Source: Oscillospiraceae bacterium (GTDB lineage: Bacteria; Bacillota; Clostridia; Oscillospirales; Oscillospiraceae). From it: a stretch of DNA of 64,000 nt. This document shows, piece after piece, positions 1-64,000 of this stretch. The notes under the pieces are model-generated. The model worked only from the letters and a program-made list of their open reading frames with translations. It made no database searches and was not told the origin of the DNA. Where the stretch lies: contig JAZUEL010000040.1 in NCBI GenBank assembly GCA_045640125.1, positions 4,305-68,304 on the forward strand. The letters run 5' to 3'. The position numbers and the translations under genes were made by a program. Within the stretch, counting starts at the first letter, position 1, and each line of letters starts with the position of its first letter.

Positions 1-1
1 G

Positions 2-166
2 CCTCCGCTGCCGGAGATCTCGGGCAGCGATGCGGCGCGTCAGCTGCAGGAAAAGGTGGATGCGCTGAAGGCGGCGCAGGAGCTGGCGGCGCTTGAGGAA
101 AATCAACAGCTCTCTATCACGGAAACGGAACAGGTTGCTGAGGAAGCTGCGGAGGCGGCTCCGTGA
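2..166 (+). CDS. 3' end of an upstream gene (partial, runs off the window); Ala/Glu/Gln-rich coiled-coil-like tail
   Basis: Open frame from the window edge to TGA at 164-166 (...AARQLQEKVDALKAAQELAALEENQQ...AEEAAEAAP*). The stop overlaps the GTG start of the next ORF (GTGA). Its position upstream of ytfI/ytfJ-dacB-rluB recalls scpB in Bacillus-type synteny, but the 54 visible residues are not diagnostic. Confidence 0.35.
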   Translation, partial: PPLPEISGSDAARQLQEKVDALKAAQELAALEENQQLSITETEQVAEEAAEAAP

Positions 167-747
167 ACGGTTACGGCTGCATCGTCATTGCGGCGGTCGT
201 TCTGGCTCTCTTTTGTCTGCTTTCCGTCACGGCGGAAGCCCGCTTTGAGGACTGGACATTTCGCTGGGAAATCAAGATCGGCGGGCTTCATTTTCTGCCG
301 AAGCGAAAGAAACGGGAGAAAGCGGAGGATGATGCGCCCGCACGGAAAACCAAGGATAAAAAAAAGCCGGACATGGGGAAGCTTCGTTGGTATGTCGATT
401 TCTTTTCCGATATACTGAAACGCTATAAGAAGCGTATTCGCATTGACACGCTGCGGATCAGTTTTCTGTCGGCCTTTGACGACCCCTATGATACCGCCAT
501 GGCGTACAGCTATGCCGGTATCGCCATGGAGACGATCGCGGGCATCGTCGGTGGGGAGGTTTCCGGGCTGCGATTGCACACAGACCTTGATTTTGACGCG
601 CAGGAACCGAAGCTCGACGCTTATATTCATGTAAATACACGGTTTCTGATCCTGATTCGGATTTACTTGACGTTCAAGCGGGAAAAGAAACGGTTTCAGA
701 AACAAGAGGCAAAGGAGAAGAACAATGTCGAATCAACCGATCGGTGA
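163..747 (+). CDS. DUF2953 / YtfI-like sporulation-associated membrane protein
   Basis: 194-aa ORF with an N-terminal hydrophobic helix (CIVIAAVVLALFCLLSV) and Lys/Arg-rich linkers. It lies immediately upstream of, and overlaps, a clear ytfJ homologue, as in the Bacillus ytfI-ytfJ pair. Family call is from memory and synteny. Confidence 0.55.
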   Translation: MNGYGCIVIAAVVLALFCLLSVTAEARFEDWTFRWEIKIGGLHFLPKRKKREKAEDDAPARKTKDKKKPDMGKLRWYVDFFSDILKRYKKRIRIDTLRISFLSAFDDPYDTAMAYSYAGIAMETIAGIVGGEVSGLRLHTDLDFDAQEPKLDAYIHVNTRFLILIRIYLTFKREKKRFQKQEAKEKNNVESTDR

Positions 748-1111
748 ACTGATGGCGGGAGCCATCGAAAAGATTCGCGACATGGTGGATGCCAACACCA
801 TGGTGGGTGCGCCCATTACCACGCCCGACGGCGTGACGGTCATTCCCGTGAGCCGCATGAGCTTCGGACTGGCTTCCGGCGGCAGCGATAAGACCGAGAA
901 AAACAACGGGATCTGGGGCGGTGCCGGTGCGGCGGTCCGCGTGGTCCCGATCGGATTCCTGGTCATCAAGGACGGCGGCGTGCGTATGCTGAATATCGCG
1001 CCTCCGGCGGTCAGCCCCGTCACCCGTGCCATGGACCTCGTGCCGGAGATCATGGACAAGATCGAGGGCTATGTGGATAAATACAGCAAGAACGGGGATT
1101 CCGAGGCTTAA
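725..1111 (+). CDS. ytfJ: GerW/YtfJ family sporulation protein
   Basis: 128 aa. The N-terminal region PIGELMAGAIEKIRDMVDANTMVGAPITTPDGVTVIPVSRMSFGLASGGSD matches the conserved YtfJ pattern (hPI..l....e.l.emiD.nTi.G.Pi.tPDG..vi.vS.v.FGfa.GGs). Confidence 0.85.
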   Translation: MSNQPIGELMAGAIEKIRDMVDANTMVGAPITTPDGVTVIPVSRMSFGLASGGSDKTEKNNGIWGGAGAAVRVVPIGFLVIKDGGVRMLNIAPPAVSPVTRAMDLVPEIMDKIEGYVDKYSKNGDSEA

Positions 1112-1152
1112 TTTTCCCTATAAATGGGCATACTGGCATCGGGTGATGCAGT

Positions 1153-2265
1153 ATGAAAAAATTAATTCTGCTTATGGCAGCGGTACTCTGTCTGTCCCCG
1201 CTGACGGCGTATGCCGTGGAGGCGGAGCCGGAGGTTTCGGCGGCGGCGTATATTCTCTATGAGCCGGAGAGCGGAACGGTGCTGACGGAGCACAATGCAG
1301 ACGAGCAGCATCTCATCGCCAGCACGACCAAGATCATGACCGCGCTCGTGGTGCTGGAGCACTGCGAGCTGTATGAGCCGGTGGAAATCGCGCCGGAATG
1401 GGCGGCGATCGAGGGCTCGTCCATGTATCTGAAAGCGGGACAGCGCTATACGGTGGAGGAACTGCTCTACGGCATGATGCTTGTCTCCGGCAACGATGCC
1501 GCCACGGCGCTGGCGTGTCATGCGGCGGGCAGTGTGGAAGCCTTTGCCGCATGGATGAACGAGAAAGCGTCGGAGCTGGGCTGTGAGAACACTCACTTTG
1601 AAAACGCCTGTGGGCTTGACGGCGAGGCGCATTACTCCACTGCGCGTGACCTCGCGCGGATAGCGGCGGCGGCCATCCGGAACGAGGACTTTCGGCGCAT
1701 CGTCTCGACCAAATGCAAAACGATTCAGGGCGATACCTTTTATAACCACAATAAGCTGCTTGCCCGCTGCAAGGGTGTGTTCGGGGTTAAGACCGGCTAC
1801 ACCATGGCAGCCGGACGGACGCTTGTCTCCGCCTGCGAGCGCGACGGAATGACGCTGATCTGCGTCACGCTTGCCGACCGAAACGACTGGACAGACCATG
1901 CCTCGCTGTACGATTGGGCATACGGCGAGTGGCGCTCGGTCAATGCGGCGGATTACGCCCAAGACCTGTCCGTGTATGTGATCGGCGGGAAACAGGCGGA
2001 GCTGACGGCGGCGGGGGACTGCTGCGTGCTGCTGCGAAAGGATGCGGAGCTTTCGGTCGTGACCGAGCTTCCGCCTTTTGTCTTTGAGGGACTGGAACAG
2101 GGAACGGAGCTGGGACGGCTGTGCTTCCTGGCGGACGGGGAGCCTGTGGGCGAGTGTCCGTTGGTGCTCGGCTGCAGCCTGCCTGTGACCGATGAGCCGC
2201 TTTCAAGGGGCGAACGATTCGTCCGCCTCTGGAAATCGGCGGGAAGGAATATCTATTCATTTTGA
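1153..2265 (+). CDS. dacB: D-alanyl-D-alanine carboxypeptidase (peptidase S11, PBP5-type)
   Basis: Signal peptide MKKLILLMAAVLCLSPLTAYA. All three PBP motifs are present: SxxK (ASTTKIMT), SxN (SGND), KTG (VKTGYT). The symbol is assigned from synteny with ytfJ and rluB; the product call is more certain than the paralogue. Confidence 0.8.
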   Translation: MKKLILLMAAVLCLSPLTAYAVEAEPEVSAAAYILYEPESGTVLTEHNADEQHLIASTTKIMTALVVLEHCELYEPVEIAPEWAAIEGSSMYLKAGQRYTVEELLYGMMLVSGNDAATALACHAAGSVEAFAAWMNEKASELGCENTHFENACGLDGEAHYSTARDLARIAAAAIRNEDFRRIVSTKCKTIQGDTFYNHNKLLARCKGVFGVKTGYTMAAGRTLVSACERDGMTLICVTLADRNDWTDHASLYDWAYGEWRSVNAADYAQDLSVYVIGGKQAELTAAGDCCVLLRKDAELSVVTELPPFVFEGLEQGTELGRLCFLADGEPVGECPLVLGCSLPVTDEPLSRGERFVRLWKSAGRNIYSF

Positions 2266-2984
2266 CGGAACGACTGCAAAAACTTATTTCGGCGGCGGGC
2301 ATTGCATCCCGCCGTGCGGCGGAGAAGATGATCGCCGAGGGACGCGTGCAGGTCAACGGAAAGACCGCCGAGATCGGTATGTCCGCCGATCCGGACAAGG
2401 ATCTTGTCACGGTGGACGGCGAGCCGATCACGCTCGGCACACGCCGCCGCTACATAATGCTGAACAAGCCCCGCGGCTACGTCACGACCATGTCGGATGA
2501 GTTCGGTCGGCCCACGGTGGTGGAACTGACAAAGGATGCCGGCGGGCGGCTCTATCCCATCGGGCGGCTCGATATGGATTCCGAGGGACTGCTGCTTCTC
2601 ACGGACGACGGCGATTTTGCCAATCGGATGATGCATCCGGCGCGTGAGGTCAACAAGGTCTATCAGGTCTTTGTGCAGGGCAAAGATATCCACGCCGCTG
2701 TCCGGCAGCTTCAGGCCATGCGGGAGCTAGACGGCGAGCCGATCGCCGCGGCGCAGGCCTCGCTGATTGAGCGGCACGGTGACGGCGCGGAGCTGCAAAT
2801 CGTCATCCATGAGGGGAAAAACCGTCAGGTGCGCCGGATGTGCGCCGCCTGCGGGCTGCACGTTTCGCGGCTCGTTCGACTGGCGGAGGGCTCTCTCGTG
2901 CTGGGGGATCTGGCATCGGGCGCGTGGCGCTATCTGACAAAAGATGAAGTGAGAACTTGCATGAATGACATAAATATGTCATGA
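2262..2984 (+). CDS. rluB: 23S rRNA pseudouridine synthase, RsuA/RluB family
   Basis: N-terminal S4 domain (RLQKLISAAGIASRRAAEKMIAEGRVQVNGK) followed by the catalytic GRLDMDSEGLLLLTDDG motif. Start overlaps the dacB stop. Confidence 0.85.
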   Translation: MTERLQKLISAAGIASRRAAEKMIAEGRVQVNGKTAEIGMSADPDKDLVTVDGEPITLGTRRRYIMLNKPRGYVTTMSDEFGRPTVVELTKDAGGRLYPIGRLDMDSEGLLLLTDDGDFANRMMHPAREVNKVYQVFVQGKDIHAAVRQLQAMRELDGEPIAAAQASLIERHGDGAELQIVIHEGKNRQVRRMCAACGLHVSRLVRLAEGSLVLGDLASGAWRYLTKDEVRTCMNDINMS

Positions 2985-3055
2985 TTTTGCTCTTTTTATA
3001 AAAAATTTGAAAGAAATCATCATTTTGCTTGCATTTTCGGGATGGACTTATTAAG

Positions 3056-3946
3056 ATGAAGAAAAGCCAAAGCAAGCAGGTGAATGCCATGGAAAAAGAT
3101 ATACTTTCCCAGATTTCCGAAAAGAGCAGCCGCTTTTCCCGCGGACAGCGGAGCATTGCGCGGTATATTTCGGAAAACTACGATAAAGCCGCCTTTATGA
3201 CGGCAGGGAAGCTCGCCCTCACGGCGGGGGTCAGCGAATCGACCGTCGTCCGCTTTGCGACAGAGCTGGGCTATGAGGGCTACCCCGAAATGCGCAAAGC
3301 CCTGCAGGAACTTGTCCGCAACCGTCTGACGAGCGTGCAGCGCATTGCGGCCTCGCGGGAGATGCTGGACAGTCCCGCACTGCTCAAATCCGTTATGGGT
3401 GCGGATATGGACAAGCTCCGCGTGAGCTATGAGGCGCTGAGTCAGCAGAGCTTTGACGAAGCGGTGGACGCTATCACCGAGGCGAAAAATGTCTACATCC
3501 TCGGGATGCGATCCTCGGCGGCGCTCTCGTCGTTCATGGGCTTTTATCTCAATTACCTCATGGACAATGTCCGCGTTGTGAACGATACCAAGGGCAGCGA
3601 GGTCTACGAGCAGATGCTGCGCATCGGTCCCGGAGATGTTCTGTTCTGCATCAGCTTCCCGCGCTATACATCGAACTCCCTCAGCGCGGCGCGCTTCGCC
3701 AAGGAGCACGGTGCGCGGATCATTGCCCTGACCGATAACGATTCCTCGCCCTTTGCCTCCATCGCGGATACGGTGCTGTTTGCCAAGAGTGATATGGTCT
3801 CGTTTCTGGACTCGCTCGTGGCACCTATGAGCGTCATTAATGCCATCATCATCGCCATAGCTTCCCGCAGTCGGGAGACGCTGGACGACACATTTTCCAA
3901 GCTGGAGGCCCTTTGGGATGAATACGGAGTATTTGCGGAAAGCTGA
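3056..3946 (+). CDS. MurR/RpiR family transcriptional regulator (HTH + SIS domain)
   Basis: HTH_6-like N-terminus (RSIARYISENYDKAAFMTAGKLALTAGVSESTVVRFATELGYEGY) and a SIS domain (VYILGMRSSAALSSF...). Start is uncertain; ATGs at 3056 and 3089 are both possible. Confidence 0.8.
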   Translation: MKKSQSKQVNAMEKDILSQISEKSSRFSRGQRSIARYISENYDKAAFMTAGKLALTAGVSESTVVRFATELGYEGYPEMRKALQELVRNRLTSVQRIAASREMLDSPALLKSVMGADMDKLRVSYEALSQQSFDEAVDAITEAKNVYILGMRSSAALSSFMGFYLNYLMDNVRVVNDTKGSEVYEQMLRIGPGDVLFCISFPRYTSNSLSAARFAKEHGARIIALTDNDSSPFASIADTVLFAKSDMVSFLDSLVAPMSVINAIIIAIASRSRETLDDTFSKLEALWDEYGVFAES

Positions 3947-5174
3947 GGTCGTTGTCATCGGCGGCGGTGCCGCGGGTATGATGGCGGCGCTGACGGCAGC
4001 GGAGCAAGGCAAAAGCGTCATCCTGCTCGAGCCGAACGACAAGCTCGGACGCAAGCTGCGTATCACGGGCAAGGGACGCTGCAACTGCACCAACCACTGC
4101 TCCGTCAAGGAGTTTTTGGAAAACGTTCCGACGAATCCCAAATTTTTGATGAGTGCGCTTCATGCGTTTCCGCCGGAAAAAGTCATGGAATTTTTTGAGG
4201 GCATCGGTGTGCCGCTCAAGACCGAGCGCGGCAACCGCGTTTTTCCCGTTTCCGACAGCGCCAACGACCTGGCAGATCATTTGGCGGCGGCCATGCGCGC
4301 AGCCGGTGTCAGCGTGAAAAAGACGCGGGCGCGGGCCCTTTGCTTGCAGGACGGGCGGATCGTCGGTGTGAAAACGGCAGACGACGGGACGATAGAATGC
4401 GATGCCGTCGTCGTGGCGACGGGTGGCAAAAGCTATCCGCTCACCGGCTCGAGGGGAGATGGCTACACCCTGGCTCAAGCCTGCGGTCACAGTATCTCGG
4501 AGCCGAAAGCCTCGCTGGTGCCGCTGGAAAGTTCGGATGAATTTTGTTCGGAGCTTTCGGGCTTTGCCCCGCGGAATGTGACGCTGTCCGTCTATGAAAA
4601 CGGCAAGCTCATTTTCAAAGAGTTGGGCGAAATGCTGTTTGCGCATTTCGGTGTGACGGGGCCTTTGGTGCTGTCGGCGAGCTGCCATATGCACGATTTT
4701 GTCCATAAAAAATACGAGCTGTTCATCGACTTTAAGCCCGCATTGGACGAACAAAAGCTGGACGAGCGACTCCTGCGGGACTTTGCCCGCTTTGCTAACC
4801 GCGACTTCGGAAACGCGCTGGATGAGCTGGCGGCCAAGTCCTTTATCCCTGTGCTGGTGCGGATGTCCGACATTCCGGCGGATAAAAAAGTGCATTCCAT
4901 TACCAGACAGGAGCGGAAAAAACTTGTCTCGCTGCTGAAAGCCTTTCCCGTGCAGGTCACGGGGCCGAGACCGATCGACGAAGCGATCGTCACCTCCGGC
5001 GGCGTGGACGTGCGGGAGATCGACCCGCGCACGATGCAGTCGAAGCTGGTCGGCGGACTCTATTTTGCGGGCGAGGTTTTGGACGTGGATGCCTATACGG
5101 GCGGCTTTAATCTTCAGATCGCATGGTCTACCGGCCGCTGTGCCGGACTTCATGCGGGAAAGGATACAGAATGA
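3918..5174 (+). CDS. NAD(P)/FAD-dependent oxidoreductase, BaiN/HI0933 family
   Basis: N-terminal dinucleotide-binding motif VVVIGGGAAGMMAA and the family-typical C-terminus (GGVDVREIDPRTMQSKLVGGLYFAGEVLDVDAYTGGFNLQIAWSTG). Confidence 0.8.
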   Translation: MNTEYLRKAEVVVIGGGAAGMMAALTAAEQGKSVILLEPNDKLGRKLRITGKGRCNCTNHCSVKEFLENVPTNPKFLMSALHAFPPEKVMEFFEGIGVPLKTERGNRVFPVSDSANDLADHLAAAMRAAGVSVKKTRARALCLQDGRIVGVKTADDGTIECDAVVVATGGKSYPLTGSRGDGYTLAQACGHSISEPKASLVPLESSDEFCSELSGFAPRNVTLSVYENGKLIFKELGEMLFAHFGVTGPLVLSASCHMHDFVHKKYELFIDFKPALDEQKLDERLLRDFARFANRDFGNALDELAAKSFIPVLVRMSDIPADKKVHSITRQERKKLVSLLKAFPVQVTGPRPIDEAIVTSGGVDVREIDPRTMQSKLVGGLYFAGEVLDVDAYTGGFNLQIAWSTGRCAGLHAGKDTE

Positions 5175-5854
5175 ACGAAAAGATTTGCACGATCGCCATT
5201 GACGGTCCTTCGGGTGCCGGAAAGAGCACGATCGCCCGCGCGGCGGCGGAGCGCTTCGGCTTTATCTATGTCGACACCGGTGCCATTTACCGCACGGTCG
5301 GCCTGGCGGCGCGTCGGGCGGGGATCGACCCCAAAGACCCGGACACGGTGACCGCGCTGCTGCCCTCGCTGAAGATCGAGCTGCGCCACGGTGAGGACGG
5401 GATGCAGCGTATGTATCTGAACGGGGAGGATGTCTCGGGGCTTATTCGCACGCCGGAGATCAGTATGTATGCCTCGGCGGTTTCCGCGATCCCCGCTGTG
5501 CGCGCTTTTCTGATGGATATGCAGCGCGATATGGCGAAGACCATGAGCGTCATCATGGACGGACGCGACATCGGCACAGTTGTTCTGCCCGATGCGGGGC
5601 TGAAGATCTTCATGACGGCTTCCGCCGAAGCGCGTGCCCGCCGCCGTCTGCTGGAGCTGCAGCAGAAGGGGGAGACGGTAAGCTTTGACGAAGTGCTTCG
5701 GGATATGATCGAGCGCGACCGAAACGACTCCACCCGCGCGGCGGCACCGCTGAAGCAGGCGGAGGATGCCGTGCTGCTCGACACGACAGAGCTTGACCTT
5801 GCCGGCAGCATTGACGCTGTTTCCAATCTGATCCGCGAAAGGTTTTCTTTATGA
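5171..5854 (+). CDS. cmk: (d)CMP kinase
   Basis: IAIDGPSGAGKST P-loop, YVDTGAIYR, MDGRDIGTVVLPDA. The ATG at 5171 forms an ATGA overlap with the preceding stop, so the ORF-track start at 5123 was trimmed. Confidence 0.9.
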   Translation: MNEKICTIAIDGPSGAGKSTIARAAAERFGFIYVDTGAIYRTVGLAARRAGIDPKDPDTVTALLPSLKIELRHGEDGMQRMYLNGEDVSGLIRTPEISMYASAVSAIPAVRAFLMDMQRDMAKTMSVIMDGRDIGTVVLPDAGLKIFMTASAEARARRRLLELQQKGETVSFDEVLRDMIERDRNDSTRAAAPLKQAEDAVLLDTTELDLAGSIDAVSNLIRERFSL

Positions 5855-6435
5855 GATTTTTCTACATACTTGCTTATATCATTCTCTGGATTCCCTGTCA
5901 TGTTCTGTATCCGATAATCGTCACAGGCCGCGCCAACATTCCGGCGGGAGCCTGCGTGATTTGCGCGAATCATTCCAACTATATCGACCCGTTGTTGCTG
6001 ATCTATGCCTTTGGTCTTCCGTGTTTTTTGCACTGCATGAGCAAGAAAGAAAACATGGAAAAGCCCGTCATCGGCTGGATCTATAAAATGTGCGGAGCCT
6101 ACGGTGTGAATCGTGACGAACAGGATATCGTCGCGGCGCGGACAACGCTGAAGCTGCTGAAGGAGGGGAAAAAGGTCGTCATCTTCCCCGAAGGCACCCG
6201 CACGAGCGTCGATGATGCGAATGCCGGAAAGCCCGGCGCGGTGCGTTTCGCCGCCAAATGCGGTGTGCCGATCGTGCCGGTGTTCATCACACGCGGAAAA
6301 AAGGTGTTTCATCTGGTGCGCATCCGCATTGGCGAATGCTTTGAGCCGCAATGTCATACGCAGGAGGATTACCTGACCGAGACCCATTCTCTGTTGGAAA
6401 AGATCTTCGCTTTGGGAGCGTTGCATGGAAATTAA
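5851..6435 (+). CDS. plsC: 1-acyl-sn-glycerol-3-phosphate acyltransferase
   Basis: HX4D-type acyltransferase motif (NHSNYIDP) and FPEGTRT motif. ATGA overlap with the cmk stop. Confidence 0.8.
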   Translation: MRFFYILAYIILWIPCHVLYPIIVTGRANIPAGACVICANHSNYIDPLLLIYAFGLPCFLHCMSKKENMEKPVIGWIYKMCGAYGVNRDEQDIVAARTTLKLLKEGKKVVIFPEGTRTSVDDANAGKPGAVRFAAKCGVPIVPVFITRGKKVFHLVRIRIGECFEPQCHTQEDYLTETHSLLEKIFALGALHGN

Positions 6436-8518
6436 GATCGCCAAAAGCGCCGGCTTCTGCTTCGGTGTCAACCGCGCGGTGAAGCTGGCGGAAAATACGC
6501 TGGCGGAATCCGGCACCTGCTACAGTCTGGGAGAACTCATTCACAATAAGGATGCGGTAGATGCGCTGGCCGGACGCGGCTTGGTGACAGCGGAATGCGC
6601 TGAGGATGTGCCGGACGGCGCGGAGCTCATCGTGCGCTCGCACGGCATCACGCGCAAGGAATATGAGTGTCTGACGGCGAAAAACTGCCGTATCGTGGAT
6701 GCGACCTGCCCGAAGGTGCTGCGTATTCATAAAATTGCGCAGAGAGTGCACGAGGAGGGCGGACGGCTGATCATTGTGGGCGAACCGGATCACCCCGAAG
6801 TGCAGGGAATCTGCGGCTGGTGCGAGGATGCCGTGGTGCTGCGGGACGGTGAGGAGCTCCTTTCTTGGGCTGCCCGGCAGCCGGAAGGGGAGGCTCTCGC
6901 GGTCACAGTGGTCTTTCAGACGACAAGCAATAAACAGAAACTTGAACAAAGTATTAACATTTTCAAAAAAAGCTATACAAATTCGAACTTGTTTGATACA
7001 ATATGCGATGCCACGTATATTCGGCAAAGTGAAGCGCGCGAGCTTTCCGCTGCGGTGGACGGTATGGTCGTTGTGGGTGGTCTCCACAGCGCCAACAGTG
7101 TTCATCTGGCGGAAATCTGCTGCGAAAACTGCGATAATGTGATGTTTGTGCAGAATGCGGACGGCTTCGATCCGTCCCGACTGAAAACCTGCAAGACCAT
7201 TGGCGTTACCGCCGGAGCTTCCACGCCGGCGTGGATAATTAAGGAGGTAGTAAACAAGATGACAGAAGAGACCGTTATTCAGGAGACCGAAGAAGTAGTT
7301 GAGCCCGTCGTGAGCGACGCGGAAAAGAGCTTTGATCAGCTGCTCGAGGACTCCATCAAAACGATCAGCAACGGCGATACGGTGACCGGTATCGTTGCGG
7401 CGATCACCCCCACGGAGATCACCCTGGATCTCTCCACGAAGCATTCCGGCTATATTCCCGTTTCGGAATTCACCAACGACGATTCCAGCGTCAACATCAA
7501 CGACCTGGTCAAAATCGGCGACGAGATCACCGCAACCGTCGTTCGTGTTAACGATGTGGAGGGTACGGCACAGCTGTCTAAGCGTCGTCTTGATGCTGCC
7601 CGCACCTGGAGCGACATCGAAGCCGCCCGCGAGGAAGGCACCGTTGTCGAGGGTAAAGTAACCGAAGAAAACAAGGGCGGTGTTGTCGTTTCCGTCAACG
7701 GCATCCGTGTCTTTGTTCCCGCTTCTCAGACCGGCCTCGGCCGCGACGTTCCGATGAGCACTCTCGTCGGCACCACCACCCGCCTCAAGATCACCGAGGT
7801 CAACCGCGCCCGCAAGCGCGTGGTCGGCTCCATCCGCAGCGTCCTGTACCGTGAGCGCAAGGAACGCTCCGAGAAGATCTGGAGCGAGATCGAAGTCGGC
7901 AAGAAATACACCGGCGTGGTCAAGTCTCTCGCTTCCTACGGCGCGTTCGTTGACATCGGCGGCGTGGATGGCATGGTTCATGTCTCTGAAGTGAGCTGGA
8001 GCCGCGTCCGCACTCCGGCTGACGTTCTGAACGTCGGCGACGAGATCGAAGTCTATGTCATCAGCTTCGACGCGGAGAAGAAGAAAATCTCTCTCGGCTA
8101 TCGCAAGGCGGAGGACAACCCCTGGGTCAAGTTCACCGAGCAGTTCCAGGAGGGCGACATCGCCTCTGTCAAGATCGTGAAGCTCATGACCTTCGGCGCT
8201 TTTGCCGAAGTCCTGCCCGGCGTGGACGGCCTGATCCATATCTCTCAGATCGCCAACCGCCGCATCGGCAAGCCCGAGGATGTTCTGACTGTCGGCGAGA
8301 CCGTGGATGCCAAGATTACGGCCATCGACAACGAGAAGCAGAAGATCAGCCTCTCCATCCGTGCTCTGATCGAGCCGGCTCCCGCCCCTGTGCGTGAGGC
8401 GGAGGAAGTCGAGGATGAGCCCGAGCAGTATGCCGGCGATGCGCTGGTTTACGAAGTCTCTGCCGAGGGCGAAGCTTCCGGTTTCGCTCCCGAGGCGGAC
8501 GAAGCTGTTGAGGAGTAA
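6425..8518 (+). CDS. ispH: Bifunctional 4-hydroxy-3-methylbut-2-enyl diphosphate reductase (IspH/LytB) / ribosomal protein S1 fusion
   Basis: The N-terminal ~280 aa are IspH-like (GFCFGVNRAV, three Cys ligand contexts, GASTPAWI). The C-terminal part has four S1 OB-fold repeats (e.g. GVVKSLASYGAFVDIGGVDGMVHVSE, VKIVKLMTFGAFAEVLPGVDGLIHISQ). Confidence 0.9.
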   Translation: MEIKIAKSAGFCFGVNRAVKLAENTLAESGTCYSLGELIHNKDAVDALAGRGLVTAECAEDVPDGAELIVRSHGITRKEYECLTAKNCRIVDATCPKVLRIHKIAQRVHEEGGRLIIVGEPDHPEVQGICGWCEDAVVLRDGEELLSWAARQPEGEALAVTVVFQTTSNKQKLEQSINIFKKSYTNSNLFDTICDATYIRQSEARELSAAVDGMVVVGGLHSANSVHLAEICCENCDNVMFVQNADGFDPSRLKTCKTIGVTAGASTPAWIIKEVVNKMTEETVIQETEEVVEPVVSDAEKSFDQLLEDSIKTISNGDTVTGIVAAITPTEITLDLSTKHSGYIPVSEFTNDDSSVNINDLVKIGDEITATVVRVNDVEGTAQLSKRRLDAARTWSDIEAAREEGTVVEGKVTEENKGGVVVSVNGIRVFVPASQTGLGRDVPMSTLVGTTTRLKITEVNRARKRVVGSIRSVLYRERKERSEKIWSEIEVGKKYTGVVKSLASYGAFVDIGGVDGMVHVSEVSWSRVRTPADVLNVGDEIEVYVISFDAEKKKISLGYRKAEDNPWVKFTEQFQEGDIASVKIVKLMTFGAFAEVLPGVDGLIHISQIANRRIGKPEDVLTVGETVDAKITAIDNEKQKISLSIRALIEPAPAPVREAEEVEDEPEQYAGDALVYEVSAEGEASGFAPEADEAVEE

Positions 8519-8530
8519 TCCAACACAATA

Positions 8531-8566
8531 AAAAAATCCCGACTCAAACGAGTCGGGATTTTTTGT
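8531..8566. terminator. Bidirectional intrinsic terminator between convergent ispH/rpsA and recG
   Basis: A-run, 10-bp stem ATCCCGACTC / GAGTCGGGAT with a 4-nt loop, then a T-run. Confidence 0.8.
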
Positions 8567-10624
8567 TTAATTGAAGTGATCGCCGTTGATGACAAAAAGC
8601 TGCTCGATACGCTGCTTCAGAGGCTGATTTTCTGATTTTTCCAAAGCCGGATCATCGGCAAGCAATGTATTCGCCTCGTTCTGGGCCTGCTTTAGTACGC
8701 GCATATCGCCGGACAGGTCGGCAACGTGCATCTCCGGCAGACCGTGCTGTCGGGCACCGAAGAAATCGCCCGGACCGCGAAGCCGCAGATCCTCCTCGGA
8801 AATCTTGAAGCCGTCGTTGGTTTTGCACAGAATGGAAAGCCGTGCTTTCGCCTCCTCGTTTTGCGCCTCCGAGAACAGAACGCAGTAGCTCTTGTGCTGT
8901 CCGCGCCCGACCCGTCCGCGAAGCTGGTGAAGCTGCGCCAGACCGAAACGCTCCGCGTTTTCGACGATCATCAGCGCGGCGTTCGGAATGTCTACGCCGA
9001 CCTCGATGACCGTGGTGGACACGAGTATATCGAACTGCCCCGCCGCGAAGTCCGCCATAATGGTGTCCTTTTCTTTGGCTTTCATCCTGCCGTGGATGCA
9101 GCGGACACGCAGCTCGGGGAATATTTTCGTTTGCAGCTCTTTTGCGTATTGCTCTGTGTTTTTGAGCGCCTCGCCCCATTCTTCATTTTCTTCGACCATG
9201 GGACAGACGATGAATACCTGCCGCCCCTCGCCGACGAGTTTTTGCACGAATTTCCAAATCCGCGGACGCATCGTTTCGTTCACGGCGAAGGTGTCCACCT
9301 TCTGCCGACCGGGAGGCAGCTCATCGAGGATCGAGATGTCGAGGTCGCCGTAGATGATGAGCGCCAGCGTGCGGGGGATGGGCGTGGCGGACATGACCAG
9401 AACGTGCGGGGTGATGCCCTTTTCCGTGAGCGCGCCGCGCTGATCGACACCGAAACGGTGCTGCTCGTCCGTGACGACAAAACCGAGCTTTGCAAAATGT
9501 ACGTCTTTGCCGATGAGTGCGTGCGTCCCGACGGCAAGATCACATTCACCGCTTGCCAGAAGCGCCATGCTCTCGCGCTTTTGTTTGGCGGTCATGGAGC
9601 CCGTGAGCTTGACCGTGCGTATGCCGAAGGGAGAGAGAAGCCGCCCCAGTGTTTCATAATGCTGATCGGCGAGGATCTCGGTCGGGGCCATGAAGGCTGC
9701 CTGATAGCCGCTTTTTACCGTCAGCCAGATGAGCGCCGCGGCTACCAGCGTCTTGCCGCTGCCTACATCGCCCTGCAGGAGACGATTCATGGGCGTGGCG
9801 GAAGCCATGTCGCCGGCGGCTTCGAGTATGGCTCGTTTTTGTGCGCCGGTGGGCGCGAAGGGGAGTGCAGCGAAAAACTCGGCAGGGTCGGTCATGGAAA
9901 AGCGCAGACCGTTTTGATTGTTGCGCCGTCCACGAAGAAGACCCAATGCGGCGGAGAGAACGAATAGTTCTTCAAAGACAAGCCTTGTACGGGCTAATTG
10001 CAGTGCGCCGTCATCCTGCGGGAAGTGGATGTTTTGATAGCAAAAGCGCGGCTGCGCCAGTTGATATTTGTCGCGTATCCGCTCCGGCAGGGCGTTGGGA
10101 AGCTCGTCCCCGCAGGCGGTCAGCGCGTTTTGCATCAGCGCGGTCATGGTCTTGCGGCCGATGCCGGTAGTGAGGCGGTAGACGGGAAGGATGCGTCCCG
10201 TGATTAGTCCCTGCTTATCCTCGGCTTCAAATTCGGGGTTGGCCATACAGCGCCGTCCGCGCTGAAGGGTAATCCTGCCGTAAAAAATATAGAAAAAGCC
10301 GGGCTTTAAAGCGCTTTTGAGGTAGCTTTGATTGAAGTAGGTAATATCGAGGCAATCCTGTTCATCCACGGCGCGGAGCTTCAGAATCTCCATGCCGCCG
10401 CGCACGCGGGTCGAGGTCGGCGTTGCGGCGACCATAGCACGGACGCAGACGGGCATATCCGTCGGCGCGCCGCCGATGGAGTAGATCTGTCGCCTGTCCT
10501 CATAGGCACGCGGAAAGTAACATACAAGATCCCGCAGGGTATGTATGCCGAGCTTTTCGAGCGTTTTGGCTTTCTTTTCGCCCACGCCTTTCAGATATTG
10601 AATATTGTCATTCAGTCCGCTCAT
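8567..10624 (-). CDS. recG: ATP-dependent DNA helicase RecG
   Basis: 685 aa. Wedge-domain N-terminus, helicase motif I (GDVGSGKT), DEQHRFG (motif II), SATPIPRT, QLHQLRGRVGRG. Confidence 0.9.
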   Translation of the reverse strand: MSGLNDNIQYLKGVGEKKAKTLEKLGIHTLRDLVCYFPRAYEDRRQIYSIGGAPTDMPVCVRAMVAATPTSTRVRGGMEILKLRAVDEQDCLDITYFNQSYLKSALKPGFFYIFYGRITLQRGRRCMANPEFEAEDKQGLITGRILPVYRLTTGIGRKTMTALMQNALTACGDELPNALPERIRDKYQLAQPRFCYQNIHFPQDDGALQLARTRLVFEELFVLSAALGLLRGRRNNQNGLRFSMTDPAEFFAALPFAPTGAQKRAILEAAGDMASATPMNRLLQGDVGSGKTLVAAALIWLTVKSGYQAAFMAPTEILADQHYETLGRLLSPFGIRTVKLTGSMTAKQKRESMALLASGECDLAVGTHALIGKDVHFAKLGFVVTDEQHRFGVDQRGALTEKGITPHVLVMSATPIPRTLALIIYGDLDISILDELPPGRQKVDTFAVNETMRPRIWKFVQKLVGEGRQVFIVCPMVEENEEWGEALKNTEQYAKELQTKIFPELRVRCIHGRMKAKEKDTIMADFAAGQFDILVSTTVIEVGVDIPNAALMIVENAERFGLAQLHQLRGRVGRGQHKSYCVLFSEAQNEEAKARLSILCKTNDGFKISEEDLRLRGPGDFFGARQHGLPEMHVADLSGDMRVLKQAQNEANTLLADDPALEKSENQPLKQRIEQLFVINGDHFN

Positions 10625-10661
10625 GCCTTGATTTTATCACAAGATATGCTAGAATACAAAC

Positions 10662-11204
10662 ATGATTACGGTAATTTTGACAGGCGGAAAGAGCCGTCGC
10701 ATGGGACAGGATAAAGCGGCGCTGCTGCTGGACAGAAAGCCGATGGCGCTGCGTCTGGCAGAGCGCTTTGTGGCGCTTGGTGATGTGGCGTTTTCGATGA
10801 AGGATACGGGACGCTTCCAGACCGGAGGCTTTGCGGAACTCATTGACCGTTATCCGGATCAGGGTCCTCTGAACGGTCTGGTTTCCGCGCTGTATGACAG
10901 TCGGGAGGAATATATCCTCCTGCTTGCTACGGATATGCCCGCCGTCACGACGGAAGCAGCAAAAGTGCTGCTGGATGAGATCGGCGATCATGATGCCTGT
11001 GTCTATGCGAATGAACCGCTCTTTGGCCTGTATCGCCGCCGCTGCCTGCCCGTGGCGGAGGAATGCCTGAAAGAGGGCAGAAACGCTATGCGGGGCTTTT
11101 TGGACCGAATCGACGTTCTGTATGTACCGCTGGAAAACAAGGAACTGGCGATCAATCTGAATACGCCGGAGGAATACGAGGATTATAAAAGAAGGACGGT
11201 TTGA
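10662..11204 (+). CDS. mobA: Molybdenum cofactor guanylyltransferase (MobA-like nucleotidyltransferase)
   Basis: N-terminal ILTGGKSRRMGQDKA motif, PDQGPLNG, LLLATDMP. Confidence 0.7.
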   Translation: MITVILTGGKSRRMGQDKAALLLDRKPMALRLAERFVALGDVAFSMKDTGRFQTGGFAELIDRYPDQGPLNGLVSALYDSREEYILLLATDMPAVTTEAAKVLLDEIGDHDACVYANEPLFGLYRRRCLPVAEECLKEGRNAMRGFLDRIDVLYVPLENKELAINLNTPEEYEDYKRRTV

Positions 11205-11219
11205 AACCGTCCTTCTTTT
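11187..11219. terminator. Bidirectional hairpin between mobA and the 3' deacetylase fragment
   Basis: 14-bp stem AAAAGAAGGACGGT / ACCGTCCTTCTTTT with loop TTGAA. It overlaps both stop codons. Confidence 0.65.
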
Positions 11220-11460
11220 ATGCGGCGTTGTTGGGACACATCATGCCGGTGTTGTCGATGGTATAGGAGCCTTTGAGCAGAAGCTCCGAGACGGGAATGA
11301 TGGTGTAGCCCTCGGAGAGCAGGTATTCGATGATGCGGGGGAGAGCCTCGGGTGTGTGCAGCGCGGCGTTGTGGAACAGAACGATCGATCCGGGCACGAC
11401 CTTTTCCGTGACGCGCTGATAGATCTCGTCCGCCGAAAGCTCCTTCCAGTCAAGACTGTC
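11218..11460 (-). pseudogene. 3' (C-terminal) half of a split PdaB-like CE4 polysaccharide deacetylase gene
   Basis: The minus-strand frame reads DSLDWKELSADEIYQRVTEKVVPGSIVLFHNAALHTPEALPRIIEYLLSEGYTIIPVSELLLKGSYTIDNTGMMCPNNAA*. It contains NodB motifs 4 (DxxDW) and 5 (LFHN). It has no start codon or RBS of its own. The frame stays open upstream into non-homologous sequence up to a stop near 11541. It is absent from the ORF track because it lacks an initiator. Confidence 0.8.
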
Positions 11461-11625
11461 CCTAAATGCAACAGATTCAAGCCCTGTGATACCAATGCTT
11501 TGCGGATTTTTCTGTGCCTTTACAAAGCTTGCAGATTTGACCGATCAAAGAGGAATAACCCATAGCCTTGGAGTAATTCTGAATACGCTCCTTATTGCTC
11601 TTTCAGGCTGAGTTATATCTCTACG

Positions 11626-12195
11626 TTAAAAGTTGAATTTCACTCTCATCGGTTTTGCATCGGGAGAATCTTTGAGAAAATCCATCAACAATATTTTCAA
11701 GTCATCGGTGTGATCTTCGGAAAGATCTTCGTAGTCGAGTTCCTTCATTCTGCGAACAAATAGCAAACCTTCTTCTCCTACTTCGCCCGTTGGTGCAAAT
11801 CCTGTTTTTTCAAGAACTCTCCGGGAAGCAGTATTAGACTCTTCAACTTCCGCCTTAATACATACTACATTGGGCTGCCTTAGAGCCCAATCTACAACTG
11901 TATTAACTGCCTCTGTTGCATAACCGAAGCCCTGATAATCATCGGCAATACCGTATCCAATTTCTGAGATTCCTTCTTCGGAAATTCCTTTGAAGCAAAG
12001 CTCTCCGATATGCGTGCCATCTTTTAATTCTATCATCCAGATGGCATACCACTCCCACTGATTCGGATGTGACAGGCAACCATCCAGCATTTCCGTGTAA
12101 GCGGCTTTCAGAACATCCACCGACTGCGCCGCAATGAATGCCTCCATCTGTTCTTTGGACGCTGCATAAATTTTCAAACGCTTTGTTTCTATCAT
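11626..12195 (-). CDS. GNAT family N-acetyltransferase (RimJ/RimL-like)
   Basis: 189 aa. Starts with the typical ETKRLKIY... and has an acetyl-CoA binding Q/RxxGxG/A-type motif (YQGFGYATEA). Low-G+C cargo of the element. Confidence 0.75.
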   Translation of the reverse strand: MIETKRLKIYAASKEQMEAFIAAQSVDVLKAAYTEMLDGCLSHPNQWEWYAIWMIELKDGTHIGELCFKGISEEGISEIGYGIADDYQGFGYATEAVNTVVDWALRQPNVVCIKAEVEESNTASRRVLEKTGFAPTGEVGEEGLLFVRRMKELDYEDLSEDHTDDLKILLMDFLKDSPDAKPMRVKFNF

Positions 12196-12241
12196 GTTTT
12201 CCTCACTCCATTATGATTTAACCGGCTCTGCAAATATCCCC

Positions 12242-12559
12242 TTATCCGTGATAATCACCGGTGGCAGAATCTACTGTGACATAAGGTACGGACTTTCCAT
12301 CGATAATCACATAGACCTGAAAAATGCCATCGCCCAGATCTTCGTACCGGTCGGGTGTAACCCCGTATTGCGCCAAAAGCGATGCCTCAAAATCGGTTTT
12401 CCAGTCTTCTTCCGTACCGGAATCAATCGGTGTCTCCGGTTCTTCTGTCGGAGAGGGTAAATCATTCGCTGAGTCCTGCTGTGCTGCGGAAAGGCTGCTG
12501 CAGGCGCATAGGGAAGCCATTATCAGTAAAGCGATTATACAAGCTATTATTTTTTTCAT
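12242..12559 (-). CDS. Small lipoprotein of unknown function
   Basis: MKKIIACIIALLIMASLCACSS gives a signal peptide plus lipobox (LCAC). GGGAG RBS 7 nt upstream of the ATG at 12559. The ORF-track start at 12589 is less likely. Confidence 0.6.
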   Translation of the reverse strand: MKKIIACIIALLIMASLCACSSLSAAQQDSANDLPSPTEEPETPIDSGTEEDWKTDFEASLLAQYGVTPDRYEDLGDGIFQVYVIIDGKSVPYVTVDSATGDYHG

Positions 12560-12668
12560 TTTTGATCTCCCATCATCTGATTTGTTCATTTTGCATCTAA
12601 CTTTCCGAAAAACAAATACATTCCGAGTACTGCTTGAGCTTCTTTCTGATATATAAGAGATATGGCAT

Positions 12669-13421
12669 TTATCGTTTCCACCGTTTCAGCGTCGGGAACA
12701 ATTTTACGCAATACGCTTTCATTTCTTCGTTGGTCATGCCCGCCTGTGCGCCGAACTGACTGCACATTTCGATATATTCCTCCATCGAAACCTTGTCAGT
12801 AAATTCGCCGTTCACATAGCAGTATTTGCAATAGTCTTCGTTGATGCTGCCGTCGGCGTTGGTGCCGAAAACCTCTTCGGATTCCATCGGCATTCCACAG
12901 CTCTGACAGATCTTCAGATCCGCCTTTTTCTTTATCGGCACCCATATACCGCACTCATAATCCGGAGACTGCGGATTCCCGGCAGAATAGATTTCAAGGG
13001 AGGACGAGCCGATTTCATACATCGTTTTTATGTTCGGCGCCCATTCTTGCCACACCTGTGTGTTGAGCGTCTGCAAAGACTGCGGGATCGCACCCTTTGC
13101 CGAGAAGATTGCCCAGTCGCCTTCCGGGAAGGTGAAAAGCTCCAGTCCCTCCGGCACATTGCCGCCCTTGTAAAGTCCGGCGATCCAATAGGCAAAGCCG
13201 TTATCTCCGTCGGCGCAGATGGCGTACATACCAATGCCGTTTTCAAGGAACGCCGCTTCAACGGGTGTTTCGGGCTTCATCGTCTGCCAAAGACGGGCAT
13301 GCTTCTCGTTGTATTCTTTGTCCCAAAACTCAGGGCATTTCCGATAGCCCTCATTCGGTGCAATCTCGGTATGAAAACCGATAAAAGTCAGTTCGTTTTT
13401 GTGTTCGTAGCTTATGTTCAT
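12669..13421 (-). CDS. GyrI-like (AraC effector-binding type) domain protein fused to a C-terminal putative zinc-ribbon domain
   Basis: The [20 protein letters not shown]... effector-binding fold pattern is followed by [36 protein letters not shown]...FPTLKRWK (Zn_ribbon_2-type signature). The ATG at 13421 forms an ATGA overlap with the upstream GNAT stop, so the ORF-track start at 13661 was trimmed. Confidence 0.7.
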
Positions 13422-13960
13422 TGATTTTTCCTCCATTCTTCTTTCGTTAGTCGGGTAATATGCTCGGTGCGGATATCGTCCATCAGTTTCCAATGAATGT
13501 CCTTGTTTGTGTGGTGATATGTAAATCCACACTTTTCCTGACAGCGTTTTGATTTTTCGTTGCCGTCGAAATAGCCGCACCAAAGGGTATCTAGATGTAA
13601 ATCGGCAAAAGTGTGACGGATAAGTTCTCTTGTTGCTTCGGGAATCAGTCCATGCCCCCAAAAGGGAACGCCGATCCAGTAGCCGATCTCTCCCTCGTTT
13701 TCAGACAAATCAAGATTGCTCTGTTTGCCGATCATCAGTCCGATACTGCCGATGGCTCTGTTATCTTCTTTTAAGCAGACGGCGTAAGTCTCGGGCTCCG
13801 ACAGTACTGTACGGATAATCTCACGGCTGTTTTCAACGCTTGTGTGCGGCGGCCATCCGGCAATAGGACCTATACGGTCATCCTTTGCATATTCGTATAA
13901 ACTCTCCGCATCCGCTTCATCCCACGGACGGAGGATCAGTCTTTCTGTATGTAAATTCAT
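13418..13960 (-). CDS. GNAT family N-acetyltransferase (RimJ/RimL-like), second copy
   Basis: [27 protein letters not shown]... is the canonical N-terminus of this subfamily, followed by an [18 protein letters not shown] core. Confidence 0.8.
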
Positions 13961-14017
13961 TTTCTTGCCTCTTTTATGCTTTTCATGTTTTTTGTGTTTG
14001 CAAATCCCGGTTTATCC

Positions 14018-14254
14018 TTAATTCGCTCGTATGGTCGTATATTTCTTTTTGATTGGATGTCGGATGACCGTTTTCCATTTCTCCGGCGCGACCTTTCTCG
14101 CGTCAGAAAGGTAGATTTCGTGATGAATGCGCGTGTCGGAAAAATCGTTTTCATATCCGTTTTCGGCAAGGTATTGAGTCATCAACTCGATAGTTTCCGG
14201 CTCATTATCAAAAGGACCTATGTGCATGATTTGCACGCAAAGGCCCTTTTTCAT
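14018..14254 (-). CDS. GyrI-like domain protein, C-terminal part only (probably an N-terminally truncated remnant)
   Basis: 78 aa: QIMHIGPFDNEPETIELMTQYLAENGYE...RIHHEIYLSDARKVAPEKWKTVIRHPI matches only the C-terminal half of ~200-aa GyrI-like proteins. It sits directly after the TetR gene. Confidence 0.5.
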   Translation of the reverse strand: MKKGLCVQIMHIGPFDNEPETIELMTQYLAENGYENDFSDTRIHHEIYLSDARKVAPEKWKTVIRHPIKKKYTTIRAN

Positions 14255-14270
14255 CTCTTTTCCTGATTTT

Positions 14271-14864
14271 TCACGCTTTCTTGTAGATATTGATAAAATG
14301 CCTTACGAATGCCTCGATCTTCTCGATAATTTCCGCTTCCTTATCGGGCTCGCGGTCACAGAAATGGATCAGCGCCGTGATCGGAGCGGTATAGGCAAAG
14401 GCCAGCATCTCCGGGTCATCTTTTTTCAGAATACCGTTATCCATCATTTCCGCAAACATTTTCGTATAGATGTCCTTTGTTCCGGTCAAAAAGTGCAGAG
14501 TAGCAAACCGGCGCGCTCTTTCATCACGGAACTGTTCCGTTAGAAGGAGTTGTCTTGTAAGGATCACCCTTTTATCGTGCATGGTAAAGTCCAGCATCTG
14601 CATCGTCATCGTAAAAAGTTCATCACAGGAATTCGGCACAGGCGGCATCTTCTCCGGCGAGCCGAAGCGGGCGCTATAATAGGCTTCCATTTGGTCGAGG
14701 ACGGCATTCCAGATATCCTCTTTGCATTCATAGTGCTTATAAAGGGCAGACTTGCTGAGTCCCATTCCTGCGGCGAGATCACGCAGATTGGTTCCCTTAT
14801 ATCCGTTTTCGGCGAAGCTTACGAGCGCCGCATCAAGAATCTTTCCCTTCGTTGTGTTTTCCAT
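14271..14864 (-). CDS. TetR/AcrR family transcriptional regulator
   Basis: N-terminal HTH: GKILDAALVSFAENGYKGTNLRDLAAGMGLSKSALYKHYECKEDIW. The ATG at 14864 was chosen (MENTTKGK...). The ORF-track start at 14903 would overlap the operator repeats. Confidence 0.85.
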   Translation of the reverse strand: MENTTKGKILDAALVSFAENGYKGTNLRDLAAGMGLSKSALYKHYECKEDIWNAVLDQMEAYYSARFGSPEKMPPVPNSCDELFTMTMQMLDFTMHDKRVILTRQLLLTEQFRDERARRFATLHFLTGTKDIYTKMFAEMMDNGILKKDDPEMLAFAYTAPITALIHFCDREPDKEAEIIEKIEAFVRHFINIYKKA

Positions 14865-14885
14865 TACATCCTCCGTATAAATATG

Positions 14886-14928
14886 GTGACCGCTTGGACA
14901 CATATTATTATAGTGACCGCTTGGTCAC
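14886..14928. promoter_or_regulatory. Two tandem copies of a 16-bp palindromic operator (GTGACC-N4-GGWCAC), probable TetR binding sites
   Basis: GTGACCGCTTGGACAC at 14886-14901 and GTGACCGCTTGGTCAC at 14913-14928. They lie 22-64 nt upstream of the TetR start. The arms GTGACC/GGTCAC are perfectly palindromic in copy 2. Confidence 0.6.
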
Positions 14929-15141
14929 TTGTCAATGAATTTCACGAAAGTGTTCCCATTAAAAAGGCGACAGGGATTCTCCCTGCCGCCGTGCCTCCGT
15001 TATGCGTAGATTCAATCACAATTGACGATTTCCGTTGATATAATTACCCCCCCCATACAAGGCTTGGTTTCAGTATAGACCATTCGTTTCCCCGCATATA
15101 CCGCCGGAGGCGGACATAGCTTGAACCGAGGAGGCTCGGCT

Positions 15142-15285
15142 ATGGAAGTAAAGCACACCCACCCGAAGTACGAGACGGAAAGTCAGCGCCTGGACAAGCT
15201 GAAGGAGACCCGTACGGTATGTCTCTCGGTGGTTGCGCGTCTTCGCGGAAAGAGCGATAAGCACACGCTGAGAAAGAGTGCGTGA
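15142..15285 (+). CDS. 47-aa basic small ORF, translationally coupled to the serine recombinase
   Basis: ATG at 15142 is preceded by GAGGAGG 4-5 nt upstream. Product is MEVKHTHPKYETESQRLDKLKETRTVCLSVVARLRGKSDKHTLRKSA*. Its TGA (15283-15285) lies 1 nt before the recombinase ATG (15287). Too short for the ORF track; no family recognised. Confidence 0.4.
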   Translation: MEVKHTHPKYETESQRLDKLKETRTVCLSVVARLRGKSDKHTLRKSA

Positions 15286-15286
15286 C

Positions 15287-16744
15287 ATGAGAGAGAATGC
15301 TGTATATGCCCGTCAGTCCGTGGAAAAACGGGACAGCCTTTCGATCTCCGGGCAGATCGACCTCTGCTGCCGCAGCGCAGGGGTCGATCACCTGCGGGAG
15401 TATAAGGACAGCGGCTACTCGGGCAAAAATACCGAGCGCCCGGGTTTTCAGCGTCTGATGAAGGATATCAAGGCAGATCGGATCGGCACCCTGTACGTCT
15501 ATCGTCTTGACCGCTTCTCCCGCAGCGTGGCGGATTTCGGCCAGCTCTGGGAGGTCTTACAGGCGCACAAGGTCGAGTTTGTATCCGTCAGCGAGAACTT
15601 CGATACCAAGACCCCCATGGGCCGCGCTATGCTCCATATCATCATGGTCTTTGCCCAGCTGGAGCGCGAAACGATCGCCGAGCGTGTCCGCGACAACTAC
15701 TACCGCCGCCACGCGCTGGGACGCTGGCCCGGCGGCCCCGCCCCCTATGGCTACGACAACGGGCGCGTTGCCGACGACAGCGGACGCATCGTCCCCGCCA
15801 TCATCCCCAATGCCGATGCCACCATGGTGCAGACGATATTCAACTCCTATGCTGAGGAGGGAATGTCCCTCGGTATTCTGGCAAAGAGCCTCAATGACGG
15901 CACAAATACCGCCATTCAGCGCGGTACCTGGGACAATGTGGCGCTCTCCCGCATCCTGCACAATCCAACCTATGCCATGGCGGACGCGCAGGTGCGGCTG
16001 TATCTGTTGGCGCAGGGCATCAATGTCACGTCGCCGGAGGAGGATTTTGACGGCATCCACGGTGTCATGCTGGTGGGCAAGCACACCGGCAGCGAGCGAA
16101 AGTACACCGATATGCGCGACCATACCGCTGCCGTCCTCAATAGTGTCGGCCTCGTGTCCTCGGAGCTGTGGCTTCGGTGTCAGGACAAGCTCTCGCATAA
16201 CCGCCAGATCGGCAACGCCGGTAAGGGGAAGCACACATGGCTGTCGGGGCTTTTGAAATGTGCCAAATGCGGCTACAGCATCAAGATCGCCTCTGAGAAG
16301 GCGCACCGCTGGATGCTGTGCAGCGGGCGGTACAATCTGGCGCACTGCGATGCTTCCATCCATGTCGATCTTTCCGAGTTGGAGGCTGTCGCTCAGCAGG
16401 AAATCGAAAAGCTTTTGGCGGAGTGCCCCGAGGAAGCCGCAGAGCCGGAGCAAGATGATTATGCGGCGCATCTGGCTGAGATCGACCGACGGGCGGATCG
16501 TCTGCTGGATGCTTTCGCGGAGAGCGATATGTCCGATACATACCTCAGGCGTGCATTGGGACGTTTGGAAAAGGAACGGCAGGTGCTTCTGGAAAGCCGC
16601 AAACGCATGGAGAGCCGTCCGACCTTGCCGGACAAGCTGGTCTTTTCCGAACTGAGCTTTGAGGAAAAGAAAGCCGTCGCTGCACAGTTCATCGAGCGTA
16701 TTGAGGTGGGGGAGCAGTCGGTGGAAATCAAGTGGAAGATCTAA
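15287..16744 (+). CDS. Large serine recombinase (SpoIVCA/phage-integrase type)
   Basis: Resolvase catalytic domain (AVYARQSVEKRDSLSISGQ with the nucleophile Ser context; YVYRLDRFSRS), recombinase domain, and a zinc-ribbon (CAKCGYSIK...CSGRYNLAHC) followed by a coiled-coil tail. 485 aa from the ATG at 15287. Confidence 0.9.
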   Translation: MRENAVYARQSVEKRDSLSISGQIDLCCRSAGVDHLREYKDSGYSGKNTERPGFQRLMKDIKADRIGTLYVYRLDRFSRSVADFGQLWEVLQAHKVEFVSVSENFDTKTPMGRAMLHIIMVFAQLERETIAERVRDNYYRRHALGRWPGGPAPYGYDNGRVADDSGRIVPAIIPNADATMVQTIFNSYAEEGMSLGILAKSLNDGTNTAIQRGTWDNVALSRILHNPTYAMADAQVRLYLLAQGINVTSPEEDFDGIHGVMLVGKHTGSERKYTDMRDHTAAVLNSVGLVSSELWLRCQDKLSHNRQIGNAGKGKHTWLSGLLKCAKCGYSIKIASEKAHRWMLCSGRYNLAHCDASIHVDLSELEAVAQQEIEKLLAECPEEAAEPEQDDYAAHLAEIDRRADRLLDAFAESDMSDTYLRRALGRLEKERQVLLESRKRMESRPTLPDKLVFSELSFEEKKAVAAQFIERIEVGEQSVEIKWKI

Positions 16745-16796
16745 ATGAAAGAAAAGGAGACATATTCTATCCGGAATTCATCCGATAGTAGATTAA

Positions 16797-16835
16797 CGCG
16801 CACCGCATTCATACGAATACGGTGCGCGTGATTTT
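16797..16835 (+). terminator. Intrinsic terminator after the recombinase gene
   Basis: 9-bp stem CGCGCACCG / CGGTGCGCG, 14-nt loop, followed by TGATTTT. Confidence 0.6.
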
Positions 16836-17118
16836 GTCATCAACTTGCTTGGAATTTTTACTTGAATGAGGAATAAGATGCCTTTACAATGAAATAACAG
16901 TATAACAAGGTTATGCCGTCTGTTTTCGGGCGGCGTGTTCGAGTAGGGCAGATTGCTTTCCAGCTGGTTGATGTTCGCCGTCAGCACCGCGCCCAGAAAA
17001 TACAGCGAGAGGACGAGAAGCTGAAAGGTCGTTTTTTTATAATTTAATCATATCATCTTAGGGGTCAACGGAAAACGCCTCTCCGGCGACGAGCCGCTAT
17101 GAGGGCAGCGGTGTCATG

Positions 17119-18729
17119 TCAATCTTCAACGGGGGCGCGGAGTTTATCCATGTCGATCTGATTGAGCTTCACTGCCACGCGCAGCAGTTCAAGCTGCAGA
17201 AGGAAGCCGTTGAGCGCCGGAAGCAGGTAGCCGAGGATCGTGCCGAGCAGAATGGCGAGCGGGTAAACGCTCTCCGGCACGCCGCAGGCGGTGAACATGA
17301 TCGGCATGACCGCGAACACGGAGCCCGGGATGGGCGGCGCGGCAATGGCGAGGATGACCGATACGATCACGACACGCGCGAAAACCGAGCCCGTGAGCAC
17401 CGTACCGGTGACGGAGGCGAGCGAAAGCACCGTGAGTCCGAGGAAGACCGCCCCGCAGGGCATATATACCACAACGCCGAGCGGCAGCGCAAAGTCCGTG
17501 AGCTTTTCGTCGATGCCGAACTTGTCCTTGCAGCAGTGCATATTCTCCGGCAGCGCCGCGACCTGCGAGCTCGTGGTGAGGTTGATCATCAGCGTGGGCA
17601 GGGTCTTGCGGAAGATGAGGCCAAAGGGGACACCTGTGAGGATGCGGGTGCGGAGGATAGAAATAACAATCAGCACCGCACAGCAGACCGCAAAGAGGAT
17701 AAACACCCGCCCGACCGAGATAAACTCGCGCGGATCGCTGCTGTACATCAGATTGAAAATGCCAAAGAACACCACGAGCGGCAGCAGCTTGCAAACAACC
17801 GCCATCATACGGTTGATCAGGGTCGAGGCCTCGCGGATGATCGCGTTGAGTCCGCGAAGCTGATTGCCGAGGATCAGCATGACCACGCCCATGAAGATGG
17901 CGAGCGCAATGACCTGCAGATCGTTGTCGATGGTGAAGGGGTACAGGAGATTGTCCGGAACGATGTCCAGCACAAGCTGCACCGTCTGCGCCAGAACGCC
18001 GCCGGAGCTGTCTGTGCCGCCGCCGATGGGGTAGGAGAGCAGAGCTGCAAGAGCGATGGCTACCGCCGCGAGCAGATAGGCTATGCCCATCGCGCCGCAG
18101 ACCCGTTTGCCGATGCGCCCGAAAGAGGCTGCGTCATCCAGTCCCGTGATGCCTGTGATGACCGCGAGGAAGACGAGCGGTGTTGCCAACGCGGCGATCA
18201 CTGCGGTGAGCTTGTTGAAAACAGGCAGTGTGATGCCGGTATAGATGATCTCTGCCGCGTTGGGAGCAACAGAAGAAAGCAGGAGACAGGACACTACGGC
18301 CAGCACCAGCGCGCTCAGCATCAAAAAGAGCATCCGGTTTTTGACCGGACCGAGCTCCGCCGGAAGTGTGACGCAGTTCATATGCCGCCGTGCTATGTAG
18401 GAATAGCGCGGACGCACATCCAGTCGGCTCAGAATATCGTAGGCGAATTGCAGTTCGTCCTCCGGCTGCGCCACGGGGTCGATCTGCGGACCGTCCTGAC
18501 GCAGCTCGAATGTAAGCTGACCGAAGCGTTTACGCCCGACGATGCGGCAGGGCGTCTCCGTGCCGTAAAAGCGGCGGAATTTGATGAGCAGCTCCTCCAC
18601 GGCGAGGCGCATTTTCGTCTCGACGATGGCGCGTTTGCCCGCCTGCTTCAGATATTCCTGCGCGACCTCCTGCGACCATTCGGCAATGACCTCGTTGGTC
18701 AGGATGGCTTCGCGTTTGTAAAAGATCAT
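17119..18729 (-). CDS. Dicarboxylate/amino acid:cation symporter (DAACS/SDF family) with an extra ~125-aa N-terminal soluble domain
   Basis: Polytopic membrane core with family signatures (NLTTSSQVAALP, MPCGAVF, IAAPPIPGS). The ATG at 18729 (MIFYKREA...) has a GAGGTG RBS. The ORF-track start at 18807 remains possible. Confidence 0.75.
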   Translation of the reverse strand: MIFYKREAILTNEVIAEWSQEVAQEYLKQAGKRAIVETKMRLAVEELLIKFRRFYGTETPCRIVGRKRFGQLTFELRQDGPQIDPVAQPEDELQFAYDILSRLDVRPRYSYIARRHMNCVTLPAELGPVKNRMLFLMLSALVLAVVSCLLLSSVAPNAAEIIYTGITLPVFNKLTAVIAALATPLVFLAVITGITGLDDAASFGRIGKRVCGAMGIAYLLAAVAIALAALLSYPIGGGTDSSGGVLAQTVQLVLDIVPDNLLYPFTIDNDLQVIALAIFMGVVMLILGNQLRGLNAIIREASTLINRMMAVVCKLLPLVVFFGIFNLMYSSDPREFISVGRVFILFAVCCAVLIVISILRTRILTGVPFGLIFRKTLPTLMINLTTSSQVAALPENMHCCKDKFGIDEKLTDFALPLGVVVYMPCGAVFLGLTVLSLASVTGTVLTGSVFARVVIVSVILAIAAPPIPGSVFAVMPIMFTACGVPESVYPLAILLGTILGYLLPALNGFLLQLELLRVAVKLNQIDMDKLRAPVED

Positions 18730-18880
18730 CACAGTCACCTCGATCTGTGGATATATCAGCTTCATAGAAGATATACCTATTATAGGCGTTCCCGCTTTCT
18801 TTTGCAAGAAGCGCCCATGATCATCCTATCGTTCCGGCTTCACGGGTTTTTGGTATGCTCCTGTGTTTCTACAAACTTAC

Positions 18881-18947
18881 AAAAAATTGACCTTTCATCT
18901 TTGAAACGACAGAATGGTGTCGGCAGATGAAAGGTCAGTTCTTTTTT
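18881..18947. terminator. Bidirectional terminator-like hairpin just inside the right end of the element
   Basis: 12-bp perfect stem TGACCTTTCATC / GATGAAAGGTCA with a 26-nt loop, flanked by an A6 run on one side and a T-rich run on the other. Confidence 0.5.
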
Positions 18948-18999
18948 GTATGTAGGTTACTGTGAAGAAACCGCAAACCATTGGCACACAAGGACTTTC

Positions 19000-19551
19000 C
19001 TATGTTGCACTCAGCTCGCAGTTCCATTGGATTGCGCTCATGCCGAGAGAGTTTACGGTGGAAATGACATCGTCATCATACTCGCCGTAGGGGCAGCGGA
19101 ACAGGGTGGGAGCTTCGCCGGTGATGGCTTCGATTTTCTGGTTGCAGGCTGTGACCTGCTGTATGATCTCGCTTTCCGAAAGCTTCGCCATGTGGGGATG
19201 GTCGTCGGAATGGTTGCCCAACTCCATGCCTGCGTCGTAGAGCTGCTGCACGCTTTCGGGGTACTTATCCGCCCACATACCGACCAGAAAGAAGGTGGCC
19301 TTAACGCCGTATCGGTTGAGAATGTTGATCAGCTCCTCGGTGTCTTCGTTGCCCCATGCTGCGTCGAAGCTCAGTGCGACGGTTTTGTTGTCCCGCTGTA
19401 CGCAGTAGATGGGGAGCTCTCGTGTCGCCGCCGCGGCACCGACGATTGCCGGACTTGTCACTGCCCACAGGATCGCCGCTGCCGCGAACACAAAAGCGAC
19501 CGCGCCGATGAGCTTTCGGTATCTCCTCAGTATGTACCGTGTCTTTTCCAA
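19000..19551 (-). pseudogene. 5' (N-terminal) half of the split PdaB-like CE4 polysaccharide deacetylase gene
   Basis: TTG start at 19551 with a GGAGGT RBS 8 nt upstream. N-terminal TM helix. NodB motif 1 variant (ALSFDAAWGNED), motif 2 (NHSDDHPH) and motif 3 (FRCPYG) are present. Homology ends at ...LGMSAIQWNC, then the element-derived residues ELSAT* follow. Motifs 4-5 are missing here and are found at 11218-11460. Confidence 0.85.
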
Positions 19552-19633
19552 ACTGTATTACCTCCGTTTCGGTTTTGGTACATCCTATGACACGACCCCG
19601 CCGTATATTTGTCCTTTTTGTTGGGCGTTGTCA

Positions 19634-19662
19634 TTGACATTCGGAGCACAATATGCTATCAT
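19634..19662 (+). promoter_or_regulatory. Sigma-A-type promoter for malQ
   Basis: TTGACA (19634-19639), 17-nt spacer, extended -10 TGCTATCAT (19654-19662). Confidence 0.55.
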
Positions 19663-19747
19663 CAAGCAGCATCTTTAAGGCGATACTTTGATATCGGCAA
19701 GATCAAAAAAACGCACCGCCGCCGGAAAGCGGCTGTGTTATTGCGTG

Positions 19748-19778
19748 TCCTTGCCGATTCGGCAGGGGCTTTTTTCTT
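19748..19778 (+). terminator. Intrinsic terminator-like hairpin inside the malQ 5' leader (candidate attenuator)
   Basis: Stem CCTTGCCG / CGGCAGGG followed by GCTTTTTTCTTT. It ends ~6 nt before the AAGGAG RBS of malQ. Confidence 0.5.
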
Positions 19779-19796
19779 TAAGAAAAGGAGTGCGGT

Positions 19797-21347
19797 ATGA
19801 ACGTAGTAAGGCTCAAAATTCAATCACCCTCGGGCAAGCCTTACAGCGCGATGAAGAACATGAAGTTTGAAAGAAGCAGCGGCGTGCTGATGCCGATATT
19901 CTCGCTTCCATCGCCCTATGGAATCGGTACTCTCGGGCGGGCGGCGTATGAGTTTGTTGATTTTCTGGCCGAGGCGGGACAGCGCTGGTGGCAGATCCTG
20001 CCCCTCAGTGTGACCGGCTACGGCGACAGCCCCTATTCGCCCTTGTCCACTTTTGCGGGAAACCCGTATTTTATCGACCTCGATATGCTGATCGCGGACG
20101 GTCTGCTCACGGCGGAGGATGTGTCCGTCGATTTTGGCGGCGACTGCGAATATGTCGATTACGGCTTAATGTTCCGAAACCGTCTCAGGGTACTTCGCCG
20201 CACCTATGAGCGCGGGCGGGAGATCAGGGCGGAGGCGCTCGCGGAGTTTTGTCATCAAAATCCTTGGGTCGAGGACTTCGCGTTGTTCATGGCAGCCAAG
20301 GCGCACTTCGGCATGAAAAGCTGGTGCGACTGGGAGGATGATGCACTGAAACGGCGGGAAAGCGGAGCGGTTGTCAAATACCGCCGTATGCTCGCGGAGG
20401 AGATTGAGTTGCACTGCTTTATCCAAATGCTGTTTTTCGAGCAGTGGAGCCGCCTGAAACGCTATGCCAACGACAAGGGCATACGCATACTCGGCGATCT
20501 GCCGATCTATGTGGCGATGGACTCGGCGGATGTGTGGCTTGAGCCGGAGCAGTTTTTGCTGGACGGCGAGCTTCAGCCGACGGTCGTGGCCGGTGTGCCG
20601 CCCGATGCTTTCACCGAGGACGGTCAGCTCTGGGGCAATCCCATCTATGACTGGGAGCGAATGCGCTCGGAGAATTATGAATGGTGGGAACGGCGGCTGG
20701 ACGGCGCTTCGCACCTGTACGATGCGCTTCGTATCGACCATTTTCGCGGCGTGGACAGCTATTGGGCCGTTCCGGCGGGGGATGAAACCGCCAAAGATGG
20801 CACATGGCGGGACGGCCCCGGTTTGTCGCTGGTGGTGAGCATCAAAACACGCTTTGCGGATATCCGCTTCATCGCGGAGGATCTGGGTCTTCTGACAGAC
20901 CGCGTGCGTCAGCTCGTGAAGGACTCCGGCTTTCCCGGGATGAAGGTGCTGGAATTCGCCTTCGATGCACGCGACCGAAGTGCGTATCTGCCTGAATACT
21001 GCAACGAGGACAGCGTCTGCTACCTCGGCACGCACGACAACGATACCGTACGCGGCTGGGAGTCGTCGCTCTGTGCAGCGGACAGAGCCTTCGCGCAGGA
21101 TTATATGAACATCACCGAGGACGAAGGCTGGTGCTGGGGAATGATCCGCACAGGCATGAACACACGCTCCTGCCTGTTCGTCGCGCAGATGCAGGACATA
21201 CTGGAGCTGGATACTTCGGCGCGAATAAACATCCCGGGCACGGACTCCGGCAACTGGCGCTGGCGGATGAGGCCGGACGCACTCAGTCCCGAACTGGTCG
21301 AAAAGCTCAGACGATACACCACCCAAAGCGGTCGCATAGTCAAGTGA
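19797..21347 (+). CDS. malQ: 4-alpha-glucanotransferase (amylomaltase, GH77)
   Basis: SSGVLMPIFSLPSPYGIGTLG N-terminal signature, RIDHFRG, and GNPIYDW / GTHDNDT motifs. AAGGAG RBS 7 nt before the ATG at 19797. Confidence 0.9.
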   Translation: MNVVRLKIQSPSGKPYSAMKNMKFERSSGVLMPIFSLPSPYGIGTLGRAAYEFVDFLAEAGQRWWQILPLSVTGYGDSPYSPLSTFAGNPYFIDLDMLIADGLLTAEDVSVDFGGDCEYVDYGLMFRNRLRVLRRTYERGREIRAEALAEFCHQNPWVEDFALFMAAKAHFGMKSWCDWEDDALKRRESGAVVKYRRMLAEEIELHCFIQMLFFEQWSRLKRYANDKGIRILGDLPIYVAMDSADVWLEPEQFLLDGELQPTVVAGVPPDAFTEDGQLWGNPIYDWERMRSENYEWWERRLDGASHLYDALRIDHFRGVDSYWAVPAGDETAKDGTWRDGPGLSLVVSIKTRFADIRFIAEDLGLLTDRVRQLVKDSGFPGMKVLEFAFDARDRSAYLPEYCNEDSVCYLGTHDNDTVRGWESSLCAADRAFAQDYMNITEDEGWCWGMIRTGMNTRSCLFVAQMQDILELDTSARINIPGTDSGNWRWRMRPDALSPELVEKLRRYTTQSGRIVK

Positions 21348-21360
21348 CAATCAATATAAA

Positions 21361-21399
21361 TCTCCCTTTAGAGTCGAGTCTAAAGGGAGATTTGTTGTT
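21361..21399 (+). terminator. Intrinsic terminator after malQ
   Basis: 12-bp stem TCTCCCTTTAGA / TCTAAAGGGAGA, 6-nt loop, then TTTGTTGTT. Confidence 0.75.
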
Positions 21400-21410
21400 A
21401 TAGAAACAGA

Positions 21411-21607
21411 TTATTTGTTCAGCCGCTCGAGAACATTTTCCAGCGCATCCTGCACGTCCTCCTCAAAGCTGGGATGCGGGCGCATGACGCGGAGTATCTA
21501 CTCCGCGATCACGCAGGAATACTGCATCGGCATGAGGTAAGCGCCGAACTCCATAATCTTTGCGCCCATGTCCACGTGGGTCTTATAAAGGGGTGTTTTT
21601 TCTCCAT
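21411..21607 (-). pseudogene. Degenerate remnant containing the first ~33 codons of an aminomethyltransferase (GcvT-like) gene
   Basis: The minus strand reads ATG GAG A6 ... then, after a 1-nt frame slip in the A-run, KTPLYKTHVDMGAKIMEFGAYLMPMQYSCVIAE*. This matches the GcvT N-terminal pattern (TPLY..H...GAK...F.G..MP.QY....EH) and then stops at 21498-21500. The remaining ~85 nt do not look like GcvT. Confidence 0.5.
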
Positions 21608-21983
21608 GAAAACCTTCTAAATATGTAAGTAAGTCATTTTACAAACAAAATAAAAAGAAGCGATCCGGTTTTTAAATCCGATCACGTCTTTGAAGAGTAT
21701 TTTGAGAAGACAGAACTTTACAACATAATTTGTCCATATTTCGTGCTCTCCGAAATACTTTTGTAATTAAATGTTATCATTCGTACATGGTGCTGTCAAA
21801 GAGAGAATAAAACTTTTTTGCGATGCTTGACGTATAAAAAAGGAAAAAATTTCTGTAATCCTTTCAGTATTGGCATTTGACAGTTTTTGTAGTAGAATAA
21901 AAATGTATATCTATAAGTTTTTTGCATTCAGAATTTGCAGATCGGACAAAACCCGATCACGTTACATAAAAAAGGGGCACGTT

Positions 21984-22061
21984 ATGAGACTACGCAGAGG
22001 ATTGTTTTTCATTTTGGTCATGGTGGCGGCACTCGTTCTGCTGTCGATTTCCGCGTTTGCG
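21984..22061 (+). other. Sec signal peptide of the giant protein
   Basis: MRLRRGLFFILVMVAALVLLSISAFA|EE: basic n-region, hydrophobic core, AFA cleavage motif. Confidence 0.7.
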
Positions 22062-25000
22062 GAGGAATACGAGCAGACTGCGGCGGAGCTGCTGACAGAA
22101 ACAGTGGAGCCGACTGAGCCGGAGCTGCTGACGGCAGCGGAGGCGCAATCGGCAGAAGCGCTGTCGGCATCCGACCCGACCGAAGCGGGCAGCGATGCGG
22201 ATGTTTCGAATCCCCTCGCGCCCAAGGAGGGCTCCGCTCAGATCGTGGAATACGTGGAGGAGGACTCGCCGGACGAAAACCATGTGGACGAGCTGATCGA
22301 TGATATTCAGGACACGGAGCCGCAGGCGACCGATACGACGGTCAACGATGTTCCCTCGGTCACTCATATTGTGAATCGAGATGTTGCGACCGAAGATGTC
22401 GTGGACGAATACTACACCCTCACCGAAACCGGCCAGATCGTGGAGATCAACACGGATGCCTATCCTTTGCCCAAGGATGTGACGAGCACAGAAGAACGTC
22501 CCTTTAACAATATTCAGACGACTCTTGAAGTATATAATTCCGAAAACGCGATCCAGAAAGCCGTGGACCGCGCGCTGCAAAATATATCCGCTGAAAGCCG
22601 TTCTGTTACCATCTCCGTGGCCCCCGGGGAATATGACGGCGGTCTCACTGTCCGAAAGGACACTGCCGCGTCCGGCGTGAACTGGGATAGCTTTACTCTC
22701 TATATCGTTGCGGACGATGCCTATACGCCCGCGGCGGAAGATGGCGCGGTATACGATAAGTCGAGCATCCACGCCGGCGGCGCGGGGAATGCGCACCTGA
22801 ACGGTGATATCAAGATCGACGGCGTGAACGTCTTTTTTGCCGGACTTCTTTTCTCTATGCAGAATCCGATGATCGTGACCGATGCGGACGTGACGATCAA
22901 AGGCACCGCGCAGAGCGACAGCGTCGCGGTCGATGCCTCCGGCTCGAAGAATCTTGTGATCGACACGGGCAGCGGGAACGACAAAATCAATGTCAGCTCC
23001 TCCGGTGGCGGGGGAGGCGACGGCAAAGGCCGCATAGAACTCTACGGCGGAGCCGGTGACGACAGCTTCGGCATCGACATCAGCGCCGCGGACTACAGCG
23101 CGGATGCCACCGTTTCCGGCGGCGCGGGGCGCGATACGCTCGAGCTGACGGGTGCGCTCATGCCCGACGGAGCGGGCAGCACGGTCAGCAAAAACGCCGG
23201 CGCATTGCCCGTTCTGATTCTTCAGAACGCTGCCGCTCATACCATCAACATTCACAGCGACACCGAGCTGTTCACCGATTCTCTGGAAAACAAGAAGACG
23301 GCGGAGCTCGGCGCTGCCGATGTCCGTGACGGTGTGATCACGCTTCCGGCCGAGGGCTCGGTCTTTGTGGACTACGTCATCGACCTTAAAAACGCCGCTT
23401 TTATGGACGGCGATAAAGTCATGGCCGTTTCCTCCGCGAACAGCGACTGCTTCCTTGCCGGACTGATCCTGAACGGCGACGGAAAAGCCTTCACGCTGGG
23501 CAACATCACGGCACCCGGCATGAATGTCCGCATCCTCGGGCGCGAGATTACGCTCGACAATGGTGCAGTTGTCAAGGTCGGCAATCTGACGATCCTGGCG
23601 AGTGATAACGACGGCCTGATCGAATACGAGGAGCTGGGTGATTTCAACATCGGCGGCATCGTGGACGGTGCCAGGATTGAATTTTTGGAAGGTTCACAGG
23701 TCGAGGCGGATGGCTCGGTCATCCTGCAGGCCGCCACCGACCAGACGCACGTTCTCATCCCGTTTTCCAAGCGTCTTAACCCCATTGTCGTGAAGATCGG
23801 GAACGCCTCCGTGATCCTGCGCGGTCAGATCATCGCCGCGGGCAATATCGAGGCGACAACGAAGCAGACGGTCACGGTCGATGCGAGCAACGGTCTGCTC
23901 GCCGGAGCTTATGTGCCGGTGTCGGTGAATGTCGCGCTTTCGGACAGCATCGTGGAACTCAAAAACGGCGCACGGCTTGAAGCCGGCGGCTCCGTGGAGC
24001 TGAGTGCATTGAGCGACATCACGGTCACGGCGCATGGCATCACGGGTAAGCTGTCCTTCATTCTCGCGGTCTCGGTCGTGTCCGCCGATACCCATGTGGA
24101 TGTCGCCGGCGACATCCAGGCGGGCGGCTCGGTCATTCTGACCGCTGACAGCAAGATAAACGACGATACTAACGCCGCCAACCGTTCCGACGCAAAGATC
24201 ACCATTGCCGTGGATGAGGACGGCAACCCCATCGGTGATGCCGCGCAGACCATCCCGAGCCAGTACGGCATCTATGTGGCGATCGCGGTCGTGGATGCGG
24301 ATACATACGCCAGGATCGGCGGCAACGCCAATGTGGAAGCAGGGGAGGACGTGCTCATCACCTCTAACTCCACGGTGATCAACAACTCGACGGCACGCAG
24401 CGCCGACGCGAAGATCGCGGGCGCGGAGGCTGCCGGTACCGAGACCATCAACAATGCGGCGGATCTCTTCCTCACCGCGCTTGATCTGGTCTACGGCCGC
24501 TTCGGAATGTCCGAATACGACGAGCGGCTTAAACAGGCGGAGAATCAGGTCATCGCCACGACTGGTTATAAAGTAAACGCCGAATCCAACGCGGGCGGCA
24601 CCGTTTCGACCGTGAGCCGCGCGAAGGAGGGAGACTGCGTCGATATCACCATCATCCCGGAGGAGGGCTATACGCTCGGCTCCATCACTATGAAATATCT
24701 CGCGGGCGACAAATGGATCGACGAAGTCAAAGTAGATCCGCAGGATACCGAAGGCGGCATCTACTACGCATTCCTTATGCCCGCCGCGAATGTGACCCTG
24801 TCCGCCGTGTTCGTCGAGGCAGAGGGTGACGAGGACCCCATCGTGAATCGTGAAAGCGGGGAGTCCTCGGTCAGTGCTTTCGATGCGCTGAATGCCGCCA
24901 ATGAGGAATACTTCCGCACCGTTGAGTACGGAAGTGCCTATACCATCGAGGGCTCGGGCTCCGCCGAGGAGCATGGCTTTATTTCCGCGAACACCAAGAC

Positions 25001-28000
25001 CGCCGACAGCGGTCAGATGATTCGCTTTATCATCGAGCCGGCAGAGGGCTACGTCCTCAAAGAGGGCTCCATCGTTGTCAGCTTCAAGGACACGGACGGC
25101 ATCTGGCACCATGATACCGTCAACCGCAGCTCGACCGGCATATACGCTTATGAGCTGCCGGACGATATCGACCCGGGCGAGACGCTTTCGGTCAAGGCGG
25201 AGTTCCGCAAGGCGGATAAAAAGGCCGAGGCTGCCAAAGCCGACCAGCAGATCGGCGCGCTTGCCATCGGCGTGACCGTCAACGACAACGAGGCGGTCAT
25301 CGATACGACGGGCAAGGTCAAGGCCGGCGGGAATCTGGAACTTCTCGCTTTTGCGGAAACCCAGAGTGCGGTCTATGCGGACGGCACGCCCATCAAATCC
25401 ACGGTGGAGGAAAAGACCGAGGACAGCAGCGTCAGCTCCGCTAAAAAGCCCGATTCCGCGACCCACAATGCCGCGCAGACCGTGGATGCCGTGGAGTATT
25501 TCAATAACAAAAATTATGAATATACCGTGAAGATCGAGGCTACCGCCGCCGGTCTTCTGAGCCATGCTGAAAACAAGACGCTGACCTTTATTGCGACACC
25601 CGATGAGGGCTATGCGGTCAAGGCTATTCAGCTCGTTTTGTGGGACAACAAGGGCAAGTCGCATAGCTTTGATCTCGAACTTCTGAAAGGCACGGAGGAC
25701 ACCTATGTTCTCAGCGCGGATGACCGCGCTACCGTGGACTTCGATGCGATCCAGAACTTCATGCGTGTCACGGCTCTGTTCGAGGGCGTGGAGCATTCGC
25801 TCACCGCCTCAGGCAAGCTGCCGCAGGGCATCAATCTGCCGAAAAATGCCCGTACCGGCGATGTCGTGACCATCGGAACATCCGGCGCGGATAAGGCGAA
25901 GACCTATTCTTTGACGGTGCTTGACAAGGACGGCAAAGCGCTTTCCGTTCCCGTCACCCGTGAGGGGACGAAGCTGATCTTCACCATGCCCGATGCCGAT
26001 ATCCGTCTTGCCCTGACCGAGGGCGTGAAGCAGATCGACGTGGAGGTCGATAAAGCCGCCTCCGGCTATGTGGCAGTTTTTAACAAAGCCGAAAAGGGCG
26101 AACGCGTGGAACTCACCTTTACCGACAAACTGCTCGATTCCGACAAATCCTATACAGTCACGGTGATAGCCGGTGACCGCGAGATCACGCTCGACAGGGA
26201 TCATAGCTTCATCGTTCCCGCCGACCTTGCGGACGGAGAGAAGATCACCGTGTCTGTCGCTTTTGGTGCCTCCAAGTCGATCGGCGTGACGATCCATGAT
26301 TCCGAAAACGGCACGGTCCGTGCCCCCGCGAAGGTGAACGGCGGCGAGAAGGTCGAGCTTCGCGTCACGCCCGCCGCGGGCTATAAGCTTGCCGACGGCA
26401 TCCTTGTCAGCTTCATCGGTAACGATGACAGCGAATCGGGCAGGCGCATCATGGCGGATGCCGCAGGGAAATACTTTGTGGAAATTCCGCTTGATAATGT
26501 AAAATCCATCGAACTTTCCGCCGCGTTTGAGCAGACGCAGGGCAAACAGAATCCCGAAAAGACCTTCGGCTTCGGCGCTGCGATCTCCGTGAATGTGTTC
26601 ACGTCGAAGAACAACGCGGTCATCAAGCGCGGAAGCGTTGAGGCAAACGGTCTCAAAATCACGGCGAACAGCGGCACGGAGGGTGTCCGTATTGCGAGCA
26701 GCACCATTTCGGAAGCCGGATACGCCCAGGGTGATTTCGGCATTGCCGGCGCTGTCGCGGTCGCCGTCAACAAGATCAAAACAAATGCCGCCGTCGAGCC
26801 GGGCGCTGTGCTTACGCTCGGAAACGGTCCGCTCGATGTGACATCCGCGGCCTATGTCATGGACACCGAAAAAGCCGAGGCTTTTGAGCCGTCCGGCGGC
26901 ATGATCAGCGCCAAGTCCTCCACGGGCGTGGGCGCGGGCATCGCGGTCGATGTGACCAATATCAGCACAACGGCTGTTATCAAAGACGGCGTTGTCATCC
27001 AACAGCTCAAGGACAGTCAGCTCAGCGAGAGCACGATCACAGCCAATACTACATTGACCGAAACCATTGCCGCCAAGGCCGGTGCGGAGGGCGGTCGGTC
27101 TGCGACACCTGCGCTCATCGTGGCGGCATCTGGTGTTAAGAGTCTGGCGGAGCTCGGCTCGGGCAGTGCGCTGTCCGTCGCCGGCGATGTGAAGATCTCC
27201 GCTTCCTCGGGTATGTTCCGCAAGCTGCTTTCGAGCGCCGATACCCGTGGCGATTCCTGCTGCGTCGGCGCTGCCATGCTGATCTCCGTGCTGAACGACA
27301 GCGCTCAGTCCCACCTGAAGCGCGGTGTCCAGTGCCGCGATCTGACGGTGAAAGCATCCTCCCGCGCGATGAATATGTCGGGGCTCACAGCGTCCGGCAA
27401 AGGCAATGAACGATCCTCCAAGGATAAGCCTTCCGGCGCGTCCTCCGGCGACAAAAAAGATGCCGATTCAGACGCGGACGCGGACTCGGATGCGGATTCG
27501 CATCTGGCTCGTCTTAGTCTCCTTTCCTCCGGCTTCGGCGAGGGCAATATGAATGCCTCCGTCCTTGCCTCTCTCTCCTCGGGTCGTCAGAAAGCTCAGA
27601 CGACGGAGGGGACGCTCGGCATTGCCGCGGCTTTCGCTCTGAATATCGAACACAACAAAGCCGAAGCGGTGATCGCGGACGGTCTGGTCCTCGTGTGCAC
27701 GGGGGATGTGGTCGTCAATTCCCGCATCCGCACCGACGTATATCTGACCGCCAACGCATCCGTGGTGAACTCCGGCATCGGTGTCGGAGCTGCTGCTGCT
27801 TTGAATATCGTGAGCTACACCAACCGTGCCTATGTCGGTGCCTCCAAGATCTCCGCAAGGAGTCTTGACATCACCGCCGTCACGGGTGATTCCGCATACT
27901 CTGCGGATGTGAAGAAGATCTCCAAGCAGGAGATGGACAACGTCCTGGCGCAGTATGTGCAGACGGCCTTTGAAAGCGTCTTCACCTCCGTTCTCAAAAC

Positions 28001-31000
28001 CGCGGGCGTGTCGCAGAGCGTGATCGATTCGCTCAACGATATCCTCGCGCCGATCATCGGGCATATGTCCGAAGCCTTTTTGGATACGCTTCTGAAAGGC
28101 ACGGGCCTCGAGGGGCTGCTCGCGGCAGATATCTCCGCGAAGATCGATCAGTGTCTGGCAGATGCGGGGGAGACTCTGGAGGAGTCTGCGAAGAAATATC
28201 TCTCCGATTTCATCATCAATGCCGTCCTCGGCTATATTTCCCGCAGCTTCAAGAATCCGGACGGCACGCCCGTTGTCGTCACCTATAAACCGGATACCTC
28301 GGAATATCTGACCGAGGGTCTGCGCTACGTCGGTGTCGGCATCGCCAACGATCTGCTGAATCATATCGTTGACGCGAACAAATTTGCGAACTTTATCAAA
28401 AACTGCAACGCCGATGAGATCAAGACGCGTCTTTGGGAGGCCTTTGAAAAAGCCGGTGTGGTCGTCACGACCAAGCTGACGGATGCGCTGCTCGGTGCAC
28501 TCGGCGTGGAAGCGGAGGTCGAAGATCCCGCGAACCGCAGTGTCATTCAAACGCAGGCGATTTCCGGTGCCGGTGCCGCGAACGTGGGTGTTGCCGGTGT
28601 TATTGCGATCGCGATCGTGAACGGACATTCCGAGGCTGTTCTTGCGGATGCGGCGAAATCCGCTCTGGCCGATACTTCGGTCAAGCTGGATGAGCTTCTC
28701 CGTCTGTTTGCCTCGGACAATATCCGGCTCATTACGGCTGCCAGTGCCGCGGCGGATGCCTACGGCAACGCGGATGCCAATCCCTCGGCGCGTGCGGAGG
28801 CGGACGATCAGTCCAATGCGGACGCGAAAGCCGAGGAGCCGGAAGCCAAAGCGGCACTTTTCTCGAATACAAGCGAAAGCAGCGTCGGTGTCGGCGCGAG
28901 CTTTGCGCTGAGTGTTCTCAACAACGAAGTGCGTGCCCGGATCGGGAAGGACAGAAAAATCACCGCCGGAGCCATCGGCGTGGATGCACAGGAGAAGCAC
29001 AAGGTCACGACCACCTCTGCCTCGGGCACCGATCCGTTTAAGAACAAGCCGATAGAGGGGGCCGACCTCTCCGACTACGGTCTGGATGCCGCAGTCACGG
29101 TGCAGGTCGTGAATATCACCGTGGATGCCGTGGCCGACACTGGCTGCGTCATCGAGACCACCGGCGGCAACGACTTTGTCATTTCCGAGTTTACCGACGC
29201 AGAGGGTCACACTGAAGTGGTCGAGAGCGCGAATCTCTATATTCACGCCTCGGAGACCGGCTATACGGAGGCGATCGCGTCCTCCATGGCAGACGGGAAC
29301 GATGCCTCCGTCGGCGCGACCGTTGCCGTGAACGTCGTGAATACGGATGTCACCGCTGCGTTTAGCGGGACTGCCACGCTCCCCTCTAATGTTGATGCAC
29401 AGATCGTCAGCGAGGGCAGCAACGAGGACATGAGCTACGCGAAAGCGACGGCGATGGGTGCCGATCTGAGCCGTTATTTCCAGAAATTCGGAACAGCCAC
29501 CGGCAAAGCCGGCTCAATCATCACCGACATTGAGCAGGGTAACTACGACTCCTTCCGCAAGGAAGCCGCCGAACAGGAGCAGAAGAACGCGAAGAACAAA
29601 ACGAGCTATCGCGTGATCGGCTATCTGACCGGTCATAAGAGCGCCGAGGGCAGCGATGCCAGCGCGGGTCTCCCGCTGTCGGAAAACGTCCTCGGGCTTC
29701 TGGATGCCAAGTCGGATCAGGCATCCGAGGATGCGCTCGCGGAGGGACTGGAGGAAGCCTTTGAGGCGGCGGAGGCTGCCAATTCGGCTTCGAACACCTC
29801 GCCCACCAAATACGAGGTGGCGGCATCGGTCGGCGTGAATGTAACCGACCATAACATTAAAACGAAAATCATCGGCAGCATCACCGCCGGCGATATCCTT
29901 GCCGCTGCGATGAACGATTCCGATTTCCGCAACCGTGCGTCCTCGGCGGCTGCTTCGCTGTCCCGCAGCTCCAATGCTGTCTCGGCGGGCGTGGCGGTCA
30001 CGGTGACAAACAACGATGCGCTGGTCGAGATCGACGGCAAGCTGGACGCGAAAAAAGCGCCCGATGCGAAAGCCTCCGAAAACGCTCGGGACAGCATTCG
30101 CATCCTCTCCTCGCTGAGCCAGAACACGGACAAAGCCTATATCGGCTCGCTGGCATCGCAGGCGATCTCCGGCTCGGTCTCGTCCGGAGGAAAGGCTACT
30201 GTCGCCGCGGCTCTGGCGATTGTGACATCCAACGCCAAAAGTGCCATCCGCGTAGCCGACGGCTCGCATATAACGGCTATTGGCTCGGTCGGGATCGAGG
30301 CGCTGGACCGCAGCAAGCTGGCGGCCAGAGCGGGCAGCATCTCCGCCTCCAAGGGCTCCTCGGTCGGCATGGGCGCGTCCTTTGCCCTTGTCTACAACAA
30401 CAACGCTGTGGAGACGGTTCTCGGCACGAAGAACGCCAAGGGCGAGCTGATTTCGAGCGGCATCGTGCTGAGCGGCAGCGAGGTCACCGTCGCGGCGATC
30501 CGCAAAGCCGTCAGCGACAAGGATTTCCGCGTCGATCTCGGGCTTGATTATCTGGTTACCAAGAGTGCGCAGGAGGAATCCAACCGCGGCATTGTGGATT
30601 TCAGTCAGGACACCATCACACGGAAATACACGGTCACGGTCAACATCAATACGGATAAGCTCATCGACCTTGTCGATTTGCTGAACTTCCTGACCTGCAA
30701 CAACTCCTATGCCGAAGCGATCGGCGGCAATATCTCCGCGGCAGGCGGCGACTCCAAGGCAGCCCTTGCGGGCTCCGTTGCCATGATCTTCAATCGCTCC
30801 GCTGCCCGCGTGCTGATGGGGCAGGGGATCACGATCACCTCGGACGGACTTGTGGACATCAAGGCAGAGGATCGCAGCACCGCGCGCATCATGGCGGGTG
30901 CGGCGAACGTTGCGCCCTCCTCCGTCGGTGTCGGCTTCACGCTGACTGCGCTTGACAATCAGGGCATAGTCGAGACCATCCTCGGTGACGGCGCAGTCAT

Positions 31001-34000
31001 CACGGCGGGTGCTTATTCCCAGAAAGCGCTGAACGAAACGGACTTCCTTGTTCTCGCCATCGCGGCATCGGTTGATACATCCGCAAGTGCCGCGTTCTCC
31101 GGCGGCGCGGTCATTGACGTTGTCAATATGCAGAATAAGGTCCGCAGCACTGTCGGAAACAATGTCACCCTCAAAGCTCTGAACGGCGACATTGCGATCG
31201 ACGCATACAACGACAATTATCTCGTGCTCATTGCCGCGGCGACCCCGGGCATCAACGGAAAGATCGCAGCAGGCGGCACGATCAACGTTGTGGTCTCCAA
31301 TATGGGAACGAAGGCGGCGACCGGCGATAACACTTCGCTGACCGCGTCCGGAAATATTTCCGTCACGGCCTATACCTCCGACCGGCTTGCCGATGTTTTG
31401 GCGGCTGTGTCGCCTGCATTCAAGGCGGACAAATCCGTGGCGGGTACGCTGGGTGTGACCGTCGTTCGCGGCGATACGGATGCCCGAATCGGTAAAAACA
31501 ATACGCTGACCGCCGACAAGGATATTCTTGTGTCGGCGCAGTCCGAAGCATGGCTCATGACGCTGGATACGGCGGTGGCAGTCGGCTCACGCGATGCGGT
31601 CGGTGCCTCCGTGCTGGTCCATGTGCTGAAGCGCACGGCGGATGCCGTTGTGGACACCGGCTCGACGCTGACGGCGACGCACGGCAGTGTCAGCATCACC
31701 GCGCCCGCGGTGGATTGGGAACTGTTCGTAACGCTGACGGCAGGTGCCGCCGGAACGAACGGCATGGAAGGCTCCGTTCCCGTAACGGTCAACAACAGCC
31801 GCATTCATGCCTCGCTGCTTGACCGTTCCACTGTCACCGCCGGAGATTCCGTCGGCGTGACCGCGGGACTGGATTCGAATATCTACATGGCAGCCGGCGG
31901 CTTCACGCTGGTCTGGGGCGGCGGAAACGCCGTCGGCGGCACGGTTGCGACCTCGGTTTTGAACAATACCGTCTCCGCCTATATCGGAAACGATGTCACG
32001 GTGAAAGCACTCTGCGTGCCCACCGGAGACGGCGGTGTGAAGCTTCCGAACAAAAAGGATAAACGATCCGGCATCGTTCTGTATGCCGGCGGCTCCGATG
32101 ATGTCGTGATCGTCGGGGTGGCCGGTGGCGGCGGTGTGTCCAAAACAGGCGCGTCCGCGGTCGTCAATACCCTCGTTATCAGTAATACCTTCACCGCGAA
32201 ATCCAAAGCCTCTGCGTCGCTCACGGCGGAAGCCTCCGAAAACGGAGACGAATCGTCGAACGACGGGGAGGGTCACCCACGAGGCTCCGTTTATGCTGAG
32301 GCCTGTGAGGACTCGGATATCGTGGATATATCAGACGGCATCTCCCTCGGCGGCAAGAGCTTCGGCGGTGTCGTGTCGACCCTTGTTGTCAACAAATCAC
32401 TGGAAGCCATTCTGGCGGGATCTGTAAAAGCGGACGGTGACATCGTCGTTCATGCGCAGGCGGAGGACGACATCACCTTCATGTCTATGTCGCTCGCAGG
32501 CGGCAGCAACGGTGTCGCGGGCGATATCAACACGGTCGTTGTGAACAGCGACGTGATCGCGGCGCTCGATGCCGATGTCACGAAAGCAGCGGATATTTCG
32601 GTCACCGCTGTGTCGGATGAAGACCTCATCACCATCGGCATCGGGGCAGGTGCCGGAAGCAAGAGCGGCGGCTCGGCTGTCGTTATCATTCCGGTCTTTA
32701 ACGGGACGACCAAAGCTTATATAGACGATGACCATAGCCTGAAAAATATCAGCGGCAGCGTGCTTGTTTCGGCGGATTCCTCCGAGGACATCACGGCTGA
32801 CGTGTTCGGAGCCTTCGGGTCATCCTCGCTCGCCGCTGCCGGAGCGGTGGAGGTCGCTGTTGCCAAGCAGACGACCGAAGCCTATATCGGCAATCGCGTG
32901 ACGCTGAACGCGGACGGCGATGTTTCGGTCATTGCCAAAAATGAAGCCGAATTGTTTGCCATTGTGGCACAGGCGGCGGGCTCCGGCTCGACAGCGGTCG
33001 GCGCTGCTGTCACCGTGCTCGTCGATCTGACGACGACGACCGCGCAGATCGGCAGCTCCGGCGATCATGACTGCGGTACAAGCGTGACCGCGGGGAATGT
33101 TAATGTTCATGCGGCATCCGAACGCGATGTCGATGCTGTCACGGGAACGCTCGGGGCTGCGGGCACGACCGGTGTCGGCGCGTCCGTCGCGGTCATCGTC
33201 GCGGGAAGTAAGATGAGCCAGAACGCTCACGACATGATCTATTCCGGCTCCGTCCGTCCGGAGGACTGCCTGGATAAGAGCCTCCGTTCCAGCAAATATC
33301 TCCAGGACCTCGGCATCGAAAATGATCTGGCGCTCCTGCTCGAGGGTGATAACCAATATCCCGAGCGCGCGGTTTATTCCGACTTCGGCAAGGATGTGAA
33401 ATATCCCGAATCCGCCGCGGACGGAAAGGACAATATCGAGGACTACAAGAGGGCGGAAAATCTTCCCTCCGATGACGACCTGGATGCCGATATCACAATC
33501 TCCTCTGCGTCTTTCGGCAAGGAGTACAAAAACACCGTCAGCGCGTCGATCGCCGCCGGTGCGGTCGTCCATGCCGTGGACAAGAGCAAGGGGAATATAT
33601 CCGTCGTAGCCTCTGACCTTATGAGTGCGGACATCGTGACGGGCGCTCTCGGCGCGGGAGGAAAAGCCGGTGTCGGCGTGGGTCTGTCCGTAGTCGTGAC
33701 AGCATCCGAGGTCAATGCGGTCGTGCGTGACGGTGCGGAGCTTTCGGCGGAGGGCGACATCGAGATCCGCGCGCTTTCGGGCGTGTCCGACAAGGATATC
33801 TCTGAGGGACGCAAGATCGCCGATGACCGTCTTGATAAGAATGCAACTATCGATGAAATCAAGAAAACAGACGGCAGCATCACCATCTCGGACGAGGAAA
33901 ACAAGCTGCGTCTTATCGGCTTCGCCGGTGCGGGCGGCTATGTCGGCGTGGGAGTGAACGGCGGTCTGCTGTTTGCCTACAATCAGGTGAACGCGCTGCT

Positions 34001-37000
34001 TTCCGGCGACGTGACAAAGGCGAATAACATCCATATCGAAAGTCAACTCGACTACGGAGAGGTGCTGACCGTCAGCGCCGGACTTGCCGCCGGTGTGGTC
34101 GGCGCGGATGTCTCGATCTCCGTTATCTATTTTTCGGGCAAAACGGAATCCGCCATCGCGGGTGACGCGAAGATACAAAATGTCACGGGCGTGATCTCGA
34201 TCGTCTCCACCGGCGACAACCGCATTCAGTCCGCCTCCGGCAATCTTGCGGCGGGCGGAGTGGCGGCGAATGCGTCCCTCGCGCTCGGCATCAATAAGAA
34301 TAAGATTTACACCTTTATCGGAGAGGGCGTCAGCTTTGAAAACTGCAAGGATATTACGCTGAGCACGAACTACTGCACCGATACAAGGGTTTATAACATC
34401 AACGCGGCCTTCGGTGCCATTCCCGCGGGTGTGGCGGTCGATATTGCGATCAACGAGATCAAGGCCTACACCTTCATCGGCTCTGCGTCCTATGCGCCGG
34501 AGGAGGCCTTTAGCAAGACGGCGGGCGACATCCATGTCAGCGGCACGGTTTCCGTCCTGTCGGATATCTGCGGCGACGTATATGTGCTCGGTGTTCCCGC
34601 GGCGGCGGGCGCGGTCGGCGGCAATGCCATCGTGGCTCTCGGCTTCAACGATATGACCGGTCATGCGGACATCGCGAATAAGAGCATCACCGCGAAAGAC
34701 CTCGTCATCCGCGCCGTTCTCTGCGGCGATGTGGATGTCACCGTGGTGGGCGTGTCCGTGGAAGCCATCGGCGGCGGCATCGATATCGCGGTCGGCAAGA
34801 ACCGCAGCGAGAATCAGGCCATGCTGGATCTCAGCAAAAATCATATGGACATCACCGGCTCGTTCAAGGTATATGCGGGCGAGAGCAGTGACAAGCCCTC
34901 CTCCTCGGATGTCACCGTGAAGCTATACGCCGCGAACGGCGCGCTCATTGACGGCGCGTTCAACTTCGCCGTTGCGCTGAACAAGGCGGTCAATAATGCT
35001 CTTGTCAAGGGAACGAATACCTCTGCGTCGCTCCATACGAGCTCCGACGGAGAAGTGCGTGCCTTTGGTGAGGCCTACGCCTATTCCTATGTGATCGCAG
35101 GCGGTCTCGGGCTCGTAGGCGTGCAGCCGACGCTGGCTTATGCCAAGCTGAACAGCACCCAGAATGCCTCGATCGATACGCTGGCGGCGCTCACCATCGG
35201 CGGCCATCTCTATGTGACGAGTGAACAGAATAAGCAGGTCTCGGGCGGTAAATGGGAGATCACCGCGTACCATCCGGATAAGGATGCCGTTACGAAGTCC
35301 GGCACGAAGCAAAGCACGGCGGAGGCCGTCCTCTACAACGCGAATCTGACGGCGGCGAATGTCACCACCGGAATCGCCATTGCGCTGGCGGATGCCACGG
35401 GCAATGCCTGCGTGAGCGCGGGCAGCCTCGATGTGACGGGCGACATTCTGGTGGCGGGGCTCGGCAATTCGAGCGCCAAAGCCTTTACGGAAAGCCTTTC
35501 GGTTGATATCGTTTCCGTCGGTGTCACCGTGGCGCACGCTTACGCGGACGGCGATTTCGATGCTACCATTACGTCGGCGGGCATGATCAGCTCCGGCGGT
35601 GATATCCGCGTGGAAAACCGCTACAACGCCACTTCGGTCTCCGAGCTGGCTCCGGCACTCGGCGGTGTTGATATCGAAGGTGCGTCGGTGAAGGTCAATG
35701 TCGCCTATGCCGGTGTCGAGACCGATGCCAATGCGGGACTGAAGTCCACAACGGGCGGCGTGATCTCAGCAGCGGAGGATATCCATGTCCTGAATGCCGG
35801 AAGCGCCTACGCCGATGCGCGGGTTAAATCCGTGAAATTCAAGCTCTCGCTGGCGAACGTCACGACCAATACGGCGGTGGCGAAGCTCGACCCGACTGCG
35901 GCGGCCTTTATCGACGGTGCTGTCGTGAACGCGGAGAATGTGAACGTCAGCTCCTTCTTCAATGTAAAGGACGAGGAATACAAGACCGATCCGACTGCGG
36001 CGGAGCATACGGGCGCTTATGCTGAAACGGCGCTGCCGCTCGCGAATATCAATGTCGCGCAGGTGAAGGTCAATGTCGCCTACGCGAAGTCCGATGCGGA
36101 CGTTTCTTCCTATGTCAAAACCAATGCTGCCGATATCGCGGGGGATCTTGATGTGATCACCTGCGCGGCGAGCTATGCCAAAGCCACGGTCGGCAAATCG
36201 GCGGGGGATGTTTCCGCCATTTCCATTCCGGTCATTGTGGTGGACTCCAACGCAGACGGCAGCTATAAGGCCTATATCGAGGCGAACGGAAGCGGCAAGG
36301 AGACGATCAAAGCGGGCGATACGCGCGTGCTCGCCTCCCACAATACCGACAGCGAAGCGTACATTGTTCCGGCGGGCGGCAAGGGCGAGGCAGTCGATAT
36401 CACGGGCGCGACCGTCGAGGTCAACCGCGGTACTGCCTATACGGAAGCGGATATCTCCGCCTACCTGGCTGGCAAGGGCAACATCAGCCTGAACAGCCTG
36501 AACGTGAAGGCGGACGGAAGCGCGAAAGCAAATGTCAGCAATCTGGATGATATGGGCGTGTCCCTTTCGCTTGTTAAGGTCAAGGGCACGGAGGTCGTCG
36601 CAGACCTCAACCTGACCCAGAGCGCTTATTTTGCCTTCGACGGCACGGCGGACATCGCGCACGATCTGAACGTCATCAGCACGCTGAACGGCACCGCCAA
36701 GACGATCGCCGGAAACACCAAGGGCGTTGATTTCTCCCTCGTTGAAGGCAGCGGTTACGGCGCATATACAAATTCCGAAGCCGATAACAGCGCGTATCTG
36801 AAAGGCAAGGGGACGGTCACCGTTCACGGCAATGCAGCGGTGAAAGCCCTCGGCGGCACCTATTCGTCCTCTGAGGTCAAGAAGTCGGTTTCCGCGGCGA
36901 TCGCAAAGATCCAGGCCGTTTTGGCGAAAACCACCGTCACGGACAGCTTCGAAGCCTATGTCAGCGGCTTGACGCTGAATACGGACGGCAGCTTCACGCT

Positions 37001-40000
37001 CTATTCCGAGATCGTTTCCGAAGCATACGCGGATTCGGTGGCGCAGCTTTCGCTGTCCGTCCTTTCGGGCGACGGCGGCACCTGCCAGATCTATGTGGGC
37101 GACTCCGGCAAGAAGCGCCAGAGCTCCATGGCGTATCTGGCGGACAAAGCGGTCGTCACAGCCAAGGGGGATATTTCCGTCAAGGCCGCCAATACCGTCA
37201 CCGTCAAGTCCACCATGCGCAGCGGCTGGGATGTCTCCTTTGTGGGCGTGCAGGCGAATACCGTCCCCACCTCGGTCTATATGAAGACCTCAGCAGGCGT
37301 GGGCGATGAATGCAAGCTCATTTCCACGGCGGGAAAAATCAACATTGAAACCGCTGAAAAAGCCACGGCTACCGCCATTGTGGACGGGGACTGCGTCGGC
37401 ATCATCGTCAGCGCGGACTGCAAATACGGTCACAACACGGTCGACCAACTGAACAGCATTTTCATCGGCAAAAAGGCGGTCGTCTCCGGCTGCAAGGGCG
37501 TGTTCATCGCGACGGGCTCGGATGCCGTCATGACCGCGAAAACCAGCGCAGACTTCGGCGGCCTGTTCGCCGGCGGAACGCTGCAGGCCAGAAATACCCT
37601 CAACCGCAAGGTCAGCATTGATATCAGCGACGGAGCCACAATCAGCTCCGAGCTCGGCACGATCAGCATTCAGGCCTTTGCCGGAGACAACGACGATATC
37701 TACGCCAGAGCCAGCGGCAAGTCGGCGGGATTTTTGAGCATCGACAACGATATGGAGGTCACCAACACCTACAATTCCGGTACGGAAATCAATATCGGCG
37801 GCGGCGTGACCATCACCGCGAGCGCGGAGGATGTCTTCATCTATGCGTGGACATCCGCGGGTAAGGTGCGTGGGGAGGTCAGCGTTCCCTCGGGCGGCGT
37901 AGTCGCCATCGCCGAGGGTACCGGTGATTTCCGCACGGGCACCAACGACAACTATTCTCTCTACGCCCGTGTGAACATTGCCAAAGACAAAGACACGACC
38001 AATATCTCGGGACGCGATATCACCATCGCCGCCCGTCTGCATAAGCTTTATCTGTATCAGGATATCGAGGTCTACGCCAAGGGTCTCGGCGGTGATGCCG
38101 AGAGCTACGCGCGTGCGTATTTCGGCATCGATCTTGATACCTACATCGGCAACGTCACCCTCCGTGCATTCCGCAATGTGTATATATATTCCAGCGGCAC
38201 GCCGGATGTCTCCGGAGAGAATATCCATCTCCGCGCCTATGCCGAGGTCGCGGGTCTCGGCGGCGATGTGGACAGTTATGCCCAGTTCAAGTCGAACGGG
38301 AGCGGTGCCCATATCAACGCCACGGTCTCCGGCAAGGCTGTGATCTACGCCGGTACGGCACGGATTGAGGCCTTTACGCTTTCGCTGACCAAGTATCTGA
38401 GCGCCTACACCAAGCTGAAAGCCATCGGCGATGCCGATGACCATTACACGGACGATTTTAACAATGTCAAGGCGACCACCTACATCGAGGACGGCGCAGC
38501 CTTCCGTCTTGGGGACAGTGCCGGCGGCAGACGGCTGGTCTTCACCGAAGAAAACGGCAATGTCGTGATGGAGGCGAGCGGTAAGGGTGCCGTCAAATAT
38601 ACGGTAGATAAGACCGCTAAAACCATCACCATTCCCGAAGTGACGAACAGCTCGCAGGGCTCGCTGTATATCAGCAAGAACCAGAATCCCAACGGTTTGA
38701 AAAACTGCAAGGTCGGCGGCGTTGCGAATGTCAGCTATCTCGACATCGTGAACAAAACGTCTTACGATCTGATCTTCAGTGAGATCGCGCTCGGCTCCCG
38801 TTTGATCGGCAAGACCGCTGTCGTGTTCACGGACTGCGTGAGCACGGAATATACGATCGTCGACGAATCCGAGCCGGGAAAGGGCTGCCAGATCATCATC
38901 AGCTCCGAGCAGCCGACGGATGTTATCTTCAACGGTCTCGTCAACAACGAACAGGGCGAGATCACGATCCGCTGGACAGGGGAGAAGGGCGGCAATCTCT
39001 ACAGCAAGACCGGCGGCATCTTCCTCGGAAGCTCCGGCATCAATGCCGCTCCCGTGTGGGCCCATCGCTTCACAGTGTCCGGTGCTGCCAATATCGGCAC
39101 CGAGCAGAATCCCTTCTGGCTCTATCTCAACGAAAAAGCGGATAAGGAAGCTCCGGTCCTCAATATTGCCGCCGACGGAGACATCTTCCTCCGCAGCTCG
39201 CTTGCCAAGATTGTGAGCTACCTTGGCTCGGTCCCCACGCCCGACGGCAAGGAGGTGCTGGGCGACCTGAGCATCGACAATGCCACCGCCGGAAAGACTC
39301 TGGATATCCGGCTGGATAATGCTGTATGCATCAATTATCTTGCGACGATCAAGACCTTCTCGATCATCATGCCCGGGACGATCAGTCTCACCAACGAGCT
39401 GTTCTTTGATGATGCCAAGACGACCACGACCGATCTGGACGGACTCTTCTATTACCGCACGAGCGACCTATCCAACGAGAGCTACGACGCTTATCAGCTT
39501 CCGAACGGGATGCAGCTCTATGTGTCCAAGACGGACGGCAAGGTCAAGCGCATCATCTCCACGCAGGGCAGGATCTTTGATATTGACCAGTATCGCATCG
39601 AGGGCGATGTCATCTACTTCGCGGCGCTCGGATACTACTTCAATTTCAAAGAAGGCACGCTCTATTTTGATGACCACACCTATTACGGTCTTTTGAGCAT
39701 CGAGGTCGAGCAGACCGCCGACGGACAGTACAAGGCTGTCAATATGGACGGAACGATCACGAGCGAACAGGTGTTCGAGGCTTTCGACAGCAAGTTCGAA
39801 CGCATTGATACGGATAAGATCGAGAGCTTCGAGTTCCTCAATATGCCTCACACTACATTCAAGCTCATCTGCGAGACCGTGGAGGGCGGCAAGACGGTGC
39901 AATACTGCCTCGGAACCGATTCCGAGAATAACAGCTCGCATATCTATCGCCTCGTTCTCGGCAATGAGCCGGAAGTCAGCTTCCTGCTGCCGCAGATTCT

Positions 40001-43000
40001 GACGATCAATTATACGGACATCAATCCCACGTCCGACAACTCGGATCGCAAGATCAAGCTCTATGCCTATACGAACGACCCGAATAATCCGTTGTTCTAC
40101 GTCGTGGAAAGCACGGCCTACTACTACACCGATTCCCGCACGCCGGATTATCGCTTCCGCGTGACCGGCTCCCTGGAAGCCGCGGTCGACGGCGATTATA
40201 CCTCGGTGCAGAAGTATGTTGTGGACGATTCCATCGGCGTTGATATGCCCACGATCTATACCGGCCTTGACCGCTATTCGACTCTCGTCTTCGACAATAT
40301 CCCGCTGAAGCTCGGAGAAGCCTCCGAGACCAACAAGGTGATCATCTCCTTTATAAATCCCGTCAGGGAAAGCGACGGACGAGCTTATTATGAGATCGTC
40401 GACGGCATTCGCGTCTCCACGGATGGATATATCGTAGACAGCTCTTACGACAATATCTTCTCCTCCTACAACGACGTGGAGGCGTATGAGGTGCGCTATG
40501 ATGCCGCAAAAGGCAATGTCACAGTCACGGAAAAGGCCTCGGCGCACAGCTTCGGTGTCGATTATATCTACAACAACGGTGATGCAAAGGTCACCGTGAA
40601 AGGGATGCAAAGACTCCGTTTCCTGAATGGGTCGGTGGCGGTCGATATGGAAGGCAACTACTACCGTCTGAACGACGACGGAAAGTGGGATGCTGTCAAG
40701 CCTGTCACGGAAGACGGCTTTGAGATCATTCGCAGCAAGGATAACAAGAAGATCCTCATTGCTTTCGGCACCGATCAGTATGGGGATGAGATTACGGCAG
40801 AGGTCTTCTATGATCTCCAGGACAACGAATCCGAAGCCGTCACTGTCAGCCGCGACAGCGATGTCCGCTGGTATGAGAAAAAGAACGGCCAGTGGAGTCT
40901 CGTCCCTCAAAAGGCCGATTTCAAGAGCGCTGATATCACGGCCGGAGGCTATAAGCTCATTCATCTGGAGGGCGGCAATGTAAAGCTCACGCTGAACGAT
41001 GCCAAAAACGGGCTCAAGGGCTCCGAGCTTTCCGATACCAACATCCGCGCCACCGGTGAAAACGGCTGCGCCGGCAATATCGTCATCACCACGATGGCGG
41101 CCAAGTATCTGGGCACGGAGGATGCTCCGCTGGCACTGGATATGGCGGGTGAGCTGAAATTCGGTACGGTCGGCATGGAGGATGCATTCAATGCCCCCAT
41201 CTGGATCACCAGTGACGGCAATCTGAAGATCACCCAGCTTTCGACCGATCAGATCATCCACATCGGCGGGCAGGGCAATATTTGCATCGACAAGCCGAAA
41301 ACGCCGACGGGCGAGCTTGTGGATTTGAATGTTGACTTCTTCAGAGGCAGCGGCGCGATCAGCCTGTATAATGAGGGCGATATCCGTGTGACGATCAGCT
41401 CCGACGAGTACATGACGGCCGACAGGATCGTGTCCTCCAAGGGCACTGTGACCGTCGACGCCGGAGACGGCGGCATGACCGGCATGGCGCATGAGGGCGC
41501 GTTCCTTGCGAATGTCTTCGCCGCAAAGAATGTCATCCTCAAGGGCCATATGCTCGGCACGGAAGATAAACCGCTTTTCATCGACAGCTTTGACGGTAGA
41601 CTCCTCGCCGATATGGATGCGGATTACGTCTATATCGTTGTAGACACGGACCATCTCGGTACACCGGTGAAGGATGGGGAAGAAGACCACAGCGGTTTCC
41701 TCGATATCAAAGTCGGAAAGGTGTTCTCCGTCCGCAGTCTTGCCGACCGCTTCGATGTCCGGCTGAAGACGGACGTGACAAAACAGAATAAGATTATCGT
41801 GGGAAATGACGGCATCATAACCGGTGAATTCTATGTCTACGATATCTTTGAATCCGGCATTTCTCGCTATGAGCAGCCTGAGCTGACGATCCGCGCAAAA
41901 TCCGCCGGAACGGAAGATGATCCGTTTATTATCCACATGGGCAACATCGAGGGAATCACCAACGAATCCATGCTGGTATTGGGGCTCGACTGCGAGACCG
42001 CTTTCCTCCGCGATGTCACAAATTACACCGCTATGGATGCAGACCGTGTGTGGAATACCCGCATCGAGACAGATGCACTGGACAGTCTTGTCCTATGGTA
42101 CGACTATCCGGTATCCGAGTGCTCCCGCACACTCGCGGTCAATACGGCATCCGAAAAGTCTACCGACCATATCACGCACATCCGCTCCAACGACAGTGAG
42201 CCGTTCTTCGTAAACTATGTTAACGCCAAGCCTTACAGCTATACCTATATCGGCGATGAAGACACGGTCACGGTGCATGGAACGTCCTCGATGCGCGGTT
42301 TGACGGTCGATGACGCAGCAGTTAAGGATGTCCGCGTCGTCAATGCGGGCGGCACCAGAAACGCGCCTGTGGTGCTGGATATCGGTCGTGCGGTATTCTC
42401 CTATCGTGGCGGCGAGCCGAATGAATCCGCACCGCACTTCAAGTCGGTGGGCGATACGCTGTATATCGACAGCATCAAAACAAAATACGGACTGACGCTC
42501 GAGGCGAGGAACATCCTCGCGGCGGAAGGACGGGAGGGACGCATCTCCACCGGCGGCGCGGAGATCGTCGCCTCGGTGATCGGCTCAAAGGATGCGCCGA
42601 TCAAGCTGACCGGCGATCTGACGGCGAGCTCCATCGACCCGAACAACGGTGATGTCGAGATCCATCTCGTCTGCGAGAGCGGCGAGGATGCTGCCTCCAA
42701 GGCAATCTCGATCAGGAATACGACGGGAAGCTTCTCCGGCGACATCTACAACGATACGACCAATTCGCTGGATCTCTCTGTCCAGTCCAACCATCTGGGC
42801 ACGAAGGATGAAGAATTCTTCCTCGATCAGACCTATGTGCATCCCGCCGTCAACATCTATCATACCGGCGTGGCGGATGTCGTTAACTACAATCTTCACG
42901 TCGGCGGCATGACCTCGATCCATTCGCACGCGAACGGCGAGATCTACGGCAGACTGACGATCGACGAGATCACGGGTATCAATAACCCGGTGTTCACCGC

Positions 43001-45836
43001 CGACGGTCAGCTCGGCAGCCTTACGAATTTCTTTGAAATTCAGGCGAACGGCGGCAAGGGCGTGGACATCACGGCAGATTCCCTGTATATCGACGTGCTT
43101 GGGTCAGACGGCGTTCCGACGCTCGGACAGATCACGGCGACCGAGGGCGACGCGGCGATCAAAGTCTCCGGCGGAAAGCTCGAGCTTTCCAAAGACCTCG
43201 AGAACGCGATCAGTGCCGCCGGGAAGATCCTATTCGTTCTGGACGGAGCGGAGGATAAGGAATTGACCGGCTCGGTTGACGGAGCGGCGGAGCTCTATAT
43301 CATCGGTGATAACACGGATGTGACCGTCGACCTGCGATGCACGGAAGGCAGCGAGCTCACCGTGCATACGCTGGGTCATGTTTACGGCAAGATTTCGGCG
43401 GATGCGCTTAACATCCGTGTTCCGGAGGGCTTCATCGGCTCCGAAGACTCACCGCTCCTGATCCAAAGCGCTCAACTCGGTCGGGATCGGCGCATTGATG
43501 CCGAGGCCAGAGCAATTTATATGGATCTCTCCACCGGTACCATGTACGGCGAAGACGATCGTGACTTCATTATCGGCCCGATCACGGCCACGGACGGCGA
43601 TGTTCTGCTTGAAAGCATCGACGGCGGCTTCACTGCTTACGATGAGAATTCGCTGGTCTCCGGCAACAACGTGACGCTGCGTCCGACAAAATACCTCTAT
43701 AAGATCGGCGATAAGGATCATCCGATCCGCGTGCAGACGGACGAGGACGGCAAACTGATTCTTGGCTGCGGAACGGCTGAACATCTTGGCGGCTTTAACA
43801 ACGCCTTTATCGAGCTGTACGGCGGCTCGGCTGTTGAGGTTGAAGAAAAATGTTCATTCGAGCCGAAGAGCTCTGATCCGACTCGCGGCTACATCCGCTT
43901 TGCGGACGGTCAGAGTCGGGCATCGATCACCGTGGGAGAGAACGGCCTGTTCAATCTGGATGTCGAAGGACCTCGTGTTCTTGATATCAGCGGAGCCGGC
44001 AGCGTTAATACCTCTGTTACGGGGCAGGATTCCTACATCATCAACATCGACACAAACGACAGCCGGACGGTCGATCTGCAAACAGACGGCGCGGTCAACA
44101 TCGTAGCCGAGGGTGATAATCCGCTCCTCGGCAGCCTGAAGACGAACGCGCAGGACGGCAGAGTGGTGATCTATTCGGAGAACGGTCTCGGCAGAAGCGC
44201 CTCGTCGCCGTATGCGATCGACACCTCCCTGCCGGTTGATATCCAGTCCGGCGGTGATGTCAACCTCTCCTCCGAGAAGAACAGTCTTGTGATCGGCAAG
44301 ATCGACGCGGACGGCTATTCCGTGATGATCCGCGGCAGTGAAAGCGTGACCGATGTTCTTCCGGAGAATTCGAACAGTCTGATTAAGGCATCGACTGTCA
44401 TCATCCGCACGGTGCGGAGCATCGGCAGAAGCGAAGCGAATCCTCTGAATGTCTACGCGGACGCGCTTTCCGCGACTGCCAAAGGCAATGTCTGGGTCAA
44501 CAATCTTAAGTCACCCAATGAGCGCAAGGGCGGCAATCAGCTATATCCGCACAGCGGTGACAGACAGAAAGCACCGGCAAACAAGACGAACAGCACCTAC
44601 GGCGACTTGTCGAAACGTCTGAACGGCGTGCCGATCTCCCGCGATTCGCTCGGAACGCTGTTGACCTACGAAGGAAAAACCCCGCTGCTGGACAGCGGAG
44701 AGCTTCCGACGATCGCCGCGCTGGCATCGTATCTGTGGCTATTATGTGATGAAGGAGAAAGGATAGAAGCGGTGAAAAGAGGAAAGATCATCAAGGTTAT
44801 TGCCACCGTTCTTTCGGCGGCGGCGATCGTTCAGTACTCCACGGACGGCATCGTGGCGGCCAGAGTGCATGAGCAGACGGTGTCGTCGGGGGCCGAGACA
44901 GAAGAGTCCGCGGTTCAAAGCGTCGGGCTGCCTAAATCCGGCCCGATGACGCAAAAGAGCGATCTTCAAAAGACACTGGAAGCCCTTTCCGCAGCAGAAG
45001 GCGAGATGGTTGAAATTCCGCGGGATTCGCTCGAGGCGGCTCTGGCGGAGCTTCAAAGAAGCCAGATGAATTATCCGTCGGAATCGGAGGAATACCGCGA
45101 ATGCCTCGATTATATCGGCTACATCCAGCTCCTGCTGGATGAGATCGATGCCTCCAAGGCAAGCTTTGAAGAAGCGATCGCGTTGGATGATACCAACGAA
45201 TTTGCCTATTTGATTCTCGGCGAGATATCGCTTTACGAGTTGGATCCGGTCAACGCGATAAAATATCTCGACCGCTATATCGCGCTCGATCCGGAGGATG
45301 TCTCCCGTCGGGAGACATCCGCAAAGCTGTTCTACAGCCACGGTTATTATGAACTGGCGGTGGAATACGGTGAGGCGGCGGAGCAGGCAGGCGGCGGGAA
45401 AAACTTTGATCTCCAGAGCTGCATGGGTCTTTCATGGATCATGCTTGACGATTTTGAGCAGGCAAAGGTGCATCTTTCCGCGTCGATCGACTACGGTGAA
45501 TCCGACCGACTGAACGCCGATGACCCGACAAAGGCTCAGATTTATGCGATCGGGTCGCTGGCGGAAAGCTACTATTACCGCGGTCTTTGTTATTTGACGG
45601 AAGAAGATTATGAAAACGCCGCGAGAGACTATTCCGAAGCGCTGAACGACGGCTATAAAGACTCGCTGGTCTATTTTGACCGCGGTGTATGCTATGTCGA
45701 GCTCGGACGTATGGACGAGGCGAAAGCCGATTTTGAAATGATCGTGGAACGCGGCGATGACCCTGATTTCGTCGATATCGCAAAAGAGTTGATCGAGGAG
45801 ATCAATATTAAAGGTACAGTGGATATCAGCTATTAG
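21984..45836 (+). CDS. Giant (7,950-aa) secreted/surface repeat protein; multi-region beta-solenoid/adhesin-like architecture with a C-terminal TPR domain
   Basis: One uninterrupted frame of 23,853 nt. The ATG at 21984 has an AAAGGGG RBS 6 nt upstream and begins a classic signal peptide (the TTG at 21870 in the ORF track is less likely). Host-like G+C, AT-rich 380-nt upstream region, strong terminator at 45843-45890. Domain-level evidence is given in the findings. Confidence 0.9.
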   Translation: MRLRRGLFFILVMVAALVLLSISAFAEEYEQTAAELLTETVEPTEPELLTAAEAQSAEALSASDPTEAGSDADVSNPLAPKEGSAQIVEYVEEDSPDENHVDELIDDIQDTEPQATDTTVNDVPSVTHIVNRDVATEDVVDEYYTLTETGQIVEINTDAYPLPKDVTSTEERPFNNIQTTLEVYNSENAIQKAVDRALQNISAESRSVTISVAPGEYDGGLTVRKDTAASGVNWDSFTLYIVADDAYTPAAEDGAVYDKSSIHAGGAGNAHLNGDIKIDGVNVFFAGLLFSMQNPMIVTDADVTIKGTAQSDSVAVDASGSKNLVIDTGSGNDKINVSSSGGGGGDGKGRIELYGGAGDDSFGIDISAADYSADATVSGGAGRDTLELTGALMPDGAGSTVSKNAGALPVLILQNAAAHTINIHSDTELFTDSLENKKTAELGAADVRDGVITLPAEGSVFVDYVIDLKNAAFMDGDKVMAVSSANSDCFLAGLILNGDGKAFTLGNITAPGMNVRILGREITLDNGAVVKVGNLTILASDNDGLIEYEELGDFNIGGIVDGARIEFLEGSQVEADGSVILQAATDQTHVLIPFSKRLNPIVVKIGNASVILRGQIIAAGNIEATTKQTVTVDASNGLLAGAYVPVSVNVALSDSIVELKNGARLEAGGSVELSALSDITVTAHGITGKLSFILAVSVVSADTHVDVAGDIQAGGSVILTADSKINDDTNAANRSDAKITIAVDEDGNPIGDAAQTIPSQYGIYVAIAVVDADTYARIGGNANVEAGEDVLITSNSTVINNSTARSADAKIAGAEAAGTETINNAADLFLTALDLVYGRFGMSEYDERLKQAENQVIATTGYKVNAESNAGGTVSTVSRAKEGDCVDITIIPEEGYTLGSITMKYLAGDKWIDEVKVDPQDTEGGIYYAFLMPAANVTLSAVFVEAEGDEDPIVNRESGESSVSAFDALNAANEEYFRTVEYGSAYTIEGSGSAEEHGFISANTKTADSGQMIRFIIEPAEGYVLKEGSIVVSFKDTDGIWHHDTVNRSSTGIYAYELPDDIDPGETLSVKAEFRKADKKAEAAKADQQIGALAIGVTVNDNEAVIDTTGKVKAGGNLELLAFAETQSAVYADGTPIKSTVEEKTEDSSVSSAKKPDSATHNAAQTVDAVEYFNNKNYEYTVKIEATAAGLLSHAENKTLTFIATPDEGYAVKAIQLVLWDNKGKSHSFDLELLKGTEDTYVLSADDRATVDFDAIQNFMRVTALFEGVEHSLTASGKLPQGINLPKNARTGDVVTIGTSGADKAKTYSLTVLDKDGKALSVPVTREGTKLIFTMPDADIRLALTEGVKQIDVEVDKAASGYVAVFNKAEKGERVELTFTDKLLDSDKSYTVTVIAGDREITLDRDHSFIVPADLADGEKITVSVAFGASKSIGVTIHDSENGTVRAPAKVNGGEKVELRVTPAAGYKLADGILVSFIGNDDSESGRRIMADAAGKYFVEIPLDNVKSIELSAAFEQTQGKQNPEKTFGFGAAISVNVFTSKNNAVIKRGSVEANGLKITANSGTEGVRIASSTISEAGYAQGDFGIAGAVAVAVNKIKTNAAVEPGAVLTLGNGPLDVTSAAYVMDTEKAEAFEPSGGMISAKSSTGVGAGIAVDVTNISTTAVIKDGVVIQQLKDSQLSESTITANTTLTETIAAKAGAEGGRSATPALIVAASGVKSLAELGSGSALSVAGDVKISASSGMFRKLLSSADTRGDSCCVGAAMLISVLNDSAQSHLKRGVQCRDLTVKASSRAMNMSGLTASGKGNERSSKDKPSGASSGDKKDADSDADADSDADSHLARLSLLSSGFGEGNMNASVLASLSSGRQKAQTTEGTLGIAAAFALNIEHNKAEAVIADGLVLVCTGDVVVNSRIRTDVYLTANASVVNSGIGVGAAAALNIVSYTNRAYVGASKISARSLDITAVTGDSAYSADVKKISKQEMDNVLAQYVQTAFESVFTSVLKTAGVSQSVIDSLNDILAPIIGHMSEAFLDTLLKGTGLEGLLAADISAKIDQCLADAGETLEESAKKYLSDFIINAVLGYISRSFKNPDGTPVVVTYKPDTSEYLTEGLRYVGVGIANDLLNHIVDANKFANFIKNCNADEIKTRLWEAFEKAGVVVTTKLTDALLGALGVEAEVEDPANRSVIQTQAISGAGAANVGVAGVIAIAIVNGHSEAVLADAAKSALADTSVKLDELLRLFASDNIRLITAASAAADAYGNADANPSARAEADDQSNADAKAEEPEAKAALFSNTSESSVGVGASFALSVLNNEVRARIGKDRKITAGAIGVDAQEKHKVTTTSASGTDPFKNKPIEGADLSDYGLDAAVTVQVVNITVDAVADTGCVIETTGGNDFVISEFTDAEGHTEVVESANLYIHASETGYTEAIASSMADGNDASVGATVAVNVVNTDVTAAFSGTATLPSNVDAQIVSEGSNEDMSYAKATAMGADLSRYFQKFGTATGKAGSIITDIEQGNYDSFRKEAAEQEQKNAKNKTSYRVIGYLTGHKSAEGSDASAGLPLSENVLGLLDAKSDQASEDALAEGLEEAFEAAEAANSASNTSPTKYEVAASVGVNVTDHNIKTKIIGSITAGDILAAAMNDSDFRNRASSAAASLSRSSNAVSAGVAVTVTNNDALVEIDGKLDAKKAPDAKASENARDSIRILSSLSQNTDKAYIGSLASQAISGSVSSGGKATVAAALAIVTSNAKSAIRVADGSHITAIGSVGIEALDRSKLAARAGSISASKGSSVGMGASFALVYNNNAVETVLGTKNAKGELISSGIVLSGSEVTVAAIRKAVSDKDFRVDLGLDYLVTKSAQEESNRGIVDFSQDTITRKYTVTVNINTDKLIDLVDLLNFLTCNNSYAEAIGGNISAAGGDSKAALAGSVAMIFNRSAARVLMGQGITITSDGLVDIKAEDRSTARIMAGAANVAPSSVGVGFTLTALDNQGIVETILGDGAVITAGAYSQKALNETDFLVLAIAASVDTSASAAFSGGAVIDVVNMQNKVRSTVGNNVTLKALNGDIAIDAYNDNYLVLIAAATPGINGKIAAGGTINVVVSNMGTKAATGDNTSLTASGNISVTAYTSDRLADVLAAVSPAFKADKSVAGTLGVTVVRGDTDARIGKNNTLTADKDILVSAQSEAWLMTLDTAVAVGSRDAVGASVLVHVLKRTADAVVDTGSTLTATHGSVSITAPAVDWELFVTLTAGAAGTNGMEGSVPVTVNNSRIHASLLDRSTVTAGDSVGVTAGLDSNIYMAAGGFTLVWGGGNAVGGTVATSVLNNTVSAYIGNDVTVKALCVPTGDGGVKLPNKKDKRSGIVLYAGGSDDVVIVGVAGGGGVSKTGASAVVNTLVISNTFTAKSKASASLTAEASENGDESSNDGEGHPRGSVYAEACEDSDIVDISDGISLGGKSFGGVVSTLVVNKSLEAILAGSVKADGDIVVHAQAEDDITFMSMSLAGGSNGVAGDINTVVVNSDVIAALDADVTKAADISVTAVSDEDLITIGIGAGAGSKSGGSAVVIIPVFNGTTKAYIDDDHSLKNISGSVLVSADSSEDITADVFGAFGSSSLAAAGAVEVAVAKQTTEAYIGNRVTLNADGDVSVIAKNEAELFAIVAQAAGSGSTAVGAAVTVLVDLTTTTAQIGSSGDHDCGTSVTAGNVNVHAASERDVDAVTGTLGAAGTTGVGASVAVIVAGSKMSQNAHDMIYSGSVRPEDCLDKSLRSSKYLQDLGIENDLALLLEGDNQYPERAVYSDFGKDVKYPESAADGKDNIEDYKRAENLPSDDDLDADITISSASFGKEYKNTVSASIAAGAVVHAVDKSKGNISVVASDLMSADIVTGALGAGGKAGVGVGLSVVVTASEVNAVVRDGAELSAEGDIEIRALSGVSDKDISEGRKIADDRLDKNATIDEIKKTDGSITISDEENKLRLIGFAGAGGYVGVGVNGGLLFAYNQVNALLSGDVTKANNIHIESQLDYGEVLTVSAGLAAGVVGADVSISVIYFSGKTESAIAGDAKIQNVTGVISIVSTGDNRIQSASGNLAAGGVAANASLALGINKNKIYTFIGEGVSFENCKDITLSTNYCTDTRVYNINAAFGAIPAGVAVDIAINEIKAYTFIGSASYAPEEAFSKTAGDIHVSGTVSVLSDICGDVYVLGVPAAAGAVGGNAIVALGFNDMTGHADIANKSITAKDLVIRAVLCGDVDVTVVGVSVEAIGGGIDIAVGKNRSENQAMLDLSKNHMDITGSFKVYAGESSDKPSSSDVTVKLYAANGALIDGAFNFAVALNKAVNNALVKGTNTSASLHTSSDGEVRAFGEAYAYSYVIAGGLGLVGVQPTLAYAKLNSTQNASIDTLAALTIGGHLYVTSEQNKQVSGGKWEITAYHPDKDAVTKSGTKQSTAEAVLYNANLTAANVTTGIAIALADATGNACVSAGSLDVTGDILVAGLGNSSAKAFTESLSVDIVSVGVTVAHAYADGDFDATITSAGMISSGGDIRVENRYNATSVSELAPALGGVDIEGASVKVNVAYAGVETDANAGLKSTTGGVISAAEDIHVLNAGSAYADARVKSVKFKLSLANVTTNTAVAKLDPTAAAFIDGAVVNAENVNVSSFFNVKDEEYKTDPTAAEHTGAYAETALPLANINVAQVKVNVAYAKSDADVSSYVKTNAADIAGDLDVITCAASYAKATVGKSAGDVSAISIPVIVVDSNADGSYKAYIEANGSGKETIKAGDTRVLASHNTDSEAYIVPAGGKGEAVDITGATVEVNRGTAYTEADISAYLAGKGNISLNSLNVKADGSAKANVSNLDDMGVSLSLVKVKGTEVVADLNLTQSAYFAFDGTADIAHDLNVISTLNGTAKTIAGNTKGVDFSLVEGSGYGAYTNSEADNSAYLKGKGTVTVHGNAAVKALGGTYSSSEVKKSVSAAIAKIQAVLAKTTVTDSFEAYVSGLTLNTDGSFTLYSEIVSEAYADSVAQLSLSVLSGDGGTCQIYVGDSGKKRQSSMAYLADKAVVTAKGDISVKAANTVTVKSTMRSGWDVSFVGVQANTVPTSVYMKTSAGVGDECKLISTAGKINIETAEKATATAIVDGDCVGIIVSADCKYGHNTVDQLNSIFIGKKAVVSGCKGVFIATGSDAVMTAKTSADFGGLFAGGTLQARNTLNRKVSIDISDGATISSELGTISIQAFAGDNDDIYARASGKSAGFLSIDNDMEVTNTYNSGTEINIGGGVTITASAEDVFIYAWTSAGKVRGEVSVPSGGVVAIAEGTGDFRTGTNDNYSLYARVNIAKDKDTTNISGRDITIAARLHKLYLYQDIEVYAKGLGGDAESYARAYFGIDLDTYIGNVTLRAFRNVYIYSSGTPDVSGENIHLRAYAEVAGLGGDVDSYAQFKSNGSGAHINATVSGKAVIYAGTARIEAFTLSLTKYLSAYTKLKAIGDADDHYTDDFNNVKATTYIEDGAAFRLGDSAGGRRLVFTEENGNVVMEASGKGAVKYTVDKTAKTITIPEVTNSSQGSLYISKNQNPNGLKNCKVGGVANVSYLDIVNKTSYDLIFSEIALGSRLIGKTAVVFTDCVSTEYTIVDESEPGKGCQIIISSEQPTDVIFNGLVNNEQGEITIRWTGEKGGNLYSKTGGIFLGSSGINAAPVWAHRFTVSGAANIGTEQNPFWLYLNEKADKEAPVLNIAADGDIFLRSSLAKIVSYLGSVPTPDGKEVLGDLSIDNATAGKTLDIRLDNAVCINYLATIKTFSIIMPGTISLTNELFFDDAKTTTTDLDGLFYYRTSDLSNESYDAYQLPNGMQLYVSKTDGKVKRIISTQGRIFDIDQYRIEGDVIYFAALGYYFNFKEGTLYFDDHTYYGLLSIEVEQTADGQYKAVNMDGTITSEQVFEAFDSKFERIDTDKIESFEFLNMPHTTFKLICETVEGGKTVQYCLGTDSENNSSHIYRLVLGNEPEVSFLLPQILTINYTDINPTSDNSDRKIKLYAYTNDPNNPLFYVVESTAYYYTDSRTPDYRFRVTGSLEAAVDGDYTSVQKYVVDDSIGVDMPTIYTGLDRYSTLVFDNIPLKLGEASETNKVIISFINPVRESDGRAYYEIVDGIRVSTDGYIVDSSYDNIFSSYNDVEAYEVRYDAAKGNVTVTEKASAHSFGVDYIYNNGDAKVTVKGMQRLRFLNGSVAVDMEGNYYRLNDDGKWDAVKPVTEDGFEIIRSKDNKKILIAFGTDQYGDEITAEVFYDLQDNESEAVTVSRDSDVRWYEKKNGQWSLVPQKADFKSADITAGGYKLIHLEGGNVKLTLNDAKNGLKGSELSDTNIRATGENGCAGNIVITTMAAKYLGTEDAPLALDMAGELKFGTVGMEDAFNAPIWITSDGNLKITQLSTDQIIHIGGQGNICIDKPKTPTGELVDLNVDFFRGSGAISLYNEGDIRVTISSDEYMTADRIVSSKGTVTVDAGDGGMTGMAHEGAFLANVFAAKNVILKGHMLGTEDKPLFIDSFDGRLLADMDADYVYIVVDTDHLGTPVKDGEEDHSGFLDIKVGKVFSVRSLADRFDVRLKTDVTKQNKIIVGNDGIITGEFYVYDIFESGISRYEQPELTIRAKSAGTEDDPFIIHMGNIEGITNESMLVLGLDCETAFLRDVTNYTAMDADRVWNTRIETDALDSLVLWYDYPVSECSRTLAVNTASEKSTDHITHIRSNDSEPFFVNYVNAKPYSYTYIGDEDTVTVHGTSSMRGLTVDDAAVKDVRVVNAGGTRNAPVVLDIGRAVFSYRGGEPNESAPHFKSVGDTLYIDSIKTKYGLTLEARNILAAEGREGRISTGGAEIVASVIGSKDAPIKLTGDLTASSIDPNNGDVEIHLVCESGEDAASKAISIRNTTGSFSGDIYNDTTNSLDLSVQSNHLGTKDEEFFLDQTYVHPAVNIYHTGVADVVNYNLHVGGMTSIHSHANGEIYGRLTIDEITGINNPVFTADGQLGSLTNFFEIQANGGKGVDITADSLYIDVLGSDGVPTLGQITATEGDAAIKVSGGKLELSKDLENAISAAGKILFVLDGAEDKELTGSVDGAAELYIIGDNTDVTVDLRCTEGSELTVHTLGHVYGKISADALNIRVPEGFIGSEDSPLLIQSAQLGRDRRIDAEARAIYMDLSTGTMYGEDDRDFIIGPITATDGDVLLESIDGGFTAYDENSLVSGNNVTLRPTKYLYKIGDKDHPIRVQTDEDGKLILGCGTAEHLGGFNNAFIELYGGSAVEVEEKCSFEPKSSDPTRGYIRFADGQSRASITVGENGLFNLDVEGPRVLDISGAGSVNTSVTGQDSYIINIDTNDSRTVDLQTDGAVNIVAEGDNPLLGSLKTNAQDGRVVIYSENGLGRSASSPYAIDTSLPVDIQSGGDVNLSSEKNSLVIGKIDADGYSVMIRGSESVTDVLPENSNSLIKASTVIIRTVRSIGRSEANPLNVYADALSATAKGNVWVNNLKSPNERKGGNQLYPHSGDRQKAPANKTNSTYGDLSKRLNGVPISRDSLGTLLTYEGKTPLLDSGELPTIAALASYLWLLCDEGERIEAVKRGKIIKVIATVLSAAAIVQYSTDGIVAARVHEQTVSSGAETEESAVQSVGLPKSGPMTQKSDLQKTLEALSAAEGEMVEIPRDSLEAALAELQRSQMNYPSESEEYRECLDYIGYIQLLLDEIDASKASFEEAIALDDTNEFAYLILGEISLYELDPVNAIKYLDRYIALDPEDVSRRETSAKLFYSHGYYELAVEYGEAAEQAGGGKNFDLQSCMGLSWIMLDDFEQAKVHLSASIDYGESDRLNADDPTKAQIYAIGSLAESYYYRGLCYLTEEDYENAARDYSEALNDGYKDSLVYFDRGVCYVELGRMDEAKADFEMIVERGDDPDFVDIAKELIEEINIKGTVDISY
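24566..26533 (+). repeat. Six ~80-95-aa beta-sandwich modules (divergent InlB B-repeat-like) within the giant ORF, arranged 2 + 4 around one solenoid-type unit
   Basis: Recurrent pattern Y.V......G.V...........V.(I/F)...P..GY.(L/V).....V........(V/I).(L/V).A.F. Examples: GDCVDITIIPEEGYTLGSI...NVTLSAVF; MIRFIIEPAEGYVLKEGSI...LSVKAEF; LTFIATPDEGYAVKAI...RVTALF; VELRVTPAAGYKLADG...IELSAAF. Confidence 0.6.
26565..38400 (+). repeat. About 12 kb of degenerate protein-level repeats rich in G/A/V/S/T/N/D (solenoid-type units) within the giant ORF
   Basis: Dozens of units of the form (small)-G-(V/I)-G-A-x-(V/I/F)-A-(V/L)-x-(V/I)-x-N-x-x-x-x-A-x-(I/V)-x-x-x-(A/V)-x-(L/I)-x-A-x-G-(D/S)-(V/I)-x-(V/I)-x-A. 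Examples: STGVGAGIAVDVTNISTTAVIKDG; SSVGVGASFALSVLNNEVRARIGKDRKITAGAIGVDA; DASVGATVAVNVVNTDVTAAF; GSTAVGAAVTVLVDLTTTTAQIG. Boundaries are approximate. The repeats are not conserved at the DNA level. Confidence 0.6.
45090..45833 (+). other. C-terminal TPR-like helical repeat domain of the giant protein
   Basis: Several 34-aa TPR-type units, e.g. YYYRGLCYLTEEDYENAARDYSEALNDGYKDSLVYFDRGVCYVELGRMDEAKADFEMIVERGDD and AYLILGEISLYELDPVNAIKYLDRYIALDPED. Confidence 0.65.
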
Positions 45837-45842
45837 CCAACA

Positions 45843-45890
45843 AAAAAGCTCCGTTTGTCCAAAGGACAAACGGAGCTTTTCGTTTCGTAT
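45843..45890. terminator. Bidirectional intrinsic terminator between the giant gene and the convergent 45892-46851 gene
   Basis: 17-bp perfect stem AAAAGCTCCGTTTGTCC / GGACAAACGGAGCTTTT with loop AAA, with T-rich and A-rich flanks. Confidence 0.85.
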
Positions 45891-45891
45891 G

Positions 45892-46851
45892 TTATTGTGC
45901 GTATTGGTCGTAAGCGGCTTGGATCTTTGCGTCGATTTCTGCCAAACGCGCTTCCAGTTCCTCGCGTCGACCCTGTGCTTCATCCAGCGTTTCGATCAGT
46001 TTCACCTGCTGCGTTTTGACGATCAGAGCGGCTTTATCCGGCGAACGGACTTCGCCGATCTGGTCTTGCACATATTTGTTAAAGACACTCATCAGATCCA
46101 GGAGTTCATTGGCCTCAAAGCTTGTGGTGACATCGCCGTAGCCACAGACGACAAAGACGATCTCTCCGTGAAGCAGGGAATCCTTTAGTGTGACATCGGT
46201 ATTCATGCGCCAATCAAAAAAAGTTTTTGCGGACATTTCAAAAAGCGCTGTAGAGAGCTTTTCGTTATCCTCGGAGGGATAGCGAATAAGGTATATGAGA
46301 CCGTTGTTCTCCATGAACGCCTGTTGCTCCGGCGTAATATTTCCATCTACGCTGTAGACCGCGGAGGGGGCGGGATAACCTATCGACAGAGTATAGTCGT
46401 AAATTTCCTGAATATCGGTTTCTGCGTTGATCTTGAGGCACCAGGACCAGCCTTTTCTCATCAGATTCAGAAAATCGGTTTCCGACATATAGCCGTTTTC
46501 CCCCGGAAATTCGGACCAGGAAACGGCGATGATCCCACGATATCCGGCGCTTTCCACAACGGGAATAATCTCGGTCAGCGCGTCTATATAAGGGGCATCA
46601 ATGATAATGTTCATGGCACCGGAAAGATATTCTTCATCGGGTGTTTCGGCATCCAGGAACGTTAGTTCGTCCTCGAGCAAACGCTTTTCATTGCGTAGAG
46701 GTGTAACAATGTCTTGAAGAAGAGCAGAATTTTTCTGCACCAGCGACGCTTCCTCACGCGCCTGCGAACGGAACAGACGGACGGCAAACAGCAGCACGAT
46801 CAGTGCCAGACATGCCAGAGATATTGTAATGATCCGAAATACACGCCCCAT
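45892..46851 (-). CDS. Membrane-anchored hypothetical protein with coiled-coil segments
   Basis: 319 aa. N-terminal TM helix (IITISLACLALIVLLFAV), a central globular region and a C-terminal coiled coil (EELEARLAEIDAKIQAAYDQYAQ). AAGGAG RBS. No family recognised. Confidence 0.6.
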   Translation of the reverse strand: MGRVFRIITISLACLALIVLLFAVRLFRSQAREEASLVQKNSALLQDIVTPLRNEKRLLEDELTFLDAETPDEEYLSGAMNIIIDAPYIDALTEIIPVVESAGYRGIIAVSWSEFPGENGYMSETDFLNLMRKGWSWCLKINAETDIQEIYDYTLSIGYPAPSAVYSVDGNITPEQQAFMENNGLIYLIRYPSEDNEKLSTALFEMSAKTFFDWRMNTDVTLKDSLLHGEIVFVVCGYGDVTTSFEANELLDLMSVFNKYVQDQIGEVRSPDKAALIVKTQQVKLIETLDEAQGRREELEARLAEIDAKIQAAYDQYAQ

Positions 46852-46985
46852 GAGGAATGACTCCTTTTAGATAAACAACAGCTTTTGTTGCACAATAATC
46901 CAGTTTATTTCTTTTTAATTATAAAGCTTTTCATATAAATTGTCAACTTAAACCAATTCACAAACATTTCTGCAAAAAACCTGTG

Positions 46986-47014
46986 TTGACGGATTTAATA
47001 TTGCGTGATACACT
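46986..47014 (+). promoter_or_regulatory. Sigma-A-type promoter of the riboswitch-ECF operon
   Basis: TTGACG (46986-46991), 17-nt spacer, extended -10 TGATACACT (47006-47014). Confidence 0.5.
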
Positions 47015-47020
47015 TTTCAC

Positions 47021-47272
47021 AGAGTTTGAGTGCCGCCGAGCGTACTTCGACGGAGAATAGGGAACCGGGTGCAAATCCCGAACGGTACCGCCACTGTAAG
47101 CGCGGAGACAGCATAACCAGCCCGAAAGGCAGTCATTGGGAAACCGAGAAGACCGTGTGCTGTTGCGGATGCGTAAGTCAGGAGACCTGCTCAGATGTTT
47201 TGGAACGGAGCCTGCGCGTATGGGCTTTGTCCATGTCACGATAAAACGGCCGTGGCAGCTGGATGCTGCTGC
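47021..47272 (+). promoter_or_regulatory. Cobalamin (B12) riboswitch with terminator expression platform
   Basis: Conserved core AATAGGGAACCGGGTGCAAATCCCGAACGGTACCGCCACTGTAA (47056-47099), a second CAGTCATTGGGAAACCG element and the B12-box-like AGTCAGGAGACCTGC (47175-47191). It is followed by the hairpin CCGTGGCAGC/GCTGCTGCGG plus T7 (47240-47272). Confidence 0.85.
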
Positions 47273-47298
47273 GGTTTTTTTATGAGGAGGAATGTAAT

Positions 47299-48186
47299 TT
47301 GCCGGATGAGTTTTCGCGTTGTCATCCTCTGGTGAATTTCCTGTATTTCTGCTTTGTGATCGGATTTGCTATGTTTTGTCTGCATCCGATATGCCTCGGC
47401 TTGTCTTTGCTTGTTTCGCTTCTGTATGCCGCCCGTCTTACAGGAGGGAAAAGTCTGCGAACGCTTCGACGGCTTCTTCCGTTTGCGGCGTTTGCGGTAC
47501 TGCTCAATGCGGGCTTCAACCACGCGGGACTGACAGTGCTTTTCTATCTGCCCACCGGCAACCCTGTGACTGGGGAGAGTATCCTCTACGGTGTGGCATC
47601 GGCGGCTATGCTCGCCTCGGTTTTGCTTTGGTTTATCTGCTGGTCGGCGGTGATGAGCTCTGATAAGTTTTTATATCTTTTCGGTCGCGTCATTCCGTCG
47701 CTGTCTCTGGTTTTAAGCATGACGATGCGCTTTATCCCGCGCTTCAAAGCGCAGTTTGAGAGTGTATGGGAAAGTCAAAAAGCTCTGGGGAATGAGCCGG
47801 ACGGAGAAGGTCTTCTCACACGGCTGAGGCACGTGCTGCAATGCTTTTCGGCGGTCATCACATGGTCGCTGGAAAACACCGTGGATACAGCGGATTCCAT
47901 GCGTGCCCGCGGCTATGGAACGGCACGGCGGACGTGCTATACGAATTATCGCATGGATGAACGGGATCGCACGCTGCTGCTATGGATCTGCGCCTGCGGT
48001 ATATTCCTCATCTGCGGCTGCGCTGCCAAAGGGCTGGATTGGCGCTGGTTTCCGAACGTGCAGGGAATGCTTTGGCAGCCCTTGACGATCATCCTGTATC
48101 TGGACTATGCCGTGCTGGCAGCTACACCGCTGTTGCTGGATTGGAAGTGCAAAAAATCATGGAATGCTTTGTCATCGACAATTTAA
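47299..48186 (+). CDS. Energy-coupling factor transporter transmembrane (T) component, CbiQ/EcfT family
   Basis: Polytopic membrane protein with a CbiQ-like C-terminal Ala-Arg-Gly region (ADSMRARGYG). In-frame TTG at 47299, 9 nt after an AGGAGG RBS. The ORF-track start at 47263 lies inside the terminator T-run. Confidence 0.75.
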   Translation: MPDEFSRCHPLVNFLYFCFVIGFAMFCLHPICLGLSLLVSLLYAARLTGGKSLRTLRRLLPFAAFAVLLNAGFNHAGLTVLFYLPTGNPVTGESILYGVASAAMLASVLLWFICWSAVMSSDKFLYLFGRVIPSLSLVLSMTMRFIPRFKAQFESVWESQKALGNEPDGEGLLTRLRHVLQCFSAVITWSLENTVDTADSMRARGYGTARRTCYTNYRMDERDRTLLLWICACGIFLICGCAAKGLDWRWFPNVQGMLWQPLTIILYLDYAVLAATPLLLDWKCKKSWNALSSTI

Positions 48187-50786
48187 CATTTCACTACCCG
48201 GGAAGCTCGAGCCCGTCGTTGGATTCGGTCGGTTTGTCGGTCGAAGAGGGGGACTTTTTTGTCCTTTGCGGTTCGTCGGGGAGCGGAAAATCCACACTGC
48301 TCCGGCACATGAAACCGGCACTGGCTCCGCATGGGGAACAAAGCGGCTCGATATACTATGGCGGTCGCCCGCTTTCTGAGCTGACCGATTTTGCACAGGC
48401 TTCCGAGATCGGATTTGTGATGCAGTCGCCCGAGAATCAGCTCGTGACGGATAAGGTCTGGCATGAGCTTGCGTTCGGCGCTGAAAGTCTCGGGATGGAG
48501 AGCGAGCTCATTCGTCGCCGTGTCGCGGAAATGGCATCGTTTTTTGGGATTGAGAATTGGTATTACCGGAATGTTTCCGAGCTTTCCGGCGGGCAGAAGC
48601 AGCTTCTGGCGCTTGCGTCTGTCATGGTGCTGCAGCCCAAGGTGCTGCTTCTGGACGAGCCGACGGCGCAGCTTGACCCTGTCGCGGCAGCGGATTTTTT
48701 GCAGACGCTTCAGCGCATCCATCGGGAACTCGGGACGACGGTCATTCTCAGCGAGCACCATCTGGAGCAGGTGCTGCCGATGGCGACGAAGGCGGCGCTG
48801 CTGGACAAGGGGCATATTCTGTTTTCCGGAACACCGCGCGAGCTTGGCGCATATCTGCGAACGGAAAAGAACGGGATGTTTGATGCCATGCCAGCTGCCA
48901 TGCGGATCTGGGCTGCGCTGAACGGCGCGGGAGAATGTCCGCTGTCCGTCCACGAAGGACGCGCGTTTGTGACGGACTATGCCGCTGACAGGGAGCTCAC
49001 GCCGCTCGCGCCGGAAAGGGTGTCTGAGGGCGGGGAGGAGCGAATCTGCGCATCTGGGCTGTTTTTCCGCTATGAAAAGGACGGCGCGGAGCTCATAAAG
49101 GGTCTGGACTTTTCGGCACACGCAGGCGAGCTCGTCTGCATCCTCGGAGGAAACGGAAGCGGCAAGACGACGACCTTGAAACTCCTGGCGGGTTTGAAGA
49201 AAGCACAACGCGGTGAGATCATGCAAGACGGAAAGATCGCCATGCTCCCGCAGGACCCGCGGACTCTATTTGTAAAAAACACGGTGCGCGAGGATCTGGA
49301 ACAGGCACTCGCCCGCACGGATTGCGCCGAGTCGGACGCGCTGTGTCGTCTGTTGGAAATGACGGAACTGTGCCGCATTTCCGACCTGCTGGAGCGGCAC
49401 CCCTACGATCTCTCCGGCGGGGAGCAGCAGCGGGCGGCGCTGGCAAAGCTGCTGCTTCTCTCGCCTCAAATCCTCCTGCTCGACGAGCCGACCAAGGGGC
49501 TGGATGTTGCCTTTAAGCGCGAGTTTGCCGCCATTCTCAACACGTTGAAGCGGCAGGGGAAATGTATCGTCATGGTGAGCCATGACATCGATTTCTGCGC
49601 CTGCTATGCCGACCGCTGCGCACTCCTGTTCGACGGCAATATCGTCGCATCGGGCACGCCGCGTGCATTTTTCTCCGGCAACGGCTTTTATACTACGGCG
49701 ACCAACCGCATGATGCGGGGGCTCAGGCCGGATGCGGTCACGGCGGAGGATGCCGTTGCCGTGCTGGGCGGAACACTTCCGGAGTGGGAGGGGGATGCCG
49801 TTTCGGAAATACCGCAGCTTGCGCCGAGAGATTCAGTGCCGGAGAAACACACGGCTCCGCGCTGGAAACGCATCGGTGCGTGGGTATCGGGACTGGGGGC
49901 GCTGGCTGTGATGCTGCGATCCGCTCAAAGCGGCGCGTGGAACGCAATGACGGACGGGGTAAGCCTCTCGTGGAACGTCGGCGGACTTCTGTATGGTGCT
50001 TTGTTTTTGCTTTTCCTGGTTGCATTGGCATACTTCACAGCAAACAACGCAAAGGATTATTCTATCGCGACGGCAAGGAAAACGCCCCTTTCCGCCAGGA
50101 CAAAATGGCTTGTGACGCTGTCACTTCTGCTGATTCCCGTGACACTTTTTCTGTGTGTGTCACTATCGGAGAAAAAGCAGTATTATCTCACCTCGCTTCT
50201 CGTTTTGCTCGAATGTATGCTGCCGTTTTTCCTCGTGTTTGAGGGGCGCAGACCCAAAGCCCGTGAGCTGGTTTTGCTGGCGTGCCTCTGCGCGCTGAAT
50301 GTGGCGGGACGCGCTGCGTTTTTCATGCTGCCGGAGTTTAAGCCGGTCGTGGCGATGACGATCATCGCGGCGCTTGCCTTCGGCGGCGAGACGGGTTTTC
50401 TGGTCGGTGCGGTCACGATGCTTGTCTCCAATATGCTCTTTTCACAGGGACCGTGGACACCGTGGCAGATGTTTGCTGTGGGCTTGATCGGCTTTCTGGC
50501 GGGGCTGTTGGCTCGGAGCGGCTTGCTGCGCTCCCGCTTTTCGCTGTGCCTGTTCGGCGCTGTCAGCACGCTGGTCGTGTACGGCGGCATCCTGAACGGT
50601 GCAACGGCGCTGATCTGGGGTGGGGAGAGCTTGAATTTCCAAACGCTTGCGGGCTATTATATTGCCGGTTTACCGATGGATATTATCCACGCCATGTCCA
50701 CCGCGCTGTTTCTTTGGTTTGCCGCAGAGCCCCTGCAAAAGAAACTGGAGCGACTGAAAGAAAAATATGGGTTAATTTCCCTGTAA
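48159..50786 (+). CDS. Fused ECF transporter protein: two ABC ATPase domains (EcfA-EcfA') plus a C-terminal S-component-like membrane domain
   Basis: Walker A twice (GSSGSGKST; GGNGSGKTT), signature motifs LSGGQKQ and LSGGEQQ, and Walker B LLLDEPT twice. The last ~300 aa are polytopic membrane segments (e.g. FKPVVAMTIIAALAFGGETGFLVGAVTMLVSNMLF). The ATG at 48159 (MECFVIDNLTFHY) was chosen over the ORF-track start at 47982. Confidence 0.8.
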   Translation: MECFVIDNLTFHYPGSSSPSLDSVGLSVEEGDFFVLCGSSGSGKSTLLRHMKPALAPHGEQSGSIYYGGRPLSELTDFAQASEIGFVMQSPENQLVTDKVWHELAFGAESLGMESELIRRRVAEMASFFGIENWYYRNVSELSGGQKQLLALASVMVLQPKVLLLDEPTAQLDPVAAADFLQTLQRIHRELGTTVILSEHHLEQVLPMATKAALLDKGHILFSGTPRELGAYLRTEKNGMFDAMPAAMRIWAALNGAGECPLSVHEGRAFVTDYAADRELTPLAPERVSEGGEERICASGLFFRYEKDGAELIKGLDFSAHAGELVCILGGNGSGKTTTLKLLAGLKKAQRGEIMQDGKIAMLPQDPRTLFVKNTVREDLEQALARTDCAESDALCRLLEMTELCRISDLLERHPYDLSGGEQQRAALAKLLLLSPQILLLDEPTKGLDVAFKREFAAILNTLKRQGKCIVMVSHDIDFCACYADRCALLFDGNIVASGTPRAFFSGNGFYTTATNRMMRGLRPDAVTAEDAVAVLGGTLPEWEGDAVSEIPQLAPRDSVPEKHTAPRWKRIGAWVSGLGALAVMLRSAQSGAWNAMTDGVSLSWNVGGLLYGALFLLFLVALAYFTANNAKDYSIATARKTPLSARTKWLVTLSLLLIPVTLFLCVSLSEKKQYYLTSLLVLLECMLPFFLVFEGRRPKARELVLLACLCALNVAGRAAFFMLPEFKPVVAMTIIAALAFGGETGFLVGAVTMLVSNMLFSQGPWTPWQMFAVGLIGFLAGLLARSGLLRSRFSLCLFGAVSTLVVYGGILNGATALIWGGESLNFQTLAGYYIAGLPMDIIHAMSTALFLWFAAEPLQKKLERLKEKYGLISL

Positions 50787-50800
50787 AATGTTTGAAATTA

Positions 50801-50840
50801 GCGCAAAACGGAGAAAAACATTCCGTTTTGCGCTTTATTA
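50801..50840 (+). terminator. Intrinsic terminator after the ECF operon
   Basis: 12-bp stem GCGCAAAACGGA / TCCGTTTTGCGC followed by TTTATT. Confidence 0.75.
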
Positions 50841-50863
50841 TGCTATAGTGAGTAAAAAGGCAG

Positions 50864-52294
50864 GTGAGATCATCGGTGGAGCGTAATCTTAAAACTTTGT
50901 CATCTATCGGACAGCCAAAGGCCGGACGGCTTTTGATGGTGCTCTTCTACCTGCTTTTGTATGTGCTGAATATTATCCTGATGTTTGTCTTTCATATCGA
51001 CCGCACTTTTAGTGCGATGATCGACAGCGTCTTAATTGCGGTTGCGATGACCTTTCTGTTCCTGCTCTTGTTCAATGTCGTTTATGGGGAGACGATCTAT
51101 GAGGAACAGGACAGAAAATTTGCTTTGTTTGTGGTATTGGATTATTTATCCTGCTTTACTGCATCCTGCGTCTATGCGGTGAACGGTCTCCCGCAGTACA
51201 GCCACATGAATTTTATTTCCATGTCGCTTTCCGTCATTTTTTCGATCCTGAGCTGCATGGCGTTCTGGTTTTACGTCGGCGATTATTTTGCCCTGGGTAA
51301 AATGAAAAATCGTTTCTCTGTCACCGTGACCGTATACATGTCGCTGTATATTCTGGGCATCCTGAGCAATTTCCTGAGCAAGAAATTCTTCTTTGTTGAT
51401 GCGGATGGTTTTATGGCTTATACGCCTTACTCCGCCCTCGGTTCTATCTGGTGCGCCCTGCTTTATATGCACTATTTTATCTGTATATTGCGTTCAAAAC
51501 TGAATAAACGCATCAAATACTCGCTGGCGACCTATAGTATGTTTCCGATGTTCGCGCTTTTGATTGCGTGGCTGTTTGAAGCAAAGCGGCTTGATTTCAA
51601 CTACCTCCCGTTTTTTCCAATCTGCGATGTACTGTCGTATTATCTGATTTTCTTCAATGTCTTTCAGACTCGCAGCCGTCAGATCGTCGAAAAGGAACGG
51701 CAGCTTGCAGAGATGAAGCTGAATGCCATGCAGCTTCAGATCAATCCGCATTTTATTTACAATACGCTTGGCTCCATCGAGAGCCTCTGCGTCACCGACC
51801 CCGCACAGGCACAGACCTTGGTGCGCGATTTCTCCGATTATCTGCGTGGGGGCTATGCGGAAATGGTGAATGAGACCATGGTTTCCATCGAGAAGGAGAT
51901 CGAGACCGTTCAAAGCTATCTGGCTGTTGAGCGGGTGCGTTTTCCGAACATCAAGGTCGAATACAATCTTCGGTCCAAGAATTTTTATCTGCCGGGACTA
52001 TCCGTGCAGCCACTGGTGGAAAATGCGGTCATGCACGGAATATGCAAACGGCGGAAAAGCGTCGGAAAGATTGTGATTGAAACCTATGAAACACCCGATG
52101 CCTTTCATGTCTGCATCCGTGACGACGGAGTCGGCTTTGAAACGGAACAAGCAAATGACGGCCGCCAACACATCGGCTTGCAGAATGTTCGTGGGCGTTT
52201 GTCGCTGCTCTGCGGAGGCGGTCTCACCGTGAGCAGCGTGCCCGACAAAGGGACTGTGGCGGAAATCAATATTCCGAAGGAGGAACAGGAATGA
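50864..52294 (+). CDS. Sensor histidine kinase, LytS/YesM type (His_kinase + HATPase_c) with a multi-pass membrane sensor domain
   Basis: Seven to eight hydrophobic helices are followed by LNAMQLQINPHFIYNTLGSI (PF06580-type phosphoacceptor region) and an ATPase domain (LVENAVMHGI, DDGVGF, GLQNV). Start is uncertain: GTG at 50864 or ATG at 50936. Confidence 0.8.
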   Translation: MRSSVERNLKTLSSIGQPKAGRLLMVLFYLLLYVLNIILMFVFHIDRTFSAMIDSVLIAVAMTFLFLLLFNVVYGETIYEEQDRKFALFVVLDYLSCFTASCVYAVNGLPQYSHMNFISMSLSVIFSILSCMAFWFYVGDYFALGKMKNRFSVTVTVYMSLYILGILSNFLSKKFFFVDADGFMAYTPYSALGSIWCALLYMHYFICILRSKLNKRIKYSLATYSMFPMFALLIAWLFEAKRLDFNYLPFFPICDVLSYYLIFFNVFQTRSRQIVEKERQLAEMKLNAMQLQINPHFIYNTLGSIESLCVTDPAQAQTLVRDFSDYLRGGYAEMVNETMVSIEKEIETVQSYLAVERVRFPNIKVEYNLRSKNFYLPGLSVQPLVENAVMHGICKRRKSVGKIVIETYETPDAFHVCIRDDGVGFETEQANDGRQHIGLQNVRGRLSLLCGGGLTVSSVPDKGTVAEINIPKEEQE

Positions 52295-53025
52295 CGGCCT
52301 TATGTGTGGATGATGAGGTGCTGCTGCTGAACGCGCTGAAACGTGCCGTGGAGCAGTCGCCGGATATCGACCGTGTCATCGCGTTTGATGATGAGTTCGA
52401 CGCGATGGATTGGGCGGAGCATAACCGCTTTGATGTAGCTTTTCTCGATATCCAGCTGCATGGGATGAGCGGCATTGAACTGGCAAAGCGACTGCACGAG
52501 ATGAATCCGAAGCTCCCGATCATCTTCTGCACCGGCTATATGGATTATGCGCTGGATGCCTTTCGTGTCCACGCCTCCGGCTATCTTATGAAGCCGATCT
52601 CCGGGCAAAAGGTGCAGGAGGAGTTGAATCAGATCAAGGTTCTCACCGAAAAAAAGTATTTGTTGACCGTGTGTTGCTACGGTCACTTTACCGTGTATAA
52701 TGCGAACGGTGTTCCGCTTGATTTTATGCGCAGCCGCGCCAAAGAGCTTTTGGCTCTGCTGGTGGCACAGAACGGAAAACCGATCGGTTCGCGTGAAATT
52801 TGCGAGCGCCTGTTCGGGGAGTCGGACGGTGAGCCGGACTCCAAAGACCGCAATCACTTCTACAAGCTGATCCGCGAGCTGAGCCGTGTGTTGACCGAAG
52901 CAGGCGCGGCGCGCGTTCTCTTAAAGTCCGGCGGAGTCTATTGCCTTGATATGGAGCTGATCCGCAAGGATAATACACTTCGAGGCAAAGAACCCTATAT
53001 GGCAGGATATAACTGGGCAGTATAA
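52291..53025 (+). CDS. Response regulator with a winged-helix (SARP/OmpR-like) output domain
   Basis: Receiver domain (ALCVDDE...DVAFLDIQLHGMSGIEL...IIFCTGY...YLMKP). C-terminal part: YGHFTVYNANGVPLDFMRSRAKELLALLVAQNGKPIGSREICERLF...FYKLIRELSRVL...GVYCLD. ATGA overlap with the kinase stop. Confidence 0.75.
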   Translation: MTALCVDDEVLLLNALKRAVEQSPDIDRVIAFDDEFDAMDWAEHNRFDVAFLDIQLHGMSGIELAKRLHEMNPKLPIIFCTGYMDYALDAFRVHASGYLMKPISGQKVQEELNQIKVLTEKKYLLTVCCYGHFTVYNANGVPLDFMRSRAKELLALLVAQNGKPIGSREICERLFGESDGEPDSKDRNHFYKLIRELSRVLTEAGAARVLLKSGGVYCLDMELIRKDNTLRGKEPYMAGYNWAV

Positions 53026-53034
53026 AAAAGCTCC

Positions 53035-53070
53035 TCGATCACAGGATCGGGGAGCTTTCTATCAATTTAT
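53035..53070. terminator. Bidirectional hairpin between the response regulator gene and the convergent HerA-like gene
   Basis: Imperfect stem AAAGCTCCTCGATC / GATCGGGGAGCTTT with loop ACAG. Confidence 0.6.
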
Positions 53071-54695
53071 TTGATATTGCCGAAAAAGCCGCGGACGATG
53101 GATTTTGCGCCGGAGCGCATCACAGTGCTGAGAGCGGTGCTGGCAGCCCGCTTTCCGATGGTGGCGGCGCTGGTCTTCTTCCCGCCGAGCACGGTGTTGA
53201 CCATGTTGGTCGAGACCGAACGGGCGACGGAGGAGGCGGCGTTGGTTGTGGCGCGTTCGATCACTTTTTTGCGGTCGGATGCCTTTTTGGCGGCTTCCTT
53301 TTCGGCGGCAGCGGCTTCCTTGGCGGCTTGTTTTTCCGCGGCGGCGGCTTCCTTGGCAGCCAACTTCTCCTGCGCGGCAAGCTCGGCTTCCTGTTGCTGC
53401 TGCAAGGCAAGCTCTTCAGAGGCTTTTGTCAGAATCTCGTAAGCGGATTCTCGGTCAACGACCTCGCGGTATTTGAGGTCAAATTCGTCGGCGTTCACAA
53501 GACGCGTCACGACGCTTTCCTCGGCGGGGCCCATATAACTCTGGGGCGGCAGAATGAACGAACGCTCCACCACGGTGGGGGTGCCGCTTTCGTCGAGGAA
53601 GCTGACAAGCGCTTCGCCAACGCCAAGCTCAGTCAGCGCCGTCTGAGTGTCAAAGGCGGGGTTGACTCGGAAAGCCTCGGCGGTGGCACGCAGCGATTTC
53701 TGTTCGGCGGGTGTGTAGGCGCGCAGGGCGTGCTGGATGCGGTTGGAGAGCTGCGCCAGTACCTCGTCGGGAATATCAGAGGCGCTCTGGCTGATGAAAT
53801 AGACACCGACTCCCTTGGAGCGGATGAGCTTCACGACCTGCACGATCTTTTGCAGCAGCGCCTTGGGCGCGTCGGCAAAGAGAAGGTGGGCTTCGTCAAA
53901 GAAGAAGATCATGCGGGGCTTCTCCAGATCGCCGACCTCGGGCAGCTTCTCGAAAAGCTCTGTCAGCATCCAGAGCAGGAAGGTGGAATACACCGTCGGG
54001 CTTTGGATCAGCTTGGTGGAGTTGAGGATGTTTATGGTGCCGCGGCCGCTGGTATCTGTTCGCATCCAGTCACGGATGTCGAGCGCAGGCTCGCCGAAAA
54101 ACAGCTCGCCGCCCTCGTCCTCAAAGGCGAGCAGCGCCCGCTGGATCGCTCCGATGCTCGCGGAGGATACGTTGCCGTAGCTGAGTGTGAACTCTGCGCG
54201 GTTTTCTCCGACGTATTGCAGCATGGCACGCAGATCCTTGAGATCGAGCAAAAGCAGACCGTGCTCGTCCGCCACCTTGAACACGATGTTCAGAACACCT
54301 GCCTGGATATCGGTCAGACCGAGAAGCCGAGCCAGCAGCACAGGCCCCATATCGGAGATCGTGACGCGGACGGGATGACCGAACTCGCCCCAGATGTCCC
54401 AGAAGCGGGTGGGGTAGCCCTTGAAGGTGAAGCCGTCAACGCCGAAGCGGTCGATGCGCTCGCGCAGTTCGGCGCTGTCTGCTCCGGGCTGGCAGGTGCC
54501 GGAGAGATCGCCCTTGACATCGGCGAAGAAAACGGGAACGCCCATGTCCGAAAAACCCTCGGCGAGGACCTTCATGGTGGTGGTTTTGCCCGTGCCGGTC
54601 GCGCCGGCGATCAGTCCGTGACGGTTTGCCATCTGAGGAAGAAGATGCTGTTTGGTATCAGAGCTTGCGACCCATATTTTGCCGTTTTCAAGCAT
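53067..54695 (-). CDS. HerA-like helicase domain protein (DUF853 / YjgR family ATPase)
   Basis: [44 protein letters not shown] Walker A context and [11 protein letters not shown] Walker B. Ala/Lys/Glu-rich repeat tail ([27 protein letters not shown]). Confidence 0.8.
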
Positions 54696-54839
54696 AGTGT
54701 CGTCTCCTTATGAATTAGTTTTATACTACATATTGTATCACGTTCTTCTGTCCGATACAATAATAATTTATATGGCGGGGAACGCTTTACATTTATTTGT
54801 ATTCGTAATAATATAAAGAAAAACGATGGGAGGATAACC

Positions 54840-55817
54840 ATGAAACGTTTTCTTTCTTTTATTCTGGCTCTGCTCATGATGCTCGCCCTTTGCACGGCGG
54901 CTCTGGCGGAAAATGAGGGCGAGGAGGAGCCCGAACCGACGGAGGTGCCCGGCTCGGCACCGGTCGTGACGAAAAGCCCCACGGATGACTCCGCAAACGA
55001 GGGCGGCAGCGTCCTGTTTATTGCGAAAGCGGACAATGTGGACAGCTACGCCTGGTATTGCACCGTCAACGGCTCGACCTACAGCATGAGTGAAGCGTGT
55101 GCGACCTTCTCGGGGCTGTCCGTCAGCGGCGACGGTACAGGTCGTCTGACGCTTTCCAATGTTCCGCGCGGCCTTTACGGCGCGTCCTTCTTCTGCTCGT
55201 TCACAAATGCTTACGGCACAACGAATTCCGGCTCAGCCACGCTGTATGTTTTGGAGCCGCTTCCGCCGACATCCGCGCCGACCGCGGCACCCGCCCCGAC
55301 CGCTGCGCCGACGCAGGCACCTGCCCCTACGGCTGCGCCCGAGCATGAGCATGAGTTCACCAAGGCGTGGAAATACGATAACGAAACCCACTGGCATGAA
55401 TGCACCTGCGGTGAAAAGGGGGATGAGGCGGCGCATGAGGTCAGCGAATGGGCGACCAATGCGGACGGCTCGCAGCTCGGTGTCTGCCTTGTCTGCGGTG
55501 CCGCTGTGACGAAAGAGGCATCGGCAAATGTGACACCTGCGGTGACTGCGGCTCCGCAGAAAACCGGCTTGAGCCGCAACGGATGGGTGCTTTTGGTGCT
55601 TATGATCGTGGTCGTGCTGGTGCTGGCGACGGGACTGTTCCTGCTGTTCCGTATGCGTGCGCGTGAGGCGAACGCCGGTGCAGCGGAAACGCTTGATGAA
55701 TCCGGCTTTAATCCGGAAAATCCGAATTACAACCCGCGCCATGACGGCATCCACGACGAGGAAGACCGTGCGGAGTATTATCGGCAGCAGCTCGAAAAAT
55801 ACGAAAACCGCAAGTAA
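54840..55817 (+). CDS. Surface/membrane protein: signal peptide, Ig-like region, Pro/Ala/Thr linker, His/Cys cluster, C-terminal TM anchor
   Basis: MKRFLSFILALLMMLALCTAALA signal peptide; PTSAPTAAPAPTAAPTQAPAPTAAP linker; THWHECTCG...GVCLVCG cluster; TM helix GWVLLVLMIVVVLVLATGLFLLF followed by a charged tail. GGGAGG RBS. Confidence 0.6.
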   Translation: MKRFLSFILALLMMLALCTAALAENEGEEEPEPTEVPGSAPVVTKSPTDDSANEGGSVLFIAKADNVDSYAWYCTVNGSTYSMSEACATFSGLSVSGDGTGRLTLSNVPRGLYGASFFCSFTNAYGTTNSGSATLYVLEPLPPTSAPTAAPAPTAAPTQAPAPTAAPEHEHEFTKAWKYDNETHWHECTCGEKGDEAAHEVSEWATNADGSQLGVCLVCGAAVTKEASANVTPAVTAAPQKTGLSRNGWVLLVLMIVVVLVLATGLFLLFRMRAREANAGAAETLDESGFNPENPNYNPRHDGIHDEEDRAEYYRQQLEKYENRK

Positions 55818-55825
55818 TATAAAAA

Positions 55826-55852
55826 TCCACCCGTTTGACGGGTGTATTTTTT
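55826..55852. terminator. Hairpin terminator between convergent genes
   Basis: CACCCG / CGGGTG stem with loop TTTGA, then TATTTTTT. Confidence 0.55.
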
Positions 55853-57042
55853 CAGCCTTTCATTTGCAGGAGCTTTTGCTTGAGCTCGCCCTCGATGCGT
55901 CCGAGCTCTGTTTCGGCTTCCATGCGGCGTGTGTGTCCGTCCTCTTGGATCTGACGGACCTCCTCCAGCGTGGAGATCAGCTCCTGATTGGTCTTTTTCA
56001 GTGTCTCCATATCGACAATGCCGCGCTCGGATTCCTGCGCCACGGCGACGGAGCCCATGTGCAGCGCCTCGGCGTTTTTCTTGAGCAGGTCGTTGGTCAG
56101 CTCCGAGACCTCGTGCGTCGCCTCCATGGCCTTTTGGCTGTTGTACATCGACAGTGCCAGCACCATCTGCTGCTTCCAGAGGGGGATGGTGTTCACGAGG
56201 GCGGTCTGGATCTTTTCCGCCATGAGAGAATCGTTGTTCTGGATAAGGCGGATCTGGGGACCCATCTGAATGGAGATCATGCGCGTCAGCTCGAGATCAT
56301 GCAGCTTCTTTTCAAAGCGGCCGAGGAGATTGGCATAGTCGTTGGCGGCCTGTGCATCCTCGGGCAGTCCGCTTTCCGCGGCCTTTTGCTGAATGGCGAC
56401 TAGTTCTGTTTTACGAAGCTCCTCGAGACGGAGCTTTCCTGCGATGATGTACATACTCAGCTCTTTGAAATACTGCTGATTCATCTCATACATCTTGTCC
56501 ATCATCACGATGTCCTTGTTCAGCGTGACCCAGTGACCGTCCAGCATTTCGGCGATCTTGTCCACGTTCACTTCGGCCTTGTTGTATTTGTTTTTCAGCT
56601 CCGAGATACTGCGTTCGGTCTTTTTGAAAAGACCTTTCAGTCCCTTTGCCTGCACCTCGTTGGCATCCAGACCCTGAAGCTCGTTCACGAGGTCGGAGAG
56701 CATTTTTCCGATCTCGCCCAGATCTTTGGTTTTGACCTTGGAGAGCGCCTCACCGGAAAACTCGGAAATGTTTTTCTGAGCGCCGGAGCCATAGTTGAGG
56801 ATCTGTGTGGAGTCCGTCACATCGATCTTGGCGGCAAATTCTCGCACAGCGGCCTGCTCGGCGGGGGAGAGTGAGTCGATGTCGAGCTTCTCCACGGGAA
56901 TTTCAGAGGCTTCGACAGCCTTTTCCTCTTCGTTCAGCATAAGCTGAGGCATAGCCGGAGCTTCGGCGGTCGCAGCCTGAGCGGCGGCGGGAACTGGATC
57001 AAGGGTGAGATGGAAATCCATGTTTTTTTCTTCGTCAGACAT
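55852..57042 (-). CDS. telA: Toxic anion resistance protein (TelA family)
   Basis: ~396 aa, all-helical, with TelA-like regions (ILNYGSGAQKNISEFSGEALSKVKTKDLGEIGKMLSDLV...). The ATG at 57042 (MSDEEK) was preferred over the ORF-track start at 57102. Confidence 0.7.
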   Translation of the reverse strand: MSDEEKNMDFHLTLDPVPAAAQAATAEAPAMPQLMLNEEEKAVEASEIPVEKLDIDSLSPAEQAAVREFAAKIDVTDSTQILNYGSGAQKNISEFSGEALSKVKTKDLGEIGKMLSDLVNELQGLDANEVQAKGLKGLFKKTERSISELKNKYNKAEVNVDKIAEMLDGHWVTLNKDIVMMDKMYEMNQQYFKELSMYIIAGKLRLEELRKTELVAIQQKAAESGLPEDAQAANDYANLLGRFEKKLHDLELTRMISIQMGPQIRLIQNNDSLMAEKIQTALVNTIPLWKQQMVLALSMYNSQKAMEATHEVSELTNDLLKKNAEALHMGSVAVAQESERGIVDMETLKKTNQELISTLEEVRQIQEDGHTRRMEAETELGRIEGELKQKLLQMKG

Positions 57043-57116
57043 AGTCAGGATTCCTTTCTGAAAATCATTTGTTTGAGAATATTTTATGCGTCTTAGCGTC
57101 AAAAATCAAGCAATAC

Positions 57117-57144
57117 TTGCAGTTATTTATTTAAGTGGTATAAT
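57117..57144 (+). promoter_or_regulatory. Sigma-A-type promoter upstream of rpe
   Basis: TTGCAG (57117-57122), 16-nt spacer, extended -10 TGGTATAAT (57136-57144). Confidence 0.55.
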
Positions 57145-57251
57145 TTAGTCGGTGGGAGTGCGATCCGCGGAGCTCCGCAAGGCCGCACTCCCTATATCAA
57201 AGCCCACTGCGCGCGGGCGGACTGAATCATACTATGCGATCGGAGCCTGAA

Positions 57252-57908
57252 ATGATAAAAATTGCACCCTCGATCCTCTCGGCGGATTTTACGCGCCTGG
57301 GGGAGGAAGTTCGAAATGTGTTAGACGGCGGGGCGGATTATATTCATGTCGATGTCATGGACGGACTTTTCGTTCCGAATATCTCCATCGGCGTTCCGGT
57401 CGTGAAGTCGCTGCGCAAGGCGTTTCCGGATGCCTTTCTGGATGTCCATCTGATGATCACTGAGCCGCTTCGCTATGTCGATGCCTTCTGCGATGCCGGA
57501 GCCAGCCTTGTGATGATGCACGTCGAAGCAGACAAGCCAGAAAACATTGCCGCTGCCATAGCGCGGACGAAGGAGCACGGCAAAAAGGTCGGGCTGACGG
57601 TCAAACCCAAGACCCCTGCCGCGGCGTTGGAGCCGTATTTGAAGCAGCTCGATATGATTCTCGTGATGACCGTGGAGCCCGGCTTCGGAGGACAGAGCTT
57701 CATGGCCGATCAGCTTTCTAAGATCAAGACGCTGCGCGAGCGTATCAACGCCGTGAATCCCGCGTGCGAGCTCGAGGTGGATGGCGGCGTTTCGCCCGAT
57801 ACCGCGCCGCTGGTGATTGAGGCTGGGGCGAATGTCCTCGTCGCGGGCAGCGCCGTTTTCGGAAAACCCGACTATGAAAAAGTGATGAAAGAAATTCGGG
57901 GGGTATAA
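57252..57908 (+). CDS. rpe: Ribulose-phosphate 3-epimerase
   Basis: MIKIAPSILSADF...HVDVMDG.FVPN...DVHLM...MTVEPGFGGQSF...VDGG signature set. GGAG RBS 6 nt before the ATG at 57252. Confidence 0.9.
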   Translation: MIKIAPSILSADFTRLGEEVRNVLDGGADYIHVDVMDGLFVPNISIGVPVVKSLRKAFPDAFLDVHLMITEPLRYVDAFCDAGASLVMMHVEADKPENIAAAIARTKEHGKKVGLTVKPKTPAAALEPYLKQLDMILVMTVEPGFGGQSFMADQLSKIKTLRERINAVNPACELEVDGGVSPDTAPLVIEAGANVLVAGSAVFGKPDYEKVMKEIRGV

Positions 57909-57913
57909 TTCCT

Positions 57914-58513
57914 ATGCCGTTCTTTCCCGTCTCGTTTGAAAAACTGGTCGATAAATTTGCTTCGCTTCCCGGCATCGGACGCAAAAGCGCCCAAAGGCTG
58001 GCCTTTCATGTGCTGTCCTGGCCGCAGGAGGATGCCGAGGATTTTGCTCAGACGATCGTGGATGCCTGCCGGAACGTCCACCGCTGTCCGGTCTGTCAGA
58101 ATCTGACGGACGGGGAGCTTTGCCCCGTGTGCGCCGATGCGCGCCGCGACCGAAGCGTCATTTGCGTGGTTGCCGAACCGCGCGATGTGGCAAGTATCGA
58201 GCGCAGTCGGGAGTATAATGGCATGTATCATGTTCTGCACGGCGTTCTTTCGCCCATGAATCGCATCGGGCCGGATGATATTCGCGTCAAGGAGCTTTTG
58301 GAACGCATTGCGGACGGCGAGGTGCAGGAGGTCATCATGGCGACGAATCCCGACACCGAGGGCGATGCCACCGCCATGTATATCGCTCGTTTGCTGAAGC
58401 CCTTTGAACTCAAGGTCACCCGCCTTGCCTACGGCATTCCCGTCGGCTCCAATCTGGAGTTCACCGACGATGCCACACTTGTTCGCGCCCTGGAGGGGCG
58501 GCGCGATATGTGA
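57914..58513 (+). CDS. recR: Recombination protein RecR
   Basis: LPGIGRKSAQRLAFH helix-hairpin-helix, C4 zinc finger (CPVCQNLTD..LCPVC) and a Toprim domain (VICVVAEPRDV...EVIMATNPDTEGDATA). Confidence 0.9.
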   Translation: MPFFPVSFEKLVDKFASLPGIGRKSAQRLAFHVLSWPQEDAEDFAQTIVDACRNVHRCPVCQNLTDGELCPVCADARRDRSVICVVAEPRDVASIERSREYNGMYHVLHGVLSPMNRIGPDDIRVKELLERIADGEVQEVIMATNPDTEGDATAMYIARLLKPFELKVTRLAYGIPVGSNLEFTDDATLVRALEGRRDM

Positions 58514-58597
58514 CGCATAGTTTGATTGTTTGCTCTCCGCCGGAAGGGGGAGCTCTGTTTACATACTTTTCATTGAAAAGGAGATTTGAATTATTAT

Positions 58598-60259
58598 ATG
58601 CCGAAAAAATTGAAAATCATGGCTCTCGGTGGTCTCGATGAGATCGGCAAGAACCTCTACGTCTATGAGTACGGACGCGATATCCTGATCGTGGATTGCG
58701 GTATGGGATTTCCCGACGAGGATATGTACGGGATCGACGTGGTGATCCCCGACATCAGCTATCTCGTGGAGAACAAAAACCGTATTCGCGGTATGATCCT
58801 GACACACGGGCACGAGGACCATATCGGTGCCGTGCCCTATGTCATGCAGCAGATCCGCTGCCCCATCTATGCCACACGTCTGACGGCGGGGCTTGTCAGC
58901 TTGAAATTACAGGAGCATCATCTGGCGGACAAGGTCAAAATTCACACGCTGTCCGCCGGTGACCGATTCCTGTGCGGATGCTTTGACTGCGAGCTGGTGC
59001 ACGTGAATCACTCCATCGCCGACTCCGTCGCCGTCGCCATCCGTACGCCGATTGGTGTTGTTATCCACACCGGCGACTTTAAGATCGACCTCAACCCGAT
59101 CGAGGGTGAGGTGTTTGATTTTGCCCGCTTTGCGGAGCTCGGTCGTGAGGGCGTTCTGGCGCTCTTGTCCGACTCCACAAACGTGGAGCGCGCGGGCTAT
59201 TCTGATTCCGAGCATCATGTCGGACAGCGCTTTGATGCACTGTTCAAGGACTGCGATAAGCGCATCATCGTCACGACCTTCGCCTCCAATGTCCACCGCA
59301 TCCAGCAGGTCATCGACTGCGCCGCCCGCTACAAACGCAAAGTCGGCATCACGGGACGCAGCATGGAAAATGTCGTGAAGCTCGCGGCGGAGGAGGGCTA
59401 TCTCAAAATACCGAACGGCACGCTGGTCGAGATGGCAAAGCTTAACGGGCTGCCGCCGCATAAAGTTGTTATTATCACGACCGGCTCGCAGGGCGAGAGT
59501 ATGTCGGCGCTGTATCGAATGGCCTTTGCCGAGCACCGGCAGGTGAAGATCACCGCCGGAGACCGCGTTATTATCTCTGCATCGGCTATCCCCGGCAACG
59601 AGCGCACGGTTACCAAAGTCATCGACGAGCTGTTCTGGAAAGGTGCGGAGGTCATTTACGACCGCTCCGCCGATATCCATGTCTCCGGTCACGCCTGCCA
59701 GCAGGAGCAAAAAACCATGATGGCACTGACCAAACCGCACTTTTTTATCCCCGTCCACGGCGAACATCGTATGCTGTGCCGCCATGTGGAGCTGGCAAAG
59801 GAAATGGGGATCGCGTCGCGGAACTGCGTCATTGCCGAGTGCGGCGATGTGATCGAGCTGACGGAGAAAACCGCCCGCAAAAACGGAAAAGTGAAATCGG
59901 GGCGTGTGCTGGTGGACGGCACCGGCAGCACCGAGGGTCTGGAAAGCGTTGTGCTGCGTGACCGGCAGCATCTCGCGACGGACGGTATGCTCGTCGTCGT
60001 AATGACCGTCGACTCCGAGGACGGCTCGATGGTCGCCGAGCCGGAGATCATCTCCCGCGGCTTTGTGTATATGAAGGATAATTCCGAGCTCATGGAGCAG
60101 GTTCGCCGCGTCGTGCGCGAGAGTCTGGAATCCTGCGAGCGCCAGCACATCACGGACTGGGCCGGTATCAAGGGTAAGGTCAAAACCAACCTTTCCGGTT
60201 TCCTCTATAAAAACACGCGCAACAGTCCTATGATCCTGCCGGTCATCATTGAGGTGTGA
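58598..60259 (+). CDS. rnj: Ribonuclease J
   Basis: Metallo-beta-lactamase/beta-CASP motifs (LTHGHEDHIG, HTGDFK, SDSTN, VSGHA). ATG at 58598 (MPKKLKIMALGGLDEIGKN). Confidence 0.9.
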   Translation: MPKKLKIMALGGLDEIGKNLYVYEYGRDILIVDCGMGFPDEDMYGIDVVIPDISYLVENKNRIRGMILTHGHEDHIGAVPYVMQQIRCPIYATRLTAGLVSLKLQEHHLADKVKIHTLSAGDRFLCGCFDCELVHVNHSIADSVAVAIRTPIGVVIHTGDFKIDLNPIEGEVFDFARFAELGREGVLALLSDSTNVERAGYSDSEHHVGQRFDALFKDCDKRIIVTTFASNVHRIQQVIDCAARYKRKVGITGRSMENVVKLAAEEGYLKIPNGTLVEMAKLNGLPPHKVVIITTGSQGESMSALYRMAFAEHRQVKITAGDRVIISASAIPGNERTVTKVIDELFWKGAEVIYDRSADIHVSGHACQQEQKTMMALTKPHFFIPVHGEHRMLCRHVELAKEMGIASRNCVIAECGDVIELTEKTARKNGKVKSGRVLVDGTGSTEGLESVVLRDRQHLATDGMLVVVMTVDSEDGSMVAEPEIISRGFVYMKDNSELMEQVRRVVRESLESCERQHITDWAGIKGKVKTNLSGFLYKNTRNSPMILPVIIEV

Positions 60260-60260
60260 T

Positions 60261-61133
60261 ATGATCCCTCTGTTTGATGCCCATTGCGATACGCTGTACG
60301 AATGCGAAAAACGGAATTGCTCGATTCTGAATCCATCACTGTCGGCATCGCCGACGCATACCGCGGTGATCGAGCCCTATTTTCAGATATACGCGCTGTT
60401 TACGGACAGAGGAGGCTATCCTCTATTTCAACGCCTTCTTGCGATTGGACAGCGTGAACTTGCGGCTGCCAAGCACGGCTTTTGCTATTCGATCGAAGGC
60501 GCGGAGGGCATCAACTGCGATGCGGCAAAGCTGCCTGAGGCGTATGCCGCGGGTGTGCGGGTCATCAATCTTTGCTGGAACTACGACAATGCCCTCTGCG
60601 GCTCTGCCATGGACGGCGGCGCGGGGCTGACGGAACAGGGGAGAGCGTTTTACAGGGAAATGGAGCGGCTCGGTATTCTGGCGGATATGAGCCACCTCTC
60701 CGATGCTTCGTTTTGGGACATCGCAGAGCTTTCGACCCGTCCGATCATCGCCTCGCACTCAAACAGCCGCGCTCTGTGCCACTGGCCGCGCAACCTGACG
60801 GATGAACAGTTTGCAGCGATCGCAAGATCCGGCGGCGTGGTCGGACTGAACTTCGTGCCCGATTTTCTCGGACTGAGCCGAAATATCGAAGAGGTCATCG
60901 CCCACGCGGAGCATTTTCTGGCTCTCGGCGGCGAAAAGCACCTCGGCATCGGCTCGGACTTTGACGGCTGCGAGCCGCCGGACGAACTGCATGATCTGCG
61001 GGATATGGAGAAGCTTTATAACGCCATGCTCCGCCGAAACTGGCCGGAGACACTGGTGCGGGATATCTTTTATAACAACTTCGGGAGGCTGTTTGATGAA
61101 TATACAGATATTCGGACGCTCCAAGTGCTTTGA
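60261..61133 (+). CDS. Membrane dipeptidase (peptidase M19 family)
   Basis: IPLFDAHCDTLYE, IASHSNSRAL and GIGSDFDG motifs. ATG at 60261. Confidence 0.8.
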   Translation: MIPLFDAHCDTLYECEKRNCSILNPSLSASPTHTAVIEPYFQIYALFTDRGGYPLFQRLLAIGQRELAAAKHGFCYSIEGAEGINCDAAKLPEAYAAGVRVINLCWNYDNALCGSAMDGGAGLTEQGRAFYREMERLGILADMSHLSDASFWDIAELSTRPIIASHSNSRALCHWPRNLTDEQFAAIARSGGVVGLNFVPDFLGLSRNIEEVIAHAEHFLALGGEKHLGIGSDFDGCEPPDELHDLRDMEKLYNAMLRRNWPETLVRDIFYNNFGRLFDEYTDIRTLQVL

Positions 61134-61413
61134 TTCCAAAAAGGCGGAGCGCTGGTTTAAGGAACGCCGCATCAAATACCAGTATATTGACATCAACCGC
61201 TACGGCATGAGCCGCGGAGAACTGACGAGTGTGAAAAACTCCGTGGGTCTGGCGGCGCTGTCGGATGCGCCGGAGATCGCGTATCTGGCATACGATGCCG
61301 ATAAGCTCGAAAAGCTCTTTGAATGGCCGGAGTTCATCAAGACTCCGGTCGTGCGAAACGGCAAACAGGCCACCGTCGGCTATTGTCCCGATGTGTGGAA
61401 GAACTGGGAATAA
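61096..61413 (+). CDS. ArsC/Spx/MgsR family protein (YffB-like thioredoxin fold)
   Basis: 105 aa: MNIQIFGRSKCFDSKKAERWFKERRIKYQYIDI...TPVVRNGKQATVGY. The ATG at 61096 overlaps the dipeptidase 3' end by 38 nt. Confidence 0.65.
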   Translation: MNIQIFGRSKCFDSKKAERWFKERRIKYQYIDINRYGMSRGELTSVKNSVGLAALSDAPEIAYLAYDADKLEKLFEWPEFIKTPVVRNGKQATVGYCPDVWKNWE

Positions 61414-61415
61414 GG

Positions 61416-61447
61416 AAAAGGACGAAGCAACAAGCTTCGTCCTTTTG
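61416..61447. terminator. Bidirectional intrinsic terminator
   Basis: 12-bp stem AAAGGACGAAGC / GCTTCGTCCTTT with a 5-nt loop (AACAA), then TTGT. Confidence 0.75.
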
Positions 61448-61451
61448 TCTG

Positions 61452-61886
61452 TTATTGCTCAAAAGCGGATTGCAGCGCCGCGTAAAATTCCGGCTCGATC
61501 TCGCCGAGCGAGATGCTTTTGAGATTGGTAAAGCCGCCCTCCTTGCTTCGCTTTGTCCAGATGTGAAAGCTCTCGGCGCGGTGTACGCACTGCCCGTTGA
61601 AGAAGCACTCATAGCCGAGCTTCATCTTCTTGCCCTCGAACAGAAGAAGTTTTGTCTGCACGGTCAGCTCGCCGACGCTGTTGATCGGCGCAAGATAGTT
61701 TAAACTGAGATTGACCATGACAGGGTCGATGCCGCGTTGATTCTGCCAGTCAAAGGGATAGGCTATGCTCTTAAAAAAGTCCAGTCTTGCGATCTCAAAC
61801 CAGACGGGATAGACCGAATGATGCACGATGCCCATTTGGTCAAAGTCTCGCAGGCGAATGTCTATCTTTGTTTCAAGCAAATGCAT
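61452..61886 (-). CDS. Acyl-CoA thioesterase (4HBT/YbgC-like hotdog fold)
   Basis: IRLRDFDQMGIVHHSVYPVWFEIARLDFF matches the hotdog-fold thioesterase N-terminal signature (D.D..G.V.n..Y..yfe.AR). Confidence 0.75.
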   Translation of the reverse strand: MHLLETKIDIRLRDFDQMGIVHHSVYPVWFEIARLDFFKSIAYPFDWQNQRGIDPVMVNLSLNYLAPINSVGELTVQTKLLLFEGKKMKLGYECFFNGQCVHRAESFHIWTKRSKEGGFTNLKSISLGEIEPEFYAALQSAFEQ

Positions 61887-61914
61887 CCCACTCTTTCATT
61901 GGTTGATTCACTTC

Positions 61915-63057
61915 TTAGCCGAACAGACCCTTGAAGAAGTCCACGATTTCGTTGCGGATGCCGTTGTATACCTCGGTAATCTGCTGGATGACGGCGTGCT
62001 CCCCGTCAAGGACCTCCTCGATCTCTTCCTCCACGATTTGCGCCGGTGCAGGCGCGGAAGCGACAGGCGCGGCAGAAGTGGCGGGTGTCGTTACTCCGGC
62101 GGGGGGCACGGACTGCTGTGCGGCGGCTGCCTCTTTAGGCTCGGTAGATGCTTCACCGGATGCTTCACCGGATGCTTCACCCGAGGGCTCGCCCAAACTT
62201 TCCTCGGCCTGAGGATCAGCGGGCGATTCCTCAGCCTCGACGAGCGATTCCTCCGTTTCCTCCTCGATGGTGGTGTCCGCTGCATCCTCGGTCAGCACAT
62301 CTTCGTGGACCTCATCGGCTTCGTCCGCATCGGGGGCAACGCTCACTTCGTTCGGAGTGCTGTCGGCAGGCTCAAACACGAATTCGACATCGGGCTCGGA
62401 GCTTGTCATGGCGGCCAGCAGCGCGGCGGCCTCTTTCAAAGCGGCATCGCGTGCGTCCGTGACAGCGGTATCAAGGATAAAGGCGACGTGCATGGCTTCG
62501 GCGGCGGTGCAGATGGTGTAGTCAGAAATCCAATTGTTCTCATCGCCGAGAAGCTCAGCAAAATTCTCAATGTCGAGCAGGTCGGCGGCTTTGTCCAAGG
62601 TGCCGATCAGCTCCGCTTTGAGCACTTCGCCATAGGGGTCAAAGGTGGTTTCGTTCCGTCCGGTCATCAAGCCATTGGAAACAGCGGCATCGATGGCATC
62701 CTTGGCGTAAATTTCGGTGTCATAGAAAGCGGGCAGTGCTTTGCTGTCGGTCTCCAGCTCGCACAAAGCGGTCAAGAGCTGCGCAAGCTCCACACGGGTA
62801 TAAGTGCGCCCCGGACGGAAGCTGCCGTCCGAATAGGCGGCAATGTAGCCCTTGTCGATCATGGCGGCGAGTTCGTCGGGATTTTCGGCATCATCCAGAT
62901 CGAGAATGAAATCAGCGGCGTTTTCCTCGACGGTGGCTTCCGTCACGGCATCGATTTCCGCAGGCTCCTCTTCGGCGGCAAAAACGCTCAGGCACAGGCA
63001 AAGGCACACAAGCGCTGCCAGCAGGATTATTTTCAAAGGCTTATTCAGATTTTTCAT
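61915..63057 (-). CDS. SLH-domain cell-surface protein with an acidic repeat-rich C-terminal half
   Basis: Signal peptide MKNLNKPLKIILLAALVCLCLCLSVFA. SLH-type units (GYIAAYSDGSFRPGRTYTRVELAQLL; AIDAAVSNGLMTGRNETTFDPYGEVLKAEL). GEASGEASGEAS repeats. Confidence 0.65.
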   Translation of the reverse strand: MKNLNKPLKIILLAALVCLCLCLSVFAAEEEPAEIDAVTEATVEENAADFILDLDDAENPDELAAMIDKGYIAAYSDGSFRPGRTYTRVELAQLLTALCELETDSKALPAFYDTEIYAKDAIDAAVSNGLMTGRNETTFDPYGEVLKAELIGTLDKAADLLDIENFAELLGDENNWISDYTICTAAEAMHVAFILDTAVTDARDAALKEAAALLAAMTSSEPDVEFVFEPADSTPNEVSVAPDADEADEVHEDVLTEDAADTTIEEETEESLVEAEESPADPQAEESLGEPSGEASGEASGEASTEPKEAAAAQQSVPPAGVTTPATSAAPVASAPAPAQIVEEEIEEVLDGEHAVIQQITEVYNGIRNEIVDFFKGLFG

Positions 63058-63174
63058 AATAATTCTCCCAGCCTATAAAATTCTATGATACATTTTACAT
63101 GAATTCCATGCCGCCTGCAAGGGGCAATCTTAAACAAATTATGAAATACACCATGAAAATTTGCTCTTAATTTC

Positions 63175-63202
63175 TTGCGATTTGTGAATTATTTGTTATA
63201 AT
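63175..63202 (+). promoter_or_regulatory. Sigma-A-type promoter of the terminal lipoprotein gene
   Basis: TTGCGA (63175-63180), 16-nt spacer, extended -10 TGTTATAAT (63194-63202). Confidence 0.5.
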
Positions 63203-63236
63203 AGCGTCGTAGTTTATAACAAAAGGAGAACAAACC

Positions 63237-64000
63237 ATGAAAAAACTGTTAAGCTTGGTGCTTGCGCTCTGCCTGCTGCTGGCTCTGTGTGCCTGCGGTA
63301 CAGCGACGGAAGAAGCGACACAGGAAACGCCTGCACCTGTGCTTGTAGAAGAAGCACCCGCGCAGGCGGGGGATGCCTCCGGCGAGCCCTCGGGTGAGCC
63401 CTCTGCGGAGCCTGCCACCAATGAAGCCGGCGGAAGCGGCGCGATTCCCGCAGCCCCTGTCGCTGCATCCGAACAGCCCGTGCCCGATCACGCCGAGCCC
63501 ATCGACGTGGAGCTTGACCCCAACGCACATTTCCTTGCCTTTGCCGCCGATCAGCACGGTGAGCTTCCCGGCTTCCGTGTATGGCTGGAGGATCAGCTCG
63601 CGGTTTACAGCGATCAGCTCGAGCTGCTGAGCTATTCCGGTGATCTCTGCGAAAAGAACTGGGATCAGTCCATGTTCGATTCCTTTAAGGCGATGCTGGA
63701 TGAGCTGCTGCCCGGTCGCTACAATGTTACCACCGGCAACCAGGAATGGAAAGCCGGCGCTCCCGGCGCGACCTGGGATGAACTGGGTGAGGGCTTTACC
63801 TATACCGGCGAAGTGGTCAAAACCGACAGCTATATCGTTTATGATATCGGCGCGGCGGCGGAACAGTATGTTTTCGCGCAGGAGCAGATCGACGCGATCA
63901 GCGAATATCTTGCCGCTGCCCCCAACAATATCCCCATTTTTGTCGTCAGCCATTTCCCCCTGCATCTGGCCTGCGCCACGGCGACCCACGGCATCCCTAA
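63237..64000 (+). CDS. Lipoprotein, probable metallophosphoesterase (partial, runs off the window)
   Basis: MKKLLSLVLALCLLLALCACG lipobox, Glu/Pro/Ser linker (GEPSGEPSAEP), then phosphoesterase-like motifs (FAADQHG, SGDLCEK, TGNQEW, VVSHFPLH). AAGGAG RBS. Not in the ORF track because there is no stop within the window. Confidence 0.6.
   Translation, partial: MKKLLSLVLALCLLLALCACGTATEEATQETPAPVLVEEAPAQAGDASGEPSGEPSAEPATNEAGGSGAIPAAPVAASEQPVPDHAEPIDVELDPNAHFLAFAADQHGELPGFRVWLEDQLAVYSDQLELLSYSGDLCEKNWDQSMFDSFKAMLDELLPGRYNVTTGNQEWKAGAPGATWDELGEGFTYTGEVVKTDSYIVYDIGAAAEQYVFAQEQIDAISEYLAAAPNNIPIFVVSHFPLHLACATATHGIP

Follow-up and report, generated by a model that had tools for sequence, protein, structure and literature searches.

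The window, a 64-kb stretch of Oscillospiraceae DNA, contained two same-strand pieces of a PdaB-like CE4/NodB deacetylase gene (minus strand). The 5′ piece (19016..19551) carried codons 1 to 178 and the GA of codon 179. It had a TTG start codon at 19551, a GGAGG ribosome-binding site just ahead of the start, a hydrophobic anchor at the N-terminus, and the SFDAAWG, HSDDH, and RCPYG motifs (NodB motifs 1 to 3). Unjoined, the 5′ piece read ...IQWNC and then ELSAT, and ended at a stop codon at 19002-19000. The 3′ piece (11218..11460) consisted of GA, then codons 179 to 258 and a stop codon. It contained the DSLDW and IVLFHN motifs, was without an initiator, and was followed by a hairpin terminator at approximately 11217-11186. 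An earlier note on this DNA had described two such pieces with these motifs and our analysis confirmed the description, except that the stop codon beyond the junction, which was indeed present, came after five codons and not at six.

The same note had proposed that the pieces belonged to one gene and could be joined in frame at a shared dinucleotide, and this proposal held. When the pieces were joined at the shared GA (19017-19016 and 11460-11459), an in-frame protein of 258 amino acids was produced. The join restored an IQW-x-x-DSLDWK block, which was invariant in orthologues, including D179-S-L-D-W-K. Uninterrupted 258-amino-acid orthologues were common, and the comparison with intact orthologues that had been suggested as a check yielded ten alignments, none of which had a gap at the junction. 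One intact orthologue shared 98% identity with the joined protein and had neither an insertion nor a deletion where the pieces meet. The joined protein also aligned without a gap over the junction to a solved CE4 structure (6hm9). The likeness to PdaB was upheld in part. The joined protein covered the full PdaB profile TIGR02764 (positions 2 to 191 of 191), but its score of 210 bits was below the NCBIfam PdaB equivalog cut-off of 237 bits; thus, "PdaB-like" is the correct wording. No intact paralogue of the deacetylase was found within the 64-kb window.

The deacetylase locus was uninterrupted in a related contig, L081 (88 to 91% nucleotide identity). L081 positions 1147-1747 corresponded to window positions 19618-19016, and L081 positions 1746-4638 corresponded to window positions 11460-8567, which is a 2-bp overlap. 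In other words, the two window flanks overlapped by exactly GA at the empty site, and the insert was 11461-19015 (7,555 bp), flanked by the repeated GA. The same junction was found on dozens of independent metagenome contigs. Because L081 had the intact gene and the junction recurred on independent contigs, the split of the deacetylase gene was neither chance nor an assembly artefact.

The empty-site comparison also defined the att sites, both on the minus strand. attL (18977..19057) consisted of a gene-side arm, the GA crossover (19017-19016), and an element-side P′ arm, GCTGAGTGCAACATAGGAAAGTCCTTG, which was similar to the arms of three related elements (L084, L153, and L163). attR (11420..11500) consisted of an element-side P arm, the GA crossover (11460-11459), and a gene-side arm; its P arm was collinear with that of the related L195 element. 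The deduced attB junction was CAATGGAACTGC-GA-CAGTCTTGACTGG, and the site had natural dyad symmetry (TCCAGT-N8-GA-N8-ACTGGA), with the GA crossover in the Asp codon of NodB motif 4 (DSLDW). The deduced attP circle junction was TTGCATTTAGG-GA-GCTGAGTGCAAC, with an imperfect dyad symmetry in which 17 of the inner 25 positions matched. The attP form of the excision product was not found in IMG/VR or in the fetched loci.

The insert had a GC content of 51.6%, compared to 55.9% for the window. As had been noted earlier, it carried a gene for a 485-amino-acid large serine recombinase (15287..16744, plus strand), which matched Pfam Resolvase, Recombinase, and Zn_ribbon_recom and PHROG 95 (integrase). 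The recombinase gene was followed by a probable operon terminator, a hairpin with a T-run that was read from the sequence (16797..16837, plus strand; CGCGCACCG-N14-CGGTGCGCG-tgattttgt) and that was missed by the terminator scan because its loop was longer than 8 nt. The cargo was on the minus strand. It included a 562-amino-acid ORF for a sodium:dicarboxylate symporter family transporter (17119..18807; Pfam SDF, 6e-46) and a TetR-family regulator gene (14271..14935; Pfam TetR_N), which had a perfect sigma-70 promoter (14935-14907, 12/12) and palindromic operators (GTGACC-GCTT-GGTCAC, read from the sequence). The remaining cargo was a block of five ORFs (11626..14254) encoding a 78-amino-acid GyrI-like fragment (14018-14254), a GNAT protein (13418-13960), a GyrI/Cass2 plus Zn-ribbon protein (12669 to ~13424), a small lipoprotein-like product (12242-12589), and another GNAT protein (11626-12195). 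No phage structural, replication, or mobilization families were found in the cassette. The insert is a non-phage cargo cassette integrated by a large serine recombinase.

All residues that are invariant in an alignment of 13 family members were present in the recombinase, among them those of the YARQS catalytic serine motif, and the best curated NCBIfam match of the protein was XisF (128 bits, compared to a cut-off of 375 bits). It had more than 3,600 relatives at E ≤ 1e-20, and the best 120 of these were 62 to 82% identical. A PdaB-like fragment was broken at residues 177 to 180 (the same Asp codon) in 47 of 84 fetched loci, and every resolvable junction was at the same GA. Three IMG/VR contigs with phage-type genes carried recombinases that were 38 to 45% identical and that used the same deacetylase site. 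These comparisons placed the recombinase in an abundant gut family dedicated to the deacetylase site. Recombinases that were 96 to 99% identical occurred in hosts whose deacetylase 5′ pieces were only ~74% identical, which indicated that the elements spread horizontally. Family members carried differing accessory cargo (defence-like ATPases or helicases, Fic, transporters, and GNATs), and the window was homologous to the L195 element solely in an att arm and the promoter-ORF-recombinase block. In six related loci (L097, L105, L122, L118, L120, and L149), attR or the 3′ piece was deleted or frameshifted; thus, the deacetylase gene can be lost permanently.

Both gene pieces were under strong purifying selection. 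In the comparison with the intact L081 gene, the 5′ piece had a dN/dS of 0.016 and the 3′ piece had one of 0.025, and the values for recG (0.063) and a neighboring gene (0.177) were both higher. The 118 codons leading up to the junction were free of stops in all of the 37 5′ pieces. When the promoterless 3′ piece was compared between the window and L195, where the gene is split in both, dN/dS was 0.11 and 6 of 20 changes were nonsynonymous (p = 1.6e-5 against neutrality). Because the elements spread horizontally, the signal of purifying selection could predate recent insertions.

Directly ahead of the recombinase gene was a conserved ORF of 47 amino acids (MEVKHTHPKYE...; 15142..15285, plus strand; P0276 in the source annotation). 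The ORF had a GGAGG ribosome-binding site, and its stop codon was 1 nt ahead of the recombinase ATG. It matched no family in Pfam or PHROG. Every close family member that we checked had an ORF of 43 to 50 amino acids adjoining the start of its recombinase gene, and the third-position changes in this ORF were synonymous. A related ORF (M-x-[VI]-K-N-I-Y-P) preceded recombinases that were 37 to 38% identical on IMG/VR contigs. The 47-amino-acid ORF, which parallels skr ahead of spoIVCA in its position, is a candidate recombination directionality factor.

Upstream of this two-gene operon was a sigma-E-type promoter motif (15095..15123, plus strand; GCATATA-N14-CATAGCTT). The CAT.T and CATA...T blocks were invariant and had fixed spacing in 10 recombinase lineages whose proteins diverged by as much as 38%, although the spacer and the sequence farther upstream varied. 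Homology with the L195 element started again exactly at window position 15093, and IMG/VR relatives bearing the small ORF also carried ATA-N16/17-CATAnnnT. The operon motif was the sole match to CATW-N16-CATAGNNTG in the window (0.02 expected). ATA-N16-CATANNNT had three matches in the 64-kb window (0.5 expected), and two of the three were those of the operon and the deacetylase gene. The sigma-E consensus has ATA at -35 and a CATA-type -10 element common to sigma-E and sigma-K (PMC3789822). The operon motif (ATA-N16-CATAnnnT) fits this consensus, which was derived from Bacillus and C. difficile, and we infer that the motif may be a working sigma-E promoter. A sigma-70-like promoter with an extended -10 element was also located upstream of the operon (15015..15044, plus strand; ATCACA-18-TATAAT preceded by TG, 10/12 matches), so expression of the operon may not be sporulation specific. 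This promoter was not kept in the other lineages inspected.

The deacetylase gene had a sigma-E-type motif of its own (19582..19608, minus strand; ATA-N16-CATAGGAT), which ended 31 nt upstream of the start codon. CATAwn-N14-CATAGGATGTACC was kept upstream of the deacetylase orthologue in ~57 of 80 genomes. Only two properly placed sigma-E motif matches were found outside the deacetylase gene in ~1.25 Mb of flanks, too few to calibrate the consensus on further sigma-E genes of this lineage. The sigma-E regulon of B. subtilis includes pdaB (spoVIE), and a pdaB mutant has a sporulation efficiency of 5% (PMC4703394). Sigma-E-controlled polysaccharide deacetylases also exist in C. difficile. Thus, the deacetylase target looks like a mother-cell gene.

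The earlier note had proposed developmental excision, and the promoter motifs and the purifying selection lend that proposal independent support. Taken together, we think it fairly probable that a sigma-E-expressed cortex deacetylase gene is rebuilt in the mother cell when the recombinase removes the cassette; that excision occurs at all, and in the mother cell alone, is our reading of the sequence. In vegetative cells and the forespore, the deacetylase gene would remain in two pieces and would not be expressed. Sigma-E RNA polymerase in the mother cell would transcribe the operon for the 47-amino-acid protein and the recombinase, with the former acting as the directionality factor. The recombinase would join attL and attR, releasing a ~7.56-kb circle and restoring the 258-amino-acid frame. 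The rebuilt gene would then be expressed from its own sigma-E-type promoter, and the cassette would be retained in the germ line. If the 47-amino-acid protein is a directionality factor that is co-transcribed with the recombinase, then integration in a new host needs a separate explanation.

It is possible, but in our view rather unlikely, that the insert is an ordinary site-specific mobile cassette that uses the conserved, part-palindromic stretch of the deacetylase gene as attB and knocks the gene out. The recombinase would serve only for integration and for occasional excision in horizontal transfer, and the host would tolerate the loss via a paralogue or because the function is dispensable. 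The near-identical recombinases in clearly different hosts indicate that the elements are mobile, and the variable accessory cargo, the sigma-70-like promoter, and the decayed junctions at some loci fit this idea as well; the attB dyad would draw a serine integrase regardless of gene function. However, such a cassette leaves unexplained why the sigma-E-type motif ahead of the operon is invariant across diverged lineages and the phage-borne relatives with the small ORF, why the promoterless 3′ piece is under purifying selection in two split lineages, and why the gene with the lowest dN/dS in its neighborhood would be inactivated so frequently.

We considered it improbable that the element is a stranded fossil in which the recombinase or its sites are dead, the deacetylase gene has recently become a pseudogene, and the conserved features derive from relatives that are still active. 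The 78-amino-acid GyrI-like fragment is a sign of some cargo decay, no transfer genes were found in the cassette, and attR is degenerate in related loci. In contrast, the recombinase ORF is full length with the family-invariant residues kept, its dN/dS against the L195 recombinase is 0.18, and the small ORF is intact, as are the two promoter motifs, the two att arms, and the two gene pieces. We mention the joining of unrelated contigs during assembly or binning solely because the DNA probably comes from a draft assembly (a 69,683-bp contig). No point in favor of such an artefact was found, the same GA junction and related att arms occur on dozens of independent assemblies, and both flanks are collinear with L081; we regard it as extremely improbable.

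The proposed developmental excision resembles that of the B. subtilis skin element (sigK; SpoIVCA and Skr), in which a large serine recombinase element also lies within a mother-cell sporulation gene. In skin, the sigma-E-controlled skr gene encodes a directionality factor of 64 amino acids and overlaps the start of spoIVCA, and the excision functions are sigma-E dependent (PMC6957869); here, the small ORF stops 1 nt before the recombinase gene and the operon has a putative sigma-E-type promoter. Across species, skin elements have the recombinase alone in common, and their cargo and size vary (2.6 to 48 kb; bioRxiv 10.1101/2022.02.25.481979). Unlike skin, whose excision is demonstrated, the element described here is known from sequence, the cassette is without phage-derived genes, and the recombinase comes from a different family. 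The interrupted gene encodes a cortex deacetylase instead of a sigma factor, which means that no regulatory cascade would be gated by the excision.

A non-phage precedent is gin, which interrupts gerE in B. cereus ATCC 10987 and is excised by a serine recombinase and a small accessory factor (GirC and GirX), both with sporulation-specific expression (PMC5595907). Both elements interrupt a sporulation gene, and the one described here has a candidate small factor beside its serine recombinase. However, gin is 28.6 kb with three recombinase genes and a 9-bp core, and the present element is 7.6 kb with one recombinase and a 2-bp core; the present family, which occurs in gut Oscillospiraceae, also has a far wider distribution. 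Likewise, SPbeta in spsM (SprA/SprB), skinCd (CD1231/CD1234), and yin in yabG of C. botulinum have a serine integrase with a symmetric target within a mother-cell gene and a small directionality factor, under a sigma-E/K promoter, to which our candidate is comparable, and phage-borne relatives of the present recombinase target the same deacetylase site. The integrases of SPbeta, skinCd, and yin are constitutive and the factor alone is sporulation specific, whereas here the candidate factor and the recombinase appear to form one operon downstream of the sigma-E-type motif. In Anabaena heterocysts, which are terminally differentiated, the serine recombinase XisF excises the fdxN element from a gene. 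The present recombinase scores far too low to pass the XisF cut-off, and the two cases have different organisms, targets, and developmental programs. Elements of the Tn4451/Tn5397 type (TnpX/TndX) are small, non-phage clostridial elements of 6 to 20 kb that carry accessory cargo, excise as circles, and have a GA crossover dinucleotide. They have mobilization or conjugation functions and several related insertion sites and are without a directionality factor; in contrast, no Mob or oriT-type gene was detected in the cassette, and its family uses one gene-internal site.

The earlier note had suggested that this split gene might not be among the well-characterised cases, and the literature searched contained no report of a split pdaB or split deacetylase gene. 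If the proposed excision is true, then the element would add to the known "skin element" systems a new one that is found throughout the gut.

The deacetylase gene was found as two pieces on the minus strand. The 5' piece (19551-19016) started with a TTG codon at 19551, had a GGAGG sequence 8 nt upstream, and encoded an N-terminal hydrophobic anchor and NodB motifs 1 to 3. Its end read ...LGMSAIQWNC, followed by ELSAT and a stop codon at 19000. The 3' piece (11460-11218) lacked an initiator; it encoded DSLDWKELSADEIY...IVLFHN... through to a stop codon and was followed by a hairpin terminator. Both pieces carried a GA dinucleotide at the break point, and fusion at this dinucleotide generated a 777-nt ORF for a protein of 258 aa.

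The earlier note had proposed that the two fragments belong to a single gene, and an uninterrupted locus on a related contig (L081) bore this out. L081 was collinear with the window on both flanks: L081 positions 1147-1747 matched window positions 19618-19016, and L081 positions 1746-4638 matched window positions 11460-8567. Because the two matches shared a 2-bp overlap, which was the GA, the insert consisted of 7,555 bp (11461-19015) plus one duplicated crossover dinucleotide; as read from the alignment, this duplication is a hallmark of serine integrases. The intact L081 orthologue (P0001) was 98% identical to the joined protein over 100% of its length and gap-free at the junction. When the joined protein was compared with uninterrupted orthologues, as the note had suggested, ten sequences aligned with no gap at the junction, and residues D179, S180, L181, D182, W183, and K184 were invariant. 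The complete NodB/CE4 domain, with motifs FDAAWG, HSDDH, RCPYG, DSLDW, and LFHN, was present only once the pieces were joined, and residues 46-239 aligned to the CE4 structure 6hm9 across the junction. A protein search returned relatives in the thousands, the closest of which were mostly exactly 258 aa long. The 80 best loci in GTDB species representatives, mainly Oscillospiraceae MAGs with Sporobacter termitidis among them, were all uninterrupted. No second deacetylase copy was found within the window. The coding sequence of one gene is interrupted, and its precise joining gives an intact ORF.

The insert had a GC content of 51.6%, compared to 55.9% for the window. As the note had described, it carried its own large serine recombinase and unrelated cargo. 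The recombinase (485 aa, 15287-16744) contained Pfam domains PF00239 (Resolvase), PF07508 (Recombinase), and PF13408 (Zn_ribbon_recom), and its YARQS motif, which holds the active-site serine, was invariant in the family alignment. It matched the PHROG 95 integrase family (9.5e-92); the best curated NCBIfam match was XisF, far under the cut-off. With a predicted catalytic domain, DNA-binding domains, a 2-bp core, and a dyad attP all present, the enzyme was assigned to the large serine recombinase class. The cargo comprised two GNATs, GyrI/Cass2-type proteins (one of them a fragment), a TetR regulator, a small lipoprotein-like ORF, and an SDF-family symporter. The promoter of the TetR gene was a perfect sigma-70 match, TTGACA-17-TATAAT (14907-14935, minus strand). 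A palindrome, GTGACC-GCTT-GGTCAC, lay in the spacer that separates the hexamers, and a further, imperfect copy followed immediately downstream (14887-14940). These features read as a textbook autoregulated operator arrangement that is predicted to govern the GNAT/GyrI cargo operon.

PHROG searches of the nine element proteins identified integrase, acetyltransferase, and unknown-function families only, with no phage structural, lysis, packaging, or replication genes. We rejected a prophage identity for the window element based on this lack of phage genes and on the distance of its phage relatives (≤45% identity in IMG/VR, ≤37% in cultured phages). A plasmid origin was also rejected, as the best PLSDB match was ≤39% identical. 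Mobilisable transposons of the Tn4451/Tn5397 type have a mobilisation (Mob/oriT) or conjugation module; in contrast, no relaxase or Mob family was found in the element proteins with Pfam, NCBIfam, or PHROGs.

The GA was common to attL and attR (the gene-element junctions) and to attB (the empty site in the gene), and it formed the 2-bp crossover core. When attP, the junction of the element circle, was rebuilt from the element ends, it was an imperfect dyad, AAGCATTGG...TGTTGCA // TGCAACA...CCAATGGTT. The attB site had TCCA(A/G)T-N8-GA-N8-ACTGGA symmetry, arising from the Trp codons of IQW and LDW. The junction sequences were CAATGGAACTGCGACAGTCTTGACTGG for attB and TTGCATTTAGGGAGCTGAGTGCAAC for attP. 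The element-side arms were kept within recombinase sub-lineages and were mirror images over about 37 bp, those of the elements resembling locus L083 included. A search for the circular form with window-type and L083-type junctions gave 0 matches in IMG/VR and 194 fetched loci, a result that is uninformative because assembled circles are expected only rarely.

At E≤1e-20, the window recombinase had over 3,600 relatives. The top 120 had lengths of about 485 aa and identities of 62-82%, and some of the clusters formed at 90% identity contained thousands of sequences. Of the gene neighbourhoods of three relatives, two had truncated Polysacc_deac_1 products of 183-186 aa beside the recombinase or close to it. 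We then used the family alignment to sample 80 metagenome and 29 IMG/VR loci, and junctions were sought by tblastn with the joined protein. A PdaB-like fragment ending or starting at residue 177-180 was found at 47 of the 84 non-viral loci and on three viral contigs, and all resolvable junctions in the fetched loci were at the same GA. Two of the viral contigs, L166 and L177, had genes of phage type, encoding an endolysin-like domain, a CI-type regulator, NrdD/G, and dUTPase. The recombinases on these contigs were only 38-45% identical to that of the window, yet they directly adjoined a 3' fragment at the same GA. Since L166 and L177 share this GA, the deacetylase site is a hot spot for a whole clade, prophages and non-phage cassettes included.

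The cargo was wholly different between loci. Locus L084 carried metabolic and transport genes, and L195, the locus with the nearest relative of the element, carried LytR_cpsA_psr. The L083 cargo (193-9104) encoded proteins of 874 aa and 339 aa, a 1,753-aa DEAD/YjiV_N/MZB helicase, and Fic; that of L134 (1335-2954) encoded an AAA_15/AAA_21 ATPase, tyrosine-integrase-like fragments, DUF6557, and Fic. Cargo varied among L083-type elements despite recombinases that were about 97% identical, and by its domains the L083-type cargo looks like anti-phage defence. Recombinases that were 96-99% identical occurred in hosts whose deacetylase 5' pieces were only about 74% identical; therefore, the L083-type elements, at least, have moved horizontally in the recent past.

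Some related loci were damaged. In L097, L105 (about 5461-5690), and L122 (about 3-110), the 3' remnant began only at residue 184-188. With neither a GA junction nor an element arm, these three loci have lost attR by deletion, and their deacetylase gene is broken for good. In L118 (18053-18237), L120 (18227-18450), and L149 (16131-16316), we observed a frameshifted 3' piece and a degenerate attR with one base missing at the GA, located 0.6-0.9 kb upstream of a 5' piece split by an L083-type element. This layout points to a tandem pair of deacetylase genes in which the upstream copy is decaying following an earlier insertion.

The pieces of the window gene showed signs of continued constraint. 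When the split copy of the window was compared with the intact copy of L081, dS was about 0.5; dN/dS was 0.016 in the 5' piece and 0.025 in the 3' piece, below the values for recG (0.063) and a neighbouring gene (0.177). When the window was compared with L195, in which the gene is also split, nonsynonymous changes made up 6 of 20 in the promoterless 3' piece (p=1.6e-5 against neutrality). In the same comparison, the recombinase dS of 0.585 was inside the host-flank range (0.30-0.74), which is compatible with long co-residence and could also reflect repeated invasion. Across the 118 codons that precede the junction, all of 37 5' pieces examined were free of stop codons.

The resemblance to PdaB noted earlier held in part. 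PdaB was the best family for the joined protein, ahead of YlxY (167.6 bits) and PdaA (120.2 bits), and the match to the NCBIfam equivalog TIGR02764 filled profile positions 2-191 of 191; however, its score of 210.2 bits missed the equivalog cut-off of 237.4 bits. A 68%-identical orthologue (P0095) carries the JGI name PdaB. NodB motif 1, at joined residues 62-67 (window positions about 19368-19351), was FDAAWG, with F62, D63, A64, and A65 invariant in the ten aligned members. In this motif an Ala replaces the second Asp of the canonical TFDD, which is the metal ligand, and how, or whether, FDAAWG-type enzymes bind metal is thus in question.

In most of the 80 genomes, the orthologue was preceded by a CATA(A/T)n-N14-(T)CATAGGATGTACCAAAA block whose distance from the start codon was constant; the window copy was at 19608-19582 on the minus strand. 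Matches to a loose form of the pattern, with the start in the proper place, were found at 57 loci, and all 26 matches to the strict pattern in 2.5 Mb preceded the deacetylase gene. In B. subtilis, pdaB (spoVIE) belongs to the sigma-E regulon, and the sporulation efficiency of a mutant is 5% (PMC4703394); sigma-E-dependent polysaccharide deacetylases also occur in C. difficile. From its upstream block, the target deacetylase gene looks like a mother-cell gene. The window also encoded a GerW/YtfJ-family sporulation protein (725-1111, plus strand; 108.5 bits, cut-off 116.3) and, adjoining it, a DacA/DacB-type D-Ala-D-Ala carboxypeptidase (1153-2265, plus strand). Because of these two neighbours, which are circumstantial evidence, the host is probably a spore former.

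A small ORF (15142-15285) preceded the recombinase gene. It encoded a 47-aa peptide, MEVKHTHPKYETES..., had its own GGAGG, and ended 1 nt ahead of the recombinase ATG. It was a called gene in the source annotation, and all close family members that we examined had an equivalent ORF. The M-x-[VI]-K-H-T-H-P-x-Y start was kept with synonymous third-position changes, which indicated that the ORF is protein coding. A related M-x-[VI]-K-N-I-Y-P ORF was located ahead of 37-38% identical recombinases on IMG/VR contigs. The small ORF matched no family in Pfam or PHROGs, and a search of 5.8 billion proteins recovered only the peptide itself and one 81%-identical protein, by a word-based method that is too insensitive for so short a peptide. 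The position of the ORF parallels that of skr in the B. subtilis skin element: skr encodes a directionality factor of 64 aa and overlaps spoIVCA at its 5' end (PMC6957869), whereas the small ORF ends 1 nt before its recombinase. We regard the small ORF product as a candidate recombination directionality factor.

About 20 nt upstream of the small ORF was a sigma-E-type motif, GCATATA-N14-CATAGCTT (15095-15123). When ten recombinase lineages were aligned without gaps, the invariant features were limited to CAT.T, CATA...T, the ribosome-binding site, and the ATG, and the 14-nt spacer and upstream sequence were variable. Within the L083 cluster, CATGTT and TCATAGGCTG never changed, and nearby bases were free to vary, including by changes that were nonsynonymous in a fortuitous upstream reading frame. 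Because the flanking bases varied freely and a stop codon closed this frame in the window, the pattern argues for regulatory rather than coding constraint on the promoter blocks. In the sigma-E consensus, the -35 element has ATA and the -10 element is of a CATA type that is common to sigma-K, for which the -35 element is AC (PMC3789822); the operon motif fits this mother-cell sigma-E consensus. IMG/VR relatives with the small ORF had ATA-N16/17-CATAnnnT in the same place, and a sigma-70-like site was also present upstream of the small-ORF/recombinase operon.

The pattern ATA-N16-CATANNNT occurred three times in the 64-kb window, compared to 0.5 expected: ahead of the recombinase operon, the deacetylase gene, and an unrelated secreted-protein ORF. 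A stricter family form of the motif occurred once, compared to 0.02 expected. The third match to the looser pattern (54674-54700, plus strand) lay 140 nt before an ORF (54840-55817) that encoded a 325-aa secreted or membrane-anchored protein with no family match; it could mark another sporulation gene or be due to chance. To calibrate the motif on other genes of the lineage, about 1.25 Mb of orthologue flanks was scanned; 57 of 59 properly placed matches were at the deacetylase gene and only 2 preceded other genes, giving no independent positive control. Elsewhere in the window, one uninterrupted ORF of 24 kb (21870-45836, plus strand) encoded 7,988 aa; the only recognised domains in three 1,200-aa samples searched with Pfam were one InlB B-repeat (Flg_new_2) at about residue 900 and, at the very C-terminus, TPR repeats.

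Comparison of the window with L195, whose recombinase was 82% identical, showed that the only common parts were the att arm and a block running from exactly 15093 through the recombinase. Since nothing else was shared, the heritable core of the family consists of the att sites plus the promoter, small ORF, and recombinase. In several lineages, a strong hairpin and T-run, ACACCGTGTAG...CTGCACGGTGTTTTCTTTT, was located directly upstream of the sigma-E-type motif (L083, about 9740-9785; L153, about 5125-5165; L163, same relative position). Such a hairpin would insulate the small-ORF/recombinase operon from cargo read-through.

The simplest reading that covers all of these observations, and one that we consider reasonably probable, is developmental excision after the skin/gin paradigm. 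According to this model, a mother-cell-specific promoter would drive production of the small accessory protein and the serine recombinase. These two proteins would excise the element and rebuild a gene that is needed only in the mother cell, and the forespore chromosome would retain the element. The main rival is a simple mobile cassette with a specific target site, whose insertion inactivates the deacetylase gene. The horizontal spread of nearly identical recombinases (96-99%) among hosts with divergent 5' pieces (about 74%), the sigma-70-like promoter upstream of the operon, and the deleted or frameshifted attR and 3' pieces of related loci all support such a cassette; however, it leaves the conserved sigma-E-type motif and the continued constraint on the 3' piece unexplained, and we judged it unlikely. 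That the element is a non-functional fossil seemed more doubtful still, and we consider it highly improbable.

The mechanism that we propose under developmental excision is already known. The intervened sporulation genes in the searchable literature are sigK, spsM, spoVFB, spoVR, gerE, and yabG, and the developmentally excised elements described so far involve a handful of genes, almost all from Bacillus and pathogenic clostridia. We found no case of a split pdaB or polysaccharide-deacetylase gene in the openly searchable literature, in agreement with the earlier view that this gene is outside the well-characterised cases. The novelty lies in the gene that is targeted, in the lineage of the recombinase and its small ORF, in the form of the element as a non-phage cargo cassette, and in how prevalent such elements are among gut Oscillospiraceae.

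The findings add a new target, a gene for a cortex-modifying enzyme, and also a new lineage of recombinases, whose small partner protein is a candidate for a new directionality factor. For genome annotation, they imply that the split deacetylase gene is probably no pseudogene. The compact promoter-ORF-recombinase-att module, with its defined attB/attP pair, may be useful as a sporulation-triggered genetic switch or as an integrase for genome engineering. The recombinase sequences, which number in the thousands, and their associated cargo, defence-like cargo included, are evidence that such elements are common in uncultured gut Oscillospiraceae. We tentatively suggest, as a possibility that falls somewhat short of probable, that they form an undescribed gut-wide family of mobile cargo cassettes and related prophages that target one deacetylase codon and share a module made up of a sigma-E promoter, a 'KHTHPxY' directionality factor, and a serine recombinase. 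Excision only in the terminally differentiated mother cell would allow these elements to keep their accessory and defence genes inside an essential sporulation gene without burdening the host.

Follow-up and report, generated by a model that had tools for sequence, protein, structure and literature searches.

The two ends of a mobile element located in the window (the whole stretch of 64,000 nucleotides analysed here) raise the question of whether they are the recombined attachment sites of a large serine recombinase (LSR), and if so, what the excision of the element might mean for the gene that it interrupts. The element is 7.6 kb long, carries an LSR gene of its own and lies within a gene for a spore-wall-type deacetylase. 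We consider it very probable that the sites at 11446–11480 and 18999–19030 represent attL and attR, the ends of a site-specific element that this recombinase mobilises. The original prediction had already read them as serine-integrase att sites, and this reading was borne out by the full complement of LSR domains, by a TC dinucleotide that is the sole identity between the two sites, by an empty site in a relative, and by breaks at the same GA in related elements. The right-hand partner site had also been found in the correct place, although it starts at 18999 and not 2 nt further on as had been proposed (19001–19030).

The split gene, its junctions and the empty site

The element body (11461–19015), which was delimited by gene content and by the lack of any of its DNA in the empty-site contig L092, amounts to 7,557 bp with one TC copy (7,555 bp without TC). 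Its genes encode a GNAT protein, a lipoprotein-like ORF, a GyrI/Cass2 protein with a zinc ribbon, a second GNAT protein, a TetR regulator, a small ORF, the LSR and an SDF-family symporter, with a lower-GC cargo block lying within these 7,557 bp. No transfer, mobilisation or phage genes were found in a domain scan of the element ORFs.

On the + strand, the left junction reads CCAGTCAAGACTG (11446–11458), TC (11459–11460) and CCTAAATGCAACAGATTC (11461–11478), and the right junction reads CCTATGTTGCACTCAGC (18999–19015), TC (19016–19017) and GCAGTTCCATTGG (19018–19030); both junction sequences quoted in the original prediction are present in the window. The identity between attL and attR is limited to TC, the bases next to which differ on both sides (C/G and G/C). 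This central (crossover) dinucleotide, the right copy of which was placed using the junction sequence and related junctions, reads GA on the gene strand, where the left copy forms positions 1–2 of an Asp codon.

The insertion point is inside the Asp codon of the DSLDW motif of a PdaB-like deacetylase gene. The 5' part of the split gene (19018–19551, − strand; 178 codons) encodes a TM helix and the Polysacc_deac_1 domain as far as ...IQWNC, and from here the N-half frame enters the element as ...WNC-GAG-CTG-AGT-GCA-ACA-TAG. The 3' part of this CE4 deacetylase gene (11218–11458, − strand) begins with the last base of the Asp codon, followed by SLDWK...LFHN... and a stop codon at 11218–11220; read with the GA, the C half (11460–11221) resumes GAC AGT CTT GAC TGG..., encoding DSLDWK...LFHN... 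This 3' part has no stops and shares 75–80% identity with the C halves of homologues interrupted at the same site. When the flanks were joined through one TC copy we obtained a 258-aa ORF, in agreement with the earlier claim that the crossover preserves the reading frame, as GA occupies codon positions 1–2 of GAC/GAG in both halves. The best NCBIfam match of the joined deacetylase was PdaB (TIGR02764) at 207.8 bits, which is below the 237.4 equivalog cut-off, and the split gene is the sole homologue of its type found in the window genome, which is 93.6% complete.

A search with the N-half protein (178 aa) identified an empty-site relative, protein P0002, which is uninterrupted at 258 aa and 98% identical, and whose IQWNC-DSLDWK contains the same unusual Cys (in most congeneric species the gene is uninterrupted too and reads ...IQWNVDSLDWK...). 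On L092, the contig encoding P0002, the neighbouring genes are a MobA-like gene and recG, as in the window, and element DNA is absent; the contig could be aligned with the joined window flanks across the junction in one 2,063-bp alignment with 88.6% nucleotide identity and six small gaps. It should be noted that the empty site comes from a relative at this level of identity and not from the same strain. It contains a single GA and reads AATGGAACTGC-GA-CAGCCTCGACTGG, compared with AATGGAACTGC-GA-CAGTCTTGACTGG for the attB that had been predicted earlier, which was matched exactly on the N side and with two synonymous differences on the C side. An exact search of metagenome contigs for the predicted attB returned no match, which is explained by its two synonymous differences from the nearest empty site; there was no match either in exact searches of metagenome contigs for the host flank plus core, or of viral contigs for the predicted attP.

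Further analysis identified about 30 related elements in the same codon in other gut Clostridia. Within the genus, an element is present at the site in 4 of 25 genomes, and three further species share the point of interruption. When species-representative genomes were scanned with the recombinase, we recovered 70 loci with homologues 29–81% identical, spanning the Oscillospiraceae, Oscillibacter, Pseudoflavonifractor, Lachnospiraceae, Anaerovorax and others, and in these loci and the window the junctions with the deacetylase halves numbered 29 on the N side and 27 on the C side, the recombinases at these junctions being 35–81% identical to that of the window. In all 56 related junctions the break falls at the same GA, with every N half ending in ...W(N/D)(V/C) followed by GA and every C half starting with GA(C/T). 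Twelve entries were two-ended and represent 11 distinct elements, as L018 and L066 are one contig; the identity shared by their two junctions is GA alone in nine, GGA in two and TTGA in one. We note that the assemblies which supplied the junctions beyond those of the window are drafts, that many are metagenome bins, and that related elements are not independent samples. By these comparisons the point of exchange would be GA (TC on the + strand), a position that sequence data could hardly define more closely, and fixing the exchange point to 2 bp in this manner provides exact attB and attP sequences.

The recombinase and the architecture of its sites

The LSR gene (15278–16744, + strand) encodes a protein of 488 aa with the catalytic Ser14, an assignment based on domains, homologue alignment and fold. 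Resolvase (PF00239, E = 2.3e-36), Recombinase (PF07508) and Zn_ribbon_recom (PF13408) domains are present, and the domain scan found no match to DUF4368. Residues Y10, R12, Q13 and S14, the catalytic arginines and the zinc-ribbon cysteines C328, C331 and C348 are invariant in 25 homologues, and C357 is conserved in at least 90% of them. Sequence matches include the TP901-1, SPbeta, Bxb1 and phiC31 integrases and TnpX, as well as a full-length match to the phrog_95 integrase (E = 2.5e-92). An AlphaFold model (mean pLDDT 81) has a catalytic domain, a long alpha-E helix, a recombinase domain and a zinc ribbon, with modelled helices at 394–415 and 420–445 inserted between the ribbon strands as a coiled-coil motif. 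The best Foldseek matches were the full-length Bxb1, phiC31 and SPbeta integrase complexes (E ~1e-19), and LI integrase was also matched over its full length.

The end of a conserved 47-codon ORF (MEVKHTHP...; 15142–15285, + strand) overlaps the start of the recombinase gene. Homologues are found directly upstream of the recombinase at 39 loci and read MEIKHTHP..., sometimes with an N-terminal extension, and the protein has no family match in Pfam or PHROG. LSR-mediated excision normally needs a recombination directionality factor (RDF). Excision of this element would presumably require such a factor too, and we regard the small ORF as a candidate. The sole promoter-like site upstream of this operon (15015–15044) is sigma-70-like. 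A conserved CATAnnnTG plus GGAGG stretch 5' of the small ORF was considered as a sporulation promoter and rejected: in many relatives it lies inside a longer reading frame (..IVxFP..HRLxxGG..), and as its conservation may therefore be at the protein level, it was not used as evidence.

The arms of the element form an imperfect inverted repeat whose register coincides exactly with TC. They match at 11 of 15 positions, as had been claimed, and the similarity extends to 17/25 and 35/51 (binomial P at fixed register of 2e-4, 2e-5 and 7e-10, respectively, with the register set independently by the gene break). In an unbiased repeat search of 7.9 kb, the longest inverted repeat was that between 11462–11512 and 18964–19014. 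The block TGCAACA(+1), earlier described as a perfect 8-nt match, is in fact 7 nt long with a mismatch at both flanking positions. The inner 24 nt of one arm, half-site P' (CCTAAATGCAACAGATTCAAGCCC; 11461–11484, + strand), fits the family consensus.C..TccgaAACAa..gAAAgcCC, and the corresponding half-site P (outward GCTGAGTGCAACATAGGAAAGTCC; 18992–19015, − strand) was identified by the inverted-repeat search and arm comparison. We obtained this consensus from an ungapped alignment, starting at the core, of 52 non-redundant element arms, in which the attP half-site has conserved blocks at positions 8–14 and 16–24 and information peaks at 8, 11–13 and 17–24. The two arms of one element share a mean of 18.5/25 matches within 11 elements compared with 11.6/25 between elements, a likeness reached in 0 of 20,000 permutations. 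As judged from these arms, the attP would be an imperfect palindrome of ~50 bp, extendable to ~100 bp, centred on TC.

On the host side, the attB-derived half-site of the left junction (outward CAGTCTTGACTGGAAGGAGC; 11439–11458) carries ACTGGA at positions 9–14 and GGAAGG at 12–17, and that of the right junction (outward GCAGTTCCATTGGATTGCGC; 19018–19037) carries ATTGGA at 9–14 and is the same as the L092 empty site over the 11 nt compared. The outward host arm consensus is CACaTCCCAcTGGAT on the N side and tagtCTgGAcTGGAAGG on the C side. The resemblance between the two host arms peaks at shift 0 relative to the GA core and stems from A(C/T)TGGA at 9–14 of both; the arms of the window form a weaker palindrome (9/20 in register) than the family consensus. 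The ACTG/CAGT symmetry that the original prediction had singled out in the host arms does exist, with its centre displaced by 1 nt from the TC core, and is kept neither in the nearest empty site (GCTG-TC-GCAGT, + strand) nor in the family consensus, and for these reasons we have treated it as a coincidence.

Traces of the attP half-site could be recognised in attB by matrix scoring. The attP 16–24 matrix scored best on the C-side attB arm (B-right), which is the host half-site of the left junction, at start 11–12 (+3.1 / +2.6), where all other offsets gave −6 or less; on the N-side arm (B-left), start 11–12 was among the best (−4.0 / −3.5) compared with −2.8 at start 19. For the attP 5–14 matrix, start 5 gave the highest score on the N-side arm (+3.1). 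The outer (16–24) block of attP recurs in attB 4–5 bp nearer the core. In the LI integrase–attP structure the zinc-ribbon domain (ZD) reads positions 16–24 of the attP half-site (PMC3783163; PDB 4KIS), and in the attB model derived for the same enzyme the ZD motif is placed at 11–19, 5 bp nearer the core, with the recombinase domain staying put (PMC3783163). Our matrix positions agree with this model, so that the sites appear to have the LSR architecture; the agreement is clear for one arm and marginal for the other.

The likeness to the Listeria A118 / LI integrase system extends to an attP that is a ~50-bp imperfect palindrome around a 2-bp crossover, to half-sites made up of an inner recombinase-domain region plus a ZD motif at 16–24 which is found ~5 bp nearer the core in attB, and to the same domain order with a coiled-coil insert in the recombinase. 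The two systems differ in that the proteins share only 15–17% sequence identity in structural alignment, and in that the element described here has a TC/GA core, a target within a deacetylase coding sequence and is not a phage; furthermore, an extra conserved block at ~33–45 on its arms has no counterpart in the LI model. While the att architecture itself is textbook for LSRs, the 52 diverged attP arms and ~50 attB arms of one family with one target constitute a natural data set, from which the recombinase-domain and zinc-ribbon motif positions predicted by the LI structure can be read from natural variation, and which could help in choosing or re-targeting serine integrases.

The window arms remain alike past the canonical ~25-bp half-site, with 18/26 matches at positions 26–51 (P = 9e-6). 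The outer conserved block of the left arm (ACCAATGCTTTGCGG; 11491–11505, + strand; arm positions 31–45) matches that of the right arm (outward GCCAATGGTTTGCGG; 18971–18985, − strand; identified by arm comparison) at 13 of 15 positions, and CCAATG(G/C)TTTGCGG is found on both at about positions 32–45. The family-wide counterpart in the 52 arms is weaker (caaGG.tTT, positions 33–41) and shows partial inverted complementarity to the zinc-ribbon motif (AAAgCC ... GGnTTT). A 7-pair helix between arm positions 18–24 and 36–42 is only 60% paired, yet this is above shuffle and slide controls. An explanation of the block as a general hairpin or terminator was rejected, as single-arm folds had a mean z of −0.9 with z < −2 in only 6 of 52 arms; the folds of the window arms had z = +0.9 and +0.2, and RNAalifold found no consensus structure for the arms. 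Canonical serine integrases need no accessory DNA. The outer block might be bound, as an accessory site, by one more recombinase subunit or by the small MEIKHTHP protein, in which case attP would not be a self-sufficient ~50-bp site, and we think this rather doubtful. If true, the block would mean DNA-level control of directionality or timing in these LSR elements, which to our knowledge is lacking in canonical serine integrases.

The proposed excision and the fate of the interrupted gene

By homology with other LSRs, we would expect excision to proceed by cutting, rotation and religation. One recombinase dimer would bind each att site, with the recombinase domain contacting arm positions ~5–14 and the zinc-ribbon domain contacting 16–24 on the element (P-type) arms and ~11–19 on the host (B-type) arms. 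All four strands would then be cut with a 2-nt stagger at TC/GA, the half-sites would rotate and the ends would be religated; as TC is non-palindromic, the orientation of the element would be fixed. Recombination of attL with attR would regenerate an attB with ...AATGGAACTGC-GA-CAGTCTTGACTGG..., restoring the Asp codon of DSLDW and the 258-aa deacetylase, and would also release a 7,557-bp circle carrying attP.

We favour the view that the interrupted gene is rebuilt rather than dead, and base this on the open halves, low dN/dS values, the presence of spo0A and spoIVA, the correlated divergence of recombinase and host gene, and a second LSR element in the same gene. Both halves of the interrupted genes are generally open (28/29 N halves and 26/27 C halves, with L049 failing in both), and dN/dS was 0.01–0.33 for 11/12 pairs of C halves and 8/11 pairs of N halves, dS being saturated in the remaining four pairs; among those compared are pairs whose two genes both carry near-identical elements (e.g. 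L085/L088/L050 and L078/L079). The window genome has spoIVA (635.7 bits) and spo0A (292.2 bits), both above the curated cut-offs, which indicates a genetic capacity for endospores. The divergence of the recombinases is correlated with that of the host genes (Spearman 0.79), as would be expected for long residence, and on this basis we dropped frequent horizontal transfer as the main mode of spread. Finally, a second, unrelated LSR, carried by a 17-kb element, splits the same gene at FDAAWG|NED in several species, leaving the gene in three pieces. On balance we lean slightly towards a developmental reading, in which the element would be excised in the mother cell during sporulation. The window itself gives no hint of sporulation control, and the promoter-like site of the recombinase operon is of the sigma-70 type.

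It is possible, and to our minds less probable, that excision serves horizontal transfer or the simple mobility of a cargo island, as in IME-like elements, and not the developmental repair of the gene. The accessory cargo (the GNAT proteins, TetR regulator and symporter), the low-GC block and the sigma-70-like promoter would suit such an island, as would its patchy distribution at the site in the genus (the 4/25 genomes) and some discordant identities, such as those between the window and L024/L029, where the recombinases are 69% identical but the host proteins 54–56%. Set against this are the absence of transfer, mobilisation or phage genes in the element, the strong correlation between recombinase and host-gene divergence, and the purifying selection which persists on the interrupted gene. 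The presence of the second, unrelated LSR element at another catalytic motif of the same gene also argues against simple mobility, and is the pattern seen in mother-cell sporulation genes (PMC5595907, PMC4191935).

We consider it quite unlikely that the att sites, while real, belong to a relic element that can no longer excise from what has become a pseudogene in this lineage. This would be in keeping with the intact gene seen in most species of the genus, with the lack of any match to attB, attP or the host flank in the exact searches of metagenome and viral contigs, and with the decay of the L049 host gene, whose N half contains stops and whose C tail is aberrant. The window element, however, has an intact recombinase ORF with all of the invariant catalytic and zinc-ribbon residues, and arms that retain the family consensus, and it interrupts the sole homologue of its type found in a 93.6%-complete genome; both halves of this gene are open, and dN/dS across the interrupted genes is 0.01–0.33 wherever dS is not saturated.

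There is next to nothing to recommend TC...TC as the 2-bp target-site duplication of a DDE-type transposon with the inverted repeats as its ends, for while 2-bp direct repeats around imperfect terminal inverted repeats have the same formal geometry, no DDE transposase was found among the seven element ORFs scanned, in which the LSR is the sole recombinase, all junctions found share one codon of one gene across several Clostridia families, as in site-specific recombination, and the single GA of the empty site is what conservative exchange predicts. Strand exchange elsewhere, for example at the TGCA blocks 7–8 nt inside the element, which the original prediction had named as an alternative, is equally far-fetched, and we rejected it despite TGCA being palindromic and found in both arms, since these bases are element-internal and missing from the empty site, the gene would not be restored, and attL and attR share TC alone here and GA alone in eight other two-ended entries.

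Comparison with other serine recombinase elements

The central GA dinucleotide is shared with TndX of Tn5397, a clostridial LSR which always has a central GA at its target (PMC4430133). TndX-type enzymes are multi-targeting and usually have a DUF4368 domain (PMC10083194); the recombinases described here differ from this TndX/TnpX type in that all of the junctions found lie in a single codon and in the window enzyme having no DUF4368.

A number of sporulation genes are known to be interrupted by intervening elements (skin, vfbin, vrin, SPbeta, gin and yin; PMC4191935, PMC5595907, PMC10747680), and the pattern that we see by comparison appears to be that of such elements. In the case of gin, which interrupts gerE in Bacillus cereus ATCC 10987, GirC and GirX are involved and a 27-bp inverted repeat with a predicted terminal dinucleotide has been described (PMC5595907). 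Like gin, the element in the window is a non-phage element inside a coding sequence, here of putative sporulation type, with an imperfect inverted repeat around the crossover and a serine recombinase accompanied by a small factor (here a candidate). In contrast, gin is 28.6 kb in length with three recombinases and a 9-bp common core, compared with one recombinase and a 2-bp core here, the target gene and host class are different, and the sporulation-specific excision demonstrated for gin is here a proposal.

Similar comparisons can be made with skin in sigK, which is excised by SpoIVCA in B. subtilis and by CD1231 with the RDF CD1234 in C. difficile (PMC5025042), and with SPbeta in spsM, where SprA and SprB are involved (PMC5499854). 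These share with the present element a precise, frame-restoring excision mediated by an LSR (here predicted), which is RDF-dependent in skin and SPbeta. They differ in target gene and att sequences, and the element described here is far smaller and without phage genes.

We found no paper in the literature which names a deacetylase or pdaB as an LSR target. The gene is a candidate addition to the sporulation genes rebuilt by excision, which include sigK, spoVFB, spoVR, spsM, gerE and yabG, and in this spore-cortex-type deacetylase the attachment site lies in the codon for a catalytic Asp, with a second, unrelated LSR family using another catalytic motif.

Insertions in the deacetylase gene

The PdaB-like CE4 deacetylase gene split by the window element contains a second insertion hotspot between FDAAWG and NEDT (residue 66/67, NodB motif 1), and the occupant of this site is an element of ~17 kb with its own large serine recombinase (LSR) which shares only 25–27% identity with the window LSR. 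This second-site element carries inverted arms of its own (TGATGTnnGAGTGCGGCA), and GG is its probable core. We placed it at about 1020 and 18540 in one related locus (L094, G017:C1), and recorded further occurrences in L093 (G011:C41) and in the same-genus genomes G001, G007, G011, G014 and G017. In G011 (locus L048) both sites are occupied and the deacetylase gene lies in three pieces, an arrangement found in ~9 of the 29 loci (judged from where the alignments of the 5' gene half start). The interrupted host gene appears decayed in a single related locus, L049 (OMVL01000039.1), where the 5' half is broken by stops or frameshifted, and the tail at the C terminus is aberrant. We also note a single ORF of 7,988 codons (21870–45836, plus strand) which starts ~2.3 kb to the right of, and beyond, the 5' end of the split gene.

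Placement of the recombinase gene and the small protein before it

Related elements occur in both directions relative to the host gene. Many have a recombinase gene that starts only 185–390 nt inside one end, and in others this gene is found in the middle of the element or at its far end. For the co-directional class (L032, L034, L047, L061, L078 and L079) it lies just 3' of the 5' gene half, and could therefore be transcribed from the promoter of the host gene. The window recombinase gene is 3.8 kb from the nearest element end, with a low-GC cargo block intervening. Its start is overlapped by the ORF of a conserved small protein, MEIKHTHPxY...C.A... (15142–15285), which had no match to any known family and whose equivalent position is occupied in 39 loci. 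In many relatives the protein is longer, with ..IVxFP..HRLxxGG.. added in front; in the window this extension is in frame, yet it lacks an ATG and is shut by a TAG.

Repeats in the att arms and around the cargo genes

An outer conserved block (11491–11505 and 18971–18985; arm positions 33–45 in the 52 non-redundant arms) is located past the canonical 24-nt half-site and is identical at 13/15 positions between the left and right window arms. Across these 52 arms its sequence corresponds in part to an inverted complement of AAAgCC, the zinc-ribbon motif of the inner half-site, and no consensus hairpin was found for it. Further inside the element, a 28-nt inverted repeat (82%; 17018–17045 / 18874–18901) flanks the symporter gene on both sides, and the stretch from the symporter start to the right att arm holds a 20-nt hairpin (90%) accompanied by a T run (18881–18944); this gene may have been acquired as a nested insertion. 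The TetR gene is preceded by a perfect sigma-70-like promoter (14935–14907, minus strand), overlapped by two tandem 26-nt repeats (85%; 14876–14928) with GTGACC...GGTCAC palindromes; these repeats are probably TetR operators.

Follow-up and report, generated by a model that had tools for sequence, protein, structure and literature searches.

A giant predicted exoprotein of Oscillospiraceae belongs to a clostridial protein family and ends in a module homologous to membrane TPR partner proteins

We analysed a 64-kb stretch of DNA from an Oscillospiraceae bacterium (the window, meaning the whole stretch) and found in it an intact gene for a protein of 7,950 aa, hereafter the window protein. As a whole, the locus is probably explained as follows: it encodes an intact Sec-exported member of a giant protein family, of ~828 kDa, with the usual transmembrane TPR (TM-TPR) partner of this family fused in frame at its 3' end.

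Hardly any work exists on the giant surface proteins made by gut and rumen Clostridia, and because giant genes are usually split across contigs, their full architecture and helper genes go unseen. The locus described here gives a complete member of 7,950 aa and, via its conserved head, a portable definition of the family. It also yields a hypothesis, drawn from the neighbouring genes of dozens of genomes together with a naturally occurring fusion: the giant protein would have a dedicated partner in the form of a membrane TPR protein. If true, this partnership would explain how a megadalton fibre is retained or assembled without an outer membrane, a sortase signal, or an S-layer module.

Results

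An intact gene with its own expression signals

The giant gene (21984..45836, + strand) is one unbroken frame of 7,950 codons plus a stop, beginning with ATG; the longest reading of the open reading frame (ORF) is 21870..45836 (7,988 aa) if a TTG is taken as the start. Since we estimate that stops make up about 3.6% of random codons at the composition of the window, an open run of 7,950 codons is not due to chance. The sequence shortly upstream reads as a ribosome-binding site, AAAAGGGG (21970..21986 including the ATG, + strand), with GGGG at 21974-21977 and the ATG 6 nt later. Further upstream, in an AT-rich region, are two overlapping sigma-70-like promoter candidates (21870..21904, + strand; TTGGCA-17-TAGAAT and TTGACA-16-AAAAAT); five promoter-like sites were found, compared with 1.6 expected in shuffles. 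The gene is followed by a bidirectional intrinsic terminator (45844..45880, + strand; 17-bp stem with 8 GC pairs), which is shared with the convergent neighbour at 45892..46851 (- strand). On the other flank, a stump at about 21400-21610 (- strand) corresponds to an N-terminal gcvT-like fragment interrupted by a stop. Repeats at the DNA level are short and degenerate: there is a single weak tandem repeat, the direct repeats fall into five families and do not exceed 43 nt, and long repeats are absent. An earlier note on this DNA had described an uninterrupted frame of 7,950 codons with a ribosome-binding site, a Sec signal peptide, an AT-rich upstream region, and a strong terminator, flanked by a convergent gene and a pseudogene stump and containing degenerate DNA repeats, and all of these elements were located. 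The gene is real, intact, and monocistronic-looking, and its predicted product is a Sec-exported protein of megadalton size (827.7 kDa and pI 4.5 in the mature form).

Architecture of the window protein

The N-terminus is a Sec signal peptide (aa 1-26; 21984..22061, + strand), MRLRRGLFFILVMVAALVLLSISAFA followed by EE, consisting of MRLRR, a hydrophobic core, and AFA directly before EE. With a simple-sum dG of -3.9, it is the sole strongly hydrophobic stretch of the window protein. A poorly conserved acidic linker follows (aa 27-120; 22062..22343, + strand), the acidity of which extends to about aa 185 (41 D/E versus 4 K/R over aa 27-185). The next region, the N-terminal head (aa 121-860; 22344..24563, + strand), defines the family in head sequence comparisons. 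It carries the motif NAIQKAVD (aa 188-195) and, further on, GGxGxD three times (aa 341-384), and its structure model (pLDDT 77.5) is all-beta with long strands in the second half. Sequence and head-profile searches returned no Pfam, NCBIfam, or PDB match for the head. When the model was compared with PDB by Foldseek, there was no match at E<=1e-3 (best E 0.011), and the likeness to RTX beta-rolls and autotransporter/TpsA beta-helices was weak and non-significant.

The head is followed by four to six InlB-B-repeat-like (Flg_new_2) modules (aa 862-1490; 24567..26453, + strand; PF18998, 50 bits), four of which were recovered by a self-profile (aa 864, 993, 1353, and 1435) and two further ones by eye. 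The longest part of the protein is a degenerate repeat region of putative beta-solenoid type (aa ~1500-5430; 26482..38273, + strand) made of LktA_tand_53-type units with a period of ~51-56 aa, as seen from autocorrelation at lags 51-56 over aa ~1500-5250. The units are interrupted at aa ~1975-2185, where there is a linker rich in acidic residues and Ser, together with a helical insert. Against NF012206 (LktA_tand_53), for which the NCBIfam cutoff is 50 bits, the tile covering aa 3093-4092 scored 122.6 bits in six stretches, and four tiles matched besides this top one; the tile covering aa 2320-3319 scored 50.4 bits. Such repeats would give this region the shape of a beta-solenoid fibre.

Between the repeats and the C-terminal module lies a lineage-specific, aromatic-rich region (aa 5431-7560; 38274..44663, + strand; FWY 8-10% over aa ~5430-7560) with nine IGxxDxPLxI-type units. 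No relative or family of this region was detectable with Pfam tiles, a metagenome scan, a unit profile, or comparison with homologues: the metagenome scan with aa 5400-7600 gave pattern matches and no relative, and the profile of the nine IGxxDxPL units gave nothing significant against the family proteins. PDB sequence searches with the two halves of the protein matched the TPR region alone, and none of the curated families and solved structures covers the head or the last 2,100 residues before the TPR module. The layout proposed in the earlier note (acidic linker, GGxGxD motifs, B-repeats, degenerate units, an aromatic IGxxDxPLxI region, hydrophobic stretches, and a TPR domain) is retained here, except for its "pectin-lyase-type" label for the head, which we dropped because Foldseek gave no significant match for the model.

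A widespread family of giant proteins in Clostridia

Judging from the homology of its head, the window protein belongs to a widespread but uncharacterised family of giant proteins secreted by gut and rumen Clostridia. With the head profile, species-representative genomes, most of them clostridial, yielded 64 tblastn-confirmed loci with a head homologue; among protein clusters, the profile matched 369 representatives at E<=1e-3 and 108 at E<=1e-30. The earlier note had suggested that the protein may represent an undescribed class of cell-surface fibre or matrix protein; its head is without a match in curated families and solved structures, and the 64 loci and 369 clusters mean that it is no singleton. 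The window head is 30-34% identical to those of P0001-P0003 over aa 120-860, and collinear HSPs with P0001, P0030, P0052, and P0081 extend over aa ~190-5430 of the window protein. The frame runs off the retrieved DNA at 62 of the 64 loci and is still open past at least 4,500 codons at 37 of them. The retrieved DNA covers no more than the N-terminal ~4,900 aa of the homologues, for which reason tblastn with aa 5250-7600 of the window protein gave no hit in these loci. Complete family members have 5,084, 6,468, and 8,846 aa. Sec-type signal peptides were found in 53 of 62 homologues, and the C-terminal parts of the window protein, P0030, and P0052 are unrelated to one another. The family layout is a Sec signal, an acidic linker, an all-beta head, InlB-B-repeats, LktA-type repeats of ~53 residues, and a variable C-terminal part.

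A TM-TPR gene upstream of the giant gene

The survey of homologues and their neighbourhoods that the earlier note had proposed showed, besides a family that is widespread but uncharacterised, a gene for a TM-TPR protein directly upstream of the giant gene and on the same strand at 37 of the 64 loci, with two such genes at 10 loci. An upstream TM-TPR gene is also present at loci L003, L068, and L109. The partner proteins (345-530 aa) consist of a K/R-rich tail, a membrane helix, and then TPR repeats; since the N-terminus is K/R-rich and followed by a strong TM helix, the TPR domain is predicted to face outwards. The family member P0030 has both an upstream partner (L109) and a clear C-terminal TM helix of its own (dG -2.1) with a KKKEEEIAE tail. 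An adjacent partner is lacking at approximately 40% of the related loci, among them those of the clade nearest to the window and that of P0052, a complete member. The loci of the closest relatives, in which no partner gene lies upstream, are OY771363.1 (from 873,751 onwards), WRNE01000001.1, DAOTGE010000001.1, OY764017.1, OY762278.1, CAYLIG010000006.1, and JBDKRL010000016.1. The association of giant and partner is frequent, not universal. Cultured carriers of the family include Blautia sp. Marseille-P3087, Blautia sp. HCP28S3_G10, and Lachnospiraceae bacterium FE2018, and the presence of the gene pair in these strains makes genetics and microscopy possible. In Blautia sp. Marseille-P3087 (L015), the partner lies at 8277-9452 and the giant gene starts at about 9479. 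Within the window, the ORFs at 17116..18930 (+ strand) and 18946..19590 (+ strand) were considered as partner genes and rejected as shadow frames of a minus-strand SDF symporter and a polysaccharide deacetylase.

The partner module fused to the window protein

The C-terminus of the window protein (aa 7597-7950; 44772..45833, + strand) was recognised as a partner module by BLASTP with the partners, a partner HMM, and a structure model. Free-standing partners match aa 7592-7947 with BLASTP E-values down to 2e-25, and the partner HMM hits the module at E 1.6e-41, which is its sole match in the window. The model contains a TPR superhelix at aa ~7680-7943 with a confident fold (pLDDT 83-96). The last ~354 residues align with the partner from end to end, anchor helix included, and because of this end-to-end homology we consider the partner to be fused here. 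The nearest relative of the module, P0153, is free-standing and shares 31% identity with it. No second fused example was found among the relatives, the C-termini of the closest ones lying beyond the retrieved DNA, and a metagenome scan with the TPR module gave generic TPR proteins only.

Two hydrophobic segments lie at the junction. Segment 1 (aa 7574-7588; 44703..44747, + strand), LPTIAALASYLWLLC, is followed by the charged DEGERIEA, and segment 2 (aa 7602-7618; 44787..44837, + strand), IIKVIATVLSAAAIVQY, is preceded by KRGK. In the alignment with the free-standing TPR partners, KRGK-IIKVIATVLSAAAIVQY falls on their K/R-rich tail and TM anchor. The simple-sum dG of the two segments is weak (+8.75 and +5.0, respectively), compared with a median of +0.13 for the partners, -2.1 for the anchor of P0030, and -3.9 for the signal peptide. 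In the C-terminal structure model, which was built on a shallow alignment, helices occur at aa 7575-7590 (low confidence) and aa 7596-7628, with pLDDT <50 in the hydrophobic region. Given the weak dG and the low pLDDT, the membrane anchor of the window protein is putative. By comparison with P0030, segment 1 may be what is left of a C-terminal tail anchor that belonged to the giant protein itself. The earlier note had seen no recognisable anchor or dedicated partner; this claim is unsupported, because the hydrophobic stretches and the TPR domain are homologous to a TM-anchored TPR partner that is encoded upstream in 37 of 64 loci and is here fused at the C-terminus.

Exactly where the homology to the free-standing partners starts, there is an SD-like AAGGAGAAAGGA with an in-frame GTG (codon 7597; 44752..44774, + strand). 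Only four combinations of an SD-like motif and an in-frame start exist in the whole 23.85-kb ORF, the junction GTG among them. This site could be no more than a relic, or it could still serve as an internal start. A TGATGA is present in frame +2 just 5' of the SD-like motif, and that frame is closed upstream.

Discussion

Proposed mechanism and alternative explanations

We propose that the giant chain would be threaded out through Sec from N to C, so that the conserved head would be carried to the distal tip and probably form the binding end, while the C-terminal end would stay beside the membrane. There, the TPR module may dock, hold, or help to assemble the base of the fibre. Two topologies are conceivable. 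The two weak helices may form a membrane hairpin, with fibre and TPR both outside and the fibre tethered; or the hydrophobic helices may be decayed remnants, in which case the TPR would be exported as the end of the chain. If the cytoplasmic tail at the C-terminus of one protein were joined to that at the N-terminus of the other, neither protein would have to change its topology.

A broader and rather tentative idea, which we would sooner doubt than adopt, is that monoderm Clostridia have an unrecognised two-component system of megadalton beta-solenoid fibres and a dedicated single-pass membrane TPR protein. The TPR protein would then be required to hold, fold, or tether the giant protein at the membrane, and the partner would be the functional counterpart of diderm TpsB. 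In the subgroup of lineages that carries a cassette for an ECF sigma factor and a PrsW protease, these two might act as a switch for the system. If so, the in-frame fusion would be a natural "Rosetta stone" sign of one physical unit.

The fused family member is our preferred reading; a rather unlikely alternative is that the window protein is a released filamentous exoprotein, i.e., an LktA/FhaB-like adhesin or cytotoxin that is Sec-secreted and shed with no cell anchoring, its hydrophobic stretches being dead remnants and its TPR merely a terminal protein-binding module. LktA_tand_53 repeats above the cutoff, the weak TM potential of the hydrophobic segments, the lack of a wall-anchoring module in the window protein, and the complete member P0052, which has neither partner nor C-terminal TM helix, are consistent with a shed protein. 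However, the membrane anchors of free partners and the strong C-terminal TM helix of P0030 suggest that the C-terminus lies close to the membrane in this family; moreover, Pfam scans gave no TPS domain in the protein and no TpsB gene in the 64 kb, and no toxin domain was found. We also consider it very improbable that the protein acts in contact-dependent competition as a polymorphic toxin, whose conserved filament would deliver aa 5431-7560 as a variable C-terminal effector. Although family members are collinear over their N-terminal ~5,400 residues and the C-terminal parts of the window protein, P0030, and P0052 are unrelated, toxin, peptidase, and nuclease families are absent from aa 5381-7620 even at E<=1, and aa 5431-7560 comprise 2,100 aa of repetitive IGxxDxPL units with no compact domain. 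Furthermore, no small immunity-like gene lies downstream, where the next gene is convergent and past the terminator, and it is the partner TPR module, not an effector, that forms the end of the protein.

The fusion itself might be an artefact or a very recent lesion, a sequencing error or fresh point mutation having erased a stop codon, so that the true state would be a giant of ~7,590 aa and a TM-TPR gene starting from the GTG at codon 7597. Placement of the SD-like AAGGAGAAAGGA and in-frame GTG exactly at the homology boundary is what such an event would leave behind, the closest TPR relative (P0153) is free-standing, and no second fused form was found among the relatives retrieved. We nevertheless regard this as improbable: no in-frame stop occurs in this region of the available sequence, and the fused anchor helix is less hydrophobic than those of free partners, which suggests time under altered constraint and not an error in a single base. 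A simple frameshift was rejected as the origin of the fusion because the other two frames are closed upstream.

Comparison with known anchors and secretion systems

The earlier note had reported no LPXTG, SLH, CWB, or TpsB, in agreement with our motif search and Pfam scans of tiles and ORFs. The motifs LPxT[GAN], NPxTG, and [LI]PxTG occur nowhere in the window protein, no sortase gene is among the ORFs of the window scanned with Pfam, and no SLH, CW_binding, LysM, or SH3b domain was detected (1,000-aa Pfam tiles at E<=0.01; 260-aa tiles of aa 5381-7620 at E<=1). The N-terminal tiles contain no TPS domain (PF05860, Haemagg_act) at Pfam E<=0.01. A TpsB gene (POTRA + Omp85 barrel) was found neither among the plausible ORFs of the 64-kb window (Pfam) nor as a recurring neighbour of the 64 homologous loci. 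As to the monoderm spore-former assumed in the earlier note, the gene context and the relatives point to Clostridia; no sporulation gene was identified within the 64-kb window. In contrast to RTX/type I substrates, the window protein has an N-terminal Sec signal and only three GGxGxD motifs; the 64-kb window holds no T1SS ABC/MFP genes, and PF00353 was unreported in the window protein at E<=0.01.

Ebh of Staphylococcus aureus is built of helical repeats, and we know of no TM-TPR partner for it. The window protein resembles Ebh in being giant, Sec-exported, from a presumed monoderm, and without LPXTG, and P0030 likewise ends in a C-terminal TM. The window protein differs from Ebh in being beta-rich, in lacking FIVAR, GA, and DUF1542 (Pfam), and in having no sequence or repeat kinship with it. 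The earlier note's premise that giant adhesins such as Ebh end in LPXTG or a similar anchor is inaccurate for Ebh, a 1.1-MDa protein retained by a C-terminal transmembrane domain (PMC4856396). Where Ebh has this anchor, the window protein has two weak helices (dG +8.75 and +5.0) around a charged loop.

Similarities to LktA include long arrays of degenerate ~53-residue repeats and a very large, acidic, exported filamentous product. To our knowledge, LktA has no counterpart of the window head, B-repeat block, C-terminal region, or TPR partner. LktA of Fusobacterium necrophorum, a diderm, is exported by a two-partner (type Vb) system encoded by the lktBAC operon (10.1101/534297), whereas the window protein has a classical Sec signal and a Clostridia-type context, with neither a TPS domain nor a TpsB/POTRA gene in the 64 kb.

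With regard to the partner, PilF and PilW of the type IV pilus are likewise membrane-associated, extracytoplasmic all-TPR proteins, each serving one large envelope structure. PilF (2ho1) was among the structural matches of the C-terminal model, and the PilW NCBIfam match was far under the cutoff; the likeness is that of generic TPR, consensus-TPR and OGT structures scoring higher. PilF and PilW are outer-membrane lipoproteins of diderms. TpsA/TpsB pairs (FhaB, HMW1, and EtpA) offer a parallel in gene organisation. The head model showed non-significant similarity to the EspC, Pet, and Hbp passengers and to the TpsA protein EtpA (Foldseek E 0.04-0.64, TM-score about 0.1), and unlike TpsB, the partner has a single-pass TM and an extracytoplasmic TPR rather than an Omp85 beta-barrel, in cells that presumably have no outer membrane. 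What the two arrangements have in common is a very long exoprotein, probably of solenoid type, with a small dedicated membrane protein encoded alongside.

The giant gene is intact and encodes a protein with a Sec signal

A single open frame extends from 21870 to 45836 (+), giving 7,988 aa from its first TTG and 7,950 aa from the ATG at 21984, 6 nt before which a GGGG run ends. Random stop codons are estimated at ~3.6% at this base composition, so that an open run of 7,950 codons is estimated to be impossible by chance. Two promoter-like sites (21870-21904) lie within the AT-rich spacer, and a terminator with a 17-bp stem (45844-45880) is common to the giant gene and the convergent gene. The upstream remnant (~21400-21610, minus strand), located just beyond the MalQ terminator hairpin (21358-21393), comprises ~35 codons of a GcvT-like (aminomethyltransferase) N-terminus and then a stop, after which come the 27 codons that end another frame. 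Only short and degenerate DNA repeats were found in the giant gene (Tandem Repeats Finder and a repeat finder), which makes assembly collapse or expansion unlikely. ORF scanning and sequence reading thus agreed with the earlier note on the uninterrupted frame with its start signal, Sec signal, AT-rich upstream region and terminator, on the convergent neighbour and pseudogene stump (a gcvT-like fragment broken by a stop), and on the improbability of an assembly artefact. Within the gene, many ORFs on the minus strand of 21984-45836, the longest of 822 aa, are probably shadow frames of biased coding sequence. Two other ORFs, 17116..18930 (+) and 18946..19590 (+), were rejected as shadow frames overlapping the real minus-strand genes for an SDF symporter and a polysaccharide deacetylase.

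The mature protein is predicted at 827.7 kDa with a pI of 4.5. Its Sec signal peptide (aa 1-26; MRLRR, hydrophobic core, AFA/EE) is its sole strongly hydrophobic stretch. A poorly conserved acidic linker follows to aa ~120, with acidity continuing to ~aa 185, and then the N-terminal family-defining domain, or head (aa 121-860), in which NAIQKAVD is invariant and GGxGxD occurs three times. The next block (aa 862-1490), made up of four to six InlB-B-repeat (Flg_new_2) modules, precedes a region of degenerate repeats with a ~51-56-residue period (aa ~1500-5430), which passes the NCBIfam LktA_tand_53 cutoff (122.6 vs 50 bits) and is broken by a Ser/Asp-rich linker and a helical insert (aa ~1975-2185). 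A lineage-specific, aromatic-rich region of 2,100 aa with nine IGxxDxPLxI-type units (aa 5431-7560) comes next; in 260-aa tiles no Pfam family reached its cutoff there even at E<=1, the best match being DUF2807 (E 0.0015, below the DUF2807 cutoff). Short hydrophobic stretches at aa 7574-7588 and at aa 7602-7618, and then a TPR domain, complete the protein. The layout described in the earlier note, from acidic linker to TPR domain, was therefore recovered, except for the "pectin-lyase-type" label of the head. No Pfam or NCBIfam model covers the head, a profile search with its alignment found no PDB sequence match, and Foldseek returned no significant PDB structural match, the best (all weak) being RTX beta-roll lipases, autotransporter passengers and the TpsA protein EtpA. 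The AlphaFold model (15-sequence alignment, pLDDT 77.5) is all-beta, with a sole cap helix at NAIQKAVD and 12-17-residue strands in the second half, and "beta-solenoid-like" is a reasonable description of it.

The giant gene lies among ordinary chromosomal genes. Upstream are the SDF symporter, the polysaccharide deacetylase and MalQ, and downstream are an ECF-type transporter preceded by a cobalamin riboswitch, and a histidine kinase and response regulator; IspH-S1, RecG, Cmk, RNase J and RecR are encoded elsewhere in the window. No export-related neighbour was found in the 64 kb. Context and relatives indicate Clostridia. Within 47011-50786, the riboswitch (RF00174, 95.9 bits) stands upstream of a CbiQ-like gene, which overlaps a 934-aa ORF with two ABC ATPase domains and an ECF S-component-like domain. 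Further, a 697-aa ORF (6425-8518, +) joins an IspH (LytB) domain to four S1 RNA-binding domains. A large serine recombinase gene (15278-16744, +; Resolvase, Recombinase, Zn_ribbon_recom), 5 kb upstream of the giant gene, adjoins TetR and GyrI-like genes; GC is lower in this stretch (47-52%), which may be a mobile-element remnant.

A large family of giant proteins in Clostridia

A search with aa 1-1500 found three proteins of ~30% identity in Clostridia MAGs. Two peptide patterns derived from their alignment were scanned against one genome per species, confirming 64 homologous loci in Christensenellaceae, Oscillospiraceae, Lachnospiraceae, Eubacterium and Blautia, three cultured isolates among them. 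The reading frame runs past the end of the analysed DNA at 62 of these loci and is still open after 4,500-5,700 codons at 37. Exhaustive HMMER searching with the head profile gave 369 cluster representatives at E<=1e-3, of which 108 reach E<=1e-30. The majority are fragments cut off by contig ends; the complete members are P0030 (5,084 aa), P0052 (6,468 aa) and the L068 gene product (8,846 aa). This survey, of a kind called for in the earlier note, shows that the family is large; it is uncharacterised, and a literature search found no paper describing it. Of 62 homologues, 53 have a Sec-type signal peptide and acidic residues directly after it. The window protein is collinear with P0001, P0030, P0052 and P0081 from aa ~190 to ~5430, beyond which the C-terminal parts of these proteins are mutually unrelated. 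Four loci carry labels outside Clostridia, namely L004 and L028 (Coriobacteriia MAGs), L026 (Bacteroidaceae) and L049 (Solobacterium), and two of the loci so labelled rank among the best matches to the window protein; mis-binning or horizontal transfer could account for the labels.

A TM-anchored TPR partner is associated with the family

Clustering of the genes neighbouring the 64 loci revealed one gene family that directly precedes the giant gene in the same orientation, at 34 loci by BLAST clustering and 37 by the family profile. Three loci from other collections also have it: it lies upstream of the giant gene in L003, precedes the 8,846-aa gene in L068, and in L109 is followed by an M4 peptidase gene and then by that for P0030. 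The L109 peptidase (within 2990-24026) is thermolysin-like, and a YfhO-family gene comes after the giant gene. In the partners (345-530 aa), a K/R-rich N-terminus leads into a single strong transmembrane helix, with the TPR repeats after it; by the positive-inside rule the TPR domain would face outwards. Ten loci have two tandem paralogues (L025, L032, L040, L042, L044, L046, L053, L055, L057 and L063). At several of them one copy is TM-anchored and the other has a cleavable-looking signal peptide (e.g., ...SAAFA), implying the same outer location.

A subgroup of nine loci (L033, L038, L045, L047, L052, L058, L059, L061 and L064), probably joined by L003, carries a conserved cassette in the 4 kb upstream of the giant gene. 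It encodes an ECF-type sigma factor along with small membrane proteins that may be anti-sigma factors, a multipass membrane protein and a protease of the PrsW family. The cassette suggests envelope-stress-type regulation of the giant gene; no such cassette lies near the giant gene in the window.

The partner is fused to the window protein

Free-standing partners match aa 7592-7947 of the window protein (BLAST, E down to 2e-25). In the multiple alignment, KRGK-IIKVIATVLSAAAIVQY aligns with the K/R tail and TM helix of the partners, and the TPR part aligns through to the last residues. The nearest relative, P0153 (31% identity), is a free-standing TM-TPR protein, and the partner profile matches only the fused module in the 64-kb window. 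These comparisons indicate that a TM-TPR partner has been fused into the giant protein. The earlier suggestion that the protein lacks an anchor or dedicated partner holds for classical wall anchors, but a partner with a TM-helix-aligned segment is present at the C-terminus; likewise, its "undescribed class" stands as an uncharacterised family without a classical wall anchor, though one whose partner and anchor equivalents are present in fused form.

Exactly at the start of partner homology, an SD-like AAGGAGAAAGGA is followed by an in-frame GTG (codon 7597; 44752-44774, +). Only four SD-plus-start configurations exist in the 23.85-kb ORF, and the probability of one falling within 5 codons of the homology boundary by chance is estimated at ~0.006. 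We interpret this site as what remains of the RBS and start codon of a gene that formerly stood on its own, downstream of the giant gene; loss of a stop codon probably joined the two. Since both other frames are closed upstream, a frameshift is unlikely to have created the fusion. The site could also drive internal initiation and yield a separate partner protein. An ancestral order with the partner downstream would explain why the clade nearest the window (L004, L005, L006, L008, L009, L011, L012, L013, L028 and L031), in which the 3' ends of the giant genes fall beyond the analysed DNA, has no upstream partner.

Whether the fused end still spans the membrane was considered in two ways. A clear TM helix and the tail KKKEEEIAE form the C-terminus of P0030, at whose locus a partner likewise lies upstream. 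Both tails, the C-terminal one of the giant and the N-terminal one of the partner, would lie in the cytoplasm, and joining them would keep both topologies, giving a hairpin with the fibre outside, helix 1, a charged loop (DEGERIEAVKRGK), helix 2 and the TPR domain outside. The C-terminal model places helices at aa 7575-7590 and 7596-7628 (pLDDT <50), followed by a confident TPR fold (pLDDT 83-96) that matches generic TPR structures only. As simple sums of Hessa-scale values (without position weighting), the window segments score +8.75 and +5.0, compared with a median of +0.13 (range -4.0 to +6.6) for partner TM helices, -2.1 for the P0030 anchor and -3.9 for the window signal peptide. These weak scores argue against a membrane hairpin. 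Alternatively, the helices may have decayed once fusion removed the need for a separate export signal, in which case the TPR domain would be exported as the end of the chain. We consider hairpin and decay about equally likely; under both, the TPR domain would lie outside, as in free-standing partners.

Proposed function and comparison with known systems

Besides a Sec signal, the giant gene encodes a conserved head and LktA-type repeats. The chain may be exported N to C via Sec and form a long beta-rich fibre, with the head as the distal end, which would probably bind ligands. The TPR module and the variable C-terminal part would sit at the membrane, where the TPR domain may dock, tether or help assemble the fibre base. 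The window protein would then be a giant Sec-exported fibre protein with a dedicated membrane partner, here fused. Given the architecture and the relatives from gut, rumen or faecal samples, our guess is that it forms a matrix or adheres to particles, host surfaces or other cells.

Pfam tiles and motif scanning placed the protein in none of the LPXTG, SLH, CWB or RTX/T1SS families, and no LPXTG-like motif occurs anywhere in it. LktA, which is exported by type Vb secretion (10.1101/534297), FhaB and other TpsA proteins resemble it only in repeat type and in that one small partner accompanies a giant protein; neither the TPS domain nor the TpsB barrel, which define those systems, is present here. 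Ebh, likewise a giant protein of a monoderm, also lacks LPXTG and is retained by a C-terminal TM domain (PMC4856396), although its repeats are unrelated to those of the window protein.
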